Assembly (NCBI GenBank): GCA_043814315.1
Contig: JBDRKE010000005.1
Span: 28,220-92,219 of the forward strand
Source of the DNA: Candidatus Omnitrophota bacterium
GTDB taxonomy: Bacteria > Omnitrophota > Gorgyraeia > Gygaellales > Profunditerraquicolaceae
DNA length: 64,000 nucleotides
Direction of reading: 5' to 3'
In this document: positions 1 through 64,000 of the stretch, piece by piece
How positions within the stretch are numbered: the first letter of the stretch is position 1
Layout: each line of letters begins with the position of its first letter
Program-made: the position numbers and the translations under genes
Notes under the pieces: generated by a model
The model's database searches: none
The model's input: only the letters and a program-made list of their open reading frames with translations
What the model was told of the DNA's origin: nothing

Positions 1-3000
1 TACAAAACATTATGCCCTATTTCATGAAATAGTACCTCGAAGAGCAATTTTATGTCTTTGGCATCTTTTATTTCTTTGAGAAAATCCTTCCCTGCCTTGT
101 ATCCGCTGCTCATTCCTCCTCGATATTGGTCTATTATCTGTCCTTCTTCTCTAGCTAATCGAGCCAAGCCTAACTGAATATCTGTATCAACTCGATTTGC
201 ATTAAGGATATCGCCAATGAGTTTTAAATTTTCTGTATTTTTTAGAAACGGATAGTGTTGTATTGTGATTATGCCGGCAGCCCTAACATAGACCTTAAGA
301 ACAAACAGAGAAAACTGATTATCGCTCAGCAAGAGGTCTACCAAATCGAGAGAAGTATTATCCAATAGCTCCTTTGCAAGAGGGTATACTATTGCAAGAC
401 CTTCCTTCCTGGTTTCTTTAGATTGAATATCAAATTTGTAATAGAAGTGAGTATAGATGAAATCGATAAACCTCTTGTAAGCTTTATTATTTCCCATCTC
501 CGGCAAGACTTTATCTATTATCTGTTCTATCGCTTCTTTTACCAGCTGTTCTTTAGTTTCATCTTTATCTCTTCTGACCTTATTAACTAAATTCGATAGG
601 AGCCGGATGAGAAAGCTTTCATCTTGAGCTTTGAGGGTTTCTGCGGGTAAGCCGTTTAGAACACCCATTACGTACTCTAGCGAGTTATTTCTGTAAAACT
701 GGGAATAGCTCATTTCATCGATATCAAGTTCTTTTGGCTTCTGCTCCATCGGCGAGCCGGCGGCTCCTATCACCTGCAGCCAATTTTTATCCTGCGGCCC
801 TGTAAAATATCCTCCATATTCTTTTTCTAGATTATTAGTAATTCGTCTCACATGAGCTTTCTGGTCATACGAACCACCAAGCTTTCCAGAGAATCTCGCA
901 TCTGCTGCTTCCCTATCAAAAGGCACTCCGCTAGAACCATAATAAACAAAATCTCTCTTTCCAAATCTAGTCGAACTTATATCAAATCTTCCGGCGATTT
1001 TATCAGTGAATAACCTATCTTCGGAACCGGCATTTGACGGCTCCAAAAGATTATCAATTTTATCCCGGGCTATTCTTTGGATCAAAAGAGTGACGTCATC
1101 TCTGCTTCCTACATAAACGGTGAAGTCTTTTTCTCCTGGGTCTCCTCCAGCAAGCAATTTATATTGGCCTTTATGGTTATTCCAAAGCCATTCGTCTATT
1201 TTAGGATAACTTTCAGGCTGTACCGTTAAGTGCAATTTCCAGCCACCTTTCTTTATATATTCATCATGTGCTGCTCTATCCGTAACTCTGTAACCGGGTT
1301 TGCCAGGCCAAAGTTCATCTTTCTCCTTAACCAAGATTCTTGTTAAAGCATCTATTCCTTCTTGAGCGTCATCTATTGCCTCTTGGATACCTTTAACTTG
1401 TCCTGATGCTTTGCTTAGTAAATTCCAAATCTGCTCTGATTTTTCTCCTATCCTGACAAGCTGCATACACATTACAAATAAAGTAACTACTTTTTCTCTT
1501 TCTTCGGCAACCGAAGCCGTTGTCCACCATGGAGATGCGTGCTGAATCGCTGCTTGGCGAGAAACTCTCCCCTCCTGAAACGTTATATTCCAACGAGATG
1601 GATTTCGGCTTTCTGCAATCTTAAGCGATACGTTTTTCTCTACTATTTTATAAGCATACTCTGTCCCTTTTGCAAGATAGCCACTTATTTGAGAAAGATA
1701 CATATTGGAATCGAGAGGGGAGGGAATGTGAATCGGCGAGCCGGCGGCGCCTTCTGCCTGCTCCATCGGCGAGCCGGCGGATGCCATAAAATATGTTTCG
1801 GTTACTGGGCTGGAAGAGACTGGTTTTACTAATAAATCAAACAAGCCGGTTGTTATCGAAGCATCAGTCTGTCTATATAAACCTGTGTTTATCTTCCCGG
1901 GGACAGAATTCCCGTATAGATCAGAGTAATCAAATTCTGACCGCCCCTGGAACAATTCTATTTTGTATTTCTTATTAACCCCTTGCTGAACCTTGGTTGT
2001 TTGAACAGGCCTGTATAGCGAAGCCACAACAGGAAGGCCTGTCTTTTGCGACACAATATCCAACACCCCATATAGTTCATCGATGCCCTTTGACCCAAAC
2101 TGGCTGCTTTCTTCAACGAAGATGGCCGGCTGCCTAATGCCTTGTTCGTCTTCCAGTATTCTTAATCTTACTATCCTTCTGGTGATAACTCTTCTATTAG
2201 CGTCCAATAAGGCTACGACCTTATTTGTTCCGTTAACCAAATATCCCGTAAGCCCCCTGTTCAAGTCGTTGCCATATGCGCAGCTCTGGCAGGCTGTTGA
2301 GCCGGGGTAATTACCAATATTAAATAAAGTATAAAAGTCCCCGGTAAACTCGGCGGTCAGGCCCTCTTCTAATCGACGCTGAATTGTTTGTTGCCAATTA
2401 CCTATCTTTTCAATCCTTTCTTTGAGATCCTTAAGACCATCTATGTTTTTTAATTCTTCATACAAAGATGTATTTTCTTTTTTAGCTTTTCCCTTGGCTT
2501 CTTTAATTAGGGCTTGCTCTTCCTGAGGAAGGTTTTCGGCTTCAATGTTGATAATCTCATCTATTGTTGCGCCATAGTCGTTACTTGCATATTTCCATTG
2601 TTTAAAATCATTGCCTACCTCTGTTCTTAATGCTTCAAATATATTATTGTAGATTTCCCCATTTTCTGCTCCCGAGATTGTACGTAAGTAAATATCAATT
2701 AACCTATAAATATTCCTTCCCTGGTGGTCTGTCCACTTGAATCTGGAATTATGCGCGGCATATTGTTTTAGTTTTTCCAGAAACTCACCTTCGTTTTCTA
2801 TTGTCTTTATTTGAGTCTTGAACCGCGCAAGTAAAACATCCGCTTCAATCAAGGCTAATTTCTCTGCTAATCCATTTATCTTGCTATCGTTATTTTGTCC
2901 GGTTGACAGCAGATCATCAATTATTGCTTTGCTAAGCTCTCCAAACTCATTGTTTATGTGTTCTGGAAATAGCTTTGCCTGCGCTTTTAAATATGTGTCA

Positions 3001-6000
3001 ATTGCTTTTGAGTATTGCTCCAGATAAAACATTAACTTATCATAGAACTTATCGGAATTGTCTATCTGGGATGGGTCAAATTCGGCGCTGATAGCTTTCA
3101 AAAGTTTAGAGAGCAGCTCGCCTTTTTGGTCGTATGAATATCCCGAGAAAAAAACCAATTGTTCGTACAGTTTATTTTTAAGAGTAGCTAGCTGGTCGCG
3201 AAACCCCTTGTTCGCATTCATGGATGCTATCAATTGCCTTATTGTATTTAAGGAGCCCATTTCCGGGCTTATCCTTAGTAATGCTTCAAAGAAAATATGG
3301 GGCATTTGCACTGCGGGCTTCGGGAGCTCTATCTGTTTAAATAGTTCGGCTATTGTCCTTGTTATGCTCTCCGGATAATAACTTAATTTAGTTGTTGCAT
3401 ATTGTCTGTCCTGATAAAGGCTCCTTAGCTGCTTCCAGGCTTCTTTTTTCTGTTGATTGTCATCCAATAATGTTTTTATTGCTTCTAAATATTGGAAAAT
3501 TAATGTATTTGAAACCAATGTGTCACGGCTGTCTGATAGAAATTTATTGGCAAACACCGCCTTTTTGGGCCCTTCTATCTTTCCAGCACCTTTTAAACTA
3601 TCGATTAATTTTAAGATTACTGAATTGTCTGTGCTCTGGTTGAATAAAATTTTAAGATAGATCCTATTTTTGCTCTCAGAGGGTTGGTACCTATATTGAA
3701 CTGATAACTCCGTAAATAATTCCTCTTTTTGCTGTTCGTTAATTGACAGCATATCCAATGTAATTATTGCGTCTGTCAGGAAGCTCTCTCTTGCTTCTTG
3801 CAATATACTTTCTAACTTGAGCTTTAAAATATCAATCAAATTAAGCTTATTGTCTGAGGCGATATTGTTGAGTTCGGCGAGCTTGTTTGCCTTATCTATT
3901 TCCTGGAGCACGCGTCTCAGCTCGTATGTATTCTTACCCTGAAGTTGCATGGCTTGCGAGATTGGCTCAAGCTCGTCTATTTTCTGCTGCAAAACAAAAA
4001 GGTTTGACAATATCCATTCGATTCTTCTTAAGACAAATTCAGCGTTTGGGTACCCCTGTAATTTTTGTTTAATGTTTCTAGTCATTTCATCCAAGGAGAG
4101 CTTGGGATCATCCCCTATAGTTCTGATAAGCTCCTTGATTTTGTCAATGCTGACATATTCTAGCAATGCATTTAAATCCGGGATCGGAACATAATACTGG
4201 TTTGGTTCATTTCTAAAATATTTATCAAATGTCTCCTTTACTATCCCAATTGTATCTTTCGCTGCAAATAAAACATCAAGTAAGCTGGTTTTTTCGTCCT
4301 CCCCAAGCCTTTTTTCAGCCGGATGAAGCGTAATCTCTCTATTAAGATTATAGGCAATTTCGTTAATCGCTGATTTAAACGAAGGATTAGATAACCTTTC
4401 CAGCGGCTTTTCGCAATTGTTCGCTTTTTCTTTAAGATAGCGCGCAAGTTTAATATTTATCTCAAGCGCCCTTGTAATCATTACACTGGGTGATTGTTTC
4501 AAAAGCTGCGCCTTAAGCTTTACGTCAATTTTATTGTCTTCTAAAACATTTCTCAGGAACCGATGAGTCTTACCTTTAGCATTGATAAATGCGGCATTCA
4601 AGGAGCCGTTGATCATCCCCGGTATCAGAAGAGTAGCTGGTTTCTCTATCGAAGAATAAATGGCTTTTACTCTCTCTATGTCTGAATAAAGCAGAGGGTT
4701 AACCACTTTGAGGATGCTCTCGATTCCATTGAAAAATATCGCTGGCTTTTGATTGAGGTATGAAATAAGCTCGCTAAGCCTGTTGGGTTGAGATTTAACC
4801 GCCTCCAAAAGGCTGCCATTTGAGCTGTTAAGGGCATCGTTCAAGCTGCGATTAAGCAGCTTCTCTATCAAAAAAGCAGGATCATCTAAGAGCCCGAATG
4901 CTCGCGATATCTCTTCGGTATACGGAGCTATCTCTGGATTAAACACCTCGAGTGTTGTTCTTAACGTATTAGTAAAATGTTCTGGTGACTGCCACCAATA
5001 ATTAATAAGCGATTTGCTAAGCGTCGGGTCGGATTGTATTGCCGACAGGATGGTTTTGTTAGTGCAAAAATAGCTAAAATATTTTTCAGTAAATCGCTGT
5101 TTAAGCTCTAGGCCTATCTCTTTGCTTATGAATACATTTTCAATAAATTTAGATATATCCCCACCGGATTCTTTAAAAGCTTTATTTAAAGTGCCGTTGA
5201 CTGTTTCTTCAATGAAAAGAGCGGGGTCTCCCATAGAAGAATATATCCTCTTGACAGCCGGTAAATAAGGAATTAGCTCCTTATTGAATGCTTGGAATAA
5301 TGCTAAATTGGACAGAAATTCAGATTGATTACTGTGTTTTATCAAATATGTTATAAAAATTATGCTAAGCCTGGTATCAAGACGTATTGCGCGCAGCAGA
5401 CCTTCTTTGAATAAATAAATTGGCATTTCAGCTAAAAGATAACTAAGCAGCTGTTCTTTAATGCCGGGGTCTATTTTTTCATTCTTTAAGACTTCTTCGG
5501 AAAACTTATTGATGAATTCTTCTGTCGTGAGTTTGCTTTTGTCCAATTCTGGGCTTCTAAAGATATCATTAAAAACTCCATTAAGAATGGGCTCGATAAG
5601 GAAATCGGGATGCGAAAAATAACGGTAAAGAATTGTTATTTCCGCTACATAATAGGCAAGGGCGGGGTTCAGTTGTTTTAAGATTGCTTCTAGATTTTTT
5701 ACCAAAAACCCCGACTGTTTTGACAAAGATGTTATTATGCCTTTCCGGATATCTTTTTCTTCCTGGGGTGCATTTTCAAAAGCGCCCAGTATCAGTTGGA
5801 ATAAATCAGGTTTATTTGCAATAAGAGTGCCCAGCGCTTTTTTTACTTGGGAATAGATGTTGTAATATTTAGCTACCGCGGCTTTAGTCACCAGTTGTTC
5901 GATAAGCTCCTTTTCTTTACCAGCATAACGCTTAATCAGCCCTTCAGTATTGTTGTCATAGAGAAATAGGTAGAGGGCTACCTCTTCAGAGGCATCGCTA

Positions 6001-8414
6001 AATTTACGTAATTCCTCTATGGCTGCTCTATGGCTAGAATCTCCGACGTCGTAAAATAATGTTTTAATGAGCATACTTTCCAAGGTTATCGCATTAATAT
6101 CACTCTTAGAAATAACCTTAACGAACGCCATTGGAAGCAAGTCTTTATTTTCATCACTTAGCTGCTCTTTTAGCGCCTTAAGCGTTTTTTGCTGTTCTTC
6201 ATTCAGCAAATGCTTTGCAGCCGCATCTCTGATTGTTTCAGAATAACGCTGATAATTTTTTGCATCATCGCCATAGTCTTCATTAATCTCTCCGAGTCTG
6301 TCTTTTCCTTTCGTTATTTCAATTTTTGATTCACTTAAATAAAATTTGTAATTATAGGGGAAATTTTTGGGAGAGGTAAGGTAAATATCAGAATCGTACA
6401 AGGTCACCTGCTCTACTTTTAATTTACCTTCCAGCAAGTTTTTGGCTCGATTGAAATGATATTTCCTGATAAGCTCTTTCCTGTTTGCTATCGTTAAAGA
6501 AAGAGTGACTATAACCGCAATAAGCCCCAGCATGCCGCTTAGCATTTTTGCCATAAGCAGATAATTTTCTTTCTTTTGTGTTTTATGATACTCTGCTTTT
6601 TGTAGAAGCGCATCCTCGATGGCTTGTCTATTTCTAATTTCTCTGCCGTCGTAAACATGCTTCGCATCTACAAACATCGCCCTATGCCTTCCCCAGATAA
6701 AACTGCCCCTCCAATCGGTTTGAAAACCTGCTTTATCATAGAGGTCTTTAACCGGCACTAGATAGACCTTTTCCGAATGTGCCTCATAGAGCGTATATTT
6801 TTCTGCCAGTAGGCTATGGCGTGTTTTTCGCAATGCCTCGTATTCTTTCTCCCCTTCTTCTTTATCCTTCTTGTCTTTGCCTTTGCGCGACTTCTGCCAG
6901 GATTGCTCTTGTTTAATGTATATTTCTTTTAAATCTTGGGGAAGGTTTTCAATTACAAAACTCTCGTAAGCTTCGTAATTTTGAAATTTTCCATATGTTT
7001 TCTTGGCTTTCGTTGTCTCTTCGGAAGCTTGGACTTTTTGAGGATTTATATTGACGGTGGCTAGTGCTGCAACTGTGCCCAGCCCCCACTTAAGAAAACC
7101 CCTGCGGCTGATTTCTTTGTCAACAATACCAGATTGATCTTTGCCTTGCATTGCCGAAGAGGCGGCTTTTTTCTCCATCGGCGAGCCAACAGTTTCTTGT
7201 TTTTCCAGAGGTATATGTTCTATAACTATGTCTCCTATCTCTGAGGGGCTGCCTATGTCTCCACCTTTAAACGAAATACCGATTATCCTCTCACTATATA
7301 GCGGAGGTTCTGGCCTGGCGGGACTGCCGGCTATAGTTCCGTTCTTGATAGCTCCCATTATCCCCCCTTCGCCTCCAGCTAATGGACTAAACGCAATCCC
7401 CCCTGAAAAATAACTCCTTATGGTCTGGCCAAAGGGAGTAGAAACTGGAACCTTCAGGTCGTACTCCCCCTCTTTGAAGGATCTCTGGTACTCTTTAAAA
7501 TACGTGCTCTTTGACCAAGGCGTCTTTGAAGTCAGGCCGTTGAGGTTACCTTTATCAATAAGATAGGAATAGAGGCCACCCTTGCCATAGAGCCTGGCCT
7601 TAAACCACTGGGCTAAGATTAAAGAGTAGTAAACCTGTCTTAGGGGAGCGTACCTTTTGGCGATGTTAACGTCTTTGGTTAATTTGGGGATAATGGATTC
7701 GCGAATAAGTTCGGATGCGTATTCATTAAGCTCTTTTAGCCGCGGGTCATCAAAGTTGTAAACAGCTGAGCCCTTCAAATAATCCTGCTCCAGCATGACT
7801 TTAAGGGTGGCCTTGTAAATATAGGCATTGTCCTGTGACTCCCGGATAATAATCTCACCCGGCACAATCCAGGGCCTGGTTAAGGTAGGAATCGTGATAT
7901 TACTTGTGCCAAAAAGCTCCTCTGCCTTTTGATAAAGCTTCTCCCAATAAACCTTGCCTTCGGGTGTTTGCGGCGAAGTGAACTTAGCCGTGTCTTTCTT
8001 AAGCTGCAGGTCTGCCTCCAGGAGGATTTTACCCGCATCCGTCCTGGCTAAGGCGTCGTCAATGACCTGGTCTTCTGAGTCAGGCCGAAGATTCACCCAG
8101 AAGCTGTCATTGGGAAGATTTATTCCCACAAAGAAATAGTTAAGCAGGGTGCGCGTTGAAACTTCAACATCTTGCTCTTTAATATTTTTTAAGTCTCCCC
8201 TGTCCAGGAGGAGCTTGAAATTATTATTGAGATTATCGTAGGAAAGGTAGCGTAAATGCAGGGGCCGAAATTTATCCGGGATGAAGGAACTACGCAGCTG
8301 CGCGATATGGCCTGAGATATCCAATTGCCCGGCAACCTGGGCAAAACCCGATTGCTCAAAGACAAAACAGAAACAAAGCAGAAGTGAAAAAAACCTTAGA
8401 ATCTTCTTCGACAT
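1..8414 (-). CDS. Giant secreted or membrane-associated protein, at least 2804 codons, C-terminus beyond window start
   Basis: Minus-strand frame starts at ATG 8414 (MSKKILRFFSLLLCFCFVFEQSGFAQ, a Sec-type signal peptide) and stays open to position 3. The ORF track lists no complete minus-strand ORF of at least 60 aa in this frame over 8.4 kb, consistent with one open frame reaching the edge. Hand translation shows an internal SRRGFLKWGLGTVAALATV segment near aa 430, a TM-like segment near aa 620, a long helical low-complexity region, and an HEIGH (HExxH) motif at nt 12-26. Confidence 0.8.
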   Translation of the reverse strand, partial: MSKKILRFFSLLLCFCFVFEQSGFAQVAGQLDISGHIAQLRSSFIPDKFRPLHLRYLSYDNLNNNFKLLLDRGDLKNIKEQDVEVSTRTLLNYFFVGINLPNDSFWVNLRPDSEDQVIDDALARTDAGKILLEADLQLKKDTAKFTSPQTPEGKVYWEKLYQKAEELFGTSNITIPTLTRPWIVPGEIIIRESQDNAYIYKATLKVMLEQDYLKGSAVYNFDDPRLKELNEYASELIRESIIPKLTKDVNIAKRYAPLRQVYYSLILAQWFKARLYGKGGLYSYLIDKGNLNGLTSKTPWSKSTYFKEYQRSFKEGEYDLKVPVSTPFGQTIRSYFSGGIAFSPLAGGEGGIMGAIKNGTIAGSPARPEPPLYSERIIGISFKGGDIGSPSEIGDIVIEHIPLEKQETVGSPMEKKAASSAMQGKDQSGIVDKEISRRGFLKWGLGTVAALATVNINPQKVQASEETTKAKKTYGKFQNYEAYESFVIENLPQDLKEIYIKQEQSWQKSRKGKDKKDKEEGEKEYEALRKTRHSLLAEKYTLYEAHSEKVYLVPVKDLYDKAGFQTDWRGSFIWGRHRAMFVDAKHVYDGREIRNRQAIEDALLQKAEYHKTQKKENYLLMAKMLSGMLGLIAVIVTLSLTIANRKELIRKYHFNRAKNLLEGKLKVEQVTLYDSDIYLTSPKNFPYNYKFYLSESKIEITKGKDRLGEINEDYGDDAKNYQRYSETIRDAAAKHLLNEEQQKTLKALKEQLSDENKDLLPMAFVKVISKSDINAITLESMLIKTLFYDVGDSSHRAAIEELRKFSDASEEVALYLFLYDNNTEGLIKRYAGKEKELIEQLVTKAAVAKYYNIYSQVKKALGTLIANKPDLFQLILGAFENAPQEEKDIRKGIITSLSKQSGFLVKNLEAILKQLNPALAYYVAEITILYRYFSHPDFLIEPILNGVFNDIFRSPELDKSKLTTEEFINKFSEEVLKNEKIDPGIKEQLLSYLLAEMPIYLFKEGLLRAIRLDTRLSIIFITYLIKHSNQSEFLSNLALFQAFNKELIPYLPAVKRIYSSMGDPALFIEETVNGTLNKAFKESGGDISKFIENVFISKEIGLELKQRFTEKYFSYFCTNKTILSAIQSDPTLSKSLINYWWQSPEHFTNTLRTTLEVFNPEIAPYTEEISRAFGLLDDPAFLIEKLLNRSLNDALNSSNGSLLEAVKSQPNRLSELISYLNQKPAIFFNGIESILKVVNPLLYSDIERVKAIYSSIEKPATLLIPGMINGSLNAAFINAKGKTHRFLRNVLEDNKIDVKLKAQLLKQSPSVMITRALEINIKLARYLKEKANNCEKPLERLSNPSFKSAINEIAYNLNREITLHPAEKRLGEDEKTSLLDVLFAAKDTIGIVKETFDKYFRNEPNQYYVPIPDLNALLEYVSIDKIKELIRTIGDDPKLSLDEMTRNIKQKLQGYPNAEFVLRRIEWILSNLFVLQQKIDELEPISQAMQLQGKNTYELRRVLQEIDKANKLAELNNIASDNKLNLIDILKLKLESILQEARESFLTDAIITLDMLSINEQQKEELFTELSVQYRYQPSESKNRIYLKILFNQSTDNSVILKLIDSLKGAGKIEGPKKAVFANKFLSDSRDTLVSNTLIFQYLEAIKTLLDDNQQKKEAWKQLRSLYQDRQYATTKLSYYPESITRTIAELFKQIELPKPAVQMPHIFFEALLRISPEMGSLNTIRQLIASMNANKGFRDQLATLKNKLYEQLVFFSGYSYDQKGELLSKLLKAISAEFDPSQIDNSDKFYDKLMFYLEQYSKAIDTYLKAQAKLFPEHINNEFGELSKAIIDDLLSTGQNNDSKINGLAEKLALIEADVLLARFKTQIKTIENEGEFLEKLKQYAAHNSRFKWTDHQGRNIYRLIDIYLRTISGAENGEIYNNIFEALRTEVGNDFKQWKYASNDYGATIDEIINIEAENLPQEEQALIKEAKGKAKKENTSLYEELKNIDGLKDLKERIEKIGNWQQTIQRRLEEGLTAEFTGDFYTLFNIGNYPGSTACQSCAYGNDLNRGLTGYLVNGTNKVVALLDANRRVITRRIVRLRILEDEQGIRQPAIFVEESSQFGSKGIDELYGVLDIVSQKTGLPVVASLYRPVQTTKVQQGVNKKYKIELFQGRSEFDYSDLYGNSVPGKINTGLYRQTDASITTGLFDLLVKPVSSSPVTETYFMASAGSPMEQAEGAAGSPIHIPSPLDSNMYLSQISGYLAKGTEYAYKIVEKNVSLKIAESRNPSRWNITFQEGRVSRQAAIQHASPWWTTASVAEEREKVVTLFVMCMQLVRIGEKSEQIWNLLSKASGQVKGIQEAIDDAQEGIDALTRILVKEKDELWPGKPGYRVTDRAAHDEYIKKGGWKLHLTVQPESYPKIDEWLWNNHKGQYKLLAGGDPGEKDFTVYVGSRDDVTLLIQRIARDKIDNLLEPSNAGSEDRLFTDKIAGRFDISSTRFGKRDFVYYGSSGVPFDREAADARFSGKLGGSYDQKAHVRRITNNLEKEYGGYFTGPQDKNWLQVIGAAGSPMEQKPKELDIDEMSYSQFYRNNSLEYVMGVLNGLPAETLKAQDESFLIRLLSNLVNKVRRDKDETKEQLVKEAIEQIIDKVLPEMGNNKAYKRFIDFIYTHFYYKFDIQSKETRKEGLAIVYPLAKELLDNTSLDLVDLLLSDNQFSLFVLKVYVRAAGIITIQHYPFLKNTENLKLIGDILNANRVDTDIQLGLARLAREEGQIIDQYRGGMSSGYKAGKDFLKEIKDAKDIKLLFEVLFHEIGHNVL

Positions 8415-8574
8415 ACTTTGATTAGGTGGAGATTGCGGTCTATCAGCCTTATTGCTTTAAGTTTACTATATAGGTAAGGAATTTCAAGGTTTATATGGGG
8501 ATTTTAGGAAAGCGCTTTCAAGCCTTAAGGATTCTTTAAGGTGGGGTCGTGGTGCTGGGTTGTTTCAGCAAGAC

Positions 8575-8811
8575 CTATTTCTTCACCCATTTCATAAATT
8601 CTAACTTCTTCCAGCAGGCTTCACAGAAATCCAGGTCTGCATAGTTAACCCAAGATTCCTTTCTTGTTTCCTTGGTCCTAAAATTCTTGCCTTTATAAAC
8701 CACTAATCTACTAAAAGAAGCGCCTGGGACAGTGTAGTCAATTTCACCAATTGAATAATAAGGCTCTTTTTCTAATATCTTTTTGCAGCTATCGCATTTT
8801 CTAGTAGTCAT
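8575..8811 (-). CDS. Small zinc-ribbon protein with two CxxC pairs
   Basis: 78 aa with CDSC...CEAC. Overlaps the HEPN gene stop by 11 nt, so probably co-transcribed. Confidence 0.5.
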   Translation of the reverse strand: MTTRKCDSCKKILEKEPYYSIGEIDYTVPGASFSRLVVYKGKNFRTKETRKESWVNYADLDFCEACWKKLEFMKWVKK

Positions 8812-9253
8812 GATTTTCTCCTTGCTCTTTTAAAAGTATCTGTTTTGCGGCCTTGAGGAACCTCTTTGCGCTTTCGATAACCGCCTGAGCCCCTTCCTGG
8901 GAAAATTTTCGTCGGTAATCAGCGTCTTCTCGCAGGATCATAGAATTGTTGAAATCTTCGGCTAACTTAGGGTCTAATTTCTTCTCCCGGACAAAAAAGG
9001 CCCTTATCGCAAGGTAAAGACAGTAATGGCCCTTTTCGCGGTAGCCACGAGAATAAAGTAATGCCCTGGCAGAATGAAACATAGAGTAGTAACCTTTGAT
9101 GGTAGCCCATTTAAAGTTTCCTTGATCATAATCTTCCTCAGCTGATTTAAGGTCTTCTTTAGCATCTTCGAGTTCAAGGCTCACCAATTGCCTTGCTGGT
9201 TCAAAAGGAAAGATTTTCTTTTTTTCAATGCACTCTTTAAAGGATAGCTTCAT
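8801..9253 (-). CDS. HEPN domain protein, toxin of a HEPN/MNT pair
   Basis: 150 aa, helical, with an Rx6H-type motif (RGYREKGH). Overlaps the upstream MNT gene by 17 nt. Confidence 0.6.
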   Translation of the reverse strand: MKLSFKECIEKKKIFPFEPARQLVSLELEDAKEDLKSAEEDYDQGNFKWATIKGYYSMFHSARALLYSRGYREKGHYCLYLAIRAFFVREKKLDPKLAEDFNNSMILREDADYRRKFSQEGAQAVIESAKRFLKAAKQILLKEQGENHDY

Positions 9254-9803
9254 TTATCTCCCTTTCCCAAAGGACCTTGCCCTTTTCTACCTGCTCAAGA
9301 AACACCTTGCCTTGCCTATCTCTTTTTAAAAGCTCCTCTGGACTGTTTATGATCGGCTGTATCTTGCGTTTGTAGAGTTTAGTAGAATAGGAGAATTTAT
9401 TGGCTAGGAACAGCACCTTTTCTTTTTCAGAGCTAACAATAAAGAGGTCAATGTCGCTATCTTCGACATCATTCCCTTGAGCCCAGCTGCCAAAGAGGAC
9501 TATTTTGTAACTTAACCTTTTGAGCTTCTCTACTAAAGGCTCAATCAAGAGTAGATTAGCAAGAATCTTGAATTCTTTAAGATAAGGATCGGCCTTATTA
9601 ATAGAATAGAAATACATCCGGCCATTTTGCTTGCGGTTGATAAGGCTAGCTCGATACAGACGAACTAAGGTGTAGTGGGTCGAACTCGGACTTAAGCCTA
9701 TCTTTCGACTAATCTCTCTCTCATAGAAAGACTGACTCGGATTAAGAACGAAGAATCTTAAAATCTTCTGATAATTAGTGGAAATAAGATATGTGTTAAT
9801 CAT
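9237..9803 (-). CDS. Minimal nucleotidyltransferase (MNT) with N-terminal winged-helix domain, antitoxin partner of HEPN
   Basis: GSWAQGNDVEDSDIDLFIV matches the GSx9-13DxD nucleotidyltransferase signature. The N-terminal 70 aa are wHTH-like. Confidence 0.7.
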   Translation of the reverse strand: MINTYLISTNYQKILRFFVLNPSQSFYEREISRKIGLSPSSTHYTLVRLYRASLINRKQNGRMYFYSINKADPYLKEFKILANLLLIEPLVEKLKRLSYKIVLFGSWAQGNDVEDSDIDLFIVSSEKEKVLFLANKFSYSTKLYKRKIQPIINSPEELLKRDRQGKVFLEQVEKGKVLWEREINEAIL

Positions 9804-9844
9804 TGCTCAATGGTTTGAACTCATGCTCTTTTTATTGAGCAATG
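9801..9844. promoter_or_regulatory. 11-bp inverted repeat (CATTGCTCAAT...ATTGAGCAATG) overlapping the MNT start; putative autoregulatory operator
   Basis: Perfect inverted repeat read directly, positioned at the start codon and immediately upstream of the TA operon. Confidence 0.4.
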
Positions 9845-9900
9845 TAACATAATTAAGGTCACTTGTCAACAATTTTCTAAACTCAAATTTTTCTATCCGT

Positions 9901-10554
9901 TTAAATTATAACTACAAACTCTCCGCGAACTTTTTGATTCTTTAGCTGCGCTAGTATGTCCCTGGCGCTGCCGCGTTTTACCTCTTCAAATTTTTTGGTC
10001 AACTCCCTGGCGCAGACGACGGGCTTATCCCCAAAAACCTCCTGGATATCCTCCAGGGTCTTTATAATGCGGTGGCAGGATTCATAAAACACAAGCGTGG
10101 ATTTGAGGCCGGCTAATGCCTTAAGGCGGTTTTTTCTCGCCAAAGGCCTGTTGGGCAAAAACCCTTCAAAGATAAATTCGTGCGCGGGCTTACCTGAAAG
10201 CACCAAAGCATTTACAAAAGCAGTAGCCCCGGGGATCACGGTCATTCCGATATTGTTCTTTATAGCTAAATTAATGAGATTGTAGCCGGGGTCCAGGATC
10301 CCGGGAGTGCCGGCATCCGAAACCAGGGCAATGTCTTTGCCTTCCTTTAAAAGGCCAAGCAGATACTCACCCTTGGTAAATCTATTGTGCTGAAAGAAAC
10401 TGGTGGTAGGGGTTTTTATCCCGTAGTGACCAAGCAGGATCTTCGTGTGGCGCGTATCCTCGCAGGCAATCAAATCAACGGATTCTAACACCTCAATAGC
10501 GCGAAAAGTTATATCCTTTAGGTTGCCTATGGGGGTGGAGACGATGTATAACAT
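9901..10554 (-). CDS. rsmI: 16S rRNA (cytidine1402-2'-O)-methyltransferase RsmI
   Basis: MLYIVSTPIGNLKDITFRAIEVL...CEDTRHT is the tetrapyrrole-methylase-family RsmI signature. The track ORF extends to 10611, but the first 19 codons lie in a repeat element and are probably not translated. Confidence 0.85.
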   Translation of the reverse strand: MLYIVSTPIGNLKDITFRAIEVLESVDLIACEDTRHTKILLGHYGIKTPTTSFFQHNRFTKGEYLLGLLKEGKDIALVSDAGTPGILDPGYNLINLAIKNNIGMTVIPGATAFVNALVLSGKPAHEFIFEGFLPNRPLARKNRLKALAGLKSTLVFYESCHRIIKTLEDIQEVFGDKPVVCARELTKKFEEVKRGSARDILAQLKNQKVRGEFVVII

Positions 10555-10643
10555 AATAAATCCAAATATCAAAGCACAAAATTCAAAATAACCACAAAAT
10601 CCAAAATCCAAAACAGGAAATCTTTTGTTTTGAAATTTGAATT
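10555..10643. repeat. CAAAAT/CCAAAAT-type intergenic repeat element (family A), partial copy
   Basis: tcaaagcacaaaattcaaaataaccacaaaatccaaaatccaaaa...ttttgaaatttgaatttta, imperfect inverted arms. Confidence 0.5.
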
Positions 10644-12482
10644 TTATTCCACCGTTACTGACTTAGCCAAATTACGCGGCTGGTCCACATCACAGCCTCG
10701 TTTTACGGCGATATGGTAGGCCAAGAGCTGCAGGGGCAGCACAACTGTCAAAGGAGAAAAGAACTCATCTATTTTGGGTATATAGATAACCTCGGGCGTC
10801 AATTCTTTTATGGTCTTATCGCCCTCGTTGGCGATAGCGATGATCTTGCCCCGGCGGCTATGAATCTCCTGGATATTAGAAATCATCTTTTCGTAAATCC
10901 TGGATTCTACGGCAATGCACACCACGGCCCGGTATTCATCGATAAGGGCGATAGGCCCGTGCTTCATCTCTCCGGCGGCATAACCCTCGGCGGGGATATA
11001 GGAAATCTCTTTGAGTTTCAACGCCCCCTCTAACGCCGAGGGGTAATTGACATTCCTTCCTAAGAACAGAAATGAACCGAAGTGCGAATGCCGATGGGCC
11101 AGCCTTGCGATAGCGCCTTGCCCCTTTAAGATCTCCTCCTGCAACTTAGGAATCTTTCTTAATTCCCTGATGTATTTGCTTATTTTATCCTGGGGCAAGG
11201 CCTTTTTTATGCCGCTTAAATAAAACGCAAAGATGTAAAGCGCAATAAGCTGGGCGGTATAAGCCTTGGTGGAGGCCACGCCGATTTCAGGGCCTGCGTG
11301 CGTGTAGATGATACCGTCGGATTCCCTTGTAAGGGTGGAGCCCAGGACATTGCAGATGGAAAGTATGGGCGCCCCGCGCTTCTTGGCCTCCCTAACCCCG
11401 GCCAGGGTATCTGCTGTCTCTCCGGACTGGCTGATGGCAATCACCAGGGTGTCTTTATCAATTAAAAGGTCGCGGTATCTAAATTCGCTTGAGACCTCAA
11501 CCGCTGTTGGTATAGCACAGATGGATTCCAAAATATATTTTCCCACTAATCCTGCGTGATAAGCGGTGCCGCAGGCCACAATAGAGATATTTTTTATATC
11601 CTTGAGCCTGCTTTCAGGGATATGCTGCTCTTCAAAGGCTATTGCATGAGTATCTTTTTGTATCCTTTGGCGTAAGAGGTTTTCTATGATGGCGGGCTGC
11701 TCATTGATCTCCTTAAGCATAAAGTGCTTGTAGCCCTGTTTCTGGGCTGAGGCAATATCCCAATGAATGCGCGTGCTCTTTTTCTGCAGCTGCTTGCCAC
11801 CCAGATCGCTGATTTTAACGCCACCGCGCGTTAAAACAACCATTTCGCATTCATCCAAGAATATAATGTCCTTGGTGCATTCTAAAATGGCAGGAACGTC
11901 TGAGGCAATGAAATTTTCTCCTTTTCCCAGGCCGACAATGAGAGGGCTGCCTAATCGGGCGCCCACGAGTTTATCCGGTTCTCTTTTGGAGATAACCCCT
12001 ATAGCAAAGGAGCCTTCTAATTTAGAAACCGCCTTTCTAACTGCTTCTTCTAAACTGCAATTCTTAAAAAACTTCTCAATAAGATGCACAATAACCTCAG
12101 TATCAGTTTGACTGACAAATTTATGGCCTTCTTTAATCAGGCCCTCTTTCAACTTAGCGTAATTCTCGATGATTCCGTTGTGCACAACCGCGATTTCGCC
12201 TTTACAATCAAGGTGAGGGTGGGCATTTATTTGATTAGGAGCTCCGTGTGTAGCCCATCTATTATGTGAAATCCCTAATCTTCCTACAAGGGGGTTTTTC
12301 TCTAAGATATGCTCTAGGTCTTTTATTTTCCCCGGAAGCTTACGGACTGAAAGCGCGTTTTTATTTGCTGACAGAACACACATTCCGCTAGAATCATAAC
12401 CGCGATACTCCAGGCGCCTGAGCCCATTTAAAAGAATGGGCTGCGCTTCCTTCTCGCCAATATAACCAATTATTCCGCACAT
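10644..12482 (-). CDS. glmS: Glutamine--fructose-6-phosphate aminotransferase
   Basis: MCGIIGYIG N-terminal nucleophile Cys, two SIS domains, 612 aa. Confidence 0.95.
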   Translation of the reverse strand: MCGIIGYIGEKEAQPILLNGLRRLEYRGYDSSGMCVLSANKNALSVRKLPGKIKDLEHILEKNPLVGRLGISHNRWATHGAPNQINAHPHLDCKGEIAVVHNGIIENYAKLKEGLIKEGHKFVSQTDTEVIVHLIEKFFKNCSLEEAVRKAVSKLEGSFAIGVISKREPDKLVGARLGSPLIVGLGKGENFIASDVPAILECTKDIIFLDECEMVVLTRGGVKISDLGGKQLQKKSTRIHWDIASAQKQGYKHFMLKEINEQPAIIENLLRQRIQKDTHAIAFEEQHIPESRLKDIKNISIVACGTAYHAGLVGKYILESICAIPTAVEVSSEFRYRDLLIDKDTLVIAISQSGETADTLAGVREAKKRGAPILSICNVLGSTLTRESDGIIYTHAGPEIGVASTKAYTAQLIALYIFAFYLSGIKKALPQDKISKYIRELRKIPKLQEEILKGQGAIARLAHRHSHFGSFLFLGRNVNYPSALEGALKLKEISYIPAEGYAAGEMKHGPIALIDEYRAVVCIAVESRIYEKMISNIQEIHSRRGKIIAIANEGDKTIKELTPEVIYIPKIDEFFSPLTVVLPLQLLAYHIAVKRGCDVDQPRNLAKSVTVE

Positions 12483-12523
12483 AGCTTCATCATGGTAAGG
12501 TTTACCCCGGAAAGGACGAGGGC

Positions 12524-14005
12524 TTACTTTAATCTAAAAATTAATCCCAGGCCGTCTTCCGCCATTACTTCAAATCGAGGATCAGGCCTGATCTGATGAA
12601 TCAACCCCGAAAAATAATTCTTTCCCACGTAGCCGTAGCGCGTGTCAAACTCATCCCGGAGCGCCGCATAAGGATCAGGACTCCTTCCAAAGGCAATATC
12701 CCGATACAGATTATATTTCTTAGAATTCCAGTAATACATGTAAATAGGGTCAAGCGTCACAAAATAGTCGTTTTGAGGATTGACGCCGATTAAGTATTGG
12801 GAATCAGACCAGTTGGAATGAAAAATCGTCTCCCCTGCCGGAATATTTTGCGCCATCCATGCCCCTACCGCCTGGAAGTGCCCGTTGTAAACCGCTTCTA
12901 CCTGGGCAAGCTTAGAAAAAGCGCGATAGGTGCGCGCCCCCATCAAGGCTAACAGCAAGACAACTCCTATCCCTAAACTCCACCTTAACCCCCTGCTTCT
13001 CTTCAACGCAGGCAGGCGCCCTTCCCCTTGCCACCAGTCAGACACATAAGAAGCCAGCGCAATTAATATTAGGGGATAGCCGTGGGTAATGTAGCGCTGA
13101 GAAAAAAATGAAAACACAAAGAAAAAGGCGGCAACAGACATCCAGATGGCTGTTGAGGGCCTCACCTTACTTTTCTGGCTCGCCCCTAAGGATATGAAAA
13201 GAATCACTGCGATGATAATAAAAGGGTGCTCCAGGATATAGTCCCTCGTGCTGATGGGGAAAAACTCTGCTCCCAGCTCCAGGCCCCATTTCAGCGCAAA
13301 GACGGGCACCAGAATGCCATTTAAATAAAAGATGAGCAGATTGTTAGGAAAGTTGGGGTGTATTAAAAATCCCAATACAAGACCGAGGGCAACCGCCCGT
13401 AAAGAACGCCAGTAAAATTCTTTGCTGTTAGCAAAGCGCGCCGATTCCGCGAGCACCGCAAACACAAGCAGATAAGGGCTGGAAACATGGCTGAGCGCGT
13501 AAACAACCGTAATAATAAATAGCGCTACTTGCTTTTTCAGTATTAAAAAATGGATGAAGAGCAGGGTGAGCCCCATGACCAGAACCATGTTTCTGGCCTG
13601 GCTTATAGCCTGCACAAATGGAGCCGAACACAAGAACATGAACAAAAAAACAGGAATTAGGTTTTTTGTCGGACAGTAGCGCCTGAGCATCCAAAAATAC
13701 ACCAGATACAAAAAAACAGTCCACAGGCAGGCACTTATCTTGCCTGCCATAATCATATTGGGCAAAAGAGTGAAAGGGATAAGCGCTACGTGATAGAGAA
13801 GGTCTTTATCGGCGAAGTTTTTGGCAAAGGTAGAGTAGCGGGCCCAGTGGAAATCGTATCTTAGGCCCTTTTCGCGGATGAACTGGGCCATGCGCATATG
13901 CAGATACCCGTCTGCTCCGAAAAGCGTAGCAATCGAAAACTGCGCAACGACCAAAACAGCGATGCTTAACAAAAGAACGGCGGTGAGCGTTATTTTATAT
14001 GGCAT
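12524..14005 (-). CDS. Polytopic membrane protein, GT-C fold glycosyltransferase-like (GT39/GT83 ArnT/PMT-like)
   Basis: 493 aa with many hydrophobic helices. The N-terminal loop FADKDLLYH is an acidic motif typical of GT-C enzymes. Confidence 0.4.
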   Translation of the reverse strand: MPYKITLTAVLLLSIAVLVVAQFSIATLFGADGYLHMRMAQFIREKGLRYDFHWARYSTFAKNFADKDLLYHVALIPFTLLPNMIMAGKISACLWTVFLYLVYFWMLRRYCPTKNLIPVFLFMFLCSAPFVQAISQARNMVLVMGLTLLFIHFLILKKQVALFIITVVYALSHVSSPYLLVFAVLAESARFANSKEFYWRSLRAVALGLVLGFLIHPNFPNNLLIFYLNGILVPVFALKWGLELGAEFFPISTRDYILEHPFIIIAVILFISLGASQKSKVRPSTAIWMSVAAFFFVFSFFSQRYITHGYPLILIALASYVSDWWQGEGRLPALKRSRGLRWSLGIGVVLLLALMGARTYRAFSKLAQVEAVYNGHFQAVGAWMAQNIPAGETIFHSNWSDSQYLIGVNPQNDYFVTLDPIYMYYWNSKKYNLYRDIAFGRSPDPYAALRDEFDTRYGYVGKNYFSGLIHQIRPDPRFEVMAEDGLGLIFRLK

Positions 14006-14013
14006 ATATTTAA

Positions 14014-14088
14014 TGACCCCGACGGGATTTGAACCCGTGTCGAGAGCTTGAAAAGCTCTTGTCCTAGACCGGGCTAGACGACGGGGTC
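14014..14088 (-). tRNA. tRNA-Glu (anticodon TTC)
   Basis: Cloverleaf read by hand: acceptor GACCCCG/CGGGGTC, anticodon loop TTTTCAA, T-loop TTCAAAT. Confidence 0.85.
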
Positions 14089-14091
14089 ATA

Positions 14092-17000
14092 TTATTCTTC
14101 TTCTATAATGACGGGGGCCACGCAGGAAACCCGGTCTTTAGGCTGCAACCTGATAAGGCGCACCCCCTGCGCAGACCTGCCGGTGGTGCGGATATCTTTT
14201 ATGGCGCAGCGCAGGAAAATGCCGTTTTGCGTAATGGCCATCAACTCGTCATTATCGCCAACCGACTTAAGGCTGATCGCTTCACCATTTTTCGCGGTCA
14301 CCTTCATATTAATAACGCCCTTGCCTCCCCTGCTGGTGAGACGGTACTCTTTGATGGGCGAGCGCTTGGCAAAACCTAATTCTGTCACGGTTAAAACGGT
14401 AGAGTCTTTTTGGGGGACCACCATACCGATCACTTCATCCTTCTTGGCCAAAGAAATGGCGCGCACGCCGTGCGCCCCCCTTCCCATGTCCCGCACCTTG
14501 CTTTCTGAGAATCTCAAGGCCTTGCCCTGACGCGTGCCAATGAGCAGCTCCTGTTTTCCGTCGGTCAACTCGACACCGATCAACTCGTCATTCTTATCCA
14601 AAGTGATTCCGATAATGCCGGCCTTGCGCGGGTTGCCGTAGGCGTCCAGTTTCGTCTTTTTGATCTGGCCGAGTTTCGTCACCATCACCAGGTACTTGTC
14701 CTCGGAAAATTCCTTTACGGGGATAGTCTTGCTTATTTTAACGCCTGGCTCCATCTGCACCAGATTCACAATGGCCTTTCCTTTAGTGGTGCGGCTAGAC
14801 TGGGGGATCTCGTAAACCTTAAGCCAGTGCACCTGGCCTTTGTCCGTAAAAATCAAAAGGTAGTCTCGGGTTGAGGCGATAAACAGATGCTCCACGAAAT
14901 CCTCTTCTTTAACCTCCGCGCCCGTCACGCCTGATCCGCCGCGCCTCTGTTTGCGGTAGGCACTGACCGGCAAACGCTTGATGTAGCCACCGTGGCTGAT
15001 GGTGACAACCACGTCCTCTTCGGCGATTAAATCTTCTATCTCCAGCTCTTCTACCTCAGCCACGATATCGGTCCTGCGATCATCTGCGTATTGCTTTTTT
15101 AGGCCCTCCAGTTCCTCCTTGATGATGCCTTCGATTTTTTTCTCGGAGGCAAGGATCGCCTTGCAGAGCTCTATCTTCTTAAGGAGCTCGGCGTATTCAG
15201 CGTCAATCTTGTCCCTCTCAAGGGCGGTTAGGCGCTGCAGCTGCATCTCCAAGATCGCCTGCGCCTGAATCTCGGAAAGGCCAAACTCCTTCATCAAGCG
15301 CTCTTTAGCCGCTTCAACGCTCTTAGAGGCTTTAATCACCTTAATGATCCTATCAATAAATTTCAAGGCGATCTTTAAGCCCTCTAAAATATGGGCGCGC
15401 TTTAAGGCCTTGTCCAGCTCAAACTGGGTGCGCCTGCGGACAATCACCTTGCGATGCTCAACATAAGCATCCAGCACCTGCTTTAAATTCAAAACCCGCG
15501 GCCGGTTTTCCACCAGAGCGAGCATGATCACGCCAAACGTTGTTTTAAGCTGCGTGTGCTTAAAGAGTTGGTTCAAGACAATCTGCGATTCGGCATCCCG
15601 CTTAAGCTCGACGACCACGCGCATACCTTCCTTGTCAGACTCATCTCGAATATCAGAAATGCCCTCGATCTTCTTCTCATCCACCAGGCCTGCTATGGCC
15701 TCGATGAGGCCTGCCTTTTGAACCTGATAAGGGATCTCTGTAATCACGATAAAGTCCTTGCCGTTTTTCTGATGCTCAACGGTTGCCCGGGCACGCACCG
15801 TAAGCTTGCCCTTGCCTGTGGTGTAGGCATCCTTGATGCCGGCTTTCCCGCAGATGACTCCCCCCGTCGGAAAATCAGGGCCCTTGATATAGCGCATCAG
15901 GTCTTTGAGTTCTGCCTCAGGATGGTCCAGCAGATAAATGATGGCATCCGCCACTTCCTTCAAGTTGTGCGGCGGGATATTAGTAGCCATGCCTACGGCA
16001 ATACCGCTTGAGCCGTTCACTAATAAATTGGGAAGAGCCGCAGGCAATAAAAGGGGTTCTTGCAGGGAGGCATCAAAGTTCGGGCCGAAATTTACAGTAT
16101 CCTTGTCAATATCAGCCAGCATCTCGTCGGAGATTGCAGCGAGCCGCGCCTCCGTGTTATGGCTTATAAAGCCATTTGACACAAAGGAGTGACAAGGACT
16201 ATCAACTTTTATTGAATAAACCCTCTGCTTGCCAGAATCTTCAACAAAAGCAACTCTATCAAATATGTACTTATTTTCCCTCAAGGTCTCAAATAACCCT
16301 AGGTCTTCTTTATCAAGAGCTCTGGTTAGTCTCGGCCAATACTTCTCTATTTTTACATATCTGTCGATATTGTGTTTCTTAAGCCATTCTATGTGTCCAC
16401 GGTATTTTTTGTTGCACCTACTACTTTTTCTGCGGATATAATCAGCTATAAAGGGTATAAAATCCGTTTTCGACATATTCCATCCATCGCTGTTGCGATT
16501 ACAGATATTTGTTATCTTCTGGCGGCTTTCCTTTGTGCTAAAATTTATTTCATTTTTGAATAGCCCGAGGTTGACGTGCCCCCTAATATACAATCTAAAA
16601 TAGCGTTTCTGTTTATGAAACCTGAGCCAAGAATCAATCCCAAATCTTAATAGTAAAATCTGTAATTCTTGGAGCAATTTTTCACTGGTTGATATAAAAC
16701 TAATATCGGGATTTCTTTTACCAATACAAACGCTGCCATCTCCTTCCGCATATCCTTTTATAAATGAGCTTACCGATTTTCGTGAAGATTTAAAAATGAT
16801 AGGGGGCACCTTTTTCTTTTGAGCACGAGACTGTAGCAGACCGATATTTTTTAAAAATTCCCTAACTTGGCTTGAATGAATTTCCAAGTAAACACAGTTC
16901 TTTTTACCGAAACCAGGCGGCTTCCTCACGAATTCATGCAGTCGGCAATCAGGAAATACTTTTTTAAAGCTTAGCTTAAATTTATCTATAAACTCTTTAT

Positions 17001-17844
17001 CGCCATTGCAGAAATCAATGTGCTTTTTGCTTATAGACCCCTCCGCAATTATTGCCCCCAAAATAAAAGCGAGGTCTTTATTCATGGCACGAGGGAGCCT
17101 GTGCTTCTGCGCCCGATTTTTAATCTCTGGATAATATTGTTTTAGCGAAAGCTCTTCTTTAGGAAATAATACACTGCTCCTACTTATCACAGTACAGTCA
17201 CCAATTTTTACCTGGCTTAATAATTTCCAGACAAATTTTGGCTTGAAACTATTTCTCTCCCATACAAGAATGGGATGATTAAGGCTGCCGCATAAACTAA
17301 AACCTCTAAAAGTGGTAATTTTCTTAGTTGGGTGCTCTCCAGAATCAAACCACCTTGATACATGATTTATTTTATTATTTAGAGAGAGCGTGTGAAAATT
17401 GGCTTTTGAATGATGGGATATATCATTTATTCTTTGCAGCCCTTGCTCCGTAATAATGAAAGTGTCCCCCGAGACGCAGTAGCGCATCGCGGCAGCGGCG
17501 TCCCCGTCGATTGATCCAAAATTTCCTTGGCCCTCTACCAGTGGATAACGCAAAGAAAAATCCTGCGCCATGCGCACTAAGGTATCATAGACTGCTACAT
17601 CTCCGTGAGGGTGATATCGGCCAAGCGTATCTCCAACGATGCGCGCGCATTTTTTATAAGGCTTATCATGCTCGAGATTCAAATCTTTCATCGCAAATAA
17701 GATTCTGCGATGCACCGGCTTTAAGCCGTCGCGCACATCCGGAAGGGCGCGGCCTACAATTACGCTCATGGCGTAATTTAGATATGAGTCCTTTACCTCT
17801 TCTTCAATATAAACAGGAATTATTTTTTCGTTGCGGGTATACAT
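14092..17844 (-). CDS. gyrA: DNA gyrase subunit A containing a 441-aa intein
   Basis: N-terminus has the AAAMRY active-site Tyr followed directly by Cys. The extein resumes as ...HN|[13 protein letters not shown]. Extein length 809 aa. Confidence 0.95.
16156..17478 (-). mobile_element. GyrA intein with LAGLIDADG homing endonuclease domain
   Basis: Starts with Cys immediately after the catalytic Tyr (MRY|C) and ends in HN before Thr. Two LAGLIDADG-like motifs: [15 protein letters not shown] and [12 protein letters not shown]. Confidence 0.85.
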
Positions 17845-17879
17845 TTCTTGCCTCGTAAGTGGTTCTGAAAAATCTAAAT

Positions 17880-18010
17880 ACTACCAATACTACCCAACAA
17901 ATCCCTGCCTTGCCGGCAGGCAGCCAAAATCCCAAATCCAAAAAGTAAGTTTGGGATTTGGAAACTGGGGATTGTTTTTGGTTTTGGATTTTGACATTTG
18001 AATTTTAATA
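17880..18010. repeat. Family A repeat element between gyrA and gyrB
   Basis: GC palindrome ctgccttgccggcaggcag followed by ccaaaatcccaaatccaaaa...tttgggatttgg...ttttggttttggattttg inverted arms. Confidence 0.6.
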
Positions 18011-22047
<4,037 letters not shown>

Positions 22048-23139
22048 TTAACTGAGCCGCATAGGCAAAACAATATAAACGTAGCCGTCGCTACGTATCA
22101 CCCCGGGCTGCTCGCTGTCTGTCAACTCAAGACTTATCTTATCGTCGGTGAGATTTTTTAAAACATCTATCAGGTAGTTGGGGTTAAACCCTATAACCAT
22201 CTCTTTCCCCTGATAATCTACAGGCACTTCTTCCCGTGACTCACCCACATCAGGAGTCGATTTAGAAAGAACAAGCTTGTTTTTAAAAACCTCCAACTTG
22301 ACAGCTTGGTAGTCTGGCGTGGAAAGCAAGGAGGCTCTTTTGACAGCTAATAAAAACTCGGTTCGCTCCGCTTTTAAAAGATTATCCGACGCCGGGGGAA
22401 TAACTTGCCGGTAATCCGGAAACTCTCCCTCAATAAGACGCGAAATAATAATAATATCCCCCAGGTCAAACATGGCCTGGTTTGTGCCGAGCACAAGTGA
22501 TAGCTCTCCTTGATCCTGGAGGTTACGATTTAACTCATGAATGGTTTTAATGGGCACAATAATATAAATATCTTTATCTATATTATGGTTTAGCTTTTTT
22601 TCTATAATAGCAAGCCTCTTACCGTCCGTAGCCACTAGAGAAAAAATATTTTTATTAATTTTAAATAGTATTCCATTTAAAATATAGCGTGTTTCATCAA
22701 AAGATACCGCGAAAGAAGTGAGATTTAACATTTGCTTGAGTAGGGATTGCTCAAGCTTAATAACCTCTTGATCTTTAAATTCTGGGAGTTTAGGAAACTC
22801 CTCTTTTCCTAACCCCATTATTTTAAACTGGCAAGACTTAACATCAATCGTCACTAGGTTGTTCTTTTTTGTGGTAACATCAATATTATCAGAAGGTAAC
22901 TCCCTGATAATATCTCCAAATCTTTTGGCGGGCACTGTAATGGACCCTGGCTCTTGGATATCCACAGGCACCACACAGCTTATTCCTATATCTAAATCCG
23001 TAGCGGTTAACTTTAACCCATTAGATTGAGCTTCTAATAAAACATTAGAAAGTATTGGTAAGGCTGCTTTTGTAGTAATAACGTTTTGCACGGTTTGTAT
23101 GCCGCTCAATAAAATATCTTTTTGTACTTTGAATTTCAT
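22048..23139 (-). CDS. dnaN: DNA polymerase III beta sliding clamp
   Basis: MKFKVQKDILLSGIQTVQNV...; 363 aa; dnaA-dnaN synteny. Confidence 0.95.
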   Translation of the reverse strand: MKFKVQKDILLSGIQTVQNVITTKAALPILSNVLLEAQSNGLKLTATDLDIGISCVVPVDIQEPGSITVPAKRFGDIIRELPSDNIDVTTKKNNLVTIDVKSCQFKIMGLGKEEFPKLPEFKDQEVIKLEQSLLKQMLNLTSFAVSFDETRYILNGILFKINKNIFSLVATDGKRLAIIEKKLNHNIDKDIYIIVPIKTIHELNRNLQDQGELSLVLGTNQAMFDLGDIIIISRLIEGEFPDYRQVIPPASDNLLKAERTEFLLAVKRASLLSTPDYQAVKLEVFKNKLVLSKSTPDVGESREEVPVDYQGKEMVIGFNPNYLIDVLKNLTDDKISLELTDSEQPGVIRSDGYVYIVLPMRLS

Positions 23140-23271
23140 CTTCTTCTCCTTTTAATTATAATATATTAAAATAGTAGTCGTAGTAATGGGTTTTGTTTGT
23201 GTTGAAAAGTTTCTAACCCTAAGAGCTTATGAAGAGATAGGGTTAGAATTTCATTGGGATAACCCTTGAAT

Positions 23272-24615
23272 TTATTGTTTAATAATTTGAATAACATGCT
23301 CTACTTTTTGTTTTAAGGCCTCATTCGTATTCAAGCCCCCCTTGATTTTATTATAAGAGTGTAAGACGGTCGTGTGATCTTTTCCCCCAAAATGGTCTCC
23401 TATCTCAGGCAAAGACAGCTCTGTCAACTCTCTGCTTAAATACATCGCAACCTGGCGCGGGAGAACAATGTTTTTGTGGCGGCGCTTGGTCTTAAGCTCA
23501 TGCAGTGATACCCCGAATTCTTCAGACACGCAACGCTGTATAAAATCTACCGTGATAAGCCTCTTGGGTTCTTTTAACAAGTCCTTTAAAACCTCTTTGG
23601 CCAGGCCCAACGTGATGGGCTCTTCTTCTAGTAAAGAATAGGCGATGGTGCGGATCAGCGCCCCCTCTAACTCCCTAACATTTGTTTTAATGAGTTGGGC
23701 GATGAAAAAAATCACTTCATCCGGAACGGTTACAGGCTCTCTTTCAATCTTTTTCTTTAAAATAGCCACGCGCGTTTCTAAATCAGGCGGCTGGATATCT
23801 GTGGTGAGCCCCCAACCAAAGCGCGAGACAAGCCTATCTTGCAAATTGGCAATTTCCTTAGGGGGTCGGTCAGAGGAAAAAACAATCTGTTTATGGGAGT
23901 CGTAAAGCGTATTAAAGGTATGGAAGAACTCTTCTTGGGTTGACTCTTTCCCTGCGATGAAATGGATATCGTCTATCATCAGGACATCCACATTTCTGTA
24001 TTTTTGCCGGAAGCGAGAAGTCGAATGATGCTGGATGGCGTCGATGAGTTCATTAGTAAATTTTTCCGACGATAGGTAGCAAATTTTAGGGTTGCCCGTA
24101 GATTTGCTGAGTATAAGGTTACAGATAGCCTGGATAAGATGGGTCTTGCCCAGGCCCACCCCCCCGTAAATAAATAAAGGATTGTACGCTTTAGCAGGAG
24201 AATCGGCAACCGCTAAAGAGTAAGCGTGAGCATGCCGGTTAGACGAACCCACAACAAAATTTTCGAACGTATAGCGCGCATTCAGGCTGGAGGTGTCGTG
24301 ATGCCCGGCAGCCTTGATGGTCAGGCCCGCCGGATTTAATGGGTCGCGCACTTCCCGTTTCTCTTTGATGCCGGATTCAAAAGATACGGCGATTTCTTGC
24401 TGGGAAGATACATGGCTCAGCGCCTGCTGGATGATGAGGCTATAATGTTTCTCGACCCACTCTCGAAAGAAATCATCCGGGGCCTCTAGAACTAAACCGT
24501 TCTTATTTTTTGTGCGCGGCGTTAAGGGCAAAATCCAGGTTTCAAAAACCGTATCCCCTAACCGTTCTTTTAAGAACCCATGTGCCTGCTGCCAGGCTTG
24601 GAGAATATCAGCCAT
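23272..24615 (-). CDS. dnaA: Chromosomal replication initiator DnaA
   Basis: AAA+ domain with GGVGLGKTHL Walker A, C-terminal DNA-binding domain, 447 aa. Confidence 0.95.
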   Translation of the reverse strand: MADILQAWQQAHGFLKERLGDTVFETWILPLTPRTKNKNGLVLEAPDDFFREWVEKHYSLIIQQALSHVSSQQEIAVSFESGIKEKREVRDPLNPAGLTIKAAGHHDTSSLNARYTFENFVVGSSNRHAHAYSLAVADSPAKAYNPLFIYGGVGLGKTHLIQAICNLILSKSTGNPKICYLSSEKFTNELIDAIQHHSTSRFRQKYRNVDVLMIDDIHFIAGKESTQEEFFHTFNTLYDSHKQIVFSSDRPPKEIANLQDRLVSRFGWGLTTDIQPPDLETRVAILKKKIEREPVTVPDEVIFFIAQLIKTNVRELEGALIRTIAYSLLEEEPITLGLAKEVLKDLLKEPKRLITVDFIQRCVSEEFGVSLHELKTKRRHKNIVLPRQVAMYLSRELTELSLPEIGDHFGGKDHTTVLHSYNKIKGGLNTNEALKQKVEHVIQIIKQ

Positions 24616-25045
24616 CTCAGGTTATGTACAGAATTAACAGCTTATTCACAACTTGTATAAATCTGTGGAAAACCAAAAACCATGCAAAAGCCAGTTTTAT
24701 TATACCCGCGCTAAGATAACCTGCAAGCCTCCCAAGAAATATACTTTAAAATACCATGGAATTTTAAACGAGGCAAGTAAAAAACATGTGTCCCTTTTTC
24801 ATGAGACGTTTAGCTATTATACATTAAATTTTTTTCCCGTCAACAAAAAAGGTAAATCATGAAAAAGCCTGGCCTGTTAACAATGCGCGGCCTCTTGTTT
24901 ATCTTGACCGCGACTTCTTTATTGATATAATAGGGCCTTCTACAACACGCAGCTTGGCCGGCTGGCTTTAACATACGAATGTGTTGACTTCAGGCGGCTT
25001 TGTGTTATAATTGGAAAACACATTTAAACCTATTGGGTAAAGCCG
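24616..25045. other. Putative oriC region between dnaA and rpmH
   Basis: 430 bp non-coding and AT-rich. DnaA-box-like nonamers are present (TTATTCACA at 24640, TGTGGAAAA, TGTGTTATAA), each with 1-2 mismatches to TTATCCACA. Location is the canonical rpmH-dnaA junction. Confidence 0.45.
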
Positions 25046-25177
25046 ATGAAAAAAAATTTAAATACTCCTACAAATATCGTCGGGAAACGTAGACACGGCT
25101 TTCGTAAGAAGATGGCCACTTCAGCCGGCCGCCGAACCCTGTCGCGTCGCCGCCGTAAGGGAAGAAAAAGACTTTAG
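25046..25177 (+). CDS. rpmH: 50S ribosomal protein L34
   Basis: [43 protein letters not shown]; 43 aa. Not in the ORF track because it is under 60 aa. Confidence 0.9.
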
Positions 25178-25183
25178 TGTTTT

Positions 25184-25399
25184 ATGTTGAGCAAAATCGC
25201 CGCTAAACTTATCCGCGGGTACCAGGTGTCCTTGCGGATCATTTTGCCAATTTCCTGTCGTTTTACGCCCGGCTGTTCCGAGTACGCCTTGCAAGCCATT
25301 ACAAAATACGGTTTTTTGCGAGGGAGCTTTAAGGCGGGCAAGAGGCTTTTGTCCTGCCACCCTTTTTCAGGACAATCAGGGTATGATCCGGTAGAATAA
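25184..25399 (+). CDS. yidD: Membrane protein insertion efficiency factor YidD
   Basis: 71 aa with the conserved Cys/His hemolytic-domain pattern. Lies immediately after rpmH; no rnpA lies between them. Confidence 0.8.
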   Translation: MLSKIAAKLIRGYQVSLRIILPISCRFTPGCSEYALQAITKYGFLRGSFKAGKRLLSCHPFSGQSGYDPVE

Positions 25400-25403
25400 A
25401 AGT

Positions 25404-26927
25404 ATGGAAAAACGCTTAATATTAGCCATGGCTTTGTCTTTATTGTTGTTGTTAGCATGGTCGGCCATGATGCCAAAGCAGCAACATATTGATAATAAAG
25501 AGGTTAGGGATGATGACTTACCTTTTGTTGATGCTCCTGAAAAGACCCTCTCCTCTCTCTCTGCTCGGCCAAGCATAAAAGACGCCAAAGTTATAGAGTT
25601 TCACCAGGACAGGTACACTATTTCTTTTATAGAATCACTGGCTGCTATTAAAGAGGTTATATTTAATGATTATCAGTCTGCCGCACTCACTTTACAAAAC
25701 GGACTTTTGCTGGATGACACATCCCTTTCTTTTAGCAAGCAGAATAGTAGCGCGAATGAAATCAGCTTTTTACATCTTGACCAAAGTAGAAAGGTTATAA
25801 AAAAATTTATTTTTTCTAAATCTCTCTACGACATACAGTTAGAGATTACCATTGAAAACCTGTCGGATGCTCCCCTTACCTCACTATCCCCCCTTGTATT
25901 AGGAACGCTTGATTTCTCTTCCAAAAATCCTGATGCCCGCTATCAGGATGTTACCGTGGCTACTAAAGAAAAAGTTAAACATGAGAGCCCCAAAAAAGAC
26001 TTAAATTTAAAAGACGTGGATTTCCTGGCTTTACGAGATAGGTATTTTTGCGCGATTATTGAGCCTGAGCTTGGCCCTCTTGAAGGCTATATAAAAAAGG
26101 CAGGTAACCACGATTCTGAAATTGGCCTGGGCCCCAGGGCCATTTTCTTGCCACCTGGCCAAGCAGTAAAAGAAATATTTCATATCTATTTGGGGCCACA
26201 AGACTTAAAGCTAATTCAAGGCGTAAATTCAAGGTGGGCCGCAGTTGTCCATTATGGCACATTTGATTTTATTTCTCAGATTCTCTTGCAACTATTACAG
26301 TTTTTTTATGGCTTAGTCCATAATTGGGGTTGGGCCATTATTATTCTTAGCATTGCTGTATATCTTGCGCTCTTCCCTCTTAGTTTAAAACAAATGCGTT
26401 CTATGAAAGAAATGCAAGCCTTACAGCCCCACATTGAGGAGTTAAAGAGGCTTTATAAAGATAACCCTCAGAGAATGCAGAAAGAACAAATGGAGCTATT
26501 TCGTAAGCATAAAGTTAATCCTTTCGGAGGATGCCTTCCCCTGCTCCTTCAGATGCCCATATTTTTTGCCTTATATCAAACATTGATGCGCTCCGTATTT
26601 TTGCGTGGTGCAACTTTCTTGTGGATAAAAGACTTATCAGGCCCAGACCGATTGTTTAGCCTGCCTTTTCCAAAACCTTTTGATGCCTTTAACCTGCTGC
26701 CCATTTTGATGACCATCGGAATGTTTATTCAACAAAAAATTACTACAGCGTCTGCTACCGGCGGTAGTTCAGCAGAGCAACAGAGAATCATGATGATTAT
26801 GATGCCCCTTTTGTTTGGGTTTATTTTTTATTCTATGCCCGCAGGATTGGTTTTATATTGGTTTATTAATAGCACGCTCATGTTGGCAAATCAATTTTAT
26901 CAGTTGAACACAGGCCGAATAAAATGA
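25404..26927 (+). CDS. yidC: Membrane protein insertase YidC
   Basis: Signal-anchor, periplasmic domain, and the conserved C-terminal 5-TM core (LPLLLQMPIFFALYQ...). Confidence 0.95.
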   Translation: MEKRLILAMALSLLLLLAWSAMMPKQQHIDNKEVRDDDLPFVDAPEKTLSSLSARPSIKDAKVIEFHQDRYTISFIESLAAIKEVIFNDYQSAALTLQNGLLLDDTSLSFSKQNSSANEISFLHLDQSRKVIKKFIFSKSLYDIQLEITIENLSDAPLTSLSPLVLGTLDFSSKNPDARYQDVTVATKEKVKHESPKKDLNLKDVDFLALRDRYFCAIIEPELGPLEGYIKKAGNHDSEIGLGPRAIFLPPGQAVKEIFHIYLGPQDLKLIQGVNSRWAAVVHYGTFDFISQILLQLLQFFYGLVHNWGWAIIILSIAVYLALFPLSLKQMRSMKEMQALQPHIEELKRLYKDNPQRMQKEQMELFRKHKVNPFGGCLPLLLQMPIFFALYQTLMRSVFLRGATFLWIKDLSGPDRLFSLPFPKPFDAFNLLPILMTIGMFIQQKITTASATGGSSAEQQRIMMIMMPLLFGFIFYSMPAGLVLYWFINSTLMLANQFYQLNTGRIK

Positions 26928-27124
26928 AACCAAAGACGGGCATCGAAGTCGAGGGCACATCAGTTGAAGAAGCAATTAAGAAGGCATTAGCGCAACTAAG
27001 ACTGGCTCGCGACAAGGTAAAGATAGAAATCCTCTCCGAAGGAGTCAAGGGCCTTTTTGGAATGCCAGGCGCAAAGCCGGCCAAGATTCGAGTTACCATT
27101 ATTAAAGATAAAGAAAAGGCTTGA
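26924..27124 (+). CDS. Jag N-terminal domain protein (truncated KhpB/Jag, lacking KH and R3H domains)
   Basis: EVEGTSVEEAIKKALAQLRL...GLFGMPGAKPAKIRV matches the Jag_N domain. Only 66 aa, whereas Jag proteins are normally 200-250 aa. Confidence 0.55.
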   Translation: MKPKTGIEVEGTSVEEAIKKALAQLRLARDKVKIEILSEGVKGLFGMPGAKPAKIRVTIIKDKEKA

Positions 27125-27167
27125 CAAATCATAAGAATTTGAAGATAATTAATATAGGTTTTATAAA

Positions 27168-27215
27168 ATGTTCCCCGTGAAAATATTCCAGTTGGAACAT
27201 TTTCACGGGGAACAT
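27168..27215. repeat. 48-bp near-perfect palindrome (two 22-bp arms, 4-bp centre AGTT)
   Basis: atgttccccgtgaaaatattcc-agtt-ggaacattttcacggggaacat, one mismatch between arms. Lies between the Jag_N gene and the LAGLIDADG gene. Could be a terminator or an endonuclease recognition site. Confidence 0.6.
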
Positions 27216-27238
27216 TTGTATTAATTTCTTCAATCATT

Positions 27239-27688
27239 ATGTTGAATCCTTGGTATATAACTGGGTTTGCAGATGGAGAAGCAGCCTTTACTTACAGTAG
27301 GCAGGGAGGTACCTTCTCCATGTATTTTGCCATTAAACAAAGAGAAGACAATCAGCAAATAGTAGAGGAGATTCAAGGTTATTTTGATTATGTAGGGAAT
27401 ATTTATAAAGGAAAAGAATCAAAAAGTTATTTAAAAGGCGGCCTTACTAAACAATCTTCTTATTACCGGGTTACGAGAATTAATGAACTCAAGAGAATTG
27501 TAGAGCATTTTGATAGATATCCTTTGCAAAGTGGGAAAAAACAAGAAGTCTATAAGGCCTGGCGCGAGATGGTGATACACAAGCTTGAAAATTATCGAAG
27601 CATAGATTATGATAAACTTAGATATTTAGCAGAAAGACTTTCGCGCTTGAATACCCAAAGCCGAGCCTTTAAAGTGCATAAAAAATAA
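27239..27688 (+). CDS. Free-standing single-motif LAGLIDADG homing endonuclease
   Basis: N-terminal WYITGFADGEAAF is a canonical LAGLIDADG motif, present once, as in homodimeric I-CreI-like enzymes. 149 aa. Not within an intein or intron. Confidence 0.75.
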   Translation: MLNPWYITGFADGEAAFTYSRQGGTFSMYFAIKQREDNQQIVEEIQGYFDYVGNIYKGKESKSYLKGGLTKQSSYYRVTRINELKRIVEHFDRYPLQSGKKQEVYKAWREMVIHKLENYRSIDYDKLRYLAERLSRLNTQSRAFKVHKK

Positions 27689-28482
27689 TGGGTAAAATTA
27701 TCGCTATTTGCAATCAGAAGGGCGGGACAGGCAAAACGACCTCTGCTATTAACTTAGCTACCTATTTTGCCATCGGCGGAAAAAAAACGCTGCTTATTGA
27801 CTTAGATCCCCAGGCAAATGCCACCAGCGGCTTAGGGATAAACAAACATGATATTAAGAAAAGCACATACCACATTCTTCTAGAAGAATGTGGTCTTCAG
27901 GAGATTTTACAATCCACAGCTATAGCCAATTTAGTTTTAGCGCCATCCAATTTAGATTTAACTGGAGCTGAAATAGAGCTCGTAGGAGCTTTGGGCAGAG
28001 AGTATAGATTGAAGAGAGCGCTCTCAAAAGAAAAAGATAATTTTGATATATTGATTATAGACTCGCCACCCTCATTGGGGTTGTTAACTATAAATGCCTT
28101 ATGCGCTGCCAATAGTGTTCTCATACCGGTTCAATGCGAATATTATGCGTTAGAAGGATTAACGCAACTATCTAATACTATTAAGCTTGTGAAAGACAAT
28201 CTTAATCCGGCCCTTGCGATAGAAGGCGTGCTTCTTACCATGGCTGATTTTCGTACTAATTTAACCAAAGAAGTAATTCATGAAGCCAGGACTAATTTTA
28301 AAGGAAGGGTTTATGAAACAGTGATTCCCCGCAGCATTAGGCTCACCGAGGCACCGAGCTTTGGGAAGCCAATAGCCTTGTATGATAAAGATTCGATAGG
28401 TGCCATAAAATATGAGGAGCTAACGAGAGAGATGCTGGGGATTCCTATCGTCGCTCAATCTATAAAAGAAGGAGACACATGA
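27688..28482 (+). CDS. parA: Chromosome partitioning ATPase ParA/Soj
   Basis: KGGTGKTT deviant Walker A; 264 aa. Confidence 0.95.
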   Translation: MGKIIAICNQKGGTGKTTSAINLATYFAIGGKKTLLIDLDPQANATSGLGINKHDIKKSTYHILLEECGLQEILQSTAIANLVLAPSNLDLTGAEIELVGALGREYRLKRALSKEKDNFDILIIDSPPSLGLLTINALCAANSVLIPVQCEYYALEGLTQLSNTIKLVKDNLNPALAIEGVLLTMADFRTNLTKEVIHEARTNFKGRVYETVIPRSIRLTEAPSFGKPIALYDKDSIGAIKYEELTREMLGIPIVAQSIKEGDT

Positions 28483-29336
28483 TGGAAAGAAAAGCTCTAG
28501 GTAAAGGAATTGGTGCCTTAATACCTGAAAAGGAAACAGGGCGCAAGAATGAGATTGTTTATGTCCAATCTGAAGAAATAAAACCAAATCCTTTCCAACC
28601 CAGAGAAGACTTTGATAACCAAAGCATAGAAGAATTGGCACAATCCATAAAAGAAAAAGGAGTGATTCAGCCTTTACTGGTTAGGCGTAAGGCTGACTTT
28701 TATGAGTTGATAGCAGGAGAAAGAAGGCTAAGGGCTGCTAAGCTTTTGAACCTTAATGAGTTACCAGTTATTGTCAAGGATGTTGAGGATAAAGACTCAT
28801 TAGAATTGGCATTGATAGAGAATATTCAAAGGCAAGGACTCAATCCTATTGAAGAAGCACGTGCTTATCAACACTTGATGGATAAATTTCAAGTAACGCA
28901 AGAAAAGATCAGCGATGCCATTGGCAAGTCAAGGTCGGGAATTGCTAACACATTGCGTTTATTGAAGTTACCGCAAGAAATACAGGAGGAACTGAAAAAA
29001 GGGCGTATTTCTTATGCCCATGGCCGAACCCTGTTAGAAATAGAGGATGCTAATCAGCAGAGAAAACTGGCACAGATGGTTATCGCTAACGGCCTTTCCG
29101 TGCGTGAGCTGGAGAATTTAATCAAATCGCGCCGTATCAAAGGGGCAAAAAGAAGGATGGGGCCATCTGTGCATGATCCTCTTGTCGCCGCTCTAGAAGA
29201 AGAGTTGCAGCATATTCTGGCGACTAAGGTGAGGATCAGCAAGAGGAAGAAGCGCGGCCATATTCAAATTGAGTTTTATTCTCATGAAGATCTGGAAAGG
29301 ATCGTGAAAGTATTAAAAGGGAGCGTGAAAAGATGA
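28479..29336 (+). CDS. parB: Chromosome partitioning protein ParB/Spo0J
   Basis: ParB N-terminal box (LIAGERRLRAAKLL) and HTH; 285 aa; overlaps parA. Confidence 0.95.
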   Translation: MMERKALGKGIGALIPEKETGRKNEIVYVQSEEIKPNPFQPREDFDNQSIEELAQSIKEKGVIQPLLVRRKADFYELIAGERRLRAAKLLNLNELPVIVKDVEDKDSLELALIENIQRQGLNPIEEARAYQHLMDKFQVTQEKISDAIGKSRSGIANTLRLLKLPQEIQEELKKGRISYAHGRTLLEIEDANQQRKLAQMVIANGLSVRELENLIKSRRIKGAKRRMGPSVHDPLVAALEEELQHILATKVRISKRKKRGHIQIEFYSHEDLERIVKVLKGSVKR

Positions 29337-29836
29337 ATCAGGCGGCATTAATTCTTATAAAACCCGATGGGCTGAAAAAATCTTTGACCGGAAACATTTT
29401 GACGCGCCTATCCGAAACCAAATTAGAGATTGTGGCCGCAAAGATGGCGCGCGTTCCCAGGGAGCTGGCAGTCAGGCACTATGACCATTTGAAAGATAAG
29501 CCCTTTTTTGAAGACATTATACGTTATTTGCGCGGGGAGCTGCACGACAGGCGCAAAGTAATGGCCCTGGTGTATTGGGGAGAGCAGGCTATCAAAAAAT
29601 GCAGGGAACTGGCAGGCGCCACTAACCCCGAAGAAGCAGACCCGACATCCATACGCGGTTCTTACGGAAGAATCACCACGAGCGGCGTTTACGAAAATGT
29701 TATCCACGTCTCATCCAATGAGCTTGAGGCCGAAAGAGAAATAAAGTTGTGGTTCTCGCCCGAGGAGATTATTGTGGATTTATACCCAGCCCAAGAGGCA
29801 ACGGAAAAAGAACAAAAAAGAATAGTGTGGGCTTAA
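29333..29836 (+). CDS. ndk: Nucleoside diphosphate kinase
   Basis: LIKPD, KPFF, GATNP, IRG, NVIHVS and REIKLWF motifs align with Ndk. Confidence 0.8.
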   Translation: MNQAALILIKPDGLKKSLTGNILTRLSETKLEIVAAKMARVPRELAVRHYDHLKDKPFFEDIIRYLRGELHDRRKVMALVYWGEQAIKKCRELAGATNPEEADPTSIRGSYGRITTSGVYENVIHVSSNELEAEREIKLWFSPEEIIVDLYPAQEATEKEQKRIVWA

Positions 29837-29957
29837 AAATAAGGCATCCTATAACGGAAAAATAGAGGATGTCTCAAGGTGCATAGCCAGGACAAAAGTT
29901 GCCAAGTCAGGAGATTAATGGTTTAATCTCTGTAATTTGTATTAACAATCTGTGTCT

Positions 29958-29985
29958 TCAGGCATAATCAATGATTATGCCTGAT
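29958..29985. promoter_or_regulatory. 13-bp perfect inverted repeat (TCAGGCATAATCA-A-TGATTATGCCTGA) upstream of yicC; candidate operator
   Basis: Read directly. Lies 20-47 nt upstream of the likely yicC start at 30005. Confidence 0.35.
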
Positions 29986-30004
29986 GATTATACCGGGAGC
30001 TAGA

Positions 30005-30832
30005 ATGATAAAAAGCATGACGGGCTTTGGGAGCCAAGAGGCGGATGTTTCGCCCCTGGGCAAAGTCAACGTAGAGCTAAAGAGTTCCAACCATAAATTT
30101 CTTGAGGTCGTCTTTCACTTGCCAGAGGAACTCTTTTTTTTAGAAGACAAGATTAAAAAAATCATTGAGGCCAAGGTTAAAAGAGGGCGCTTGACGTGCG
30201 TCATAACCGTGATGGGCGTTAAATCCTCCAGCGTCTATATCAATAGGGATTTGTTGCAAAGCTACATTTCGAAAATTAGGGGTATCAAAGAGCAATTTAA
30301 GATCAGGGATGAGGTTGGCATCAACACATTAATACATCTGCCGGGGGTTTTATCTTTGGGGGCCAGCAAGGTCCCAAGGGGCAATCTTTGGCCGAAGATG
30401 AAAACCGTGGTTTCTGGCGCCCTAGATGGTCTCGTCAAGATGCGTCAGAAGGAGGGGCGCTCGACCTTTGGTTTTTTAAAAACAAGAGCCGAGGCCCTCT
30501 CGAACAACTTGAATTATATAAAGTCCAGGTTCAGAAAAGTTTTAAAGGAAAAGCTGGCCCAGATTCCAACAGACGAGGAGCGCTCTGCTTTCATAAAAGA
30601 TACGGATATTGCAGAAGAGATCGAAAGGCTGGCCTTCCATATCCGTAACTTCAAGAGTAAGATTGTAAAAAACGGCTCTGTGGGAAAAGAATTAGATTTC
30701 ATTGCTCAAGAGATGCAGCGCGAGGCCAATACGCTGGCTGCCAAATCTTTTTTGGCCAGCATCTCATCCAGGGTCGTGCAGATGAAAAGCCAGATCGAAA
30801 AGATCCGGGAACAGGTGCAGAACATAGAATAA
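30005..30832 (+). CDS. yicC: YicC family protein (DUF1732)
   Basis: MIKSMTGFG N-terminus is the YicC hallmark. The track ORF starts at 29984, but the start is more likely 30005. Confidence 0.85.
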   Translation: MIKSMTGFGSQEADVSPLGKVNVELKSSNHKFLEVVFHLPEELFFLEDKIKKIIEAKVKRGRLTCVITVMGVKSSSVYINRDLLQSYISKIRGIKEQFKIRDEVGINTLIHLPGVLSLGASKVPRGNLWPKMKTVVSGALDGLVKMRQKEGRSTFGFLKTRAEALSNNLNYIKSRFRKVLKEKLAQIPTDEERSAFIKDTDIAEEIERLAFHIRNFKSKIVKNGSVGKELDFIAQEMQREANTLAAKSFLASISSRVVQMKSQIEKIREQVQNIE

Positions 30833-31447
30833 GTGGCGCTAAAAAAGAATAAAATCAGGGGGCTCGTTTTTGTGGTTTCCGGGCCATCGGGTTCAGGCAA
30901 AACCACTCTCCTGAAGCAGCTGCTTCAGGATAAGCCGCTCAGCAAGAAACTGGTAAAGTCCATTTCTTTGACCACCCGGCCTCAAAGGTCAAACGAAAAG
31001 AGCGGCCATGACTATTTTTTTGTTTCGCAGGAGGATTTCAGGAGAGCTCGCAAAGCAAAAAAAATCCTTGAATGGACCAAGTATTTGGGCTATTATTACG
31101 CCACGCCGAAAGACTTTGTGGATAAGCAGTTAGGCCAAGGTAAACACATAGTTTTGTGTTTGGAGCTAAAGGGGGCCCTTGCCGTCAAAAGGCTTTATCC
31201 AGAAAATACGGTTACGGTTTTTGTGACTCCACCTTCCTTAAAGACGTTACAGCACAGGATCGGCAAGCGTTGCTATAAAACCAAAAAAGAAGAGATCAGG
31301 GAACGGTTGAAATTGGCCCGGCAGGAGATACTGGATTCTTGCAGGTATGATTATTGCTTGGTGAATAATAATTTGGTCCGGGCTGTTAAGTCGTTTAAAG
31401 ACATTATTATTAACGAAATAAGCGCAAAGGAGCAAAGGAGCTTATGA
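30833..31447 (+). CDS. gmk: Guanylate kinase
   Basis: GPSGSGKTTL P-loop; 204 aa; yicC-gmk-rpoZ synteny. Confidence 0.9.
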   Translation: MALKKNKIRGLVFVVSGPSGSGKTTLLKQLLQDKPLSKKLVKSISLTTRPQRSNEKSGHDYFFVSQEDFRRARKAKKILEWTKYLGYYYATPKDFVDKQLGQGKHIVLCLELKGALAVKRLYPENTVTVFVTPPSLKTLQHRIGKRCYKTKKEEIRERLKLARQEILDSCRYDYCLVNNNLVRAVKSFKDIIINEISAKEQRSL

Positions 31448-31653
31448 CTTACGTAGTCTTGGAAAAGCTTTTGGACAAGAGTTGTGATTCCATTTATAAG
31501 TTGGTGATCCTGGCCTCTAAGAGGGCCCTTGAGATTGCCGAAGGCCAGCCGAAACTCGTGGAGGCAGCCGCAGCTACCAAGCCCTCGACCATAGCCTTGC
31601 AGGAGGTTGCTGAGGAGAAGATCAAGTGCAAAAAAATAAAACCGAAAGATTAG
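31444..31653 (+). CDS. rpoZ: DNA-directed RNA polymerase subunit omega
   Basis: 69 aa; KLVILASKRALEI motif; follows gmk. Confidence 0.85.
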   Translation: MTYVVLEKLLDKSCDSIYKLVILASKRALEIAEGQPKLVEAAAATKPSTIALQEVAEEKIKCKKIKPKD

Positions 31654-31657
31654 AGAC

Positions 31658-32197
31658 GTGAAACCAGAGAAAAACATTATCTTGGGGGTGACGGCAAGCA
31701 TTTCTATTTACAAGGCCTGCGAGATCGTGCGTCGGTTAAGAGACCAGCCTTTTTCTGTAACGGTGGTTATGACCGAGGAAGCGAAGGAGTTGATCAAGCC
31801 TATTGTGTTTCAGGGCCTTTCGGGTAACCGCGTTTATGACAGCTTATTTGGCGACACGCAGGCCCCGGAGATAGGGCATGTATCCCTGGCAGAAAGGGGA
31901 GACTTGATATTAGTGGCGCCGGCAACCGCCAATATTATTGGCAAGATCTCAGGGGGCATCTGCGACGATTTGTTGACATGCGTTATCAGCGCCACGCGGG
32001 CTCCGGTCGTGATTTGTCCGGCGATGAATGAGAATATGTATAGGAACAAAATCGTTCAGGAGAACATCAAGAAGCTCAAGAGCCATGGGTATAAATTCGT
32101 TGAGCCGATCAAGGGAAGGCTGGCTTGCGGAAAGTTCGGCATCGGCTGCTTGGCCGAGGTGGAGACGATAGTTAAAGAGGTCAAACGAATTATTTGA
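31658..32197 (+). CDS. coaC: Phosphopantothenoylcysteine decarboxylase (flavoprotein, CoaC domain only)
   Basis: 179-aa flavoprotein domain (ILGVTASISIYKA...). No CoaB ligase domain is fused. Confidence 0.75.
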   Translation: MKPEKNIILGVTASISIYKACEIVRRLRDQPFSVTVVMTEEAKELIKPIVFQGLSGNRVYDSLFGDTQAPEIGHVSLAERGDLILVAPATANIIGKISGGICDDLLTCVISATRAPVVICPAMNENMYRNKIVQENIKKLKSHGYKFVEPIKGRLACGKFGIGCLAEVETIVKEVKRII

Positions 32198-32254
32198 TGC
32201 CTCGGCTTCGCATGAGTATTAATGATGAGGGTAATCGAACCATAGATTAATTAT

Positions 32255-32327
32255 GGCGTGGTACCCAAGTGGTCAAGGGAGTTGTCTGCAAAACAACTAT
32301 TCACCGGTTCGAGTCCGGTCCACGCCT
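32255..32327 (+). tRNA. tRNA-Cys (anticodon GCA)
   Basis: Acceptor GGCGTGG/CCACGCC, anticodon loop CTGCAAA, T-loop TTCGAGT, discriminator U. Confidence 0.85.
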
Positions 32328-32459
32328 TAAATTTTGCGTAGCAAAATTTACTCCTCGCGATACATCAAGTTTTTATTTAGGTTTGAGCGAGGAGCTAAGA
32401 ATGCGCAGCACCGCGCAGCGCGCGGTGTAATTCGCTGACAAGAAATAGCGGGCGAATTA

Positions 32460-32542
32460 GGGCAAGTGGTGGAATGGCTTACACGATGGACTTAAAATCC
32501 ATTGGCCGCAAGGTCGTGAGGGTTCGACTCCCTCCTTGCCCA
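32460..32542 (+). tRNA. tRNA-Leu (anticodon TAA), type II with long variable arm
   Basis: Acceptor GGGCAAG/CTTGCCC, anticodon loop CTTAAAA, long variable arm, T-loop TTCGACT. Confidence 0.85.
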
Positions 32543-32619
32543 TGAAATTTTGCAAGGCAAAATTTCATCCCGAGCAGCGACAGGGAAACATATAGGCTGC
32601 GAGGGATTACCTTTTTTGC

Positions 32620-32697
32620 GGGCGCTTAGCTCAGTTGGTTTAGAGCGTTTCCTTGACATGGAAAAGGCCACGGGTTCGAATCCTGTAGCGCCCACCA
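32620..32697 (+). tRNA. tRNA-Val (anticodon GAC) with encoded CCA
   Basis: Acceptor GGGCGCT/AGCGCCC, D-arm GCTCAGTTGGTTTAGAGC, anticodon loop TTGACAT, T-loop TTCGAAT. Confidence 0.85.
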
Positions 32698-32705
32698 TAT
32701 TAAAA

Positions 32706-33305
32706 ATGTTAAAGAAAAAGCTACTGCAGAAACTGTATTACGATAAAAAACTTTCTATGTGGGATATCGCAAGAGTTATTTCAGTGACCCCTCCGACTGT
32801 TATATATTGGATGAAAAAGCATGGTTTAAAAAGACGCTCAAATAGCGAATGCGCTTATGTAAAGCAAAATCCAAACGGAGACCCATTTAGGATCAAAATT
32901 AAATTAACAAAAAATGATAAAGAACTTTTATTATGTGGCTTTATGTTGTATTGGGCAGAAGGAAGCAGGAAAAATAAACATACGATACAAATGGCTAATT
33001 TAGACCACAGGCTAATTTCGTTATTTATAAAATTTTTAAAGAGAATCTGCAGAGTTAAAGAAGAAAAGGTTTGCCTTAACATACAACTTTATAGAAGATT
33101 TGATAAAGAAATCACTAGGAATTACTGGTCAAGAATCTTAAAAGTTCCAAGGCGGTTTATCTCAGTCAACATACATTCTGATACAAGAAGCAAGCCTAAC
33201 AGTCAATGGTCGAAATATGGTATTGCCAGAATAGAAATTCGCAATGTGAAATTGAAACGGTGGATCGATAGTGCATTAGAGAACTATTTAGCTAAATGGG
33301 TTTAA
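32706..33305 (+). CDS. HTH-containing protein with a degenerate LAGLIDADG-like segment, inserted after tRNA-Val
   Basis: The track ORF 32550..33305 overlaps tRNA-Leu and tRNA-Val, so the realistic start is MLKKKL at 32706. The N-terminus has an HTH (SMWDIARVISVTPPTVIYWMKKHGL). LLCGFMLYWAEGS loosely resembles a LAGLIDADG motif. Followed by a tRNA 3'-end-like remnant. Confidence 0.35.
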   Translation: MLKKKLLQKLYYDKKLSMWDIARVISVTPPTVIYWMKKHGLKRRSNSECAYVKQNPNGDPFRIKIKLTKNDKELLLCGFMLYWAEGSRKNKHTIQMANLDHRLISLFIKFLKRICRVKEEKVCLNIQLYRRFDKEITRNYWSRILKVPRRFISVNIHSDTRSKPNSQWSKYGIARIEIRNVKLKRWIDSALENYLAKWV

Positions 33306-33335
33306 GAGGTCCGAATCCTCTTGGGCCCACCACCA
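33306..33335 (+). other. tRNA 3'-end-like fragment (T-arm plus acceptor plus CCA), candidate att-like remnant
   Basis: GAGGTCCGAATCCTCTTGGGCCCACCACCA resembles the tRNA-Val 3' end ACGGGTTCGAATCCTGTAGCGCCCACCA. No matching 5' half was found. Confidence 0.35.
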
Positions 33336-33491
33336 TTTGAATTTTTCTTGTCGAAAAATTCAAATGGCACTCAAGCGAGCGTAGCGAGGCAGTCCTGTGG
33401 CTTTCGGCCTTAGGATAATTCGCCGATAAGAAATAGAGGACGAATTAACAAGCCGAGCAGCGAGCGGAGTGCCTAAGAAACAAATTACACG

Positions 33492-35210
33492 ATGGACTTA
33501 GATACTTTAAGACATTCCTGTTCACATATTATGGCTCAGGCCGTAAAAGAGTTATGGCCACAAGTCAAATTAGGCATCGGCCCGTCCATCGAAGATGGTT
33601 TTTACTACGACTTTGACAAAAAAGAGCCGTTTAGTGACGAGGATCTGGGGTGCATTGAACAGAAGATGCGCGAGATCATTGCGAAGAACGAACCGTTTGT
33701 CAGGGAGGAACTGGATAAAGATAAGGCGAGCGTACTTTTTACGAAGCTAGGGGAGAGCTTTAAGTTAGAGTTGCTCCGGGATATCCCCGAAAATAAAGTT
33801 TCCATCTATAAAACCGGAGACCCTTTTCTGGATTTGTGCCGCGGCCCGCACGTCAAATCAACGGGCGACATCAAGGCCTTTAAGTTGCTCTCCGTGGCCG
33901 GCGCCTATTGGCACGGAATCGAAACCAACCCTATGCTCCAAAGGATTTACGGAACCTGTTTTTCCACCCAAAAAGAATTAGATGAGTATTTAAAGAATTT
34001 AGAGGAAGCCAAAAAACGCGACCACAGAAAATTGGGGCCCGGCTTGGAATTCTTTGATATTTATTACGAAGAGGCAGGGGCGGGCCTAGTCTTTTACCAT
34101 CCTAAAGGAGCGCTGCTGCGCACCCTGATAGAGAATTACGAAAAAGAAGAGCATTTAAAGCGCGGTTATCAGCTTGTCATCACCCCGCATATCATGCAGG
34201 CGGACCTTTGGAAAACCTCCGGGCATTATGATTACTACAGAGAGAATATGTACACCCTAAAAATAGAGAACAGGGAATTTGTTCTAAAGCCCATGAACTG
34301 TCCGGGCCATATGTTGATTTATAAGTCCAAAACAAGAAGTTACAAAGACCTGCCCATACGTTTTTTTGAGTTAGGCACGGTTTACCGCCACGAGAAAGCG
34401 GGGGTTTTGCATGGGTTGTTGCGCGTGCGGGGGTTTACTCAGGATGATGCGCATATATTTTGCCTGCCGGGGCAATTAAAGACAGAGATAAAAGGCATCA
34501 TAGATTTTGTTTTTGACACGATGAGGGTCTTTGGCTTTAAGGACGTGAGCATTGAATTAAGCACGCGCCCGGAAAAATCCATCGGCTCAGACGAAGACTG
34601 GGAGCGTGCCACAGCAGCCCTTGAAGAGGCCCTAAAAGAAAAAGGCCTTCCCTTTGAGATTAATGCCGCAGAAGGCGCTTTCTACGGCCCGAAAATCGAT
34701 ATCAAATTAAAAGACGCCCTCAAAAGAAAATGGCAGTGCGCCACCATCCAATGCGATTTTGCGCTTCCCAAAAGATTTGATCTGGCCTATGTGGATGCCG
34801 AAGGCAAAGAGCAGCAGCCGATCATGCTGCATAGGGTTTTATTGGGCAGCCTCGAACGTTTTATCGGCGCCCTGTTAGAGCATTATAACGCCGAATTGCC
34901 TTTATGGCTGGCGCCGACGCAGGCGTTAGTGATCCCCATCAAGGATTCAAGTTTTGCCTATGGCCAAAAAATTAAGGAGGCCCTGGAGGCTCATTCCATC
35001 CGCGTTGATTTGGACAGCCGTAGCGAGACATTAGACAAAAGGATACGCAGCGCCGAGCTCAAAAAAATCCCTTATTGTTTGGTTGTAGGAGAACGAGAAG
35101 CAAAATCGCAGAGTGTTTCCGTAAGGAAAAAAGGGAAAGGCGATCTGGGGAGCATGGCCTTAGATGAGTTTATAAAGAGGATAAAAGAGGAGATAGATAA
35201 CAAAAAATAA
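33492..35210 (+). CDS. thrS: Threonyl-tRNA synthetase (lacks N-terminal TGS domain)
   Basis: Starts at the editing domain (HSCSHIMAQAV), then class II catalytic core and anticodon-binding domain; 572 aa. Confidence 0.95.
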   Translation: MDLDTLRHSCSHIMAQAVKELWPQVKLGIGPSIEDGFYYDFDKKEPFSDEDLGCIEQKMREIIAKNEPFVREELDKDKASVLFTKLGESFKLELLRDIPENKVSIYKTGDPFLDLCRGPHVKSTGDIKAFKLLSVAGAYWHGIETNPMLQRIYGTCFSTQKELDEYLKNLEEAKKRDHRKLGPGLEFFDIYYEEAGAGLVFYHPKGALLRTLIENYEKEEHLKRGYQLVITPHIMQADLWKTSGHYDYYRENMYTLKIENREFVLKPMNCPGHMLIYKSKTRSYKDLPIRFFELGTVYRHEKAGVLHGLLRVRGFTQDDAHIFCLPGQLKTEIKGIIDFVFDTMRVFGFKDVSIELSTRPEKSIGSDEDWERATAALEEALKEKGLPFEINAAEGAFYGPKIDIKLKDALKRKWQCATIQCDFALPKRFDLAYVDAEGKEQQPIMLHRVLLGSLERFIGALLEHYNAELPLWLAPTQALVIPIKDSSFAYGQKIKEALEAHSIRVDLDSRSETLDKRIRSAELKKIPYCLVVGEREAKSQSVSVRKKGKGDLGSMALDEFIKRIKEEIDNKK

Positions 35211-35214
35211 AAAA

Positions 35215-35345
35215 ACGACATGAGAAATCCCAATTTCCAAATAAATTCCAAATCCCAAATCTCAATGTTCGAAACTTGCATGTTTGGAATTTGGAAAATT
35301 GGAATTTGATGCTTGCCCCGTTAAAAATCTTCGATTTTTATACGG
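35215..35345. repeat. Family A repeat element downstream of thrS
   Basis: aaatcccaatttccaaataaattccaaatcccaaatctcaa...ttggaatttggaaaattggaatttga, plus hairpin ccccgttaaaaatc...gatttttatacgggg. Confidence 0.55.
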
Positions 35346-35395
35346 GGCTTGGAGCTTGGAATTTAAAGGGTCGTAAAACTTATTAGCCAAGGGAG

Positions 35396-35911
35396 GTGGT
35401 TCATATAAAAAAGTTTATTCGTATTAACGAACGTATCCGCGTGCCGCAGGTGCGGCTTATTGGTCCGGACAGCAGCCAGCTGGGTATTATGTCCACGGCA
35501 AGGGCCCAGGAGCTAGCCGATCAATACGAATTGGACTTAGTGGAGGTGGCGCCCAGCGCTAACCCCCCTGTTTGCCGCATCATCGATTTTAGTAAATTTA
35601 AATATGACCAGGAAAAGAAGGAGCGCGAGGCCAAAAAGCATCAGAAACAGGGAAAATTCAAAGAGATCCGCCTTAAACCCAACATTGACGACCATGACTT
35701 TGATACAAAAGTCAAGCAGGTCATTGCCTTCTTGAAGAAAAAAGACAAAGTTAAAATAAACCTTTTTTTTAGGGGCAGGCAAATGGAGCACGTGGACCTG
35801 GGAAGAAAGATCCTGGACAAATTTATCATAGACACTCAGAATGACGGTCAGGTAGAAAAAAAGCCGGCCATGGAAGGGCGCGTCATGTCTTTTGTGATTG
35901 CTCCTAAATAA
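35396..35911 (+). CDS. infC: Translation initiation factor IF-3
   Basis: Aligns with IF3 N- and C-domains. The track start GTG at 35396 directly abuts the AGGGAGG RBS. The true start is more likely a non-AUG codon (ATA at 35404 or ATT at 35418), as is typical for infC autoregulation. Confidence 0.85.
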   Translation: MVHIKKFIRINERIRVPQVRLIGPDSSQLGIMSTARAQELADQYELDLVEVAPSANPPVCRIIDFSKFKYDQEKKEREAKKHQKQGKFKEIRLKPNIDDHDFDTKVKQVIAFLKKKDKVKINLFFRGRQMEHVDLGRKILDKFIIDTQNDGQVEKKPAMEGRVMSFVIAPK

Positions 35912-35957
35912 AATTCATTGATAGATAAAAAGCCTATTTATTAACAGCGGAGCCCAG

Positions 35958-36158
35958 ATGCCTAAATTAAAAAACAAAAAGGGAGTTTCGAAAAGATTTA
36001 AGTTGACGAAAAAAGGCAAGGTCAAGTATTTTACCGGTGGCAAGAGTCATCTTTTGTCCAGCAAGACACGCAAGAGATTAAGGGGCATGAGAAAATCCAA
36101 GACGCTTGGCCCGGGGAAGGAGACCAAATACATTAAAAGAATGTTGCCTTACGGTTAA
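35958..36158 (+). CDS. rpmI: 50S ribosomal protein L35
   Basis: MPKLKNKKGVSKRFKLTKKGKV...; 66 aa. Confidence 0.95.
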   Translation: MPKLKNKKGVSKRFKLTKKGKVKYFTGGKSHLLSSKTRKRLRGMRKSKTLGPGKETKYIKRMLPYG

Positions 36159-36259
36159 AAGTTTACCCCGCAGCTGTGCACGGGTGCGGGGTTTGCAGCA
36201 TCATGCGGGTAACGGTAAATAGTCAGCGGTGAACCTCGAACGACGAAGGAGTAAATGTT

Positions 36260-36607
36260 ATGGCAAAGATTAAGCATAGTGTAGCCACGCGTAAAAGAAA
36301 GAAAAGGACCCTGAAAAAAGCCAAAGGTTTTTGGGGGGATAGAAGTAAGCAGTACCAACAGGCGCGCCGTGTCCTGATGCACGCCAAGGCGTATGCGTAT
36401 CGCGATAGGCGCGTGAAAAAAAGAGAGATGCGCCGGCTTTGGATCGCACGCATCAATGCAGCCTGCCGTGCCGAAGGTTTGACTTACAGCGTTTTTATCA
36501 AGGGTCTTAAAAAAGCCAAAGTCAGCCTGGACAGAAAGGTGCTGGCGGACCTGGCGGTCAGAGACGCAAAGGCGTTTGGAAAGCTGGTAGAAATAGCCAA
36601 AGCTTAA
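36260..36607 (+). CDS. rplT: 50S ribosomal protein L20
   Basis: [26 protein letters not shown]...; 115 aa. The hairpin ccccgcagctgtgcacgggtgcgggg at 36170-36196 in the rpmI-rplT spacer may be the L20 regulatory site. Confidence 0.95.
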
Positions 36608-36735
36608 TTTCAAATGACAAAATTCAAAGCACAAAATAAATCCAAAATCCCAAACAAAAACTTTTTTGATTTGAATTTTGTGCTTTGAGCTTATTTTAAA
36701 TTTTGTGCTTTGTCATTTGAATTTTCAGAAAGAGC
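36608..36735. repeat. Family A repeat element (long imperfect hairpin)
   Basis: tcaaatgacaaaattcaaagcacaaaataaatccaaaatcccaaa...tttgatttgaattttgtgctttgagc...attttgtgctttgtcatttgaatttt. Confidence 0.7.
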
Positions 36736-36739
36736 TAAC

Positions 36740-37384
36740 ATGTATATAATCATAGTGGGTTGCGGCAGGGTGGGTTCTGAATTAGCGAAGCTGCTTTCCA
36801 ACGAAGGGCACAACATCGTCATTATCGATAGAAGCCAGTCCTCCTTTGACCGCTTGGGCCAGACATTCAACGGCCTGACCATGGTGGGCAATGGCTTTGA
36901 CCTGGAGTTGCTGCGTCAGGTAGGCATTGAAAAAGCGGATGCCTTTTGTGCCGTGACAAACGGAGACAATACCAATCTTATCTCGGCCCAGGTTGCCAAA
37001 AAAATATTTAAGGTCCCTAAGGTGCTGGCGCGCGTCTATGATCCCCAGAGGGCCTACATCTATACGTCTTTGGGCCTGGATATTATCAGCGGAACGATCC
37101 TTTTTGCGTCGATGCTAAGAGACAAAATCATCGAAAGCCGCTTTTCCAGTTATCTCATTGAAACCAAGGAATTAGGGGTTATCGAGATAGAGGTCAAACA
37201 CAACCTCGCCGGCAGGACAATTCAAGATATCAATGTTCCTGGAGAATTTTTGGTCGTTGCCATCCGAAGGCCGGATGGCGTGGCTATCCCCGAAGAAAAA
37301 ACCGCGCTGAAAGAAAAAGACAAATTGATGGCCGTCGTTAAGGTTGCAAGCCTCGAAAAAATAAGGAAAAGATTTCAATTGTAG
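36740..37384 (+). CDS. trkA: K+ uptake protein TrkA, NAD-binding (first of two)
   Basis: MYIIIVGCGRVG Rossmann motif plus TrkA_C. The track start at 36710 lies inside the repeat element; start at 36740 preferred. Confidence 0.85.
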   Translation: MYIIIVGCGRVGSELAKLLSNEGHNIVIIDRSQSSFDRLGQTFNGLTMVGNGFDLELLRQVGIEKADAFCAVTNGDNTNLISAQVAKKIFKVPKVLARVYDPQRAYIYTSLGLDIISGTILFASMLRDKIIESRFSSYLIETKELGVIEIEVKHNLAGRTIQDINVPGEFLVVAIRRPDGVAIPEEKTALKEKDKLMAVVKVASLEKIRKRFQL

Positions 37385-37396
37385 CGAGGAGTGAAA

Positions 37397-38059
37397 ATGC
37401 ACATTATCGTCGTAGGCGCTGGCAAGGTGGGTTATTTCTTGGCCAAAAGGCTTTGTCAGAGCAAGCACAGGATAACCATTGTGGAGCGAGATAAGCCTAC
37501 CTGTGAGCAGATAGCTAAGGAACTGGAAGCCTTGGTGATGAATGGGGATGGATGCGACCCACGCATCTTGGAAGAGGCAGGCATAGCGCAGGCGGATGTG
37601 GTTGCGGCTGTCACCGGTGATGACGAAGACAACCTGATCGTCTGCCAATTAGCCAAAGAAAGATTCGGTATCCAGCGCACCGTTGGAAGAGTGAACAACC
37701 CGGATAACGAACATACCTTTGCGGAATTAGGGGTGGATGTGCCGGTTGATTCCACCAAAATCATCGCTAAGGTTATCGAAGAAGAGGTGTCTTTCTCGGA
37801 TTTTGTGAATCTGATGAGTTTTAAGCGCGGCAAGCTTGCCATCGTTCGCGTGGACTTGCCCAAGGATTCCCCTGCGATCAACAAAGAGGTTAAAGACATC
37901 CAGTTGCCCCCTGATTCAGTTTTGGTTTCCTTGGTAAGAGGGGAAGAGGTTATCGTGCCAAAAGGCAATACCGTCTTAAAGCCCGGTGACGATGTGATTG
38001 CCCTGACGCTTGTTGGCAATGAACCGCAACTACTCAATTTATTAGTCGGCAAGCTTTAA
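37397..38059 (+). CDS. trkA: K+ uptake protein TrkA, NAD-binding (second of two)
   Basis: MHIIVVGAGKVG preceded by GAGGAG RBS; 220 aa. Confidence 0.85.
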   Translation: MHIIVVGAGKVGYFLAKRLCQSKHRITIVERDKPTCEQIAKELEALVMNGDGCDPRILEEAGIAQADVVAAVTGDDEDNLIVCQLAKERFGIQRTVGRVNNPDNEHTFAELGVDVPVDSTKIIAKVIEEEVSFSDFVNLMSFKRGKLAIVRVDLPKDSPAINKEVKDIQLPPDSVLVSLVRGEEVIVPKGNTVLKPGDDVIALTLVGNEPQLLNLLVGKL

Positions 38060-38193
38060 AAACACAAAAGGTAAATGCGATTGAAGACAAAATCTTTTAT
38101 AGATACCGCCCTGGGCATAACGACGGAAATCCTTTATGCCCTGGCTATCATGACGCTCGCCCTTTTAGCCAGTTTTTTAATCACGCTTAAAAA

Positions 38194-39696
38194 ATGATCT
38201 TGAAGCCCCGGCTGGAAGACGTTAAAATTATCGGTTACTATTTAGGAAAGATTATCATGGGCATAGCCATCACTATGCTGATACCGATAGGGGTAGGATT
38301 GGGCTTTGGCGAATTAAACCCCGTCCTGGATTTCGTCATAACCCTTGAGATCGCCCTTTTATCGGGTTTCATTTTTACCAAATTGTGCTTTACGCAGAAG
38401 GACCTGAATTGGATGCAGGGCATGATTGTTGTGAGCCTTTCATGGCTGGCAGCCATGTTTTTAGGTGCGATACCGTTATATTTAAGCGGGCACTGGAATT
38501 CATACCTTGATGCCTGCTTTGACGCTATGTCGGGTTTTGCGACTACAGGTTTAACTTTAATCCAGGATCTCGACCATCTCTCCTACACGCACAATATCTG
38601 GCGCCACCTTATGATGTTTATCGGCGGCCAGGGGATCGTTATTGTTGCTCTTTCTCTTTTTATCAAAGGATATTCCGGGGCTTTTAGAATGTATGTCGGA
38701 GAAGCGCGCGACGAAAGAATCCTGCCGAATGTTATTTATACGGCCAGGTTCATCTGGCTGGTCAGTATCGTGTACCTAGTCTTAGGCACCCTGGCCTTAG
38801 GTATAACCGGCCTCTTGGGCGGCATGAAGCCTATCAATGCTTTTTTCCATGGCGTATGTATTTTTATGGCAGCTTTTGATACGGGAGGCTTTGCCCCTCA
38901 ATCCCAGAACATTCTTTTTTATCACAGTTTCCCCCTTGAGGTAGTTACAATGGTCATCATGATTTTAGGGGCCATCAATTTTAAATTGCACTACCATATA
39001 TGGACAGGCAACCGCAGAGAGATCATCAAAAACATAGAAATCCACACCTTTTTAGTCACCGTTATGTTGGCTTTTCTTGTGACCGGGATAGGTTTAGCCC
39101 AATCAGGCATTTACCCTAACGCCCTCATGTTCTTCCGCAAGGGTTTCTATCAACTCATTTCTGGCCACACCGGCACCGGATATCAGACTATTTACGCCAG
39201 CCAGTTTATGAATGACTGGAACCCCCTGGCCTTGGTGGGTGTTATGGGCGCCATGGCCCTGGGAGGCGCAGTATCTTCAACTACAGGAGCCATCAAGATG
39301 CTGCGTATCGGCGTGATCTTTAAGGCGCTTTTAGAAGATATCAAAAGAATCATTTTACCGGAGAGAGCGGTTGTGGTCCAAAAGTTCCACCACATTAAAG
39401 ACATGTTTTTAGAAGATAAACTCGCCAGGTCCGCCCTGTTGATAACGCTGGCATATCTGGCGCTTTATGGTTTTGGCGCTATCGTGGGCATGTTCTTTGG
39501 TTACCCCTTTCTGAATTCTTTATTTGAATCAACCTCAGCAGCAGCCAACGTAGGATTATCGTGCGGCCTGACCCAGGCAACCATGCCCCCTTTGTTAAAA
39601 ATCACTTACATATTTCAGATGTGGGCCGGCCGCCTGGAATTCATGTCGGTGTTTACCTTAATAGGCGTCTTTGTGGCGGTCTTTAAAGGGAAGTGA
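38194..39696 (+). CDS. trkH: Trk/Ktr-family K+ transporter membrane subunit
   Basis: 500 aa polytopic with the repeated GGxG-like selectivity segments of TrkH/KtrB. Confidence 0.85.
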   Translation: MILKPRLEDVKIIGYYLGKIIMGIAITMLIPIGVGLGFGELNPVLDFVITLEIALLSGFIFTKLCFTQKDLNWMQGMIVVSLSWLAAMFLGAIPLYLSGHWNSYLDACFDAMSGFATTGLTLIQDLDHLSYTHNIWRHLMMFIGGQGIVIVALSLFIKGYSGAFRMYVGEARDERILPNVIYTARFIWLVSIVYLVLGTLALGITGLLGGMKPINAFFHGVCIFMAAFDTGGFAPQSQNILFYHSFPLEVVTMVIMILGAINFKLHYHIWTGNRREIIKNIEIHTFLVTVMLAFLVTGIGLAQSGIYPNALMFFRKGFYQLISGHTGTGYQTIYASQFMNDWNPLALVGVMGAMALGGAVSSTTGAIKMLRIGVIFKALLEDIKRIILPERAVVVQKFHHIKDMFLEDKLARSALLITLAYLALYGFGAIVGMFFGYPFLNSLFESTSAAANVGLSCGLTQATMPPLLKITYIFQMWAGRLEFMSVFTLIGVFVAVFKGK

Positions 39697-40199
39697 TGTT
39701 TAAACATTGGGATTTGGAAATTGGGATTTATTTGGTATTATGGGTATTATTTGTAGTATTTGGATTTACCTTGAGCGGCTATGCTCAGCCTGTCTCAAGT
39801 GAAGAGCTTATCAAGAACGCTAAGGAGTACGACGGTAAAACCGTGGTTTACGAAGGGGAAGTCATAGGAGACATTATGAGGCGCGCAGATTACGCCTGGG
39901 CCAATGTTAAAGACGGTTCACGTGCCATCGGCATCTGGATTCATTCCTCCTTGCTTAAGGATGTGGCGTATAGCGGCAGCTATAAATCCAAGGGGGATGC
40001 CGTGGAGATTACGGGAATCTTCCGGCGGGCCTGTCCTGAACACGGCGGAGATTTAGATATTCACGCCGAAGCGCTGCGCGTCACAAGCGGCGGAAGAATG
40101 ATTACGGAAAGACTGAAAACGGATAAAAGAAATATGGCGGCTGTATTGCTAGGAGCCTTGTGTTTCGTATGGATATTGACTCTATTTATTCGCAAATAG
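39693..40199 (+). CDS. Hypothetical membrane-anchored protein with N- and C-terminal TM helices
   Basis: 168 aa; hydrophobic helices at both ends. The central domain has no recognised family. Confidence 0.4.
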   Translation: MMFKHWDLEIGIYLVLWVLFVVFGFTLSGYAQPVSSEELIKNAKEYDGKTVVYEGEVIGDIMRRADYAWANVKDGSRAIGIWIHSSLLKDVAYSGSYKSKGDAVEITGIFRRACPEHGGDLDIHAEALRVTSGGRMITERLKTDKRNMAAVLLGALCFVWILTLFIRK

Positions 40200-41290
40200 A
40201 AGCCGAGATTCAAAGGGTTAATACGCCTCTGGCCTGGGAGGAATTTCGCACCAAGCATCTGGGGAGAAAAGGCGTTATTGCACAGCTGACCAGTTCCATA
40301 TCCAGCCTGCCTCCGCAAGAACGCGCTGGTTTTGGTCAACAGGTCAATGCCTTAAAAACAAAAATCCTCTCTTTGCTTGAAGAGAAAGAAAGAGCCTTAG
40401 CGCAAGACAGCCAGCCGCCAGAGGTCGTTTCATGCGATATGGCGATGCCAGGCATGGCCCAGGAAATCGGGCATATCCATCCCGTTACGCAAGTCATGGA
40501 TGCCATCTGCACGATATTTGACCGCATGGGTTTTTCGGTGGTTGAAGGCCCTGAAATAGAGACGGAGTACAATAATTTTACGGGCTTGAATATCCCCCTG
40601 GAGCATCCTTCCCGCGACGCGTTTGATACCTTCTATTTAAAGTTAGCCGGTTCTCCTGTTAGCCAATTAGCCGGTTCAACCGGCAAACCGGCAAATGGTT
40701 CGACAGGCTCACCATCTCTCGAACCATCCCGAGCGAAGTCGAGGGACCGGCAAACCGGAAAACTATTGTTGCGCAGCCATACCTCTCCGGTCCAGATCCG
40801 GGTCATGAAATCGCGTAAGCCGCCTTTGGCTGTAGTGGTCCCCGGCCGGGTTTATCGGCCTGATGCCGTTGATGCCAGCCACTCTTTTATGTTCCATCAG
40901 ATCGAGGGATTTATGGTAGACACAGACATTAGGTTCTCGGATTTAAAAGGCGTATTAGAATTATTTGCCAAGGCGGTTTTCGGGAAAGATATAAAGATGC
41001 GTTTCAGGCCGCATTTTTTTCCTTTCACCGAGCCATCGGCAGAGGTTGACATCTCCTGTATCATCTGTCAGGGAAAAGGGTGTTCTGTATGCGGCAGGAA
41101 AGGGTGGCTTGAGATTTTGGGCTCAGGCATGATTCACCCCAACGTCTTCAAACAGGTGGGCTACGATCCCAAAAAGTATTCGGGTTTTGCCTTCGGCATG
41201 GGCGTTGAAAGAATCGCCATGCTTAAATACGGGATTAATGATATTCGTTTATTTTTCGAGAACGATTTAAGATTTTTGAAGCAGTTCTAG
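40169..41290 (+). CDS. pheS: Phenylalanyl-tRNA synthetase alpha subunit, with an in-frame repeat insertion
   Basis: Class II motifs present. About 40 aa (LKLAGSPVSQLAGSTGKPANGSTGSPSLEPSRAKSRDRQTGK) lie between DTFY and LLRSHTSPVQIR, where E. coli has none. Confidence 0.9.
   Translation: MDIDSIYSQIEAEIQRVNTPLAWEEFRTKHLGRKGVIAQLTSSISSLPPQERAGFGQQVNALKTKILSLLEEKERALAQDSQPPEVVSCDMAMPGMAQEIGHIHPVTQVMDAICTIFDRMGFSVVEGPEIETEYNNFTGLNIPLEHPSRDAFDTFYLKLAGSPVSQLAGSTGKPANGSTGSPSLEPSRAKSRDRQTGKLLLRSHTSPVQIRVMKSRKPPLAVVVPGRVYRPDAVDASHSFMFHQIEGFMVDTDIRFSDLKGVLELFAKAVFGKDIKMRFRPHFFPFTEPSAEVDISCIICQGKGCSVCGRKGWLEILGSGMIHPNVFKQVGYDPKKYSGFAFGMGVERIAMLKYGINDIRLFFENDLRFLKQF
40640..40765 (+). repeat. Family B repeat (GTTAGCCGGTT / AACCGGCAAACCGG units) inserted in-frame in pheS
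   Basis: gttagccggttctcctgttagccaattagccggttcaaccggcaaaccggcaaatgg...gaccggcaaaccggaaaac read directly. Confidence 0.7.
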
Positions 41291-41297
41291 AAGGAAT

Positions 41298-43409
41298 ATG
41301 AAAGTTACCTTTAGTTGGCTTAGGGATTTTGTAGATATCAGGCTATCGCCGGAAGCGCTGGCTGAAAAGCTCACCATGGCAGGCCTCGAGGTGACTTCTT
41401 TAGAGAGGAAGGAAGGGGATGTCGTTTTTGAGATTGAGGTAACCTCGAACCGTCCGGATTGGTTAAGCGTAGTCGGTATCGCCAGGGAAGTAGCGGCGAT
41501 TACTGGAAAAAAGTTAGCCAGTATGCCAGTTATCCAGTTAACCAGTTCTAACCGGCTAACCGGCAAACCGGCTAACCGGCTAACAATAAATATTCAGGAC
41601 AAAAAGGATTGTCCTTTATATACCGCAAAGATTATAAAAGACGTCAAGGTTGGGCCTTCACCGGAGTGGTTAAGGAAACGGTTAGAAGGGGTGGGTTGCC
41701 GCAGCATCAACAATATCGTGGATATCACGAATTATTGTTTATTCGCGTGGGGAGAGCCGCTTCACGCCTTTGATTTAGATAAAGTTGTTGGCCAGTTGGC
41801 CAGTACGCCAGTTAGTCAGTTAAATGTGATTATAAGAAGAGCGAAAAAGGGAGAAGAAATAGTAACCATTGACGGAATCAAGAGAATATTGAACGAAGAA
41901 ATCCTTGTTATTGCTTCGGAGGATAAAGAAAAATCCGGCAAACCGGAAAACCAGCAAATTGGCAAACCAATAGCGATAGCCGGCATCATGGGTGGTAAAG
42001 ATACACAGGTAACAGAGGGGACAAAAAATATTCTCCTGGAAGCTGCCGTATTCAATCCGATTATCGTCAGGCGCGGCAGGCAGGCTCTCGGCTTGCAGAC
42101 GGATTCTTCTTATCGTTTTGAGCGGGGCGTGGATTTTGAAACGGCCAAGAGTGCTTCTTGGCAGGCCGTTGAATTGATTCGTGTCCTAGCTAAAGGAAGG
42201 TGTCTATCAGCCAAGAACGCAGGCGTGACTAAAACGAGGAACAAGACGGTTGATTTAAGCGTTGCCGCCGCCCATAAGATTTTGAATGTTTCTATTACAG
42301 CTTTGCAGATAAAGAGCATTTTGTATCACCTGGGTTTTAGCGTAAAGGTAATATCAAAAGATAGGTTTTGCGTAACCGTTCCCAGCTTCAGGCCTGATGT
42401 ACATTTGGAAATAGACCTGATAGAAGAGATAGCCAGAATTTTTGGTTTTGAGCAGATCCCCAAGACCTTGCCCCGGGTTATGCCTGAGCCCCTTATAGGT
42501 AGACAAAGAGACCTCGTTTCTGTAACAAAGAATTTCTTAACAGGTTTAGGATTGCATGAAGTAGTCACCTACAGTCTTATTGACAAAGATCTGCTGAGCC
42601 ACCTTGGCTTGTCCCGGCAGCAGGAAGCTATCGGGATTCTTAATCCCTTAAGCAAAGAACAGGAGATCTTAAGGCCGACTCTTTTGGCAAGCCTCGCGCA
42701 ATGCGTTGCCCATAACCTCAACCAGAAACAGGAGTATGTTGCGATTTTTGAAGTCGCACAAGTTTTTTTGAAACATCGGGAGGAGCCCAAAGAGGAATTG
42801 AGGTTAGGTTTAGCCCTGTGCGGCAGTAAATCATTTATGCTGAATGGGGGATTTGTCCAAGACCCGGCGGATTTTCTGCATTTAAAAGGTATCCTCGAGG
42901 TGCTTTTTGGGAGGATAGGCGTGGCGGAGTATCATTTTTCTGGTTCCGCCGCTCCTTCTACTATGGATATCCGCGTGGGCAAAGAAAAAATCGGCCTGAT
43001 GACGATGTTGACAAAAAGAGCCTTAGATAAGTTTGATATAAAGAATAAAGAAGTATTTCTGCTGGAACTTTCTTTAGAAAAGCTTTTGTCACTAGCGTTA
43101 CCGCAGAAGAAATTTACGGCTCTCCCTAAATATCCCGGCATAGCCAGGGATATAAGTTTTTACCTTAAAGATACGGTTTCCATCAAGGAATTATTGGAAA
43201 CGCTTAAAGCCCAAGGCCAACCGTGGCTTGGCAGCATCAAAATAGCGGATTGCTATAAAGGTAAACAGATTCCAGTCGGCTATAAAGGGTTAACGATCTC
43301 CTGTTTATACCGCAGCGATGAAAGGACCCTGACAGAAACAGAGATAACCCCTTTGCATGCCCTCCTGGTCAGCACCCTGACAGAACGCTTTGGCGGCAAG
43401 ATTCGCTGA
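41298..43409 (+). CDS. pheT: Phenylalanyl-tRNA synthetase beta subunit with three in-frame repeat insertions
   Basis: MKVTFSWLRDFVDIRLSPEALAEKLTMAGLEV matches the PheT N-terminus. B3/B4, B5 and FDX-ACB domains follow; 703 aa. Confidence 0.9.
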   Translation: MKVTFSWLRDFVDIRLSPEALAEKLTMAGLEVTSLERKEGDVVFEIEVTSNRPDWLSVVGIAREVAAITGKKLASMPVIQLTSSNRLTGKPANRLTINIQDKKDCPLYTAKIIKDVKVGPSPEWLRKRLEGVGCRSINNIVDITNYCLFAWGEPLHAFDLDKVVGQLASTPVSQLNVIIRRAKKGEEIVTIDGIKRILNEEILVIASEDKEKSGKPENQQIGKPIAIAGIMGGKDTQVTEGTKNILLEAAVFNPIIVRRGRQALGLQTDSSYRFERGVDFETAKSASWQAVELIRVLAKGRCLSAKNAGVTKTRNKTVDLSVAAAHKILNVSITALQIKSILYHLGFSVKVISKDRFCVTVPSFRPDVHLEIDLIEEIARIFGFEQIPKTLPRVMPEPLIGRQRDLVSVTKNFLTGLGLHEVVTYSLIDKDLLSHLGLSRQQEAIGILNPLSKEQEILRPTLLASLAQCVAHNLNQKQEYVAIFEVAQVFLKHREEPKEELRLGLALCGSKSFMLNGGFVQDPADFLHLKGILEVLFGRIGVAEYHFSGSAAPSTMDIRVGKEKIGLMTMLTKRALDKFDIKNKEVFLLELSLEKLLSLALPQKKFTALPKYPGIARDISFYLKDTVSIKELLETLKAQGQPWLGSIKIADCYKGKQIPVGYKGLTISCLYRSDERTLTETEITPLHALLVSTLTERFGGKIR
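41515..41590 (+). repeat. Family B repeat insertion 1 in pheT
   Basis: gccagttatccagttaaccagttctaaccggctaaccggcaaaccggctaaccggctaac encodes MPVIQLTSSNRLTGKPANRLT. Left and right halves are near reverse complements. Confidence 0.7.
41789..41823 (+). repeat. Family B repeat insertion 2 in pheT
   Basis: ttggccagttggccagtacgccagttagtcagtta encodes GQLASTPVSQL. Confidence 0.55.
41931..41975 (+). repeat. Family B repeat insertion 3 in pheT
   Basis: aaatccggcaaaccggaaaaccagcaaattggcaaacc encodes KSGKPENQQIGKP. Confidence 0.5.
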
Positions 43410-43580
43410 CGCCCTGTTAATGTATTAATTTCAATAGTTCCACTAGCTATATGCACAGATGACCGCTGATGAAAAACCACTGATGATCGCAGATATTCTC
43501 TTTATGCGGACTTTATCTGTGATCATCTGTGCTTAATGAAACGAATCAGTTTAAATTGTACGATCCCCATTAAACAAATG

Positions 43581-43609
43581 TTGACTTACGGCGTAATATG
43601 TGTTATACT
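43581..43609 (+). promoter_or_regulatory. Consensus sigma70-type promoter (TTGACT-17 nt-TATACT)
   Basis: -35 TTGACT at 43581-43586, 17-nt spacer, -10 TATACT at 43604-43609. Confidence 0.6.
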
Positions 43610-43615
43610 ACTTTC

Positions 43616-43900
43616 GTAATGCGAGTTCTTTTAAAATCCCTGCGGTGCGCGTTGGAATTCTGATAATTGTTGAACCAACAATAATCTAATGGGAGCTTGG
43701 AACTTCCTTGGCGCTTTGGCGCTAAGGAGAGAGCACCCACCTGAAACGAAATCGGTTCAGACTGTCACTCCAACGGCACGCTGCGGGGATTTTTTTATTG
43801 AGCCCCGCGGCATTCTTGCATTCGTAAGAATGCAAGAAGCGGGGCGAAATAATCCCGAGCCTGCGCAGTCAATTTCGAAGAAATTGACAAGCGTTTAGGC
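43616..43900 (+). ncRNA. Candidate structured leader or small RNA upstream of rarA (riboswitch-like alternative pairing)
   Basis: Begins downstream of the consensus promoter. Contains hairpins ccttggcgc-tttg-gcgctaagg and GCGGGG-U7-...-CCCCGC (43784-43808), a long hairpin with GNRA loop cattcttgcattc-GTAA-gaatgcaagaa (43811-43838), and a second GCGGGG (43839-43844) that could pair alternatively with CCCCGC. No convincing CDS: the 69-aa track ORF is low-complexity. Confidence 0.35.
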
Positions 43901-43921
43901 GAGGGGTAATCCATTCTTAGC

Positions 43922-45259
43922 ATGCCCAATCAAGCTGCCGATTTATTCAATCTCGATCAACCCCTCGACTCTAAAACCTTCCCTTTAGCTGTGCGCATGC
44001 GGCCCTGTGCCTTAGAGGAGTTTGTAGGACAGGCCCATCTCCTGGGCAAGGGAAAACTTTTACGCCGCGCCATTGAAGCGGATCGTTTAAGCTCTGTCAT
44101 TTTATACGGCCCGCCGGGCACAGGGAAAACTTCCCTGGCCTGGTGCATTGCCCACGTCACTAAGGCCTACTACGAAGCCATCAATGCCACGACCTCTAAC
44201 GTCGAAGAATTGAGGCGGCTGATGGCCTCGGCAAAAATAAAATACGCCAACACAGGCCGTAAGACCACGCTTTTTATTGACGAGATCCACCGTTTTAATA
44301 AAGCTCAGCAGGATGTGCTTTTGCCTGATGTCGAAGACGGCAATCCCATTTTAATCGGCGCCACTGTCCACAACCCCTTTTTTTCTCTTGTCTCGCCCCT
44401 TTTGTCGCGCTCCCTGGTTTGCGAATTAAAGGCTTTAAAAGTAAACGAACTCATGTCGATCCTCCAGTCCGCCTTAAAGGATAAAACCCGGGGACTGGGG
44501 AATCAAAAGATAAAGATGGACAAAAAGGCGCTTGTCTTTTTAGCCAAGACGTGTGAAGGGGATGCCAGGCGCTGTCTGAGCGCCCTTGAGATAGGTTCTC
44601 TTACCACCTCCAAGTCTAAAGACGGTACCATCCATTTCACTTTAGAGGTTGCCAGCGAATCCATCCAGAAAAAAGCCCTGCTTTACGATAGGGATGAAGA
44701 CGGTCATTATGACACGGCCTCAGCCTTTATAAAAGCCATGCGTGGCTCTGATCCCGATGCGGCTTTGTACTGGATGGCCAAGATGCTTTATGCCGGAGAA
44801 GACCCGCGCTTCATTGCTCGTCGGATTTGCATCCTGGCTGCAGAGGACGTGGGTAACGCTGACCCCCTGGCCCTTGTTTTAGCCAACGCCTCCCTGCAGA
44901 TATCGGAGTTTGTGGGGATGCCTGAGGCAAGAATCCCTCTGGCCCAGGCAGTGATCTATGTCTCCTGTGCGCCTAAATCCAATGCCAGCTACCTGGCGAT
45001 AGAGAAGGCGGCCCAGGATATCGAACAAAAAAAGGTCCAGGAGGTGCCGGACCATCTCAAAGAGGCCTCTTATTCAGGAGCTGAAAAGCTTGGCCATGGC
45101 AAGGATTATAAATACGCGCACGACTATCCCGAACATTTTGTAGGCCAGAAATATACACGTAAGCGCGTGCGTTATTATGAGCCTACCGAGATGGGATTTG
45201 AAGCCAAGATCAAGCAGCGTCTTGAAAAGCTGCGCGCCAGCCAGAACCCCAAGAAATAA
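43922..45259 (+). CDS. rarA: Replication-associated recombination protein A (RarA/MgsA AAA+ ATPase)
   Basis: GPPGTGKTSLA Walker A, MgsA-specific C-terminal domains, 445 aa. Confidence 0.9.
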   Translation: MPNQAADLFNLDQPLDSKTFPLAVRMRPCALEEFVGQAHLLGKGKLLRRAIEADRLSSVILYGPPGTGKTSLAWCIAHVTKAYYEAINATTSNVEELRRLMASAKIKYANTGRKTTLFIDEIHRFNKAQQDVLLPDVEDGNPILIGATVHNPFFSLVSPLLSRSLVCELKALKVNELMSILQSALKDKTRGLGNQKIKMDKKALVFLAKTCEGDARRCLSALEIGSLTTSKSKDGTIHFTLEVASESIQKKALLYDRDEDGHYDTASAFIKAMRGSDPDAALYWMAKMLYAGEDPRFIARRICILAAEDVGNADPLALVLANASLQISEFVGMPEARIPLAQAVIYVSCAPKSNASYLAIEKAAQDIEQKKVQEVPDHLKEASYSGAEKLGHGKDYKYAHDYPEHFVGQKYTRKRVRYYEPTEMGFEAKIKQRLEKLRASQNPKK

Positions 45260-45461
45260 CCTGCCACACATATCATTTCAAGATCGGGTCTTGAAACAAT
45301 CCCCCAGACCGTTTCTAAATAACCTCTTGTAAAATAAGGCCTTTTGGCAGAAGTGTCCCGTACCACAAATCTCCCGTTAGATTTTAGTTTACTAACGGAG
45401 AAATTGATGGTTCGGCTTCGCTCACCATCAATTTCAAACGGCTTCTATCGGTAGAAATTGA

Positions 45462-45490
45462 TTGCATGCCTTCATGTTTCGCTGTAGAAT
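45462..45490 (+). promoter_or_regulatory. Sigma70-type promoter (TTGCAT-17 nt-TAGAAT) upstream of the EF-G fusion ORF
   Basis: -35 TTGCAT at 45462-45467, 17-nt spacer, -10 TAGAAT at 45485-45490. About 85 nt upstream of ATG 45574, with a GGTGCC-TCAC-GGCACC hairpin in the 5' UTR. Confidence 0.5.
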
Positions 45491-45573
45491 AATGAATCGT
45501 AATTAAAAAGGCGAACTATTTGCTGTGCAGCGGTGCCTCACGGCACCTGCTTGAGTAACCTATTGCAGTTAAG

Positions 45574-48500
45574 ATGCTCACGATACTTTATATAGCTTTG
45601 TTGGCAGCTATCAGCATGATAGCTTACGCTATCTACGGGATGGCAACGGCAGATTCTGCGGCCCGACCCAGGCCAAGAAGAGTGCCGGAAGGGAAAAATC
45701 AAAATTACGGGAAAGAAAAGACCGAAAAACTACAGATGCAAGTGTCAGCCCTGCAGGGAGAACTGGAAAAGGTAAAAACGGATTATGCCCATAGCCGGCA
45801 AGAAGTTGAGGTTTCCGGAAAATCCCAGGCGCAGTTAGAGGAGGAGCTCGTCCGTAGGCAGGATTGGGTGGTTAAAGCGGAAGAGGCATTGAATAAAACC
45901 AAGGAAGAGCATGGTGGCCTGCAGAAGAAATTTGCGGAAAAAGAAAAAGAGCTGGAAAAGGAGTTTGCCAAGAATGTCAATAGCAGCAAGGAAATTCGGG
46001 AATTAAACGAGAGGCTGGCCTTGCAAGAAGCAGCTATCAAGGACAGCTCGGATAAGATTGAGGCCCAGAAACATAAAATCGAGAAAGTTAATAAAGAACT
46101 TAAAAGCCAGCAGGAAACAATTGAGGAATTCAAAAAGAAAGAACAGATAAGCGAATGGATTCCTAAGCAGGAATTCAATAAGCTTAATGAAGAATACACG
46201 GAACTGGAAAAGGAATTAGAGACTAAGGAAGAGCGGTCAAGGATTTTGATGCAGGAGTTAGGCCATCTGAAGAGCCAGGTGGCCCAGAAGGAGAAAGCCG
46301 TCCCAGTCCTCCAGGAACAGAAAGAGGTGCCTGAAGAAGAGGAGCCCATCAAAGAAGAAGAACCTCCTAAAGAGCAGTTACCGCAAGAGCCCTCTAAGGA
46401 AGAGCCCCCTACTAAGCCCGAAGCACCCTTTGCGCCAGAAGAACCCTCCAAGCCCGAAGAGCCCCTAAAGCCCGAGGAGCCCCTAAAGCCCGAGGAGCCC
46501 CCTAAGTCCGAAGAAATGCAGCTCGGAGAAATGCAGAAGAAGGCTCCTGAGGTTAAGCCAGAGGAGATCCCTCGTGAAGCAGCCAAGAGAGCAAAGAAAA
46601 AAGAGCCAACGCCAGTTCCCCGCACAGAGTTAAAGATGGTCAGAAACATCGGGATTATGGCGCACATCGATGCCGGAAAGACGACTCTGACGGAGAGGAT
46701 TTTGTTTTATACGGGCAAGTCTTATAAAATCGGGGAGGTCCACGAAGGCGCTACACAGATGGATTGGATGAAGCAGGAGCGGGAACGAGGCATTACTATT
46801 ACATCGGCAGCAACGACATGCTTCTGGAAGGACCACAGGATCAATCTTATTGACACCCCTGGCCACGTTGATTTTACGGTTGAGGTGGAAAGGAGCCTTA
46901 GGGTTCTTGATGGCGCGGTGGCTGTTTTTTGCGCGGTAGGAGGGGTTGAGCCTCAATCGGAAACAGTGTGGCATCAATCCGATAAATACAACGTTCCCAA
47001 GATTGCCTTCGTGAACAAGATGGACCGGACAGGTGCTGACTTTCTTAGTGTGTTGAAGGGGATTGAAGAGATCCTGGGTGCCAATGTTGTTGCGCTAGTC
47101 ATTCCGATTGGCAGCGAAGACAGCTTTCGCGGGGTGGTGGATTTGATGGAGATGAAGTCCTATCTCTATCAGGAAGAGTCTCAGGGCAAGGATTTTCTTA
47201 TTGAGGATATCCCCGAAGAGCTTAAGGAAGATGCGCTCAAGTATCGCCATCTCTTAGTGGAGAAAATCTCAGCGCTTGACGAAACTTTAACCAAAAAGTA
47301 CCTGGAGGCTCCGGAGCAAATAACCCGGGAAGAACTCGCGCAGGTTTTGCGTAAGGGCACCATTTCTAATAAAATCGTGCCTCTTCTTTGCGGATCCGCT
47401 TTTAAAAACAAAGGGGTCCAGAAGCTCCTTGATGCGATAACGCTTTACCTGCCTTCTCCGTCGGATACCCCTGAGGTCAAGGGGCACAGCCTTCTTGATG
47501 CCGAAAAAACCGTCCTAAGAAAACCTGATTATCAAGAGCCATTAACGGGCCTTGCCTTTAAGATTCAGGCTGATCCGCATATGGGCAAGCTTGTGTATGT
47601 GAGGATTTATTCCGGCATCTTAGAGACGGGTTCCTATGTGCTTAATGCCACCAAGAACAAAAAGGAAAGAATCGGAAGGATTGTGCAGATGCATGCCAAC
47701 CAGCGGGAGAATGTCGAGTGCGCCTTTGCCGGCGATATCGTAGCCGTGGTAGGCCTTTCGCATACAACCACAGGAGATACCCTGTGCGATAAAGAAGAGC
47801 CCGTGGTCTTGGAGACAATAGAGTTTCCTGTGCCTGTGGTGTCGTTGAGCATCGCCCCAAAGAGCCGCTCGGATCAGGATAAGCTTGGAAAGGGTCTGTC
47901 CAAACTTATGGAGGAGGACCCCACCTTTTTAGTGCAAAGCGACGAAGAAACGAAAGAAACGGTCCTCACGGGCATGGGAGAGCTGCACCTTGAGATCATC
48001 GTGGATAGGCTTAAGGAGGAGTTTGACGTAGAGGCTGTGGTCGGTCAGCCAAAAGTCGCTTACAGGGAAACGATTCTGAAATCATCACACGCCGAAGGAA
48101 AATACATTAAGCAGTCCGGCGGCAGGGGTCAGTATGGCCATGTGGTCATGGAGATTTCGCCGGCTGCGGCTGGAGAGGGCTTCGAGTTTATTGACAGCAT
48201 TAAGGGAGGCGCTATCCCTAAATCCTTTATCCCTGCCGTAGAAAAGGGCGTGATAGAAGCTATGAAGAAAGGGGTCTATGCAGGATTTCCTGTCGTGGAT
48301 GTCAAGGTCAATCTTGTGGATGGATCTTTTCACGAGGTCGATTCGTCTGAACTGGCCTTTAGAATAGCGGCCATTCTGGGATTTAAACAGGCCTTTATGC
48401 AGGCAGAGCCGGCCCTGCTTGAACCCTATATGTCCCTTGAGGCCACCACGCCCGAAGAGTATGTGAATGCCGTCGTGGGATATTTAGGCTCCCGTCGGGG

Positions 48501-48726
48501 GAAAATCTTAAACATGGACAGCAAGGGAAAACAGAAAATAATCTCTGCGGAAGTTCCTCTCTCTGAAATGTTTGGTTATGCGACGGCCCTGCGCTCTTTA
48601 AGCAGCGGCCGTTGCAATGCCTCTATGGAGTTCCTCAGATACGCACATGTCCCCGGTGAAATCGCGCAAAAAGTCAAAGAGGAGCAGAAAAAGAAGGAAG
48701 GGGAGAAGGCGAAAGCGAAATCCTAA
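45574..48726 (+). CDS. Elongation factor G paralog with a 350-aa N-terminal extension (TM helix, coiled coil, Pro/Glu-rich linker)
   Basis: The C-terminal 700 aa is a complete EF-G: G domain [26 protein letters not shown]; G' insert; domain [14 protein letters not shown]; domain V. The N-terminus [24 protein letters not shown] is a TM helix, followed by about 230 aa of heptad-like E/K/L/Q-rich sequence and [25 protein letters not shown] single frame with no stop. An internal Met ([12 protein letters not shown], nt 46627) would give a canonical 700-aa EF-G on its own. Confidence 0.8.
46435..46515 (+). repeat. 18-nt tandem repeat (CCCGARGAGCCCCTAAAG, three copies) encoding a PEEPLK linker
   Basis: cccgaagagcccctaaag cccgaggagcccctaaag cccgaggagccccctaag read directly. 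Confidence 0.8.
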
Positions 48727-48776
48727 AATAAGCCAATAGAAAAGAGACAAAAGACAGGAAAGGAAAGGATAGGGCC

Positions 48777-49331
48777 ATGAAGAGACTGCCTATTTACTTA
48801 TTATCGGCGATTTTTATGAGCAGCGTTTATACGGGAGGGTTTGCGATGGAGGCGACAGTCGTGGTCTTAGAGACCAATCAAGGAGTCATAGAAGTTAAGT
48901 TGATGCCGGAGGTGGCGCCCAAGGCCTGCGAGAATTTTACAAAACTCGTGGAAAAAGGTTATTACAATGGGATAACCTTTCACAGGGTGATTAAAGGTTT
49001 TATGATTCAGGGAGGGGATCCCACGGGCACAGGCATGGGGGGCGAGTCCATCTGGGGTGAGCCTTTTGAAGATGAGGTTACGCCGCAAGTTACATTTGAT
49101 AGGCCGGGCCTGCTGGCCATGGCCAATGCCGGGCCTAACACCAACGGCAGCCAGTTCTTTATCGCTACGGCTAAGACGCCCTGGCTCCATATGCGCCACA
49201 CCATATTCGGGGAAGTTATTTCCGGGCACGATGCGTTGCAAAAAATAGAAAACACGCCAACCGGGCCCTCGGATAAGCCTGTCGAGGAACAAAAGATTAT
49301 CAGGGCGTATTTAAAGACAGGCTCTCAATAG
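48777..49331 (+). CDS. ppiA: Peptidyl-prolyl cis-trans isomerase, cyclophilin type, secreted
   Basis: Signal peptide plus [26 protein letters not shown] cyclophilin signature. Confidence 0.9.
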
Positions 49332-49413
49332 AATTTCCCTTGAGCCTCCCCTTAAAATGTGTTAAAATTTTGTATTGAGCATTTAATCTTTTAAGCCATA
49401 AGGAATAACGGAA

Positions 49414-50070
49414 ATGATCATCACAGAACAGAAGCCATTAGAGAAAATATTAGAATGCCTCAAGGAGTATAAGAAAGTATTCCTTGTAGGGTGCGGAGAG
49501 TGCGCCACGACTTGTAAGACCGGCGGAAAAGATGAGGCCGCCAAGATGCAGCAGGATCTGGAAAATCAGGGGAAGGTTGTTTTAGGCTCCTGCATCCCGG
49601 GCGCACCCTGCGTGGCCAGCCAAATAAAGGCCGAATTAGCAAAAAACATAAAGGCCCTCAGAGAAGCTGAAGCGATTCTGGTTCTGGCGTGCGGGTTAGG
49701 GGTGCAATCCGTCAAGGACAATGATCGCTTAGAGTTGACGGTATTGCCTGCGTGTAACACCTTATTTGGAGCCGTGATGGACGGCCGGGGAAACTTCTAT
49801 GAAAAATGTTCTATGTGCGCCGAGTGCGTTTTAGATATAACAGGGGGGATCTGTCCGATCACCCTCTGTGCCAAAGGGCTTTTAAACGGTCCTTGCGGCG
49901 GGATGGATAAAGGTAAATGCGAGGTAGATAAGGATCAGGATTGCGCCTGGGTTCTAATCTACAAAGAATTAGAGAAGACAAAAAAACTGCAGCGCCTTAA
50001 GGAGATTCGGCAGCCCAAGGATTTTAAAAAGACGAACAAGCCCCATAAATTGGTAGTTACAAAACCCTAG
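49414..50070 (+). CDS. Cysteine-rich metal-binding protein; C-terminal CPITLCAKGLLNGPCGG resembles the MTHFR C-terminal (MetV-type) domain
   Basis: 218 aa with many CxxC pairs and an NGPCGG motif. Family assignment is from memory of a motif, so low confidence. Confidence 0.3.
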   Translation: MIITEQKPLEKILECLKEYKKVFLVGCGECATTCKTGGKDEAAKMQQDLENQGKVVLGSCIPGAPCVASQIKAELAKNIKALREAEAILVLACGLGVQSVKDNDRLELTVLPACNTLFGAVMDGRGNFYEKCSMCAECVLDITGGICPITLCAKGLLNGPCGGMDKGKCEVDKDQDCAWVLIYKELEKTKKLQRLKEIRQPKDFKKTNKPHKLVVTKP

Positions 50071-50079
50071 ACAAGCAGG

Positions 50080-50505
50080 ATGACAGAGCAACCTTATTCA
50101 GATAAAGTCATGGATCATTTCATGAATCCGCGCAACGTCGGCGAGATTCCGGATGCCAGCGGCATTGGCAGCGTCGGTAACCCGATATGTGGCGACGTAA
50201 TGAGAATGTACCTGAAGATAGAAAAAAACGTTATTACAGACGCGAAGTTTAAGACGTTCGGATGTGGCGCGGCTATAAGTACCAGCTCCATGGTGACCGA
50301 GATGGTCAAGGGCAAACCCATTGAGGAGGCCTTAAAGATTACGAATAAAGCCGTAGCCGAAGCGCTGGGAGGATTACCTCCCATCAAGATGCACTGTTCT
50401 GTATTAGCCGAGGAGGCTTTGCGCTCTGCTTTAAAAGACTACTATAGAAAACAAGGCAAGGAGCCCCCTTTTAAAGACAGAGAACATGCTTCCCACGAAC
50501 ATTGA
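50080..50505 (+). CDS. iscU: Fe-S cluster assembly scaffold IscU/NifU-like
   Basis: Three conserved Cys (GNPICGD, FGCGAAI, MHCSVLA) in IscU spacing; 141 aa. Confidence 0.85.
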   Translation: MTEQPYSDKVMDHFMNPRNVGEIPDASGIGSVGNPICGDVMRMYLKIEKNVITDAKFKTFGCGAAISTSSMVTEMVKGKPIEEALKITNKAVAEALGGLPPIKMHCSVLAEEALRSALKDYYRKQGKEPPFKDREHASHEH

Positions 50506-51058
50506 TCAGGTGATGTTGACAAAACGCCAGATACGTAGTAGAATCATCTGCAGACTAAAAACACAGAAGGAGGCAGATCGGGACCGAAAAAGCAAAATCA
50601 TTAGAAATAAGCTTTTGAGGACACAGATTTTCAGGAAAGCAAAGATTGTGATGTTTTATATAGCGTTTGGCGATGAAGTAGAGACGCAAGACATGATAAA
50701 GGCAGCTATTAAATTAGGCAAGATTGTAACTGTGCCGGTGTGCATTCACAGAAAAGTGGCTTTGAGGCCAGGTATATTAGATGAAAGTATCAAGTTGCAA
50801 AGAGGGCCTTATGGAGTATGCGAGCCCTCGACCAAACGGTTCATCCCGCTTAAAGATCTGGATATCGTCATTGTGCCGGGTTTGGCCTTTGATAAAAAAG
50901 GCAATCGTTTGGGCCGGGGCAAGGGTTATTACGACCGATTCTTAAAGATGCTCCCTAAGAAAATCCCCACTATTGGCCTGGCCTTCGACTTCCAAATCTT
51001 ACCTAAAGTCCCCGCCAAAACGCACGATATCAACGTCAACAGAATCATCTTTGCATAA
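50486..51058 (+). CDS. 5-formyltetrahydrofolate cyclo-ligase
   Basis: LDIVIVPGLAFDKKGNRLGRGKGYYDRFL matches the 5-FCL C-terminal motif. A start at Met 50513 would avoid the overlap with iscU. Confidence 0.8.
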   Translation: MLPTNIDQVMLTKRQIRSRIICRLKTQKEADRDRKSKIIRNKLLRTQIFRKAKIVMFYIAFGDEVETQDMIKAAIKLGKIVTVPVCIHRKVALRPGILDESIKLQRGPYGVCEPSTKRFIPLKDLDIVIVPGLAFDKKGNRLGRGKGYYDRFLKMLPKKIPTIGLAFDFQILPKVPAKTHDINVNRIIFA

Positions 51059-51202
51059 CCGCAAAAGCGCAAAGGCATCTTAAGAATATTCACCAATAAA
51101 TACAGCAAAGCCGCAAAAGGTATTATTGCGGTTTAGCGGTGAAGATATTGCTGCGGGGGTTGAGTTTTGCGTTTTTGCGATAAAAGGAGGCTGGTTATAC
51201 TT

Positions 51203-52756
51203 ATGCTAAACATTATCCTATTTGCGGGGATTGCGATAGGGGCAATAATCCTTGGATATTCCGTAAGAAAATATGTAGCTGAAAAAAAGATTCAGAACGC
51301 AGAAGCAAGGGCACAGCACATTTTAGAACAGGTAAAGAAAGAGGCCCAGGACAGGCGTCGAGAAGTGGAGTTAGAAGCCAAAGACCTTCTCTACAGAATG
51401 CGGCAGGATTTTGAACGTGAGACCAAAGATCGGCGTCAGGAAATATTCAGCTTAGAAAAAAGGCTGACCCAGAAAGAGGAAAACATTGACCGCAGGCTTG
51501 ATTTGTTAGAAAAGAAAGAGAGGGAAATCGAGGCCAGAAGCGAAAGCTTCAAAAGACAGGAAGAGGCGATCAGGACGAAAGATGCTCAATTGCATTCGCT
51601 CATCGCGGAAGAGAAGGAACGATTGCAGAAGATTTCTTCCTTGTCGGCCGAAGAGGCAAAGCAGATACTGCTGAGCAGGCTCAATGAAGAGCTGAATAAT
51701 GAAAAGGCGGTACTTATTAAAAGACAAGAAGAAGAATTACGCGGCATCGCGGATAAAAAGGCCCGCGAGATCGTAAGTCTGGCTATACAAAGATGTGCGG
51801 CCGAGCACACGGTGGAGTCCACGGTCAGCGTCGTGACATTGCCTAATGATGAAATGAAAGGGCGGGTGATCGGGAGGGAAGGCCGTAACATCCGCGCTTT
51901 AGAAATGGCGACGGGCGTCGATGTTATCATCGACGATACGCCGGAGGCCGTAACCTTATCGGCCTTTGATACGGTGCGTCGAGAAATCGCGCGCCTGAGC
52001 CTCGAGAAACTTATCGCCGATGGCAGGATTCACCCGGGGCGAATCGAAGAGATCGTGGAGAAAACAAAAAAAGAAATGGAAGACAAGATTCGCGAAGAGG
52101 GGGAGAAGGCGGCTTTTGAGGCCGGGGTCAACGGCCTGCATCCGGAGCTTATCAAGCTGTTAGGCCGCTTAAAATATAGAACCAGTTTTGGTCAAAACGC
52201 CCTCCAGCATTCTAAGGAAGTATCTTTTCTTTTAGGGATCATGGCCTCGGAGTTGGGCCTGGATTTTAAATTAGCCAAGAGAGTGGGCCTTCTGCACGAC
52301 ATAGGAAAAGCGGTAGATCATCAAGTGGAAGGCACGCACGCAAAGCTTGGCGCTGAATTATGCAAGAAGTACAATGAATCCGTTGAGCTTATTTCCGCCG
52401 TGGAGGCGCACCACGAAGAAACTGCAGCTTCGAGTCTTTATGGGGTTCTGGCGATAGCTGCCGATGCGATTAGCGCAGCCAGGCCAGGCGCAAGACGAGA
52501 GACCCTGGAGACCTATATCAAGCGGCTGGAAAAATTGGAATCCATCGCGAATCTCTTTAAAGGCGTTGAAAAGTCTTTTGCGATTCAGGCAGGGCGGGAG
52601 ATCCGCGTCATTGTGCAACCAGAAAAAATTTCGGATGGAGAGGCTATAAACTTGTCACGCGAAATCCGGAAAAAGATTGAAGAGGGGATGGAGTATCCCG
52701 GCCAGATCAAGGTCACCGTGATTCGCGAGACCAGGGCGATCGAATACGCGAAGTAA
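51203..52756 (+). CDS. rny: Ribonuclease Y
   Basis: N-terminal TM helix, coiled coil, KH domain ([15 protein letters not shown]) and HD domain (LLHDIGK). The track start at 51167 is probably too early. Confidence 0.9.
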
Positions 52757-52838
52757 TGTTCGTTGCGCGTCGCGTACAGCGCATTGCGCGCAATACGCAA
52801 TACGCAATACGCGGTACGCATGACGTAAAAATAGCGCT

Positions 52839-53624
52839 ATGAAAATATTGTTTATCGGAGACATCGTGGGCAGTCCCGGCCGAGAGGCGATAGCCAGGAG
52901 CCTAGCGGAATTAAAGAAAGAATACAAATTGCAGTTTATCATCGCCAATGCCGAGAACGCCGCCGGCGGTTCCGGCATTACGCTTAAAGTTGCGGATGAA
53001 CTGTTTGGGCATGGAATCGATTGCTTGACCTCCGGAGACCATATCTGGAAAAAAAGGGATATTTTTGGGCTTATTAATCAAGAGGAGCGAATCTTGAGGC
53101 CTTTGAATTTTCCTTTCGGAGCACCCGGCAAAGGCGCAAGCTTATTTAAAACAAAGGAAGGGCTCTCTGTCGGGGTCATCAATGTTTGTGGTAGAGTGTT
53201 CATGGAGCCCTTGGAATGTCCTTTTAGGACAAGCCGGCAAGCGGTAGAAGAGTTATCTAAGCAGACGAGCGTCATTGTGGTGGATGTGCACGCAGAGGCC
53301 ACCTCAGAAAAGATAGCCCTGGGGTGGTATCTCGACGGAAAGGTCTCTGCGGTTTTGGGAACGCATACACACATACAAACGGCAGACGAGAGGATTTTGC
53401 CCCAAGGAACAGCCTATGTAACGGATGTGGGCATGACCGGGCCTTATGATTCTGTGATCGGCAGAAGAATCGAAGATGTGTTGGAAAGATTTGTCACGTC
53501 AATCCCCACCCGGCTCGAAGTCGCTAGCGATAATATCCAACTGCATGCGGTGGTTTTAGATATCGATGAAAACACAGGGAAGGCTAGATCCATAGAGAGG
53601 ATTCAGAAAAAGCTCCTAGGTTAA
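52839..53624 (+). CDS. ymdB: YmdB-family metallophosphoesterase (2',3'-cyclic-nucleotide 2'-phosphodiesterase, TIGR00282-like)
   Basis: MKILFIGDIVGSPGR...IANAENAAGG; conserved rny-ymdB synteny. Confidence 0.85.
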   Translation: MKILFIGDIVGSPGREAIARSLAELKKEYKLQFIIANAENAAGGSGITLKVADELFGHGIDCLTSGDHIWKKRDIFGLINQEERILRPLNFPFGAPGKGASLFKTKEGLSVGVINVCGRVFMEPLECPFRTSRQAVEELSKQTSVIVVDVHAEATSEKIALGWYLDGKVSAVLGTHTHIQTADERILPQGTAYVTDVGMTGPYDSVIGRRIEDVLERFVTSIPTRLEVASDNIQLHAVVLDIDENTGKARSIERIQKKLLG

Positions 53625-53625
53625 T

Positions 53626-53760
53626 GTCAAATGTCAAAATCCAAAATTCAAAATAAATCCCAAATCCAAAATCCAAAAAGAAGAATTCTCCATTTTGCAT
53701 GCTGCGTTTTGTGTTTATCTTGGATTTTGTGCTTTGTGCTTTGTCATCCAACTTTTGCCC
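53626..53760. repeat. Family A repeat element; its right arm overlaps the start of the next CDS
   Basis: tgtcaaatgtcaaaatccaaaattcaaaataaatcccaaatccaaaatccaaaa...ttggattttgtgctttgtgctttgtcat. Confidence 0.7.
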
Positions 53761-55583
53761 AGCAGGATGAAGAGTTGGAATTTAATTTGGATGTGACGGC
53801 AAGCACAACTCCCCTCCCGAAGATATTTCAGCCTAATATAGACTTAAGCGGCCGCGGATTCCATCGTGACCCCACCTGGCCGCAGACAGTAGCCGCTAAA
53901 GAGTCATTAGGCATTTGGCGCAGGGATTTGGGTTTTGGGGGCATGTATCGGTTGCAGTATAATCTTTGGGAGATCGGTCAGCTTTCCGAAGAGAAAGAGC
54001 TGCAGGAATCACTCCTGGCTCATTATGAAGAGATTATTAAGAATATCAGCGACGCCGGGGGCACTGTGATGCTGAATCTGTTTGGTACACCGGCCAACTT
54101 TGGCAGGGTTCTGGACAAGAAAAGCCCTCCGCGGGACTTAAAGGCCTTTAAGGCTCTGGTCAAAAGCATCATCCGAGATTTAAGTTGCAATAAAAGATAC
54201 AATATTTGGTATGAGGTTTGGACGGCGCCGGACTTGGACGACTTCTATATCGGCAGGGAACAGGAATACCTGAATTTATATCGGGTGGTTGCAGAAAGCG
54301 CCAGGGAATTACGACAGGAAACCAAGATCCATATCCCCGTGGGAGCCCCAAGCGTCAGCTGGTGGTTTCAGAATCTTAAAGGTAACACGATTGTCACCCC
54401 GGAAAGAAGCCTCATCTACACCCTCATTAAATTCTGCTACCGCTATCGCCTGCCTTTGGATTTTATCAGCTGGCATGGTTTCTCTACGGATCCCGGCGTA
54501 GAAAAAGAAAGCACCGTTTATAAAAAGACGGCGGTCACCCTTATAAGGGACTGGCTCTCTTATTTTGATTTTGACAAAAACACGCCCCTGATCGTTGACG
54601 AATGGAATTTTGACAGTGACGCCAATGTGTTGGCGGCACGGGGGGAAAAATCTTTTATCGCCGCCAGCTACATCCCCAGCCGCATAAAGAACATGCAGGC
54701 CGCCGGCATCGATTATCAAATCTACTATTGCCTTGAAGATTTTCGGCGCAACAAAGAAGGAGTGGTAAGAAACATTGGCATTTTTTCTTTTGATCCGGAA
54801 GAATCCGAATACAAAGGCGCGCGTAAGGCCACCTACAATGTGCTGAGAATGCTCTCGGCCCTTGGCCGTGATGAGTTTTTGCACAAAAATAACGATGATT
54901 TTGCAGGGGCGATAGCCACGAAAACCAGTGACGGCTATGCCCTGCTTTTTTATAATTATATTGATCCGCAGGTGGTCACCAACTACTTCACCAAAAACAT
55001 CGCCGGGCTTAGAGCCAAGGAAAGAAAAATTATTTTAACTCTCATAAGCTCCGAAAAGCTAGAAAAAATCATGCTGCATCAATTGGAGGTTTCTAAGTTA
55101 CGCGCGAGTAACAGGATCAAGAATTTCTTAAAGAAAGCGCAGGAATTAAATGATAAAGCCAAAAAATATGAATATAATGCGCGCCGCATCAAAATAAACA
55201 TTAAGAACCTAAAGCCTTCCAAGCCCGCCGACCGTAAAAACGGCAATGCGCAAAGGCCCAAAGATACACAAACGTATTATCTCTATGAAAAATACACGGT
55301 GGACGCTTCCTGCAGCTTCAACTGTGAATTTGTGCCCGTGGAAACAAAAGAGATTGAACCCGCAACCGAACCTTACCAGGAGACACTCGCCCTGAATCCT
55401 TATTCTGTGCACTTGATTCTGTTGAAGAAGAAGGTCAGAGAAATTAAGGAACCTGAAAAAGAACCTGAAAGCATACTTCCTTCACCTGATACCGCGCAAA
55501 TTCCGATAGAGAAAGAAGAAGCTCCCAAAGAGACCCCTAAGGAAGCTCCCAAAGAGACCCCTAGACAAGAAGACTCAAAGTGA
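53631..55583 (+). CDS. Secreted TIM-barrel glycoside-hydrolase-like protein with low-complexity C-terminal tail
   Basis: Signal peptide (ILHFACCVLCLSWILCFVLCHPTFA|QQ) is encoded partly by the repeat element. WYEVWTAPD and LIVDEWNF resemble GH clan-A acid/base and nucleophile strands, but NEP is replaced by TAP. The C-terminus has APKETPKEAPKETP tandem repeats (24-nt x2 at 55519-55566). Confidence 0.35.
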   Translation: MSKSKIQNKSQIQNPKRRILHFACCVLCLSWILCFVLCHPTFAQQDEELEFNLDVTASTTPLPKIFQPNIDLSGRGFHRDPTWPQTVAAKESLGIWRRDLGFGGMYRLQYNLWEIGQLSEEKELQESLLAHYEEIIKNISDAGGTVMLNLFGTPANFGRVLDKKSPPRDLKAFKALVKSIIRDLSCNKRYNIWYEVWTAPDLDDFYIGREQEYLNLYRVVAESARELRQETKIHIPVGAPSVSWWFQNLKGNTIVTPERSLIYTLIKFCYRYRLPLDFISWHGFSTDPGVEKESTVYKKTAVTLIRDWLSYFDFDKNTPLIVDEWNFDSDANVLAARGEKSFIAASYIPSRIKNMQAAGIDYQIYYCLEDFRRNKEGVVRNIGIFSFDPEESEYKGARKATYNVLRMLSALGRDEFLHKNNDDFAGAIATKTSDGYALLFYNYIDPQVVTNYFTKNIAGLRAKERKIILTLISSEKLEKIMLHQLEVSKLRASNRIKNFLKKAQELNDKAKKYEYNARRIKINIKNLKPSKPADRKNGNAQRPKDTQTYYLYEKYTVDASCSFNCEFVPVETKEIEPATEPYQETLALNPYSVHLILLKKKVREIKEPEKEPESILPSPDTAQIPIEKEEAPKETPKEAPKETPRQEDSK

Positions 55584-56884
55584 TGTTAAAAGATACGGCT
55601 GATAGGCACATTTACACCGTTTCGGAAATCACTCACAATATAAAAGCCATACTGCAGAATGCCTTTGGCGATAACGTCTGGGTGGAAGGGGAGATTTCTA
55701 ATTTCAATCATCATTCCTCAGGACATTTCTACTTTTCTTTAAAGGATCCCTCAAGCGTGGTTGCTGCCGTCATGTTTGCTTGGGCCAATAAGGGCGTTAA
55801 ATTTAAGATGGAAGACGGATTAAAGGTCATCTGTTTTGGCAGAATTGATTGCTACATACCGCGCAGTCAATATCAAATCATCGTAGAGAAGATCGAACCA
55901 AAGGGTATCGGGAGCCTCCAGTTGGCCCTGGAACAACTGAAAGTCAAACTGGAGAAAGAAGGCCTTTTTAGGCCGGAACGAAAAAAACCCATACCTTATT
56001 TACCGTCTCGCATTGGAGTGGTGACTTCTTTGTCAGGGGCGGCCATTCGGGATATGCTAAAAGTATTGGACAGGCGTTTCCGGGATGTGCATATTATTAT
56101 TAGTCCGGCCCAGGTGCAGGGGGAAGCGGCTAAAGAAGAGATTGCCCTGGCCATCAAAGAGCTCAATGCCTTTAACGAAAGCTCGCCCAGCGATGAGAGA
56201 ATAGAGGTTATGATTGTCGGCCGCGGAGGAGGCAGCATCGAAGACCTTTGGGCCTTCAATGAAGAAATCGTGGCTAAAGCCATTTATAACTCTAAAATAC
56301 CGGTGATTTCTGCTGTGGGCCATGAGCGGGATTGGACGATTGCGGATCTGGTGGCGGATTTGCGCGCGCCAACGCCGTCTGTGGCCGCAGAACTGGTTAT
56401 CCCTAAGAAAGAAGATTTGAAAAAGCAGGTCAAAGATGTATCCGAAGACCTAAAGGCGGCCTTTCAAGCGACGTTATCGCATTTGCAGGACACCGTAGAA
56501 GATTGTGCCTATCGCCTCAATTTAAGCATGCAAAACGTATTAAAATTAAGCACGTCTGAACTTGAGAATGCCAGGAAAAAGCTTGATCTCTTGAGTCCGC
56601 TGGCAGCTATCCAGCAGGCCAGGACCAGGATAGCCGATTTAACCAAGCAGTTCCATGTGTTCCTGCAGCACCTTTTGGAGTTAAAGCAGGCAGATTTTAA
56701 CAAGGCGGCAGAAAAGCTCTCAAACCTTAGCCCTCTTAATATTTTAGCCAGAGGATACAGCATTACGTTCAAGATGCCGCAAGAGGCGGTTGTTAAAGAC
56801 GCTTCACTCATGAAGGCAGGCGACATGATAAAAACCAAAGTTCATCGGGGTGAGATTTTAAGCACCATTACGGAGGTCGAATAA
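55580..56884 (+). CDS. xseA: Exodeoxyribonuclease VII large subunit
   Basis: N-terminal OB fold and GRGGGSIEDLWAFNEE motif; 434 aa. Confidence 0.9.
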   Translation: MMLKDTADRHIYTVSEITHNIKAILQNAFGDNVWVEGEISNFNHHSSGHFYFSLKDPSSVVAAVMFAWANKGVKFKMEDGLKVICFGRIDCYIPRSQYQIIVEKIEPKGIGSLQLALEQLKVKLEKEGLFRPERKKPIPYLPSRIGVVTSLSGAAIRDMLKVLDRRFRDVHIIISPAQVQGEAAKEEIALAIKELNAFNESSPSDERIEVMIVGRGGGSIEDLWAFNEEIVAKAIYNSKIPVISAVGHERDWTIADLVADLRAPTPSVAAELVIPKKEDLKKQVKDVSEDLKAAFQATLSHLQDTVEDCAYRLNLSMQNVLKLSTSELENARKKLDLLSPLAAIQQARTRIADLTKQFHVFLQHLLELKQADFNKAAEKLSNLSPLNILARGYSITFKMPQEAVVKDASLMKAGDMIKTKVHRGEILSTITEVE

Positions 56885-56885
56885 A

Positions 56886-57119
56886 ATGGCAGAGATAAAG
56901 TTTGAAGAGGCATTAAAAAAACTTGAGAAAATCGTAGAGGATCTAGAAAAAGGGGATTTGTCTCTGGATGAGGCCTTAAAAAAATACCAGGAGGGCATTG
57001 AATTGTCCCGGCTGTGTAATCAGCGATTGGAGAGCGCCAAGAAAAAAATAGATATCCTGGTAAAGAATAAAAAAGGGGATTTTGAATTAAAGCCCCTGGA
57101 TCAGGATAAAGAGAAATAA
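56886..57119 (+). CDS. xseB: Exodeoxyribonuclease VII small subunit
   Basis: 77 aa, helical, FEEALKKLEKIVEDLEKGDLSLDEAL; follows xseA. Confidence 0.9.
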   Translation: MAEIKFEEALKKLEKIVEDLEKGDLSLDEALKKYQEGIELSRLCNQRLESAKKKIDILVKNKKGDFELKPLDQDKEK

Positions 57120-59017
57120 TGTTATTAGAGAAAATCCATTCTCCGCAGGATTTAAAGAAACTTTCTCCTGATAAGCTGCCGAGGCTTGCGCAGGAAATAA
57201 GGCAGAGGATTATTGAGGTTGTTGCATCTTGCGGCGGGCACCTCGCTTCGAGCCTGGGTGCTGTCGAGCTCATTTTAGCCTTACACTATTGTCTGGATGC
57301 CAGGCGTGACAAAATCATCTTTGATGTTGGGCATCAGGCCTATGCCCACAAGATACTGACCGGCAGAAACAAGGATTTTCATACGCTGCGTCAATATCAG
57401 GGCCTCAGCGGTTTTCCTTCCAAAGAGGAATCCGTTTGCGATATATTTACGACAGGCCACAGTTCCAGCGCCGTATCGCTGGCACTAGGTTTAGCCTGCG
57501 CAAGGGATTTCTTACCCCAAGAGCCATCTTTTAAAGTGGTAGCCGTTATCGGTGACGGTTCATTAAGCGGGGGGCTGTGTTTTGAGGGGCTGAATAATGC
57601 CGGCCACCTCAAAAAAGATATTTTAGTTATTTTAAATACCAATGAATTAAGCATTGCGCCGAATACGGGCGCCATAAGCACTTACCTTAATAAGATTATA
57701 TCGTTGCCTATATACAATCGCTTCAAAGGCTCTTTAGAAAGTTTTGTAAAATCGCGCATGCCCAAGGGGAGCCGTATCATCAAAATAGCCAATAAGTTCG
57801 AAGAGGGGCTTAAAGGGTTATTCATTCCCGGCATGCTTTTTGAAGAGTTGGGATTTCGGTATTTTGGCCCTTTCGACGGACACGATGTAAGCCTTCTGAT
57901 TAAGACATTGAAAAACATAAACAACCTAAGGGGCCCGCTCTTGCTGCATGTGGTTACCAAAAAAGGGAAAGGTTATGTTCCTGCAGAGCTCGATCCCGTC
58001 CGTTTTCACGGCACAGGGCCTTTTGATATCCTGTCAGGACAAAGGCAAGGCACAGCGTTTAAAACCTATACGGAGGTTTTCAGCGAAAAGCTATTAGATT
58101 TAGCCGCTCGCGATAAAAGAATCGTCGCTATCACAGCTGCCATGCCGGAAGGCACAGGTTTGGATAAATTTCGCGATCGTTTCCCGCAGAGGTTTTTTGA
58201 CGTAGGCATTGCAGAAACTCATGCCGTCTGCTTTTCCGCAGGCCTTGCTAAAGCAGGACTCAAACCGGTCGTGGCCATATATTCCACTTTTTTGCAAAGG
58301 GCTTATGATCAGATTATTGAAGATATCGCGTTGCAGAATTTACCCGTCGTCTTTATGCTTGACCGCTCAGGCATCGTGGGAGAGGATGGAGTAACCCACC
58401 AGGGCATTTTTGACATCGGATACTTAAGAAATATTCCTCATTTAGTGGTGATGGCACCCAAGGATGGGGGGGAGTTAGAAGCGATGCTTGAATTCGCTAT
58501 TGGCTTAGATAGGCCTTGCGTTATCAGGTACCCCAGGGATAAAATCCCAAATCCAATGGTTCGACTCCGTTCTCCATTGGCACCGAGCGAATCCGAGGTG
58601 CCCAAATCCCAAATTCCAAATGAGAAAATAGAACTAGGAAAGGCCGAGGTATTAATGGAAGGAAAAGACTTTATGCTTTTAACGCTGGGAAGCATGGTTT
58701 GCCCGGGTTTTGAGGCCATGGAATTGTTGCGCAAGGAGGGCCTATCCGGAACTTTGATAAATGCCCGCTTTGTAAAACCCTTGGACACTGAGCTATTTAA
58801 ACAGATAGCTTCAAAGGCCAAATTTATTTTTTCGGTTGAAGAGGGAATCGTAGAAGGAGGTTTTGGCAGCGCGGTAGCCGAGGCTCTGGATGGCGTTGTG
58901 ACCAAGATAGGGTTGCCTTGCGCCTTTATCCCGCACGGAAAAAGAGCTTTAATGTTGGATAAATACAGATTAACGGCCCAAGGGATTGCTGATAAAATCA
59001 AATCCGTATTGCGTTAA
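57119..59017 (+). CDS. dxs: 1-deoxy-D-xylulose-5-phosphate synthase with an in-frame repeat insertion near the C-terminal domain
   Basis: TPP-binding GDG motif and transketolase-like domains; 632 aa. Between RYPRD and EKIELGKAEV lies an extra KIPNPMVRLRSPLAPSESEVPKSQIPN. Confidence 0.9.
   Translation: MLLEKIHSPQDLKKLSPDKLPRLAQEIRQRIIEVVASCGGHLASSLGAVELILALHYCLDARRDKIIFDVGHQAYAHKILTGRNKDFHTLRQYQGLSGFPSKEESVCDIFTTGHSSSAVSLALGLACARDFLPQEPSFKVVAVIGDGSLSGGLCFEGLNNAGHLKKDILVILNTNELSIAPNTGAISTYLNKIISLPIYNRFKGSLESFVKSRMPKGSRIIKIANKFEEGLKGLFIPGMLFEELGFRYFGPFDGHDVSLLIKTLKNINNLRGPLLLHVVTKKGKGYVPAELDPVRFHGTGPFDILSGQRQGTAFKTYTEVFSEKLLDLAARDKRIVAITAAMPEGTGLDKFRDRFPQRFFDVGIAETHAVCFSAGLAKAGLKPVVAIYSTFLQRAYDQIIEDIALQNLPVVFMLDRSGIVGEDGVTHQGIFDIGYLRNIPHLVVMAPKDGGELEAMLEFAIGLDRPCVIRYPRDKIPNPMVRLRSPLAPSESEVPKSQIPNEKIELGKAEVLMEGKDFMLLTLGSMVCPGFEAMELLRKEGLSGTLINARFVKPLDTELFKQIASKAKFIFSVEEGIVEGGFGSAVAEALDGVVTKIGLPCAFIPHGKRALMLDKYRLTAQGIADKIKSVLR
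58540..58635 (+). repeat. Family A-related repeat inserted in-frame in dxs
   Basis: aaaatcccaaatcc + palindrome ccaatggttcgactccgttctccattgg + cccaaatcccaaattccaaat. Confidence 0.6.
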
Positions 59018-59029
59018 GCTTTTTATAGA

Positions 59030-59233
59030 ATGGCCAGGATTAAGATCGATCAAGACAAATGCAAAGGATGCCTCTTGTGTATAAAGTTTTGTCCCAAAGG
59101 CTCCCTGAGCCTAGACAATAAATTAAACCGATGGGGGGTAAAGCCGGTTAAATCTCAGAAGAGCAAGGCTTGCATAGGCTGTAGTATCTGTGCGATTGTT
59201 TGTCCGGATTGCTGTATCGAAGTGTATAAATAA
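59030..59233 (+). CDS. porD: 2x[4Fe-4S] ferredoxin, delta subunit of a 2-oxoacid:ferredoxin oxidoreductase
   Basis: 67 aa with CKGCLLCIKFCP and CIGCSICAIVCP motifs, immediately upstream of the alpha subunit. Confidence 0.8.
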   Translation: MARIKIDQDKCKGCLLCIKFCPKGSLSLDNKLNRWGVKPVKSQKSKACIGCSICAIVCPDCCIEVYK

Positions 59234-59325
59234 AATTCAAATGACAAAATCCAAAATTCAAAACAAAACCTTTTTAGTTTTGGATTTTGTGCTTTGTGCT
59301 TTGTCATTTGAATTTATGCCTTTTG
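59234..59325. repeat. Family A repeat element
   Basis: aaattcaaatgacaaaatccaaaattcaaaacaaaacc...ttttggattttgtgctttgtgctttgtcatttgaattt, near-perfect long hairpin. Confidence 0.75.
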
Positions 59326-59329
59326 GATT

Positions 59330-60412
59330 ATGTCTCAAAAAAAAGTCTTGATGACAGGTAATGAGGCCATGGCCGAAGGCGCCATACAGGCAGGATGTTC
59401 GTTTTATGCGGGTTACCCGATTACTCCGCAGAATGAGATACCTGCTTATATGGCACGCCGCATGCCTGAAGCAGGAGGCGTATTTATTCAGGCGGAATCA
59501 GAACTGGCAGCCGTCAATATGGTGTTTGGAGCAGCAGCCGCAGGGGCTCGCGCTTTGACCAGTTCCTCCAGCCCCGGGATCAGCCTTAAGCAGGAGGGAA
59601 TTTCTTATTTGGCTGGGGCCCAATTGCCGGCTGTGATTATTAATGTGATGCGCGGCGGCCCGGGATTGGGCAACATCTGGCCAGCGCAATCAGATTATTT
59701 TCAGGCCACGCGTAGCGGCGGCCACGGAGATTACCATTCTATAGTGCTTGCGCCTTCCTCTGTTCAGGAGTCTTATGATCTGGCGGGCCGTGCGTTTGAC
59801 CTTGCCGAGAGGTATCGTACCCCGGTTATCATTCTGGGGGACGGAACACTCGGGCAGATGATGGAACCCCTCGTTATCAAATCCAAAATTCCTTCCTGCC
59901 CCGAGGGCAGGAAGGATCCAAAATCCAAAATAAAGAAACCCTGGGCGCTGACGGGCTGTCAAAGAAGAAAGCCGAATGTCGTAAAATCTTTTTATCTGAA
60001 GGAAGGAGATTTAGAAAAGTTTAACCTCACTTTACAAAAGAAATACAATTCCATTAAACAAAAAGTTCAGTGTTATGAGGGGTCATTTTTAGATAAGGCC
60101 CGGGTGGTTGTTGTGGCTTATGGAACGATGAGCCGGATTGCCAAAAGCGCGGTCAGTCAACTGCGCAAAAACGGCAAAAGAATCGGCTTGATACGGCCCG
60201 TCACCCTTTGGCCGTTTCCTCAACAGGCCTTCCAGAGATTCAGCCGACCGGAGAGAAAAGTTAAGTTTCTGGTTGTGGAGATGTCTTACGGCCAGATGTT
60301 AGAAGATGTGAAATTGGCGCTGGATGGCCGATGCCCCGTTGGCTTTCTGGGCCGTTCCGGCGGAGGAGTACCGACGGAGGAAGAGATTATATCCAAGATA
60401 AGTGAACTATAG
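59330..60412 (+). CDS. porA: 2-oxoacid:ferredoxin oxidoreductase alpha subunit (POR/KOR/VOR family) with an in-frame repeat insertion
   Basis: MSQKKVLMTGNEAMAEGAIQAGCSFYAGYPITPQNEI matches the N-terminus of the family. An extra IKSKIPSCPEGRKDPKSKIKKP segment sits near residue 185. Confidence 0.85.
   Translation: MSQKKVLMTGNEAMAEGAIQAGCSFYAGYPITPQNEIPAYMARRMPEAGGVFIQAESELAAVNMVFGAAAAGARALTSSSSPGISLKQEGISYLAGAQLPAVIINVMRGGPGLGNIWPAQSDYFQATRSGGHGDYHSIVLAPSSVQESYDLAGRAFDLAERYRTPVIILGDGTLGQMMEPLVIKSKIPSCPEGRKDPKSKIKKPWALTGCQRRKPNVVKSFYLKEGDLEKFNLTLQKKYNSIKQKVQCYEGSFLDKARVVVVAYGTMSRIAKSAVSQLRKNGKRIGLIRPVTLWPFPQQAFQRFSRPERKVKFLVVEMSYGQMLEDVKLALDGRCPVGFLGRSGGGVPTEEEIISKISEL
59878..59936 (+). repeat. 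Family A-related repeat inserted in-frame in porA
   Basis: aaatccaaaattcc + palindrome ttcctgccccgagggcaggaagg + atccaaaatccaaaat. Confidence 0.6.
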
Positions 60413-60540
60413 TGTTAAATTCCAATTTCCAAATCCCAATATACAAACAAATCACAATACACAAATGTCTTTGTGATTTGTGTATTCGGTATTGTGGCTT
60501 GTTTGTAATTTGTGTATTGCGATTTGTGATTTAAAATATC
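60413..60540. repeat. Variant repeat element (CACAAATCACAATACACAAA hairpin)
   Basis: ccaatttccaaatcccaat...caaatcacaatacacaaatg-tctt-tgtgatttgtgtattcggtattgtg...tgtgtattgcgatttgtgatt. Confidence 0.6.
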
Positions 60541-60543
60541 ATT

Positions 60544-61272
60544 ATGGATAAATTATTTAGTCACCCTAAATCTTTACGCGATGTTTCTACGCACTACTGC
60601 CCGGGTTGCGGTCACGGTATCGCGCACAGGCTCATTGCCGAAGTCGTGGATGAATTAGGGATTAGGCAACGGGTTATTGGCGTGGCTCCGGTGGGTTGCG
60701 CCGTGGTTGCCTACGATTACTGGGATTTTGATTGCAGTGAGGCTGCGCACGGCAGGGCCTTGGCTGTGGCAACCGGAATAAAAAGGGTGAGGCCGCAAAA
60801 TATTGTTTTTACATATCAGGGGGATGGAGACCTGGCAGCCATTGGAACAAGCGAAACGCTGCATGCGGCGAATCGCGGAGAAAACCTCACCGTGATATTT
60901 ATCAATAATGCCGTTTACGGGATGACGGGCGGCCAGATGGCGCCCACGACTCTTTTGGGGCAGAAAACCGCCACCACCCCCCGAGGAAGGAAAGCCCGCT
61001 CAGAAGGCTATCCCTTAAAGGTCTCTGAAATGTTGAGCTTGTTATCTGGAGTCCAATATATAGAAAGGACAGCGCTCTATTCTCCGCAAGAGATTATAAA
61101 AACCAAAAAAGCCATCAAGCTGGCATTTCAAAACCAGATGGGCCATATAGGTTTTTCGTTAGTTGAAATACTTTCTCCTTGTCCAACCTACCTGGGGCTT
61201 TCTCCCGGCCAGGCCTTGGATTGGATAAGGGATGTGATGCAAAAAGAGTTTCCCTTGGGGAGAATCAAATGA
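60544..61272 (+). CDS. porB: 2-oxoacid:ferredoxin oxidoreductase beta subunit (TPP-binding)
   Basis: CPGCGHG N-terminal Cys motif and GDG TPP motif; 242 aa. Confidence 0.85.
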
Positions 61273-61796
61273 CAGAGCGTATTATTATAGCCGGCTCAGG
61301 CGGGCAGGGCGTGATGTTATTAGGCAAGATGCTGGCAGAGGCAGGGATGCGGGAAGACAGGTTTGTTACGTGGCTGCCTTCTTACGGAGCCGAGGTGCGC
61401 GGCGGAACGAGCCACTGCATGGTGATTATCTCCGATAAAGAAATCGGTTCTCCCTATATTGAGAAAGCAGATACCTTGATTGTCATGAACCAGCCGTCCC
61501 TGAAGAAATTTAAAGAAAGATTGGCAGCTAAAGGCTTGCTCATCATCAATAGCTCTTTGGTCCCCTCTTATGCCGGGAAAAATGCAGAGATATTGCAGCG
61601 CCCCTTTACGGACATAGCCATAAAAATCGGAAATATCAAGGTGGCTAATACGGTGGCGCTGGGCTGTTATCTTGCCAAGAAAAAAACAGTAAGCCTCAAA
61701 ACGGCCAGACGCATCATTGCGGACAGGGGCTCAATGGTCAATGCGGACTTGGCCCGTATCAACCAAGAGGCCTTGCAGGCAGGAGTAAAAGTTTAA
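61269..61796 (+). CDS. porG: 2-oxoacid:ferredoxin oxidoreductase gamma subunit
   Basis: [27 protein letters not shown]. The ATGA overlap with the porB stop makes 61269 the likely start; the track ORF 61179 is an upstream extension. Confidence 0.85.
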
Positions 61797-61806
61797 GGAG
61801 GCAGTT

Positions 61807-63168
61807 ATGGTTAGAGTTCGCTTCGCCCCTTCTCCGACGGGGAATCTCCATATAGGGGGCGCACGTACCGCATTGTTTAATTGGCTTTACGCCAGAGCCA
61901 GGCAGGGAAAATTTATCTTAAGGATAGAGGACACGGATCAGGCCCGTTCACAAAAAGAGTATCTGGACGAAATATTGTTTAGCCTCAAGTGGCTGGGGCT
62001 TGTCTGGGATGAGCTTTATCACCAGAGCCAGAGGCTTGAGATTTATAGAGACTATGCCGATAAATTGCTAAAACAAGGTAAGGCATATTCTGTTAGCCCG
62101 TTAGCCAATTCGCCAGTTCGCCAGTTCGAACCGGAAAACCGGAAAACCGGAAAACCGGCAAACCAAGAAGCCATTATCTTCAAGGTGACCCCTCAAAAGA
62201 TAAAGATCCATGATTTGGTCCGCGGCCCGATTGAATTCGATGCCGAGGATCTCAAGAATCAGGTCTTGATAAAATCCGACGGTACGCCTACCTACAATTT
62301 TGCCTGCGTCGTGGATGACGCTTTGATGGATATAACCCACGTGATCAGAGGCGATGATCACATCTCCAATACGCCCAAGCAGGTTCTTCTTTACCATGCC
62401 TTGGGATTGAGGATTCCTGAGTTTGCCCACCTGCCTTTGATTTTGGGCAAGGAGGGGGGCCGGCTTTCTAAAAGAACGGGCGCCACCGCCATCAGCGAAT
62501 ATCGCAGCCTGGGATATTTGCCGCAGGCCCTCATTAACTACCTGTTGCTTTTGAGCTGGTCACCGGGTGAAAACCGGGAGGTCATCGATTTAACAGAAGC
62601 GATTTCCTTATTTGATATCAAAGACGTGAATAAGACGGCAGCCACCTTTGACAGGGATAAGCTTAACTGGATGAATAATCAGTATCTAAAGTCCGCAGAC
62701 ACGCAAGGCTTAACCGATAGGCTTATCCCTATGCTGATCGAAAAGAAATTACTCCCGGAAGATAATTTTGATAGAAATGCCATCGTTTCTTTAGTGAAAT
62801 TATTTCAAGCCAGGCTCACCACGCTTAATGATTTTGTTAATTGGGCTGACTTCTTCTTCGTCAAAGATATTCAAATAGATCCCGCGGCCCAAGAGAAGCA
62901 TTTAAGCAAAGATCTTTCGGAGCCCTTCCTTCTTTTTATTCAAAGGCTGGAGGCCCTGGAGACATTTGATATCGCCTCCATCGAGAAAAGCTTTCGCGAT
63001 TTAGTCAAGGAACTGGGCACAGAATCCAAATCGCTTATCCATCCTATCAGGGTGGCTTTAACAGGCAAGACCGTTGGGCCCGGGTTGTTTGAGGTGATAT
63101 ATTATTTGGGTAAGGAGCGCACCAAAGAGAGACTCATGAAATGGGCGAAAGAAAGGAGTCAGAAATGA
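61807..63168 (+). CDS. gltX: Glutamyl-tRNA synthetase with an in-frame repeat insertion
   Basis: Class I HIGH (PSPTGNLHIGGART) and KMSKS-like (RLSKR) motifs; 453 aa. An extra PLANSPVRQFEPENRKTGKPANQEA segment follows KAYSVS. Confidence 0.9.
   Translation: MVRVRFAPSPTGNLHIGGARTALFNWLYARARQGKFILRIEDTDQARSQKEYLDEILFSLKWLGLVWDELYHQSQRLEIYRDYADKLLKQGKAYSVSPLANSPVRQFEPENRKTGKPANQEAIIFKVTPQKIKIHDLVRGPIEFDAEDLKNQVLIKSDGTPTYNFACVVDDALMDITHVIRGDDHISNTPKQVLLYHALGLRIPEFAHLPLILGKEGGRLSKRTGATAISEYRSLGYLPQALINYLLLLSWSPGENREVIDLTEAISLFDIKDVNKTAATFDRDKLNWMNNQYLKSADTQGLTDRLIPMLIEKKLLPEDNFDRNAIVSLVKLFQARLTTLNDFVNWADFFFVKDIQIDPAAQEKHLSKDLSEPFLLFIQRLEALETFDIASIEKSFRDLVKELGTESKSLIHPIRVALTGKTVGPGLFEVIYYLGKERTKERLMKWAKERSQK
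62098..62168 (+). repeat. Family B repeat inserted in-frame in gltX
   Basis: gttagccaattcgccagttcgccagttcgaaccggaaaaccggaaaaccggaaaaccggcaaacc; left CCAGTTCG units and right AACCGGAA units are near reverse complements. Confidence 0.7.
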
Positions 63169-63368
63169 TTTTACGCAACAGGCAGATTCTGCTGGGGGTA
63201 TTATTGTTAAGCCTCGTCTTAGGGGCTGGCTGTGAGACAACCAAAGGATTCGCCACGGGAGTCGCCACGGGAGTCGCCTCTACCGCTACTGGGGCAGCTA
63301 AGGATGCGACAGAGATTTGGCAAGGTTTTTTGCGAATCGATAGCTGGATGCGGGAAAATCTCTGGTAG
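63165..63368 (+). CDS. Small lipoprotein, entericidin (EcnA/B)-like
   Basis: MILRNRQILLGVLLLSLVLGAGC|ETTKGF has a lipobox plus GC-x-T-x-K-GF like entericidins. Start ATG overlaps the gltX stop (ATGA). Contains a 12-nt tandem gccacgggagtc x2. Confidence 0.45.
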   Translation: MILRNRQILLGVLLLSLVLGAGCETTKGFATGVATGVASTATGAAKDATEIWQGFLRIDSWMRENLW

Positions 63369-63389
63369 GGCTTCAAGGAAAGGCCCATC

Positions 63390-63914
63390 ATGAAACTTAA
63401 ACTAGCCACTTTCGTTTTGGTTTTAATCTTGGCGTGCGGTTCTGTGGCTTTTGCCGAAGAAAGCCAAAGATTATATGTATCAGGCGTTAAGGCCGCTAAA
63501 AGAGGCGATTTGGCTTATGCCTTTATGTTTTTTCGTTCGCTGTCTGAGAATTTCCCCGAATCTAGAGTCGCGCAGGAAGCCCTATTTGCCAGCGCAGAGT
63601 ATTATTTTTTGATAGGGGCCTTTACGGATGCGCGGCCGGCGTTTATCCGGTTCATAACAGAATATCCTGATTCCAAAGCAAGGCCATTCGCGCTTCTCTA
63701 TCTTTCCAAGATCGCCGAGGCGCAAGGGCAAGAGGCCTTAGCCGAAAGCCTGCAAAAGGAAATCATCACGTCTCAACAATTGGTGCTTCTGTTCAGGGAT
63801 TTTAAAAAATTTCAATACCTTTCCCCGTTGAATAAAAATCATAGGGCCGTTCATTTTATCGACCGGATAGAATTTTATATCGATGGCGAGCTATTTGCGC
63901 AGATTTCTTACTAG
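63390..63914 (+). CDS. Secreted TPR-like protein (BamD/YbgF-like fold guess)
   Basis: Signal peptide MKLKLATFVLVLILACGSVAFA, then helical repeats rich in A/L/Y/F typical of TPR proteins. Confidence 0.3.
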   Translation: MKLKLATFVLVLILACGSVAFAEESQRLYVSGVKAAKRGDLAYAFMFFRSLSENFPESRVAQEALFASAEYYFLIGAFTDARPAFIRFITEYPDSKARPFALLYLSKIAEAQGQEALAESLQKEIITSQQLVLLFRDFKKFQYLSPLNKNHRAVHFIDRIEFYIDGELFAQISY

Positions 63915-64000
63915 TCTCAAAAGGCTGCTCTTGATCGGCCTTATCTTGACGGCCCTCTCTACCGTTATCTGTAATTTCATTTTTGCCCCGGGAAAACAGG

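Follow-up and report, generated by a model that had tools for sequence, protein, structure and literature searches.

The locus raises the question of why a gene for a LAGLIDADG endonuclease should sit between yidC-jag and the partition gene parA in an Omnitrophota genome, directly beside a long palindrome, and what its product might cut there. An earlier note on this DNA had taken the 149-aa single-motif ORF to be a free-standing endonuclease, the palindrome to be its recognition site, a protected variant of that site or a terminator, and the short jag gene to be what remained after the insertion had removed its KH/R3H part. We analysed the whole stretch of 64 kb (hereafter the window) together with related loci. 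In our reading, to which we assign a probability of about 0.6, this is a free-standing single-motif LAGLIDADG homing endonuclease gene lodged in the parAB leader, between a promoter-proximal parS and the start of parA; parS itself would be the site that the nuclease cleaves. The genes and signals concerned are these:

26924-27124, + strand: jagN, encoding a stand-alone 66-aa Jag_N protein (Jag_N, E 8e-21); context, outside the element
27121-27149, + strand: sigma-70-type promoter TTGACA-17-GATAAT, agreeing with the consensus at 11 of 12 positions
27239-27688, + strand: homing endonuclease gene, 149 aa, with a single LAGLIDADG motif, catalytic Glu14 and a Pfam match
27686-27690, + strand: TAATG, nuclease stop and parA start overlapping by one base; right-hand junction of the insertion
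27688-29336, + strand: host partition operon, parA (27688-28482) and parB (28479-29336), whose leader holds the element

Pfam and the gene map bear out the ORF as the earlier note had described it, in its place between yidC-jag and parA and outside any intron or intein. Its neighbours are yidC (25404-26927) and jag on one side and parA on the other, no intron or intein surrounds it, and Rfam gave no RNA family at gathering score; flanked in this way by jagN and parA, the gene is therefore free-standing. It is co-oriented with parAB, lies behind a promoter that empty and occupied alleles alike conserve, and has a GC content of 35.6% against 40-42% in the flanks. The protein, which begins with MLNPWYITGFADGEAAF, matches Pfam LAGLIDADG_1 over profile positions 1-101 of 102 (E 4.3e-13; 50.5 bits, cut-off 23.1), and by both Pfam and AlphaFold2 its chain of 149 aa contains one motif and one domain. 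The AlphaFold2 model (mean pLDDT 88.5) has the canonical LAGLIDADG topology, with elements H4-14, E15-22, E25-35, H36-48, E54-58, E73-78 and H81-93. Compared with the PDB, it gave 125 matches at E <= 1e-3, the best 50 of which are all LAGLIDADG enzymes. The closest solved structures are I-PanMI, I-OnuI and I-TnaI, with I-PanMI as top match (profile E 9e-16; Foldseek E 4e-9). Glu14, in GFADGE, is the acidic residue at the end of the motif, at the expected metal-binding position of the LAGLIDADG family, and it is invariant in all 75 unique proteins of the type encoded directly upstream of parA. One motif per chain would imply the homodimer-type class, acting on a palindromic site. Homodimeric enzymes of this class recognise a pseudo-palindrome of roughly 22 bp and cut across its central 4 bp.

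About 80 Omnitrophota loci carry the nuclease at exactly this site. The gene order rpmH-yidD-yidC-jagN-nuclease-parA-parB-ndk was found in 34 species-representative genomes, one of them the complete Velamenicoccus archaeovorus genome, and in about 45 metagenome loci; the 34 genomes are labelled Omnitrophota, apart from a few records labelled Planctomycetes or 'bacterium' with identical gene order. Most copies are exactly 149 aa long, and the one-base overlap with parA recurs in 45 of the 66 loci that have the nuclease gene directly upstream of parA, which suggests translational coupling of the nuclease gene to parA. Because all loci found through the nuclease had the gene in the same place and at high identity, we considered a gene domesticated and fixed across the phylum; these loci form a sample conditioned on the presence of the gene, and the idea was ruled out once loci sampled through JagN turned out to be empty. 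This second sample comprised five lineages picked via JagN regardless of the nuclease (loci L129-L149). In all five, parA follows jagN directly, with no nuclease gene in between, and in a neighbour-joining tree of YidC, ParA and ParB (which carries no support values) the empty lineages are interspersed among carriers. The locus comparison that the earlier note had proposed thus brought empty sites to light. Empty and occupied sites among relatives, together with the local allelic exchange described below, form the pattern expected of a homing element in populations, and the note's view of a free-standing single-motif endonuclease is supported.

The five empty lineages also bear on the history of jag. 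The window's jagN lacks the Jag/KhpB architecture of Jag_N, KH and R3H, and Pfam matched Jag_N alone, as had been noted. A Jag_N-only gene adjoining the insertion would suit a deletion of the KH/R3H part by the incoming nuclease gene, and tblastn with two divergent Jag queries, a weak test, found no KH/R3H segment in the window. Against such a deletion, a jagN of identical length (66 aa) lies directly upstream of the promoter and parA in all five nuclease-free lineages, and the best 120 JagN homologues are without exception Jag_N-only proteins of 60-77 aa, the named ones from Omnitrophota. Since jag is Jag_N-only in nuclease-free genomes as well, the insertion did not truncate it; full-length jag is absent for other reasons, and we give the deletion scenario next to no chance.

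The palindrome beside the nuclease gene is real and slightly larger than first described, the 22-bp arms and 4-bp centre of the earlier note (27168-27215) sitting inside it. It can be broken down as follows, none of the features being assigned to a strand:

27166-27217: near-perfect 52-bp palindrome, made up of three overlapping 16-bp dyad units at 15-bp spacing
27169-27184: left parS-like 16-mer TGTTCCCCGTGAAAAT, with 3 mismatches to TGTTNCACGTGAAACA
27181-27202: inner 22-bp palindrome P1, AAATATTCC-AGTT-GGAACATTT, with its centre at 27190-27193
27199-27214: right parS-like 16-mer ATTTTCACGGGGAACA, an inverted copy of the left unit

The arms (27166-27190 and 27193-27217) are 25 nt each, complementary at 24 of 25 positions and separated by 2 nt. 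Both of the window's 16-bp parS-like units have 3 mismatches to the parS consensus TGTTNCACGTGAAACA, and the dyad units agree with canonical parS (forms TGTTTCACGTGAAACA and TGTTCCACGTGGAACA) at 13-15 of 16 positions, with a CACG core that is more than 90% conserved. In the left 16-mer the left half and core of parS are intact and the right half is degenerate. This 16-mer is the conserved unit of the two-part element, whose consensus we built from 92 unique copies, and it keeps a fixed asymmetry (ATTTTCAC versus TGTTCCNC). In the same consensus, conservation of P1 is dyad-symmetric out to +/-12 bp, and its centre is variable and avoids CG (C 5%, G 4% at the two middle positions); P1 may be where the nuclease homodimer binds, or its operator. 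All matches to the two-part element in the 842 kb of loci retrieved have a nuclease gene next to them. The complete 52-bp palindrome is confined to the window's clade (L001, L069, L089), and other occupied loci have two dyad units, not three. As read from these units, the palindrome is a clade-specific symmetric version consisting of a parS-like unit, P1 and an inverted parS-like unit. The parS-like site lies about 3 kb from dnaA (23272-24615) and immediately upstream of parA and parB, whose products match Pfam AAA_31/CbiA (ParA) and ParB_N, HTH_ParB and ParB_C (ParB). Given a palindrome built of parS-like 16-mers, the chromosomal centromere site is the likely target.

Empty alleles have the same promoter as occupied ones, followed by a parS-like 16-mer, for example TGTTCCGCGTGGAACA. 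A single parS-like palindrome is found in L134 (AAAATGTTCCGCGTGGAACAT) and L146 (GATGTTTCGCGTGGAACAT), and their sites (AAAATGTTCCGCGTGGAACATAG and GCGATGTTTCGCGTGGAACATTG, respectively) differ from TGTTNCACGTGAAACA at positions 7 and 12 only, by our count. Variant or multi-unit sites occur in three of the five empty lineages (L129, L137, L143). L143, which has no nuclease gene, carries three tandem units, one of them P1-like, so P1 may be an ordinary degenerate parS, or what a lost copy left behind, rather than a nuclease site. In occupied alleles, ...GCGTG is followed by 15 extra bp, which split the empty 16-mer into a half-degenerate parS and a palindrome of 22-24 bp with a CG-avoiding centre; the parA leader GCGTAACTATATAAAT, conserved among empty alleles, is replaced. 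These junctions were read from one clean pair (L146/L086) and by inspection, automated alignment being messy, and with flanks of empty and occupied alleles 66-77% identical they are approximate, and any one lineage may have either gained or lost the cassette. Of the meanings offered in the earlier note, the best fit is a recognition site in protected form, the parS-like palindrome being single and intact where the nuclease is absent and split where it is present.

Upstream, the stop codon of jag is the TGA within the -35 hexamer of the promoter, and the promoter block CTTGACAA...AAGATAAT is kept in occupied and empty loci. Judged by its sequence, this is the native parAB promoter, which would now drive the nuclease gene too.

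The evolution of the cassette was then compared with that of its flanks. A dN/dS of 0.07-0.16 (about 0.1) places the nuclease under strong purifying selection. Distances for the nuclease and the flanks show a Mantel correlation of 0.75, and pairs of flank genes give Spearman correlations of 0.85-0.90. The list of pairs used for synonymous divergence was pre-filtered on low nuclease divergence, so that most of its rows are biased and only the extreme pairs and one pair in the opposite direction are persuasive. Between L106 and L016 the nuclease has a proportion of synonymous differences (pS) of 0.149 and the flanks one of 0.598 (p 6e-16); for L092/L006, the opposite case, the values are 0.465 and 0.199 (p 7e-8). 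Identity profiles reveal a similar tract extending from the promoter region into the 5' end of parA. By these measures, the history of the cassette disagrees sharply with that of its flanks in some genome pairs.

More distant relatives of the nuclease (40-47% identity, on contigs of 33-70% GC) adjoin parS-like motifs as well, with the element within about 100 bp of the conserved N-terminal core. They often lie beside parA in opposite orientation, and include a Kofleriaceae MAG (L035) and one protein labelled Parcubacteria. The motif accompanies the nuclease even where no par gene is in reach: beside xerC/D (L045), between bioD and mug (L035, where the nuclease is a decayed 85-aa copy, and L126, where it is intact), and in a Parcubacteria-related context (L127, L128). 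Across phyla, the parS-like motif beside nuclease relatives is conserved, and the parA leader is not conserved in this way. Among 123 cluster representatives (50% identity, <230 aa, motif found, drawn from the 150 best family matches), 51 lack the catalytic acid yet are full length, and one of them is a divergently oriented neighbour of parAB. A plasmid or phage origin was considered and rejected, as the tblastn matches of one family member included none from phages and, from plasmids, just two weak ones (30-36% identity), both in Peribacillus. We tentatively suggest, at slightly under even odds, that these proteins form a widespread and so far undescribed homodimeric LAGLIDADG family with the bacterial centromere parS as its natural homing site.

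The spread of such an element can be pictured in a few steps. The homodimer would recognise the intact parS palindrome of empty alleles over about 22 bp, AAATGTTYC-(G/A)CGT-GGAACAT, and cut across its central 4 bp. Repair of the break from an occupied allele would copy the cassette and co-convert roughly 100 bp upstream together with a few hundred bp of parA. The 15 extra bp of occupied alleles, which resemble a tandem parS copy, would split the site in two. The first product, a parS-like 16-mer, would retain the CG core, have one of its half-sites degenerate and probably still serve for ParB loading; the second would be P1, with two good half-sites in 22-24 bp and a non-CG centre. We propose that neither product is a full target, so that a carrier is safe from the nuclease it encodes, and P1 probably resists cutting. 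Placed between promoter and start codon, P1 may in addition serve as an autoregulatory operator.

Several of these observations could be read differently. The LAGLIDADG protein might be a domesticated host factor, a DNA-binding or nicking accessory or regulator of ParABS that binds P1 and tunes ParB loading or parAB transcription. A dN/dS near 0.1, the near-constant length of 149 aa, the position as first gene of the operon with a TAATG overlap to the parA start, and the conserved dyad symmetry of P1 between promoter and start codon would all agree with such a role, as would the 51 of 123 wider-family representatives in which the catalytic acid is replaced in an otherwise intact protein, one of them divergent beside parAB. 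There is also a precedent of sorts in WhiA, which is LAGLIDADG-derived and targets parAB in Streptomyces (PMC3781837, PMC3384342). However, the gene is absent from all five relatives sampled without bias, which are interleaved with carriers, and so ready a loss would not be expected of a function that the host needs. The invariant catalytic Glu of the clade, a cassette divergence that disagrees with the flanks in both directions, the lower GC of the nuclease gene and the decayed copy in L035 likewise weigh against domestication, which we consider improbable.

The palindrome and the two-part motif might instead belong to ParB alone, as a parS cluster or parAB operator, with the nuclease cutting elsewhere, for example in the parA leader, and its proximity to parS incidental. 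The close fit of the units to canonical parS, the conservation of the CACG core as ParB contacts predict, the three tandem units that L143 retains without the gene, and the replacement in occupied alleles of a leader conserved in empty ones all lend this some weight. The leader is not palindromic, however, as the site of a single-motif LAGLIDADG homodimer would roughly have to be. Moreover, the motif follows the nuclease to loci without a par gene in reach (L045, L035, L126, L127, L128), across phyla it is the motif that is conserved and not the leader, and the asymmetry of the unit is explained by its overlap with P1, not by a symmetric ParB dimer; a role for ParB alone seems doubtful to us. 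Taken as RNA, the palindrome would be a hairpin that either ends the yidC-jag transcript as an intrinsic terminator or acts in a 5' UTR as an attenuator. The predicted hairpin is very stable (-48.6 kcal/mol versus -18.6 +/- 3.4 in shuffles; z -8.7), and a scan flagged a terminator-like site, on the minus strand only. Yet the palindrome lies downstream of the conserved promoter, the long hairpin exists only in the window's clade and most orthologous occupied loci lack the extended stem. Arm differences across species are not compensatory, and Rfam gives only sub-threshold microRNA-hairpin matches, so an RNA structure or known RNA family was rejected. A search for other copies, also suggested in the earlier note, allowed up to 3 mismatches and found no arm elsewhere in the 64 kb, which ruled out a generic terminator or repeated element. 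The terminator offered in that note falls with these results, and an RNA element of any kind appears very unlikely.

Returning to a homing endonuclease gene beside parS, its possible significance lies in the choice of target. Homing endonucleases persist through highly conserved targets, usually in rRNA or essential protein genes, where they are hidden in introns or inteins. In the present case the role of conserved target would fall to parS, a near-universal centromere and a non-coding site bound by protein, and the element needs no splicing because it is slotted between the parS site and parA. If parS is the homing site, the same 16 bp would be contested by ParB and the selfish element; bound ParB could protect the site, with the element riding on the parAB promoter. 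Where a lineage has lost the catalytic acid, its protein may be retained beside parS in a DNA-binding role. Confirmation would establish a new niche for selfish nucleases and pit a mobile element against the machinery of chromosome segregation in a way that can be tested (whether ParB protects parS, and whether the split site loads ParB). It could also explain some odd or duplicated parS arrangements beside parAB, and would provide a natural meganuclease scaffold for a sequence present in most bacterial chromosomes.

We found no literature linking LAGLIDADG enzymes to parS or ParB beyond the WhiA papers, and the nearest known systems each share a part of this arrangement. I-CreI, I-MsoI, I-CeuI and I-TnaI have, like the window's nuclease, one LAGLIDADG motif per chain with the catalytic acid ending the motif. 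Their genes are carried by group I introns in rRNA genes and their targets are coding or rRNA sequences, whereas the gene of the window's nuclease stands free in the non-coding leader of an operon and the enzyme has a protein-bound centromere site as its putative target. I-OnuI and I-PanMI share the motifs NPW(Y/F)VTGF.D.E..F and HFDKYPL with it, but are monomeric, two-domain pseudo-dimers of roughly 300 aa from fungal mitochondrial introns with asymmetric targets, and only their N-terminal domain aligns. The free-standing homing genes of phages (T4 Seg, Mob, I-TevIII-like) lie between host genes and practise 'intronless homing', spreading when double-strand breaks are repaired, with flanking markers co-converted in the process; they are patchy among relatives, and carriers are protected by differences in target sequence. 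Those enzymes are GIY-YIG or HNH proteins of phage genomes, in contrast to a LAGLIDADG enzyme in bacterial chromosomes.

The operator of I-TevI resembles its homing site, yet is not cut. P1, with its non-CG centre between promoter and start codon, would parallel that operator, although I-TevI is a GIY-YIG enzyme, unlike the LAGLIDADG nuclease of the window. I-TevI binds the operator at its own promoter and thereby represses itself (PMC3384342). WhiA (DUF199) has a LAGLIDADG fold and is tied to parAB expression in Streptomyces (PMC3781837; PMC3384342). It combines two LAGLIDADG domains with a helix-turn-helix, lacks catalytic acids and is universal in Gram-positive bacteria; the window's nuclease, by contrast, has a single domain and no helix-turn-helix domain, keeps Glu14 and is patchily distributed. 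A domesticated regulator of the WhiA type was rejected on the first three of these points. Lastly, the site itself resembles chromosomal parS in its 16-bp dyad units close to TGTTNCACGTGAAACA, its position beside parAB and its distance of about 3 kb from dnaA, and departs from ordinary parS in that the site of occupied alleles is split, overlaps a second palindrome and has one half-site that is conservedly degenerate.

In the window, dnaN and dnaA are followed on the plus strand by rpmH, yidD, yidC, jag, a 149-aa ORF (hereafter the nuclease), parA, parB, and ndk. The single-motif LAGLIDADG ORF that the earlier note placed between jag and parA is borne out by a profile search. The palindrome described beside it also exists, with arms of 25 nt set 2 nt apart rather than the 22-bp arms and 4-bp centre first given, and its region folds far more stably than shuffled sequence (z -8.7).

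Features of the locus in the window
25404-26927, plus strand: yidC
26924-27124, plus strand: jag, 66 aa, matching Jag_N only
114 bp between jag and nuclease: spacer holding promoter and palindrome
27121-27149: promoter, consensus-like TTGACA-17-GATAAT, within the spacer
27166-27190 and 27193-27217: palindrome arms, 25 nt, 24/25 complementary, 2 nt apart, 3' of the promoter
27169-27184: left parS-like unit
27181-27202: P1 (inner palindrome), centre AGTT at 27190-27193
27199-27214: right parS-like unit, inverted
27239-27688, plus strand: nuclease ORF, 149 aa, full-profile LAGLIDADG_1 match (E 4.3e-13)
27688-28482, plus strand: parA, usual ParA domains
28479-29336, plus strand: parB, usual ParB domains

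The nuclease is lower in GC (35.6%; GC3 30.7%) than its neighbours (40-42%). A 119-aa minus-strand ORF (26878-27237; product including ...NVPRENVPTGIFSRGTF...) covers jag and the palindrome, which reads open both ways; this ORF is almost certainly spurious. Upstream, the dnaA-rpmH spacer (24615-25046) is likely the oriC region and holds three strong promoter-like sites (plus strand, 24904-24931 and 24984-25011; minus strand, 24843-24816). No canonical parS was found there or elsewhere within the 64-kb window.

Domain, fold, and catalytic residue were each tested, and all identify the protein as a member of the LAGLIDADG family. Among solved structures it comes closest to single-domain I-TnaI and to the N-terminal domain of I-PanMI and I-OnuI-type enzymes, and alignment to the family consensus predicts, by position, that Glu14 in GFADGE is the motif's metal-binding acid. 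The 64-kb window holds no paralogue. Separately, a 251-aa ORF (32550-33305) overlaps the end of a tRNA gene cluster (Cys 32255-32327, Leu 32460-32542, Val 32620-32697) and continues beyond it. This ORF has a helix-turn-helix-like stretch and a segment, 'LLCGFMLYWAEGSR', that recalls a degenerate LAGLIDADG motif. Pfam gave no match to it at E <= 0.01, and its NCBIfam matches were all at chance level; another homing-endonuclease-like gene, unrelated to the first, may thus lie beside the tRNAs.

A protein search with the nuclease returned >300 clusters sharing 66-80% identity with it; length was exactly 149 aa in almost all, and those with a named organism were mostly Omnitrophota. Scanning species-representative genomes gave 34 occupied loci, including one in the complete genome of Velamenicoccus archaeovorus, labelled mostly Omnitrophota with a few Planctomycetes or 'bacterium'. 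Gene order was identical in all 34, rpmH-yidD-yidC-(jagN)-nuclease-parA-parB-ndk, jagN being the stand-alone 66-aa Jag_N gene; a metagenome scan added about 45 occupied loci. At the fetched loci L111, L117, and L118 (62-65% GC), the nuclease-parA-parB(-ndk) block is intact, and 2-4.5 kb of other DNA separates it from the upstream jagN; these nucleases are longer (168-172 aa), and their stop-parA overlap differs (-7).

Much about the carriers suggests a fixed, domesticated gene. Among loci all found via the nuclease, a sample conditioned on its presence, nuclease protein distances follow flank-gene distances (Mantel r 0.75, not reached in any of 2000 permutations), dN/dS is 0.07-0.16 (purifying selection), Glu14 is present in 75/75 unique proteins of this locus type, and the nuclease stop and parA start codons share one base at 45 of 66 loci. 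This reading is overturned, however, by an unbiased sample, a JagN search from which five homologues on long contigs were picked regardless of the nuclease. All five lineages (L129-L149) are empty, reading yidC-jagN-parA-parB-ndk with only an 81-195 bp spacer in the jagN-parA gap; the comparison with related genomes proposed earlier thus does turn up empty sites. In a neighbour-joining tree of YidC+ParA+ParB these lineages sit among carriers: L137 beside the L002/L003/L013/L088 group, L143 beside L009, L134 beside L072, and L129 and L146 near L086, L006, and L092. The nuclease's distribution is thus patchy while its site is precise, 3' of the parAB operon's own promoter and directly against parA, a pattern that is the classic hallmark of homing endonuclease genes.

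The supposed truncation of jag does not survive the same comparison. The best 120 JagN homologues are all 60-77 aa and Jag_N-only, and nuclease-free genomes share the short gene, so the insertion is not what shortened jag. Outside the Omnitrophota-type loci, which retain Jag_N alone, jag varies oppositely, with a 167-aa KH+R3H product lacking a Jag_N match (L126, 429-932) and a 243-aa product with a weak Jag_N match plus R3H (L150, 10606-11337).

Further support for mobility comes from certain genome pairs in which the cassette and ~100 bp upstream are far more alike than the flank genes, the similarity fading into the parA 5' end. In L106/L016, nucleotide identity is 92-96% in the cassette versus 78-84% in the flanks. 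Because the list of pairs was pre-filtered for low nuclease divergence, weight rests on the extreme cases only. For L106/L016, pS (the fraction of synonymous differences) is 0.149 in the nuclease versus 0.598 in the flanks (p 6e-16); the corresponding values are 0.29 versus 0.64 for L100/L020, 0.32 versus 0.65 for L015/L022, and, reversed, 0.465 versus 0.199 for L092/L006 (p 7e-8). Discordance in both directions does indicate that the cassette has been replaced independently of its flanks. We put the probability that this is a mobile homing endonuclease gene at the jagN-parA site at about 0.85.

Across occupied loci, a conserved promoter block (CTTGACAA...AAGATAAT) precedes a ~35-bp motif, AATGTTCCGCGTGAAAATGTKCCNNNNGGAACAYTT. 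The consensus of 92 unique copies in common orientation, AAAATGTTCCannTGGAACATTTTCACGnGGAACATT, comprises two overlapping dyad elements. One is a parS-like 16-mer (ATTTTCAC followed by GnGGAACA) matching TGTTNCACGTGAAACA at 13-15 positions, with its CACG core >90% conserved. The other, P1, is a 22-24-bp palindrome (AAAATGTTYC-NNNN-GRAACATTTT) conserved symmetrically to +/-12 bp, with a variable centre in which CG is very rare (the two middle positions are C in 5% and G in 4%). They overlap by 5 bp, which accounts for the parS-like unit's conserved half-degeneracy (ATTTTCAC not TGTTTCAC). All matches to this two-part element in 842 kb of fetched sequence adjoin a nuclease gene; the gene family is exclusively associated with it. 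The only two parS-like sites in the 64-kb window are both inside the palindrome, and the full symmetric arrangement of unit, P1, and inverted unit is limited to the window and its close relatives L001, L069, and L089, so the long hairpin is a clade-specific elaboration and not a conserved structure. As arm differences in other species are not compensatory and an Rfam search gave nothing meaningful, the terminator option raised earlier is rejected.

In empty alleles, the same promoter as in carriers is followed by a single palindrome, or in L143 by tandem units, and then by a conserved parA leader (...GCGTAACTATATAAAT.GCA-ATG). The L143 units may be what a lost cassette left behind or a parS array of natural origin; their presence without a nuclease weakens the case for a nuclease-specific non-CG unit.

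Palindromes and parS-like units of empty alleles
L134: AAAATGTTCCGCGTGGAACATAG
L146: GCGATGTTTCGCGTGGAACATTG
L137: ATAGTTCCGCGTGGTACATTTTG
L129: ATAGTTCCTCAAGGAACATAG
L143, 2720-2800: three tandem parS-like units, TGTTGCCCGTAGAACA, TGTTTCCATAGGAACA, TGTTCCTCGTACAACA

Alignment of empty and occupied alleles, by hand, backed by the L146/L086 alignment
Empty L134: AAAATGTTCCGCGTG + 15-nt gap + GAACATAGCGTAAC
Empty L146: GCGATGTTTCGCGTG + 15-nt gap + GAACATTGCGTAAC
Occupied L086: CAGATGTTCCGCGTGAAAATGTGCCGGTTAGAACATTTATCTTA
Occupied L008: AGAATGTTCCGCGTGAAAATGTTCGGATTGGAACATTTATAAGT
Occupied, window: AAAATGTTCCCCGTGAAAATATTCCAGTTGGAACATTTTCACGG

In this hand alignment, occupied alleles carry 15 extra bp within the right half of parS. 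These extra bases resemble a second, tandem parS unit with a 15-bp period that has since diverged. A short leader and the ORF, ending exactly on the parA ATG, replace the parA leader. A LAGLIDADG enzyme with the parS dyad as its centre would cut the top strand within 1-2 nt of the 15-bp insertion junction. Two good half-sites and a CG centre never occur in one site in carriers; among the empty lineages, L134 and L146 at least have one such site.

Among 50%-identity cluster representatives, an exhaustive search (E <= 1e-3) returned 1069 relatives, including a broad cloud of single-domain ~140-190-aa proteins at 40-47% identity. Many (e.g., P0125-P0260; L150 6001) have annotated N-termini such as METFSRGT, VETFSRGT, MGTFSRET, MFHVE, FHVKH, or VPRGN; these recurrent peptides are parS-like DNA read in frame, gene callers having started inside it. 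At 36 non-Omnitrophota-type loci (33-70% GC), 10-100 bp separate the two-part element from the conserved DPWYVTG core downstream; it occurs in either orientation and sometimes as two copies flanking a promoter. Many of these loci have the ATG at the P1 centre, and in L045 and L046 the gene has a copy of the element on both sides. The nuclease is transcribed divergently from parA-parB at L051, L055-L058, L060, L063, L068, L123, and the contig with P0151, and on a 478-kb contig an opposite-strand nuclease separates yidC-jag-mnmE-mnmG-rsmG from parA-parB. An intact 154-aa copy occupies bioD-nuclease-mug-rsmG in a forest-metagenome contig (L126, 6001-6465). At the same bioD-mug position, a Kofleriaceae MAG (L035, 3264-3521) has an 85-aa remnant with an internal deletion, and three parS-like sites within 1.5 kb; the pair appears to capture a copy decaying once its site had been invaded. 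One protein, also recorded from a Parcubacteria MAG, has a context without par genes; no phage copies were found, and plasmid matches were two and weak. Among representatives <230 aa with a locatable motif, from the 150 best matches, the catalytic acid is kept in 72/123 and lost in 51/123, which fits either decay after fixation or reuse as a DNA binder.

These patterns suggest a mechanism in which a nuclease homodimer would recognise and cut the intact parS of empty alleles (~22 bp, CG-containing centre), and repair from a carrier allele would copy the cassette into the cut site. The carriers' split site would be immune to cutting, and their parS-like unit would still serve ParB. That parS is the cleavage target seems to us slightly better than an even bet; binding of P1 by the nuclease is a more tentative proposal, falling somewhat short of even. 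On the model of I-TevI (PMC3384342), the nuclease may repress itself through P1 as its operator.

In its patchy distribution and co-conversion, the nuclease gene resembles free-standing homing endonuclease genes. It differs from described LAGLIDADG elements in lying outside any intron or intein, in sitting in a non-coding operon leader, and in having a centromere site as its apparent target. It is also unlike WhiA, having one domain, no helix-turn-helix domain, and a retained catalytic Glu; WhiA's regulation of parAB was the only link between LAGLIDADG proteins and parS/ParB found in full-text literature searches. The gene suggests a selfish-nuclease family specialised on the bacterial centromere, a directly testable idea and the main interest of this locus.

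Follow-up and report, generated by a model that had tools for sequence, protein, structure and literature searches.

In this study, we analysed a 64-kb stretch of Candidatus Omnitrophota DNA (hereafter the window), in which three aminoacyl-tRNA synthetase (aaRS) genes, pheS, pheT, and gltX, carry short palindromic repeats within their reading frames. The host genes, the parts of each element, and a related array in dxs are listed below.

40160..41290, + strand: pheS, host gene encoding the alpha subunit of phenylalanine--tRNA ligase (phmmer against PDB, PheRS alpha at E = 1e-107)
40642..40677, + strand: left arm of the pheS hairpin, GTTAGCCG GTTCTCCT GTTAGCCA ATTAGCCG plus a GTTC turn (sequence, fold)
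40678..40694, + strand: proximal part of the pheS right arm, AACCGGCA AACCGGCA A (sequence, TRF, unit matches)
40695..40746, + strand: nested mini-element (ATGGTTCGAC...CCGAGCGAAGTCGAGGGA), in frame inside the pheS right arm and missing from the similar element of the relative L123
40747..40763, + strand: distal part of the pheS right arm, CCGGCAAACCGGAAAAC, predicted to pair with the beginning of the left arm
41298..43409, + strand: pheT, phenylalanine--tRNA ligase beta subunit, short form without the N-terminal tRNA-binding domain (PDB alignment; 100% match to an Omnitrophota MAG protein)
41513..41584, + strand: pheT site 1, contiguous hairpin, (GTTAGCCA GTATGCCA GTTATCCA GTTAACCA GTTCT)(AACCGGCT AACCGGCA AACCGGCT AACCGGCT AAC)
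41787..41822, + strand: pheT site 2, left arm of a cassette, GTTGGCCA GTTGGCCA GTACGCCA GTTAGTCA GTTA, left-arm-type units only
41823..41932, + strand: essential segment enclosed by the cassette arms, about 36 aa of the B3/4 domain, predicted to form four beta strands and homologous to all PheT
41933..41971, + strand: pheT site 3, right arm of the cassette, ATCCGGCA AACCGGAA AACCAGCA AATTGGCA AACCAAT, right-arm-type units only
58545..58625, + strand: heptamer array (AAATCCC)n lying in frame in dxs, with a mini-element copy breaking it up; a related feature outside the octamer blocks (sequence)
61807..63168, + strand: gltX, glutamate--tRNA ligase, host gene (PDB)
62092..62167, + strand: gltX hairpin, GTTAGCCC GTTAGCCA ATTCGCCA GTTCGCCA GTTCG, then AACCGGAA three times, AACCGGCA, and AACCAAG (sequence, fold)

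The period-8 arrays of the window have the form (GTTnGCCn)x4 followed by (AACCGGnn)x4 and are confined to pheS, pheT, and gltX. Searching the window with AACCGGNNAACCGG gave 7 matches where 0.00 were expected, searching with CCAGTTNNCCAGTT at one mismatch or fewer gave 8 where 0.21 were expected, and every match of either lay inside the pheS, pheT, and gltX blocks, which were also the only places in the window where TRF reported a period of 8. The five blocks described in the first-pass annotation are real, being found where it had placed them or a few bases off, and they are in frame as it had claimed, the host-gene frame running without stops through each. For 4 of the 5 blocks, no sense frame other than that of the gene is stop-free, the rest containing 1–5 stops, and unit variants, for example AGTATG for AGTTAG, abolish would-be in-frame stops. 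The encoded peptides include LTGKPANR and SPVSQLAGSTGKPANG. Together the blocks make up four octamer structures in 64 kb, all in aaRS genes, which account for about 10% of the sequence; the four have a common unit family and are not near-identical copies. The thrS gene, also in the window, has no GCCAGTT/AACCGG octamers. At the gathering threshold, Rfam matched only four tRNAs and 6S RNA in the window and no family at any repeat site. When the pattern AACCGGNNAACCGGNNAACCGG was compared with a genome collection, the matches listed came from unrelated high-GC taxa (Streptomyces, a Thermoanaerobaculia MAG, and others) and included no Omnitrophota.

The contiguous blocks fold as hairpins, as had been proposed, and the antisense strand is by far the more stable. 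Folding energies for pheT site 1 were -27.7 kcal/mol on the sense strand versus -49.7 kcal/mol on the antisense strand (z = -4.4 and -9.5), and those for the gltX block were -20.2 versus -35.9 kcal/mol (antisense z = -4.0). This direction was found in 20 of 21 hairpins, with 92 versus 20 G.U pairs. Background coding windows had no such bias, which excludes an explanation by a general trait of these coding regions. The sense strand is enriched in A+C, and this offers an account of the strand bias by coding constraint; the bias could also reflect selection for structure on the antisense strand, beyond coding constraint alone.

Frames, folds, and alignments support the view that, when close orthologs are the reference, these are hairpin-forming repeats inserted in frame and translated through. 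The alignment of PheS with PDB sequences splits in two around query residues 161–200, which are the insert; the approximate insert length conserved in pheS is 19–23 aa. The gltX element adds 18 aa compared with P0122, the closest GluRS (82–84% identical), and the inserts in pheT measure +9 and +12–13 aa. The statement that orthologs have no residues at these positions held against close Omnitrophota for pheS, pheT sites 2 and 3, and gltX, and comparison with solved structures bore it out for pheS and for pheT sites 2 and 3; for pheT site 1 and gltX it was partly refuted by distant orthologs, in which these stretches are length-variable or longer. Site 1 sits in a linker of variable length across all PheT. 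The AlphaFold2 model of PheT (38-sequence alignment) had a mean pLDDT of 63, with values below 50 at residues 75–176 and 211–291, and loop placement is independent of this model. Comparison of filled with empty sites demonstrated that the inserts substitute for 4–5 resident codons, and neither target-site duplications nor flanking direct repeats were found in that comparison.

Three sites had been listed for pheT, and they are not three independent insertions. Sites 2 and 3 together form a single inverted repeat, site 2 being its left arm and site 3 its right arm, which encloses 110 nt of conserved pheT coding sequence and is located between the PLHAFDLD and IAGIMGG motifs. The left arm has four units in a register shared with most of the inserted relatives compared at the DNA level, and the window right arm is its decayed partner (duplex z about -2). 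In six relatives (L121, L122, L123, L125, L126, and L128) the site 2–3 duplex has z = -3.4 to -8.6, and in L209 the pairing reaches z = -9.6 on the antisense strand, compared with a mean of 0.09 and a minimum of -1.44 in 40 uninserted controls. Among 120 Omnitrophota PheT sequences, both arms are present in 33 and missing from 84, with 3 more sequences partial, meaning that 33 of the 36 arm-bearing sequences have the pair; the arms were absent from all 54 outgroups.

The enclosed segment has residues specific to the inserted allele class, and the class-discriminating residues cluster at positions 163–225. When the rest of the gene is compared, 22 of the 33 inserted genes have an uninserted sequence as their nearest relative, with identities reaching 92%. 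In close pairs (80–95% identical elsewhere), segment identity was 0.86 between uninserted sequences (n = 134) and 0.62 between inserted and uninserted ones (n = 48, maximum 0.73), and segment identity correlated with that of the rest of the gene at r = 0.65 in uninserted and r = 0.08 in inserted pairs. The mosaicism is evident in individual genes as well: P0010 and P0099 have cassettes with 93% identity inside genes with 57%, P0118 is a one-armed hybrid, and the window and L123 agree at 90% of nucleotides (80% of third positions) in the cassette segment and at 70% (52%) in the rest of the gene. The reverse holds for L125 and L126, which agree at 68% of nucleotides (47% of third positions) in the cassette segment and at 94% (89%) elsewhere, the cassette having been replaced at equal length and without gaps in genomes about 94% identical. 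The pheT arms and the enclosed segment thus act as one cassette of about 185–200 nt that is decoupled from the gene tree (neighbour-joining on protein distances; 10 inserted pheT loci with DNA).

A single sequence family colonising genes, as first envisaged, does not describe the situation in other Omnitrophota, which have hairpins of unrelated units at the same sites. The relatives' units at pheS, pheT site 1, pheT sites 2 and 3, and gltX are GTTCTCGG, GTTCCCGC/AACGCGCC, CACACCGG, GGCACAG, GTCACCA/GACCGGC, and AACTCCC, and at the shared sites pairing is kept and the peptides are not conserved. Occurrence among relatives is patchy; the pheT pair is missing from relatives that are 85–92% identical. 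L125 and L126 are 95–100% identical over about 5 kb save for one inserted toxin–antitoxin-like ORF and islands at the repeat sites. The 32-nt left arm of pheS is almost identical in L123, and L126 has an orphan single arm there, (GAGAACA)x4.7. Arrays are very homogeneous within an arm, the GTT register is kept in most of the inserted relatives compared, and extra copies are added in three-unit steps (+8 aa in P0066). In L207, the arms are of different unit families at two sites and are unpaired. Four different units are present at four sites of the single genome L121/L210, ruling out a trans-acting factor that recognises one unit sequence per genome. An assembly artefact was also ruled out, as the architecture recurs in independent NCBI, JGI, ENA, and Logan assemblies. 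No transposase or recombinase is encoded in the window.

The mini-element nested in the pheS hairpin has further copies in the dxs array of the window and in pheT site 1 of L126. That one element of about 50 nt lies in three different arrays and is missing from close relatives at each of the three sites indicates real insertion activity. It is read in different frames at different sites. It resembles a tRNA T-arm (GGTTCGA), and the pheS copy folds differently. The motif CCGAGCGAATCCGAGG is common to the dxs array and the pheS nested element, and 16 aa of dxs, MVRLRSPLAPSESEVP, are missing in the dxs of L210. In the 265 kb surveyed, we identified 108 period-7/8 arrays, with hosts including dxs, a secreted protein of unknown function, the 5′ ends of GH39 and POR genes, signal-peptide regions, and intergenic DNA, and arrays of this kind are therefore not gene-specific. 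The claim that the repeats are concentrated in essential translation genes consequently applies to the GCCAGTT/AACCGG octamers of the window and not to period-7/8 arrays generally. Palindromic arrays rich in A and T encode signal-peptide-like sequences, and AT-rich heptamer arrays behind stop codons in the window have a REP-like or terminator-like look.

Rickettsia palindromic elements (RPEs), whose features we took from a review of MITEs, are about 150 bp long, occur in Rickettsia, and form sequence families each with a conserved peptide (PMC10969869). They are inserted in frame in unrelated housekeeping genes as translated surface segments compatible with function, often at the same site in related species (PMC10969869). 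The repeats studied here had been said to mirror RPEs, and this is correct as to lifestyle, in-frame insertion into housekeeping genes with the protein left intact being seen in the open frames of pheS, pheT, gltX, and dxs. It does not extend to family membership: the elements are 35–85 nt long and built of tandem 7–8-nt units, rather than being about 100–150 bp (the pheS element is longer because a second element is nested in it), and units and peptides differ wholly between lineages at the same site. Unlike RPEs, they are hypervariable at fixed sites and lineage-specific in sequence, and one of them has its arms split around essential coding sequence.

The elements resemble MITEs, REPs, and BIMEs in being small, non-autonomous inverted repeats that are abundant in intergenic DNA and occasionally intragenic, and their arms correspond to the terminal inverted repeats of MITEs; however, 4–5 codons are replaced where a MITE would leave a target-site duplication, the arms are tandem arrays, and neither a near-identical multicopy family nor a cognate transposase is present in the window. 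REPs and BIMEs are reported to be extragenic, to have a conserved GTAG or CGTC head, and to be associated with a RAYT transposase (PMC3733652), whereas the present elements are intragenic and without a conserved head tetranucleotide, and no RAYT is encoded in the window. Inteins and homing introns offer a likeness in lifestyle only, as occupants of the most conserved points of essential genes that are patchy, incongruent with the tree, and co-converted with adjacent host sequence, as in the co-inheritance of the pheT segment with its arms; the inserts are low-complexity stretches of 9–40 aa that contain no Hint domain or homing endonuclease and stay in the mature protein. Real inteins occur in the same window, in gyrA and gyrB.

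In integron attC sites, the R boxes R′′ (RYYYAAC) and R′ (GTTRRRY) lie at the outer ends. The elements share with attC sites and the ends of IS200/IS605 a structure conserved over sequence, a variable central length, one strand that folds better, and recurrent GTT/AAC triplets, but their left arm has GTT and their right arm AAC, the reverse arrangement relative to the loop, some lineages have units without GTT, and the location is inside essential ORFs. No tyrosine recombinase, integrase, or Y1 transposase is encoded in the window. Cyanobacterial STRRs are tandem heptanucleotide repeats. We know of no description of site-fixed in-frame turnover or cassette exchange in essential genes for STRRs or organellar repeats. 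STRRs, as tandem heptanucleotide arrays, and organellar repetitive elements, as hairpin formers, resemble the present elements; the taxa and sequences are different. The organellar hairpin-forming repeats are reported to have spread genome-wide, chiefly in intergenic positions and occasionally inside genes (PMC2800124). In the literature, no description of such elements in Omnitrophota was found.

We consider it on balance probable that these are tolerated or selfish, translated, DNA-level hairpin elements that are turned over as modules by recombination, and that they are neither peptides with a function nor regulators acting on mRNA. Position, frame, pairing, sequence turnover, mosaicism, and decoupling from the gene tree were observed directly, whereas we infer the route of recombination and the lack of function. 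They would make up a class of short DNA hairpins found widely across Omnitrophota, each arm consisting of about four tandem 7–8-nt units and the second arm being a near reverse complement of the first, and would occupy a small number of fixed sites in conserved genes where the protein structure is permissive, as well as intergenic DNA. The ribosome would read through them to give disordered loops, and selection on the host gene would merely keep them in frame, free of stops, and hydrophilic, a constraint that would push the sense strand towards A and C. Whatever lies between the outer arm ends would come, go, or be exchanged as a unit, most likely through recombination via the highly conserved flanking codons after exchange of DNA between lineages, and because the pheT arms are split around 110 nt of essential coding sequence, that segment would travel with them as a cassette of about 185–200 nt. 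Their turnover at fixed sites is far faster than gene evolution, and they have the look of a new variety of selfish DNA that resides in genes. Counting against a selfish nature are the lack of any mobility enzyme, transposase, or recombinase in the window, the lack of target-site duplications, and the location of all four window octamer structures in aaRS genes.

The arrays might instead have arisen where they stand, slippage building them up and template switching or fold-back at quasi-palindromes copying the arms, with no mobility and in loops that tolerate extra residues. The homogeneous arms and the shared GTT register suggest in-place concerted evolution over repeated arrival, and the copy number shared by most inserted relatives, the three-unit expansions, orphan single arms such as that of L126 pheS, the different unit families without pairing at two sites of L207, and the absence of target-site duplications and of a transposase in the window are in keeping with this origin, for which fold-back and template-switch formation of inverted repeats has been documented in other systems (PMC11724301, PMC10766183). 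We nevertheless regard in-place mutation as unlikely to be the whole account, given that it leaves unexplained the class-specific, tree-decoupled segment of 30 aa between the pheT arms, near-identical cassettes in genes 57% identical, a 50-nt mini-element at three unrelated sites, and a gapless, equal-length cassette swap in genomes about 94% identical. It is also conceivable, if quite unlikely, that the hairpins serve a process of recombination or homing that is directed by structure and specific to one strand, with a logic like that of integron attC recombination or intein homing, and that would overwrite the content between the outer inverted-repeat ends.

Pairing that survives complete sequence turnover at four fixed sites, an antisense stability bias in 20 of 21 hairpins that exceeds the background, and the presence of all window octamer structures in aaRS genes would be expected of a functional nucleic-acid structure, whether mRNA, antisense RNA, or a DNA strand, that tunes expression, stability, or co-translational folding and whose stems are kept by compensatory changes. 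We find this distinctly improbable: presence varies among relatives 85–92% identical, each insert is missing from one third to one half of Omnitrophota, the arms are unpaired in L207 and decayed in the window pheT cassette, and like arrays occur in dxs, signal peptides, and intergenic DNA; moreover, the mRNA strand has the weaker fold, opposite to the prediction for an mRNA element, A+C enrichment offers an account by coding constraint, and no Rfam family matches. If the loops served partner binding, localisation, or synthetase regulation, with the palindromic DNA incidental, the conserved positions and approximate lengths of the inserts in pheT and pheS and their placement at turns between conserved strands would be understandable, but such protein-level adaptation is very improbable in view of peptides that are not conserved between lineages, a mini-element whose frame differs by site, close relatives without inserts, and base pairing that is conserved where residues are not. 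It is hardly credible that the elements belong to the RPE family or are directly homologous to it, since length, architecture, and the lack of a conserved sequence or peptide even among close Omnitrophota contradict what the common lifestyle of in-frame palindromic repeats in housekeeping genes (PMC10969869) would suggest.

If tolerated or selfish elements turned over by recombination are indeed what we have found, Omnitrophota, a large and almost uncultured phylum, would carry a previously undescribed kind of gene-resident repeat that is defined by hairpin form rather than by sequence and is translated into protein, and fixed sites of essential genes would be rewritten much faster than the genes diverge. 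The pheT cassette would then extend the ways in which selfish DNA persists in essential genes, doing so without the splicing machinery of inteins and introns. Were structure-directed recombination at work, a translated selfish cassette with its own essential pheT segment could spread between Omnitrophota lineages while hiding in the most conserved parts of essential genes. The islands inflate the apparent divergence of the marker genes pheS, pheT, and gltX and break their alignments, and can mislead phylogenies and ortholog length statistics based on them; they may also serve as sensitive strain markers. The signal-peptide-like products of some arrays hint at such repeats as raw material for new protein features.

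The five in-frame repeat blocks that the first-pass annotation placed in pheS, pheT (sites 1, 2 and 3) and gltX are present as described when checked in the sequence, and TRF reports no other period-8 tandem array in the window. The dimer AACCGGNNAACCGG has seven matches in the window (0.00 expected) and CCAGTTNNCCAGTT, with at most one mismatch, has eight (0.21 expected). The contiguous blocks (pheS, pheT site 1 and gltX) follow one plan of four GTTnGCCn units, a GTTC-like turn and about four AACCGGnn units, while pheT site 2 consists of left-type units only and pheT site 3 of right-type units only. The gene frame is open through all blocks, one to five stops occur in the other sense frames, and unit variants, such as AGTATG for AGTTAG, abolish would-be in-frame stops. 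These results indicate that the blocks are translated and selected to stay open.

The window is part of a Candidatus Omnitrophota metagenome-assembled genome; its PheT and GluRS are 100% identical to NCBI MAG proteins encoded on a 97-kb contig. About 50 genes lie in the window, which includes the region of the replication origin. Among them are dnaA, dnaN, yidC, parAB and the intein-bearing gyrB and gyrA, as well as thrS, infC, trkAH, pheS, pheT, 6S RNA, rarA, RNase Y, dxs and gltX, together with pyruvate:ferredoxin oxidoreductase genes and an EF-G homologue whose N-terminus is greatly extended. No transposase or recombinase gene is encoded in the window. Separate features of this neighbourhood are as follows.

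3-8456, minus strand: giant ORF of more than 2818 aa without a Pfam domain, extending past the window start
14092-17844 and 18011-21763, minus strand: gyrA and gyrB, each with an intein (Intein_splicing, plus LAGLIDADG in gyrA)
27239-27688: free-standing LAGLIDADG ORF, with an upstream near-perfect 25-nt palindrome (27166-27217)
43634-43793: 6S RNA (Rfam, 67 bits) in the 500-nt gap 3' of pheT
45574-48726: EF-G homologue, its N-terminal extension of about 350 aa holding a period-18 tandem repeat (46414-46515); about 1000 aa in most relatives too, the exception being the locus L124 (a normal 690 aa)

The proposal that orthologs have no residues at these positions holds for every block against close relatives; against distant orthologs it fails for pheT site 1 and gltX, where the same stretches are filled with unrelated sequence. 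In alignments with solved structures, about 40 aa of pheS between DTFY and LLRTHTS fall in a clean gap, and pheT sites 2 and 3 show gaps of 8 and 13 aa. The pheS linker has a baseline of 5-7 aa; lengths of 12 aa or more occur in 16 of the 26 Omnitrophota-like genes and in 7 of the 34 outgroups. pheT sites 2 and 3 each have a baseline of 9 residues (all 54 outgroups and most Omnitrophota), against 18 and 21-22 in the inserted state. GluRS of Omnitrophota is typically 430-435 aa long and reads ...AYIEKS-AEGKEAIIFKV, a scattered subset carrying 10-25 additional residues at this point. In five non-Omnitrophota loci (L176, L177, L186, L144 and L164) the linker at the pheS site or at pheT site 1 is lengthened and gives a hairpin of moderate significance. 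Since a few distant outgroup genomes show both, neither the permissive sites nor, perhaps, the phenomenon itself is exclusive to Omnitrophota.

Although pheT had been assigned three insertions, sites 2 and 3 are the arms of a single element, and in relatives these arms pair strongly across the intervening coding sequence. The duplex energies there are -36 to -61 kcal/mol. Against shuffles, the duplex z lies between -3.4 and -8.6 in six relatives (L121, L122, L123, L125, L126 and L128), and the antisense strand of L209 gives -9.6, compared with a mean of 0.09 in uninserted controls (n=40). The window's own arm pair is decayed (z about -2). Among 120 Omnitrophota PheT proteins, 33 have both arms, 84 neither and 3 a partial set.

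In a neighbour-joining pheT tree, inserted and uninserted alleles are intermixed, and the nearest relative is uninserted for 22 of the 33 inserted genes (identity up to 92%). The 30 residues between the arms read ...GEEI.TIDGIKRIL[DN]E[EN]IL.IAS in the inserted class and ...EKI.TIDG.[EQ]R.LNPDILVIAD in the uninserted class, and class-discriminating residues cluster at positions 163-225. Among close pairs (80-95% identical outside this segment), segment identity is 0.86 between uninserted genes (n=134) and 0.62, with a maximum of 0.73, between inserted and uninserted genes (n=48); it correlates with gene identity at r = 0.65 for uninserted pairs and r = 0.08 for inserted pairs. The proteins P0010 and P0099 share 93% identity in the cassette and 57% in the gene. 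P0010 and P0027 are essentially identical over residues 55-160, including the site 1 hairpin, and differ only in the cassette. P0118 is a hybrid, with a single arm and a segment half of one class and half of the other. The relatives L125 and L126 share 95-100% nucleotide identity over 5 kb outside discrete islands, namely the pheS hairpin, a second pheS array, a toxin-antitoxin-like ORF insertion, pheT site 1, the whole pheT cassette (equal in length, about one-third diverged) and an intergenic hairpin patch. Between the window and L123 the pattern is the opposite (cassette 90%, third positions 80%; elsewhere 70% and 52%). These mosaic identity islands show that the inverted repeat changes as a unit, together with all that lies between its outer ends.

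Further observations concern the same L125/L126 pair. The 181-aa ORF between pheS and pheT in L125 (3253-3973) has weak DUF6036/AbiEii matches and is absent in L126; the patch 3' of pheT (L125 6337-6406) is one hypervariable hairpin island. L126 pheS carries an orphan in-frame (GAGAACA)x4.7 array without a complementary partner (1078-1110) in the zinc-ribbon loop (CKG-EQRTENREQRR-HCSVC), absent from L125, the two pheT genes being about 94% identical.

At each of the four sites (pheS, pheT site 1, pheT sites 2+3 and gltX) the units differ by lineage. Those found are GTTCTCGG, GTTCTCGA with CTCACGAA, GTTCCCGC with AACGCGCC, GTGAACCG with CACACCGG, GTCACCA with GACCGGC (period 7), GGCACAG, AGCTCCA with GCAAGCT, and AGTTAGG with AACTCCC. 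Peptides encoded at the same site by different lineages share nothing, and the units inside one arm are nearly identical. In most of the inserted relatives compared at the DNA level (DNA covered ten inserted pheT loci), the pheT left arm is built of four units that keep a common GTT register; additional copies arrive in threes, which keeps the frame. One genome (L121/L210) has four different units at its four sites, which argues against a sequence-specific trans factor. A mini-element of about 50 nt (ATGGTTCGAC...CCGAGCGAAnnCGAGG) occurs at three sites, each inside an existing repeat array, and its reading frame differs between them.

Window 40695-40746: in frame, nested in the pheS hairpin; absent in L123
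Window about 58555-58602: in frame in dxs, within a heptamer array; absent in L210
L126 1720-1735: in frame, inside pheT site 1; absent in L125

Its presence at three sites and absence from the closest relatives provide direct evidence of insertion into existing arrays.

Across 265 kb of Omnitrophota-like sequence, TRF identified 108 arrays of period 7 or 8. Outside pheS, pheT and gltX they lie in dxs (in the window and in L210), at GH39 and POR gene 5' ends, at many places between genes and, in nine or more lineages, in the signal-peptide part at the N-terminus of a small protein encoded between trkH and pheS. No such array occurs in the window's thrS. The suggested concentration in translation genes is thus restricted to the octamer family of this window and does not extend to period-7/8 arrays generally.

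Several arrays merit separate description. The non-translation gene dxs (57119-59017), overlooked in the first-pass annotation, has an in-frame (AAATCCC)n heptamer array (58545-58625), and L210 dxs (6729-6760) has the same array minus the extra 16 aa. AT-rich palindromic heptamer arrays, (CAAAATC)n followed by (GATTTTG/TTTGTGC)n, lie in intergenic DNA directly 3' of stop codons (17924-17993, 35225-35308, 36601-36736, 53624-53747, 59233-59334 and 60415-60534) and are a separate REP-like or terminator-like hairpin family. Some palindromic arrays read as signal-peptide-like N-termini (the GH39 gene start at 53631-53750 in the window; L149 1431-1518; L123 2478-2504; L138 1465-1532), in which a K/N/Q-rich, positively charged region comes from the A-rich arm and a hydrophobic stretch from the T-rich arm (MSKSKIQNKSQIQNPKRR-ILHFACCVLCLSWILCFVLC). 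In several lineages the small protein encoded between trkH and pheS has such an N-terminus. Among the matches listed (L001-L120), AACCGG-containing octamer arrays also occur in unrelated taxa, including several loci from one Thermoanaerobaculia MAG and others from an Olavius symbiont and from Desulfosudis.

The blocks form hairpins that are far more stable on the antisense strand, which exceeds the sense strand in 20 of 21 hairpins. Watson-Crick pairs are equal in number and G.U pairs amount to 92 in antisense and 20 in sense folds. Ordinary coding windows of the same genes lack this bias (mean difference +1.4 kcal/mol favouring sense), and A + C makes up 58% of the inserts' sense strand versus 48%. 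We infer a coding constraint: if the loops encoded by both arms had to be hydrophilic and free of stops in each of the three phases, sense T and G would be disfavoured, and base pairs would become sense A.C mismatches. Alternatively, antisense-strand structure may be under selection.

Selection on RNA or DNA structure as the explanation for the elements as a whole agrees with the covariation and the strand bias, but we regard it as quite doubtful, because near-identical relatives differ in presence, some arms are decayed or unpaired, and arrays occur outside synthetases. An origin solely by mutation in place, through slippage plus template switching, would account for unit homogeneity, orphan arms and missing duplications; it leaves the cassette mosaicism and the shared mini-element unexplained, and we consider it unlikely, if less so than selected structure. 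A role at the protein level is contradicted by the absence of peptide conservation and seems highly improbable. Membership in the Rickettsia palindromic element family was ruled out by length, architecture and sequence conservation (PMC10969869), the likeness being in lifestyle only.

We therefore favour, with some reserve, one class of DNA-level hairpin elements, tolerated or selfish, that are translated and exchanged as inverted-repeat-bounded modules, probably by recombination, which would proceed through the highly conserved flanks. For the split pheT element, the sequence comparisons indicate that the unit of change includes an essential coding segment.

Follow-up and report, generated by a model that had tools for sequence, protein, structure and literature searches.

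The repeat family in the window

The window, by which is meant the whole 64-kb stretch of DNA that was analysed, comes from a MAG of Candidatus Omnitrophota and carries at least eight copies of a hairpin family built from tandem 7-nt units, in which an arm of AAATCCA-type units faces an arm of TGGATTT- or GTGCTTT-type units. One copy lies over the junction between ymdB and a gene for a GH39-like glycosidase, others occupy spacers between genes, and arrays of the same kind lie within dxs and porA. The features are as follows, all given on the plus strand.

53626..53745, plus: array-hairpin copy over the ymdB/GH39 junction (dG -22.8 kcal/mol, z -2.7)
53631..55583, plus: GH39-like, predicted secreted glycosidase gene, 650 aa (Pfam PF01229, E 3e-16; orthologues)
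53631..53759, plus: predicted signal peptide of this protein, MSKSKIQNKSQIQNPKRRILHFACCVLCLSWILCFVLCHPTFA before QQ, the cleavage site being placed by the conserved FAQ
58541..58555, plus: left 7-nt unit array of the dxs linker, AAAATCCCAAATCCA (unit comparison with relatives)
58556..58601, plus: nested 46-nt mini-element in dxs, ATGGTTCGAC...GAGCGAATCCGAGGTGC, read as MVRLRSPLAPSESEV
58602..58621, plus: right 7-nt unit array of the dxs linker, CCAAATCCCAAATTCCAAAT (TRF, unit comparison)
59877..59889, plus: left unit array of the porA connector (unit comparison with relatives)
59890..59916, plus: nested GC palindrome in porA, 12-bp stem (dG -23.5 kcal/mol, z -5.6), read as PSCPEGRK
59917..59935, plus: right unit array of the porA connector (TRF, unit comparison)
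59231..59322, plus: intergenic array-hairpin in the porD/porA spacer (dG -29.1 kcal/mol, z -6.3; site empty in the relatives L001, L003 and L005)
60413..60540, plus: intergenic array-hairpin in the porA/porB spacer (filled-versus-empty comparison)
36599..36736, plus: intergenic family copy (z -4.6)
17899..18007, plus: intergenic family copy with a nested GC palindrome, CTGCCTTGCCGGCAGGCAG (repeat search)
10556..10651, plus: family copy at the junction of two minus-strand genes (repeat search)
35200..35310, plus: intergenic family copy in the thrS/infC spacer (repeat search, TRF)

The word AAATCCAAAAT, with at most one mismatch, occurs 24 times in the window against 5.1 expected, a count reached by none of 100 shuffles. 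A repeat search linked the segment 53626-53745 to seven other copies in the window at 69-89% identity or complementarity, and its identity to the intergenic segments 36606-36719 and 59247-59301 is 71-87%. The dxs and porA arrays were grouped in one repeat family (D4) at 76-80%, and the porA palindrome with its flank is 73% identical to 17899-17943. Period-7 arrays were found by TRF at 10595, 17924, 35225, 52789, 53635, 58601, 59245, 59916 and 60502. Folding of the intergenic copies is strong (z -4.6 to -6.3); dxs and porA contain only A/C-rich units and nested stems, the dxs and gltX inserts fold no better than shuffles, and an Rfam search of the repeats matched no family. The three segments that the original prediction had assigned to a single repeat family, in the glycosidase gene, dxs and porA, are DNA of that family translated in frame.

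A predicted signal peptide coded by the repeat

The copy at the start of the GH39-like gene consists of an A/C-rich left arm (53626-53680, translated as MSKSKIQNKSQIQNPK), a spacer (53681-53711) and a T/G-rich right arm (53712-53745). The ATG at 53631 sits within the left arm, and the hydrophobic core of the predicted signal peptide is the translated spacer and right arm. The right arm had been proposed as the source of the signal peptide; this peptide is indeed repeat-coded, but not by the right arm alone, as the left arm is translated too. Its n- and h-regions come from the repeat, while the c-region and cleavage motif lie just outside. Positive charges in the n-region (K3, K5, K9, K16, R17 and R18), an h-region of about 20 residues that is longer than usual (ILHFACCVLCLSWILCFVLC) and a T-F-A motif before Q, with small residues at -3 and -1, are together with orthologue conservation the marks of a Sec-type cleavable signal peptide, and the protein is accordingly predicted to be exported. 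The hairpin of this copy is itself weak (z -2.0 to -2.7).

The start codon is likely to be the ATG at 53631, because this ATG and an open frame 0 through the repeat are retained in four syntenic genomes despite in-frame 21-nt indels. The NCBI model (P0121) starts at GTG 53736 and is 615 aa long, and a late start was also called by JGI in L003; on this basis the repeat at 53626-53745 could be untranslated, with the gene starting at GTG 53736 or at an in-frame TTG at 53775 and the hairpin serving as an intergenic or 5'-UTR element. Unit arrays are inherently stop-poor, so that an open frame is weak evidence, and forward frame 1 is open in the window as well. Yet the other forward frames are interrupted by stops in three of the four genomes, frame 0 survives even a 42-nt in-frame insertion in L001, and the same element ATG is used as a start by unrelated exported proteins. 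A start at 53736 would moreover give MLCHPTFAQQ, in which no h-region precedes the FAQ|Q cleavage motif, a motif conserved in about 120 orthologues. An untranslated repeat is therefore quite unlikely, and the downstream start that would have undone the original prediction is disfavoured by frame retention and by the conserved FAQ.

A signal peptide that ends in FAQ is present in almost every one of 120 GH39 orthologues, and in many cases it can be recognised as a hairpin read as protein; distant orthologues have short, plain signal peptides without the repeat. Signal peptides acquired de novo, as had been suggested, are at odds with this distribution. The GH39 signal peptide appears instead to be ancestral, the repeat having rewritten or extended an existing one, and in the orthologue comparison no cytoplasmic protein was seen to gain a signal peptide from the repeat. 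Of 25 regions coding for signal peptides, 5 contained a hairpin with z below -3, whereas none of 25 control regions from the mature protein did.

Further secreted proteins do begin inside the same repeat, which the original prediction had named as a check. An instance in the window is the following.

39697..39767, plus: T/G-rich half copy that forms the signal peptide of a second secreted protein (72-88% complementary to the A/C-rich arms)

The ORF concerned (39696-40199), with the signal peptide MFKHWDLEIGIYLVLWVLFVVFGFTLSGYA before QP, belongs to a conserved family (1134 matches) that is unrelated to GH39. Between the two families, 18 signal-peptide matches had E < 1e-6, against none in 20 shuffled controls, and repeat-derived signal peptides are common to both of these unrelated families. 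Other proteins that start in this element are an SBP lipoprotein, a periplasmic binding protein, a GH2-like protein and a metallophosphoesterase.

Arrays within dxs and porA

In dxs, the translated segment reads KIPNP-MVRLRSPLAPSESEV-PKSQIPN and falls at a 17-residue gap in the alignment with the E. coli enzyme (2o1s), between domains II and III. It had been described as direct repeats around a GC palindrome; the in-frame array with a nested module was borne out, but the 46-nt module forms two short stems rather than a single palindrome. The same module is found at the same dxs site in L195 (two copies, in two frames) and L196 with 40/46 identity, despite identities of only 69-75% between the dxs genes of these relatives and that of the window, and it is missing from 21 closer dxs orthologues.

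Conservation in distant orthologues had been named as evidence against a repeat origin, and here the result is divided. Dxs orthologues with identities as low as about 74% still have the flanks KIPNxKxQIPN, but the underlying DNA units are swapped in concert between genomes (CAAATCC, CAAATTC, CAACCCC, CGGATTC), which is the behaviour of an array and not the conservation of a protein motif. The CGGATTC unit translates as RIPDSGFQISD, and further units of 8 or 7 nt in the dxs linkers of relatives are CCCGTTAT, GTTTGCCC and AGTCCCC.

In porA, repeats flanking a GC palindrome and read in frame were found as predicted, the 12-bp stem lying between two unit arrays, and units and palindrome together translate as IKSKIPSCPEGRKDPKSKIK. 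The alignment of PorA with 1yd7 ends at residue 185 and restarts at 236. At this site a different palindrome, of 21 nt, stands in L001 and other arrays in L003, while L005 lacks a palindrome; among about 70 relatives the connector units include GTACAGA, AAAAATC, CAAGAAC, GACGGAA and GGTGTCA, and some of these relatives carry full hairpins or nested palindromes. Hairpins of different sequence recur at the same porA and dxs sites, which could mean selection for structure.

For dxs and porA, the term exaptation is not supported. To judge from the comparison with relatives, the inserts are tolerated and turn over fast in connectors; they are presumably neutral.

Eight-nucleotide units, nested modules and comparison across relatives

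A second family, with 8-nt units, lies in frame in three further genes of the window.

40634..40775, plus: in-frame array of units TTAGCCGG / AACCGGCA within pheS, enclosing a 52-nt module (40695-40746)
41508..41592, plus: hairpin in frame in pheT (z -5.3)
62083..62166, plus: hairpin in frame in gltX, adding 18 residues (missing in L001, L003 and L005)

The pheS module agrees at 50 of 51 positions with a copy that lies in reverse orientation within the dxs linker of L197, whose dxs is just 70.7% identical to that of the window. A 21-nt palindrome of L001, CTGCCNNNNNNGCAGGCAGGC, is identical in dxs and porA of that genome, occurs in five copies in 22 kb, each flanked by units, and is missing from orthologues. 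By their distribution, the nested modules behave as mobile elements.

The comparison set consisted of syntenic relatives (L001, L003 and L005 among them) and about 300 orthologues, all drawn from MAGs and metagenome contigs. Repeat sites occur filled or empty, units at the same site vary by lineage, and identical modules recur in different genes and genomes. The gltX hairpin is found in the window only, and two spacers that hold copies in the window, porD/porA and porA/porB, are empty in relatives; porA and porB overlap in L003 and L005, and a different hairpin stands between them in L001. In a census biased by the choice of loci around porA, 83 stringent arrays were counted in 757 kb, against none in a block-shuffled control, and 62 of the 83 lay wholly within ORFs of at least 150 aa. 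Short repeat arrays are read in frame in Omnitrophota proteins, with lineage-specific units in many relatives. Linkers and loops coded by arrays are frequently equal in length to those that are not.

Explanations for the arrays

Several features of the hairpins would fit selected nucleic-acid structures in which sequence drifts and structure is kept, such as sites of translational pausing between domains, elements that stabilise or process mRNA, or antisense terminators: the intergenic copies fold strongly, insert positions coincide with domain junctions, sequence-unrelated hairpins recur at the porA connector (L122, L130, L119, L131, L139 and L177), and on the minus strand the porA palindrome with its T-rich flank scores as an intrinsic terminator. 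Such selection is nevertheless an unlikely account, given that many relatives have one-armed arrays or none at the same site, that sites are polymorphic even among close relatives, and that the dxs and gltX inserts lack folding beyond that of shuffles and the repeats any Rfam match. The signal-peptide array might also be a contingency locus, in which gain or loss of a 7-nt unit switches the glycosidase by phase variation, as with the CTCTT repeats of Neisseria opa; the unit length is not divisible by three, the array stands immediately 3' of the ATG of a secreted protein, and the start codon differs between gene callers. This is very unlikely, as the same arrays lie in the essential single-copy genes dxs, porA, pheS, pheT and gltX, where an off state would kill the cell, the frame has been kept in 4 of 4 syntenic genomes and 25 of 25 loci (consensus assemblies), and the imperfect units of the window copy imply lower slippage.

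Hardly any credence can be given to the view that selection on the protein maintains the K/I/P/N/S/Q-rich stretches as ordinary conserved linkers of low complexity, whose likeness to the intergenic repeats would be one of composition. The wide sharing of the Dxs flanks fits it, but the peptide is an exact three-frame translation of a 7-nt array, with a 7-residue periodicity that follows the changes in DNA units; intergenic hairpins are made of the same units, the repeat word is significantly over-represented, and the shuffled controls contain no arrays. Unit swaps in syntenic loci, porA connectors and dxs linkers largely refute this view.

The explanation preferred here, with a probability of about 0.68, is a lineage-wide population of very small repeats, made and homogenised by a DNA-level process and persisting where constraint is weak. 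Each repeat would be a tandem array, in most cases of about 4-6 units of 7-8 nt and often with an A/C-rich arm and a complementary T/G-rich arm, inside which palindromic mini-elements of 21-52 nt may be nested. The mode of spread that we infer is creation and homogenisation at the DNA level, with slippage or template switching and/or ectopic copying as candidates. Arrays would persist at weakly constrained sites such as operon spacers, inter-domain connectors, surface loops and signal peptides; within genes, only frame-keeping, stop-free copies would survive, and soluble loops would tolerate no strand but the A/C-rich one, with its codons for K/N/Q/S/P/I. Where an exported protein begins, the whole hairpin may supply what Sec needs: the terminal repeat CAAATGWCAAA would contribute an ATG, the A/C arm an n-region rich in Lys, and the T/G arm an h-region rich in Phe, Leu, Cys, Val and Trp. 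Such a hairpin could therefore overwrite an existing signal peptide with export retained.

The frequently equal lengths of array and non-array linkers suit overwriting in situ better than simple insertion. The first step of array origin is hard to account for on this explanation, because a single added 7-nt unit would break the frame.

A bolder reading, which we regard as doubtful, is that an undescribed active process writes hairpins of about 4-6 units of 7-8 nt, together with mini-elements, into weakly constrained stretches of 30-130 nt, and that a portable signal-peptide cassette continually replaces signal peptides. If so, the process would operate in Omnitrophota and, from the pattern scan, possibly in several further phyla, among them CPR bacteria and Nostocaceae; the array pattern matched more than 15 Nostoc contigs. 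The cassette would bring an ATG of its own along with one arm rich in Lys and one that is hydrophobic, and could in principle export a new ORF or make export phase-variable.

Relation to known repeats

The closest known cases appear to be the Rickettsia RPEs, the Nostoc STRR arrays with nested SDR and the leader repeats of Neisseria opa. Cyanobacterial STRR heptamers, reportedly described by Mazel in 1990, form tandem arrays, and Nostoc SDR are said, after Elhai in 2008, to be mobile-like hairpin modules of 21-27 nt, nested in STRR arrays and occasionally inside genes; SDR5 reportedly inserted inside HIP1. Heptanucleotides are likewise tandemly amplified and dispersed in the Omnitrophota genome, and two units are identical to those of STRR1 (CCCCAGT, as AGTCCCC x4 in dxs of L123) and STRR2 (TTGGTCA, which yields LVIGHW in GH39 signal peptides). 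The 21-nt Omnitrophota module resembles SDR in its hairpin potential and mobile-like behaviour, whereas other modules are longer (46-52 nt) and the sequences differ from SDR (CTGCC..GGCAGGC and ATGGTTCGAC..GAGCGAAGTCGAGG). Unlike STRR and SDR, the Omnitrophota repeats belong to a different phylum, are paired as hairpins and are pervasive in essential enzymes and signal peptides. The opa repeats of Neisseria (CTCTT) are said, following Stern and colleagues in 1986, to be non-triplet repeats in the leader-peptide region that are translated into a hydrophobic signal sequence, and reportedly are perfect, very slippage-prone and serve phase variation; Omnitrophota units are imperfect and also lie in essential genes, and no on/off variants were seen in the consensus assemblies. 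SDR-like repeats were previously sought outside the Nostocaceae and none was found (PMC5861425).

RPEs are small palindromic repeats that lie between genes and in frame within conserved genes (Ogata et al., 2000, via PMC3184786), where single elements of 105-146 nt with a defined sequence are tolerated as extra surface segments, present or absent among orthologues (PMC3184786). The window repeats share the in-frame position inside conserved genes and the absence from orthologues, but differ in their host and in being lineage-variable arrays of 7-8-nt units with nested modules of 21-52 nt; RPEs are not reported as coding for signal peptides. The window repeats are best regarded as an analogue of RPE, not a member. 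In Y. pestis YPO1552, some of the predicted signal peptide is formed by an enterobacterial RU-2/YPAL repeat (Delihas, 2007, PMC2759123), a single in-silico case in a small hypothetical protein, whereas the Omnitrophota signal peptides extend over many orthologues and at least two conserved families and are common to unrelated exported proteins.

Like REP, BIME and REPIN elements, the Omnitrophota repeats are short hairpins in operon spacers with many copies per genome. REPs, however, are conserved in sequence, carry the tetranucleotide tag GTAG/CGTC and are accompanied by RAYT (IS200/IS605-like) transposases (PMC3733652, PMC3116915) and are extragenic almost by definition, whereas the present repeats also lie in genes, and no such tag is evident in the window copies. 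Terminal inverted repeats at 59233-59317 (AAATTCAAATGACAAA / TTTGTCATTTGAATTT) recall MITEs, though no clear target-site duplication appeared in the comparison of filled and empty sites. Borg tandem repeats evolve fast and independently at many sites and add disordered protein segments; they are reported from very large extrachromosomal elements of archaea, whose hosts have next to none of them (PMC9879509). Intergenic GGGNATC heptamers show a preference for about four units (PMC4692102), and these and TAACTGA arrays (PMC4679880) are under-represented in coding sequence, unlike the 7-8-nt units of Omnitrophota, which are translated in all three frames.

Implications

The arrays have practical consequences for annotation and design. 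Gene callers truncate repeat-bearing genes, as in the NCBI model of the GH39-like gene, which lacks the signal peptide; inserts split profile HMMs, and repeat-derived peptides can give spurious similarity among unrelated proteins. Arrays also flag protein positions that tolerate arbitrary sequence, which may be useful for engineering. For the biology of the group, the repeats offer a DNA-level reason for the very fast turnover of signal peptides and for near-identical signal peptides on unrelated proteins. If the preferred reading is true, non-triplet micro-repeats would colonise essential enzymes and signal peptides at large scale in an uncultivated phylum, extending the idea of selfish DNA inside genes beyond Rickettsia and that of mini-elements beyond the Nostocaceae.

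Repeat families and gene order in the window

The window (G+C 44.8%) comes from a Candidatus Omnitrophota MAG: an Omnitrophota protein in NCBI, encoded on a 97-kb contig, matches the window's Dxs at 100% identity. Gene order in the region is rny, ymdB, GH39-like gene, xseA, xseB, dxs, porD, porA, porB, porG and gltX; the same order is found in three related genomes (loci L001/L002, L003/L004 and L005), with Dxs proteins 83-85% identical to that of the window.

A hairpin built of 7-nt units is present in at least eight copies in the window, as found by repeat search and TRF. One arm is an A/C-rich run of AAATCCA, AAATTCA and AAAGCAC units, the other is the complementary T/G-rich run, and the termini carry the inverted repeats AAATTCAAATGACAAA / TTTGTCATTTGAATTT. 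With at most one mismatch, AAATCCAAAAT occurs 24 times in the window against 5.1 expected, a number reached in none of 100 shuffles, and folding of the intergenic copies is far above that of shuffled sequences (z of -6.3 and -4.6). A second family of the same design, with 8-nt units, is found in frame within pheS, pheT and gltX. The hairpin in gltX is present in the window only, in comparison with L001, L003 and L005.

Sites of the 8-nt-unit family (TTAGCCGG / AACCGGCA) in the window, in three aminoacyl-tRNA synthetase genes
40634-40775
41508-41592
41784-41822 with 41935-41970
62083-62166

In pheT, complementary half-arrays (41784-41822, 41935-41970) lie on both sides of a 112-nt coding segment, around which a long-range stem could form. 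An extra heptamer array, (CGCAATA) x4.6, is located in the rny-ymdB spacer (52789-52820). A period-7 scan at 81% identity returned only one period-7 array and three period-8 arrays because the units are imperfect; TRF at score 30 together with relaxed autocorrelation gave better array detection. At gathering thresholds, the repeats had no match in Rfam, which returned only tRNAs and 6S RNA (four tRNA genes within 14014-14088 and 32255-32694; a 6S RNA gene at 43634-43793, 67 bits), and a promoter and terminator scan showed no enrichment in the region. Telomere-like or G-quadruplex units were rejected since the units vary and most of them are not G-rich, as was a tRNA-like origin of the ATGGTTCGAC module, suggested by a T-loop resemblance, since its stems are unlike a T-arm and acceptor layout.

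Elsewhere in the window, positions 1-8800 contain direct repeats (741-770, 1725-1787, 7170-7199), and the ORFs listed there include no complete one above 110 aa; a very long ORF may extend past the left end. Among the relatives, NifU is 510 aa in L001 (1816-3348, with a faint LAGLIDADG match) versus 152 aa in L003, and EF-G is 1081 aa in L003 (1-1615) versus 696 aa in L001, which suggests inteins.

Predicted signal peptides encoded by the repeat

The original prediction placed copies of the 7-nt-unit family within three genes, the GH39-like gene, dxs and porA. All three copies were confirmed, with some details corrected. In the GH39-like gene, an ATG at 53631 lies inside the terminal repeat; the spacer and right arm translate to ILHFACCVLCLSWILCFVLC, in agreement with the predicted translation of the right arm, which is not translated alone, as the left arm is also read, as MSKSKIQNKSQIQNPK. 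The c-region of the signal peptide, HPTFA/QQ, follows immediately beyond the repeat. The NCBI model (P0121, 615 aa) instead starts at a GTG at 53736, within the right arm, so that the protein begins MLCHPTFAQQ without an h-region and the signal peptide is missing. JGI also called a late start in L003. In 4 of 4 syntenic genomes an ATG occupies the corresponding site and frame 0 is open, which counts against the GTG start; in L001 this frame stays open across two in-frame 21-nt palindromes (LPHRQAGLPRRQA), while stops interrupt the other forward frames through the repeat in three of the four. Repeat-coded N-termini appear to mislead gene callers.

It had also been proposed that this signal peptide was acquired de novo. 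This was not borne out, since nearly all of 120 GH39-like orthologues (55-82% identity) carry an N-terminal signal peptide with FAQ(Q/E/D) at its end, and those of distant relatives are short and ordinary, e.g. MNKCKPIMLRRALLFLVLFIFFWSNLCFAQ. Many of the orthologue signal peptides can be recognised as translated hairpins whose units are specific to the lineage.

Examples of hairpin-type signal peptides of GH39-like proteins
MTKFKIQNKSKFQ...LCFGICH
VISYKLWVIS...THHSSLITHNY
SEVRSQRSEVR...LFSVLCLLFSV

Among loci with DNA, 5 of 25 signal-peptide-coding regions had z < -3, all five of the repeat type, compared with none of the matched mature-protein regions. We conclude that the GH39-like signal peptide is ancestral and its repeat-coded form derived, by overwriting or extension. 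Queried by itself, the 45-aa signal peptide gave no protein match, since no 5-residue words were in common.

Other predicted secreted proteins do start inside the repeat, both in the window and in a GTDB genome scan. The ORF at 39696-40199 takes its h-region from a T/G-rich half copy (39697-39767). Its family is conserved (1134 representatives at E <= 1e-3), and the signal peptides of the family are mostly plain; a subset is of the repeat type and matches those of GH39 orthologues (e.g. RKVISHKLWVTSFLFLLFFTYHLSPITYHYC vs RKVISYKLWVISFLFLIFLTHHSTLITHNYC), with 18 matches between the two families at E < 1e-6 compared with 0 in 20 shuffled controls. When GTDB genomes were scanned with the 20-nt element terminus, CAAATGWCAAAATCCAAAAT, at least 109 matches were obtained in many phyla, a raw count for an A-rich pattern; the matches (L006-L114) include more than 15 Nostoc contigs, CPR/Patescibacteria, Bacteroidota, Clostridia, Gammaproteobacteria and Margulisiibacteriota. 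ATGs within the pattern opened ORFs of at least 100 aa in 14 of 110 cases, including those of a GH2-like protein, an SBP lipoprotein, a periplasmic binding protein and a metallophosphoesterase, the signal peptide of each being encoded by the hairpin. Such ATGs also give N-terminal extensions of cytoplasmic proteins, and in Nostoc (L027, L032, L101) the element terminus forms an N-terminal extension of OpcA. An internal in-frame copy was found in a tRNA-ligase of a Gammaproteobacteria MAG (L017), just upstream of the anticodon-binding domain (Pfam Anticodon_1).

In-frame arrays in dxs and porA

In dxs, two short unit arrays enclose a 46-nt module containing a pair of small stems; the repeat units are in frame, as predicted, and this module takes the place of the predicted GC palindrome. 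In an alignment to E. coli DXS (2o1s) the insert coincides with the gap that separates domain II from domain III, and it lies between Pfam Transket_pyr (ending at residue 477) and Transketolase_C (starting at 507). An array is present in this linker in all genomes examined, with a unit that varies by genome.

Unit of the dxs linker array by genome
Window: CAAATCC
L001: CAAATTC
L003: CAACCCC
L005: CGGATTC

More distant relatives have the 8-nt units CCCGTTAT and GTTTGCCC or the 7-nt unit AGTCCCC. The linker peptide varies with the DNA unit, at a 7-residue periodicity, and the widespread Dxs "motif" KFQIPNS is (AAATTCC)x3 in three frames. The 46-nt module of the window is matched at 40 of 46 positions in L196, and L195 has two identical copies of the module in two reading frames, in dxs genes only 69-75% identical to that of the window; it was not found in 21 orthologues closer than these two. 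Other dxs orthologues contain a 21-nt GC palindrome that is translated as LPVRQAG or PACPAGR, depending on frame.

The porA copy was found as predicted, with unit arrays around a GC palindrome in frame (12-bp stem, dG -23.5 kcal/mol, z -5.6). Read on the minus strand, this palindrome (59890-59916) and the T-rich units that follow score as an intrinsic terminator with a 12-bp stem and a ATTTTGGATT tail. The insert falls in a break of the alignment to 1yd7, residues 185 to 236. Among about 70 metagenomic relatives, the basal loop of this connector has a length of 13-15 residues; many lineages have in its place about four tandem lineage-specific heptamers, full hairpins, or arrays with nested palindromes, and the reading frame is kept in all. 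Array-coded connectors of both porA and dxs are often the same length as plain ones, and the intragenic arrays of these genes (L115-L197) typically have about 4 to 5.5 units. At the empty porD/porA site of L001, L003 and L005 the genes abut (TATAAATAAT/ATG), and in L003 and L005 porA overlaps porB. As judged from these comparisons, the dxs and porA inserts are probably dynamic DNA elements, not protein motifs.

The nested modules are found at more than one locus. In L001 the 21-nt palindromes of dxs and porA are identical, and five copies are present in 22 kb with units around each. The 52-nt module ATGGTTCGACAGGCTCACCATCTCTCGAACCATCCCGAGCGAAGTCGAGGGA in the pheS array of the window (40695-40746) is identical at 50 of 51 positions to a copy found in opposite orientation in the dxs linker of L197, a dxs gene only 70.7% identical to that of the window; this contrast would fit recent spread or strong constraint. 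Its translations (..GSTGSPSLEPSRAKSRD.. and ..MVSLSNH..) resemble peptides of hypothetical proteins from many uncultivated phyla. A stringent census covering 757 kb of these loci found 83 arrays, compared with 0 in a block-shuffled control; 62 of the 83 lie wholly within long ORFs, a gene distribution biased by the choice of loci around porA.

Relation to known repeats and proposed mechanism

The opa genes of Neisseria have a leader peptide with non-triplet repeats. Palindromic repeats are found in frame in Rickettsia and Bordetella (PMC3184786), and one in-silico precedent is a predicted signal peptide formed in part by a repeat (PMC2759123). Heptamer arrays that harbour mobile modules of 21-27 nt are described in Nostocaceae, and according to PMC5861425, which cites Elhai 2008, they do not occur elsewhere; the SDR elements of this family resemble the modules here, going by secondary descriptions. 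The cyanobacterial STRR1 heptamer (CCCCAGT) is that of the L123 dxs linker (AGTCCCC x4), and the STRR2 heptamer (TTGGTCA) is that of the GH39 orthologues P0133 and P0198 (LVIGHW...). Intergenic heptamer arrays are reported to be under-represented in genes (PMC4692102, PMC4679880). For GGGNATC repeats a four-unit preference has been reported and attributed to G-quadruplexes (PMC4692102), resembling the intragenic array lengths here, although the units here are mostly not G-rich. A literature search found no paper linking Omnitrophota to such repeats.

The arrays and their nested modules lie in weakly constrained sequence with the frame kept, turn over fast and are common to unrelated loci. We infer that the arrays are generated and homogenised by a DNA-level process, for which slippage, hairpin template switching and ectopic copying are candidates, and that the nested modules may spread as mini mobile elements preferring arrays. 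The first step of array origin is problematic in this scheme, as a single 7-nt unit would shift the frame. Selection would purge frame breaks, stop codons and, in soluble loops, hydrophobic T/G-arm peptides, the last of which would account for the A/C-rich strand always being sense in dxs and porA. All that a signal peptide requires is a basic n-region and a hydrophobic h-region, so that a complete hairpin carrying an ATG in its terminal repeat can replace one.
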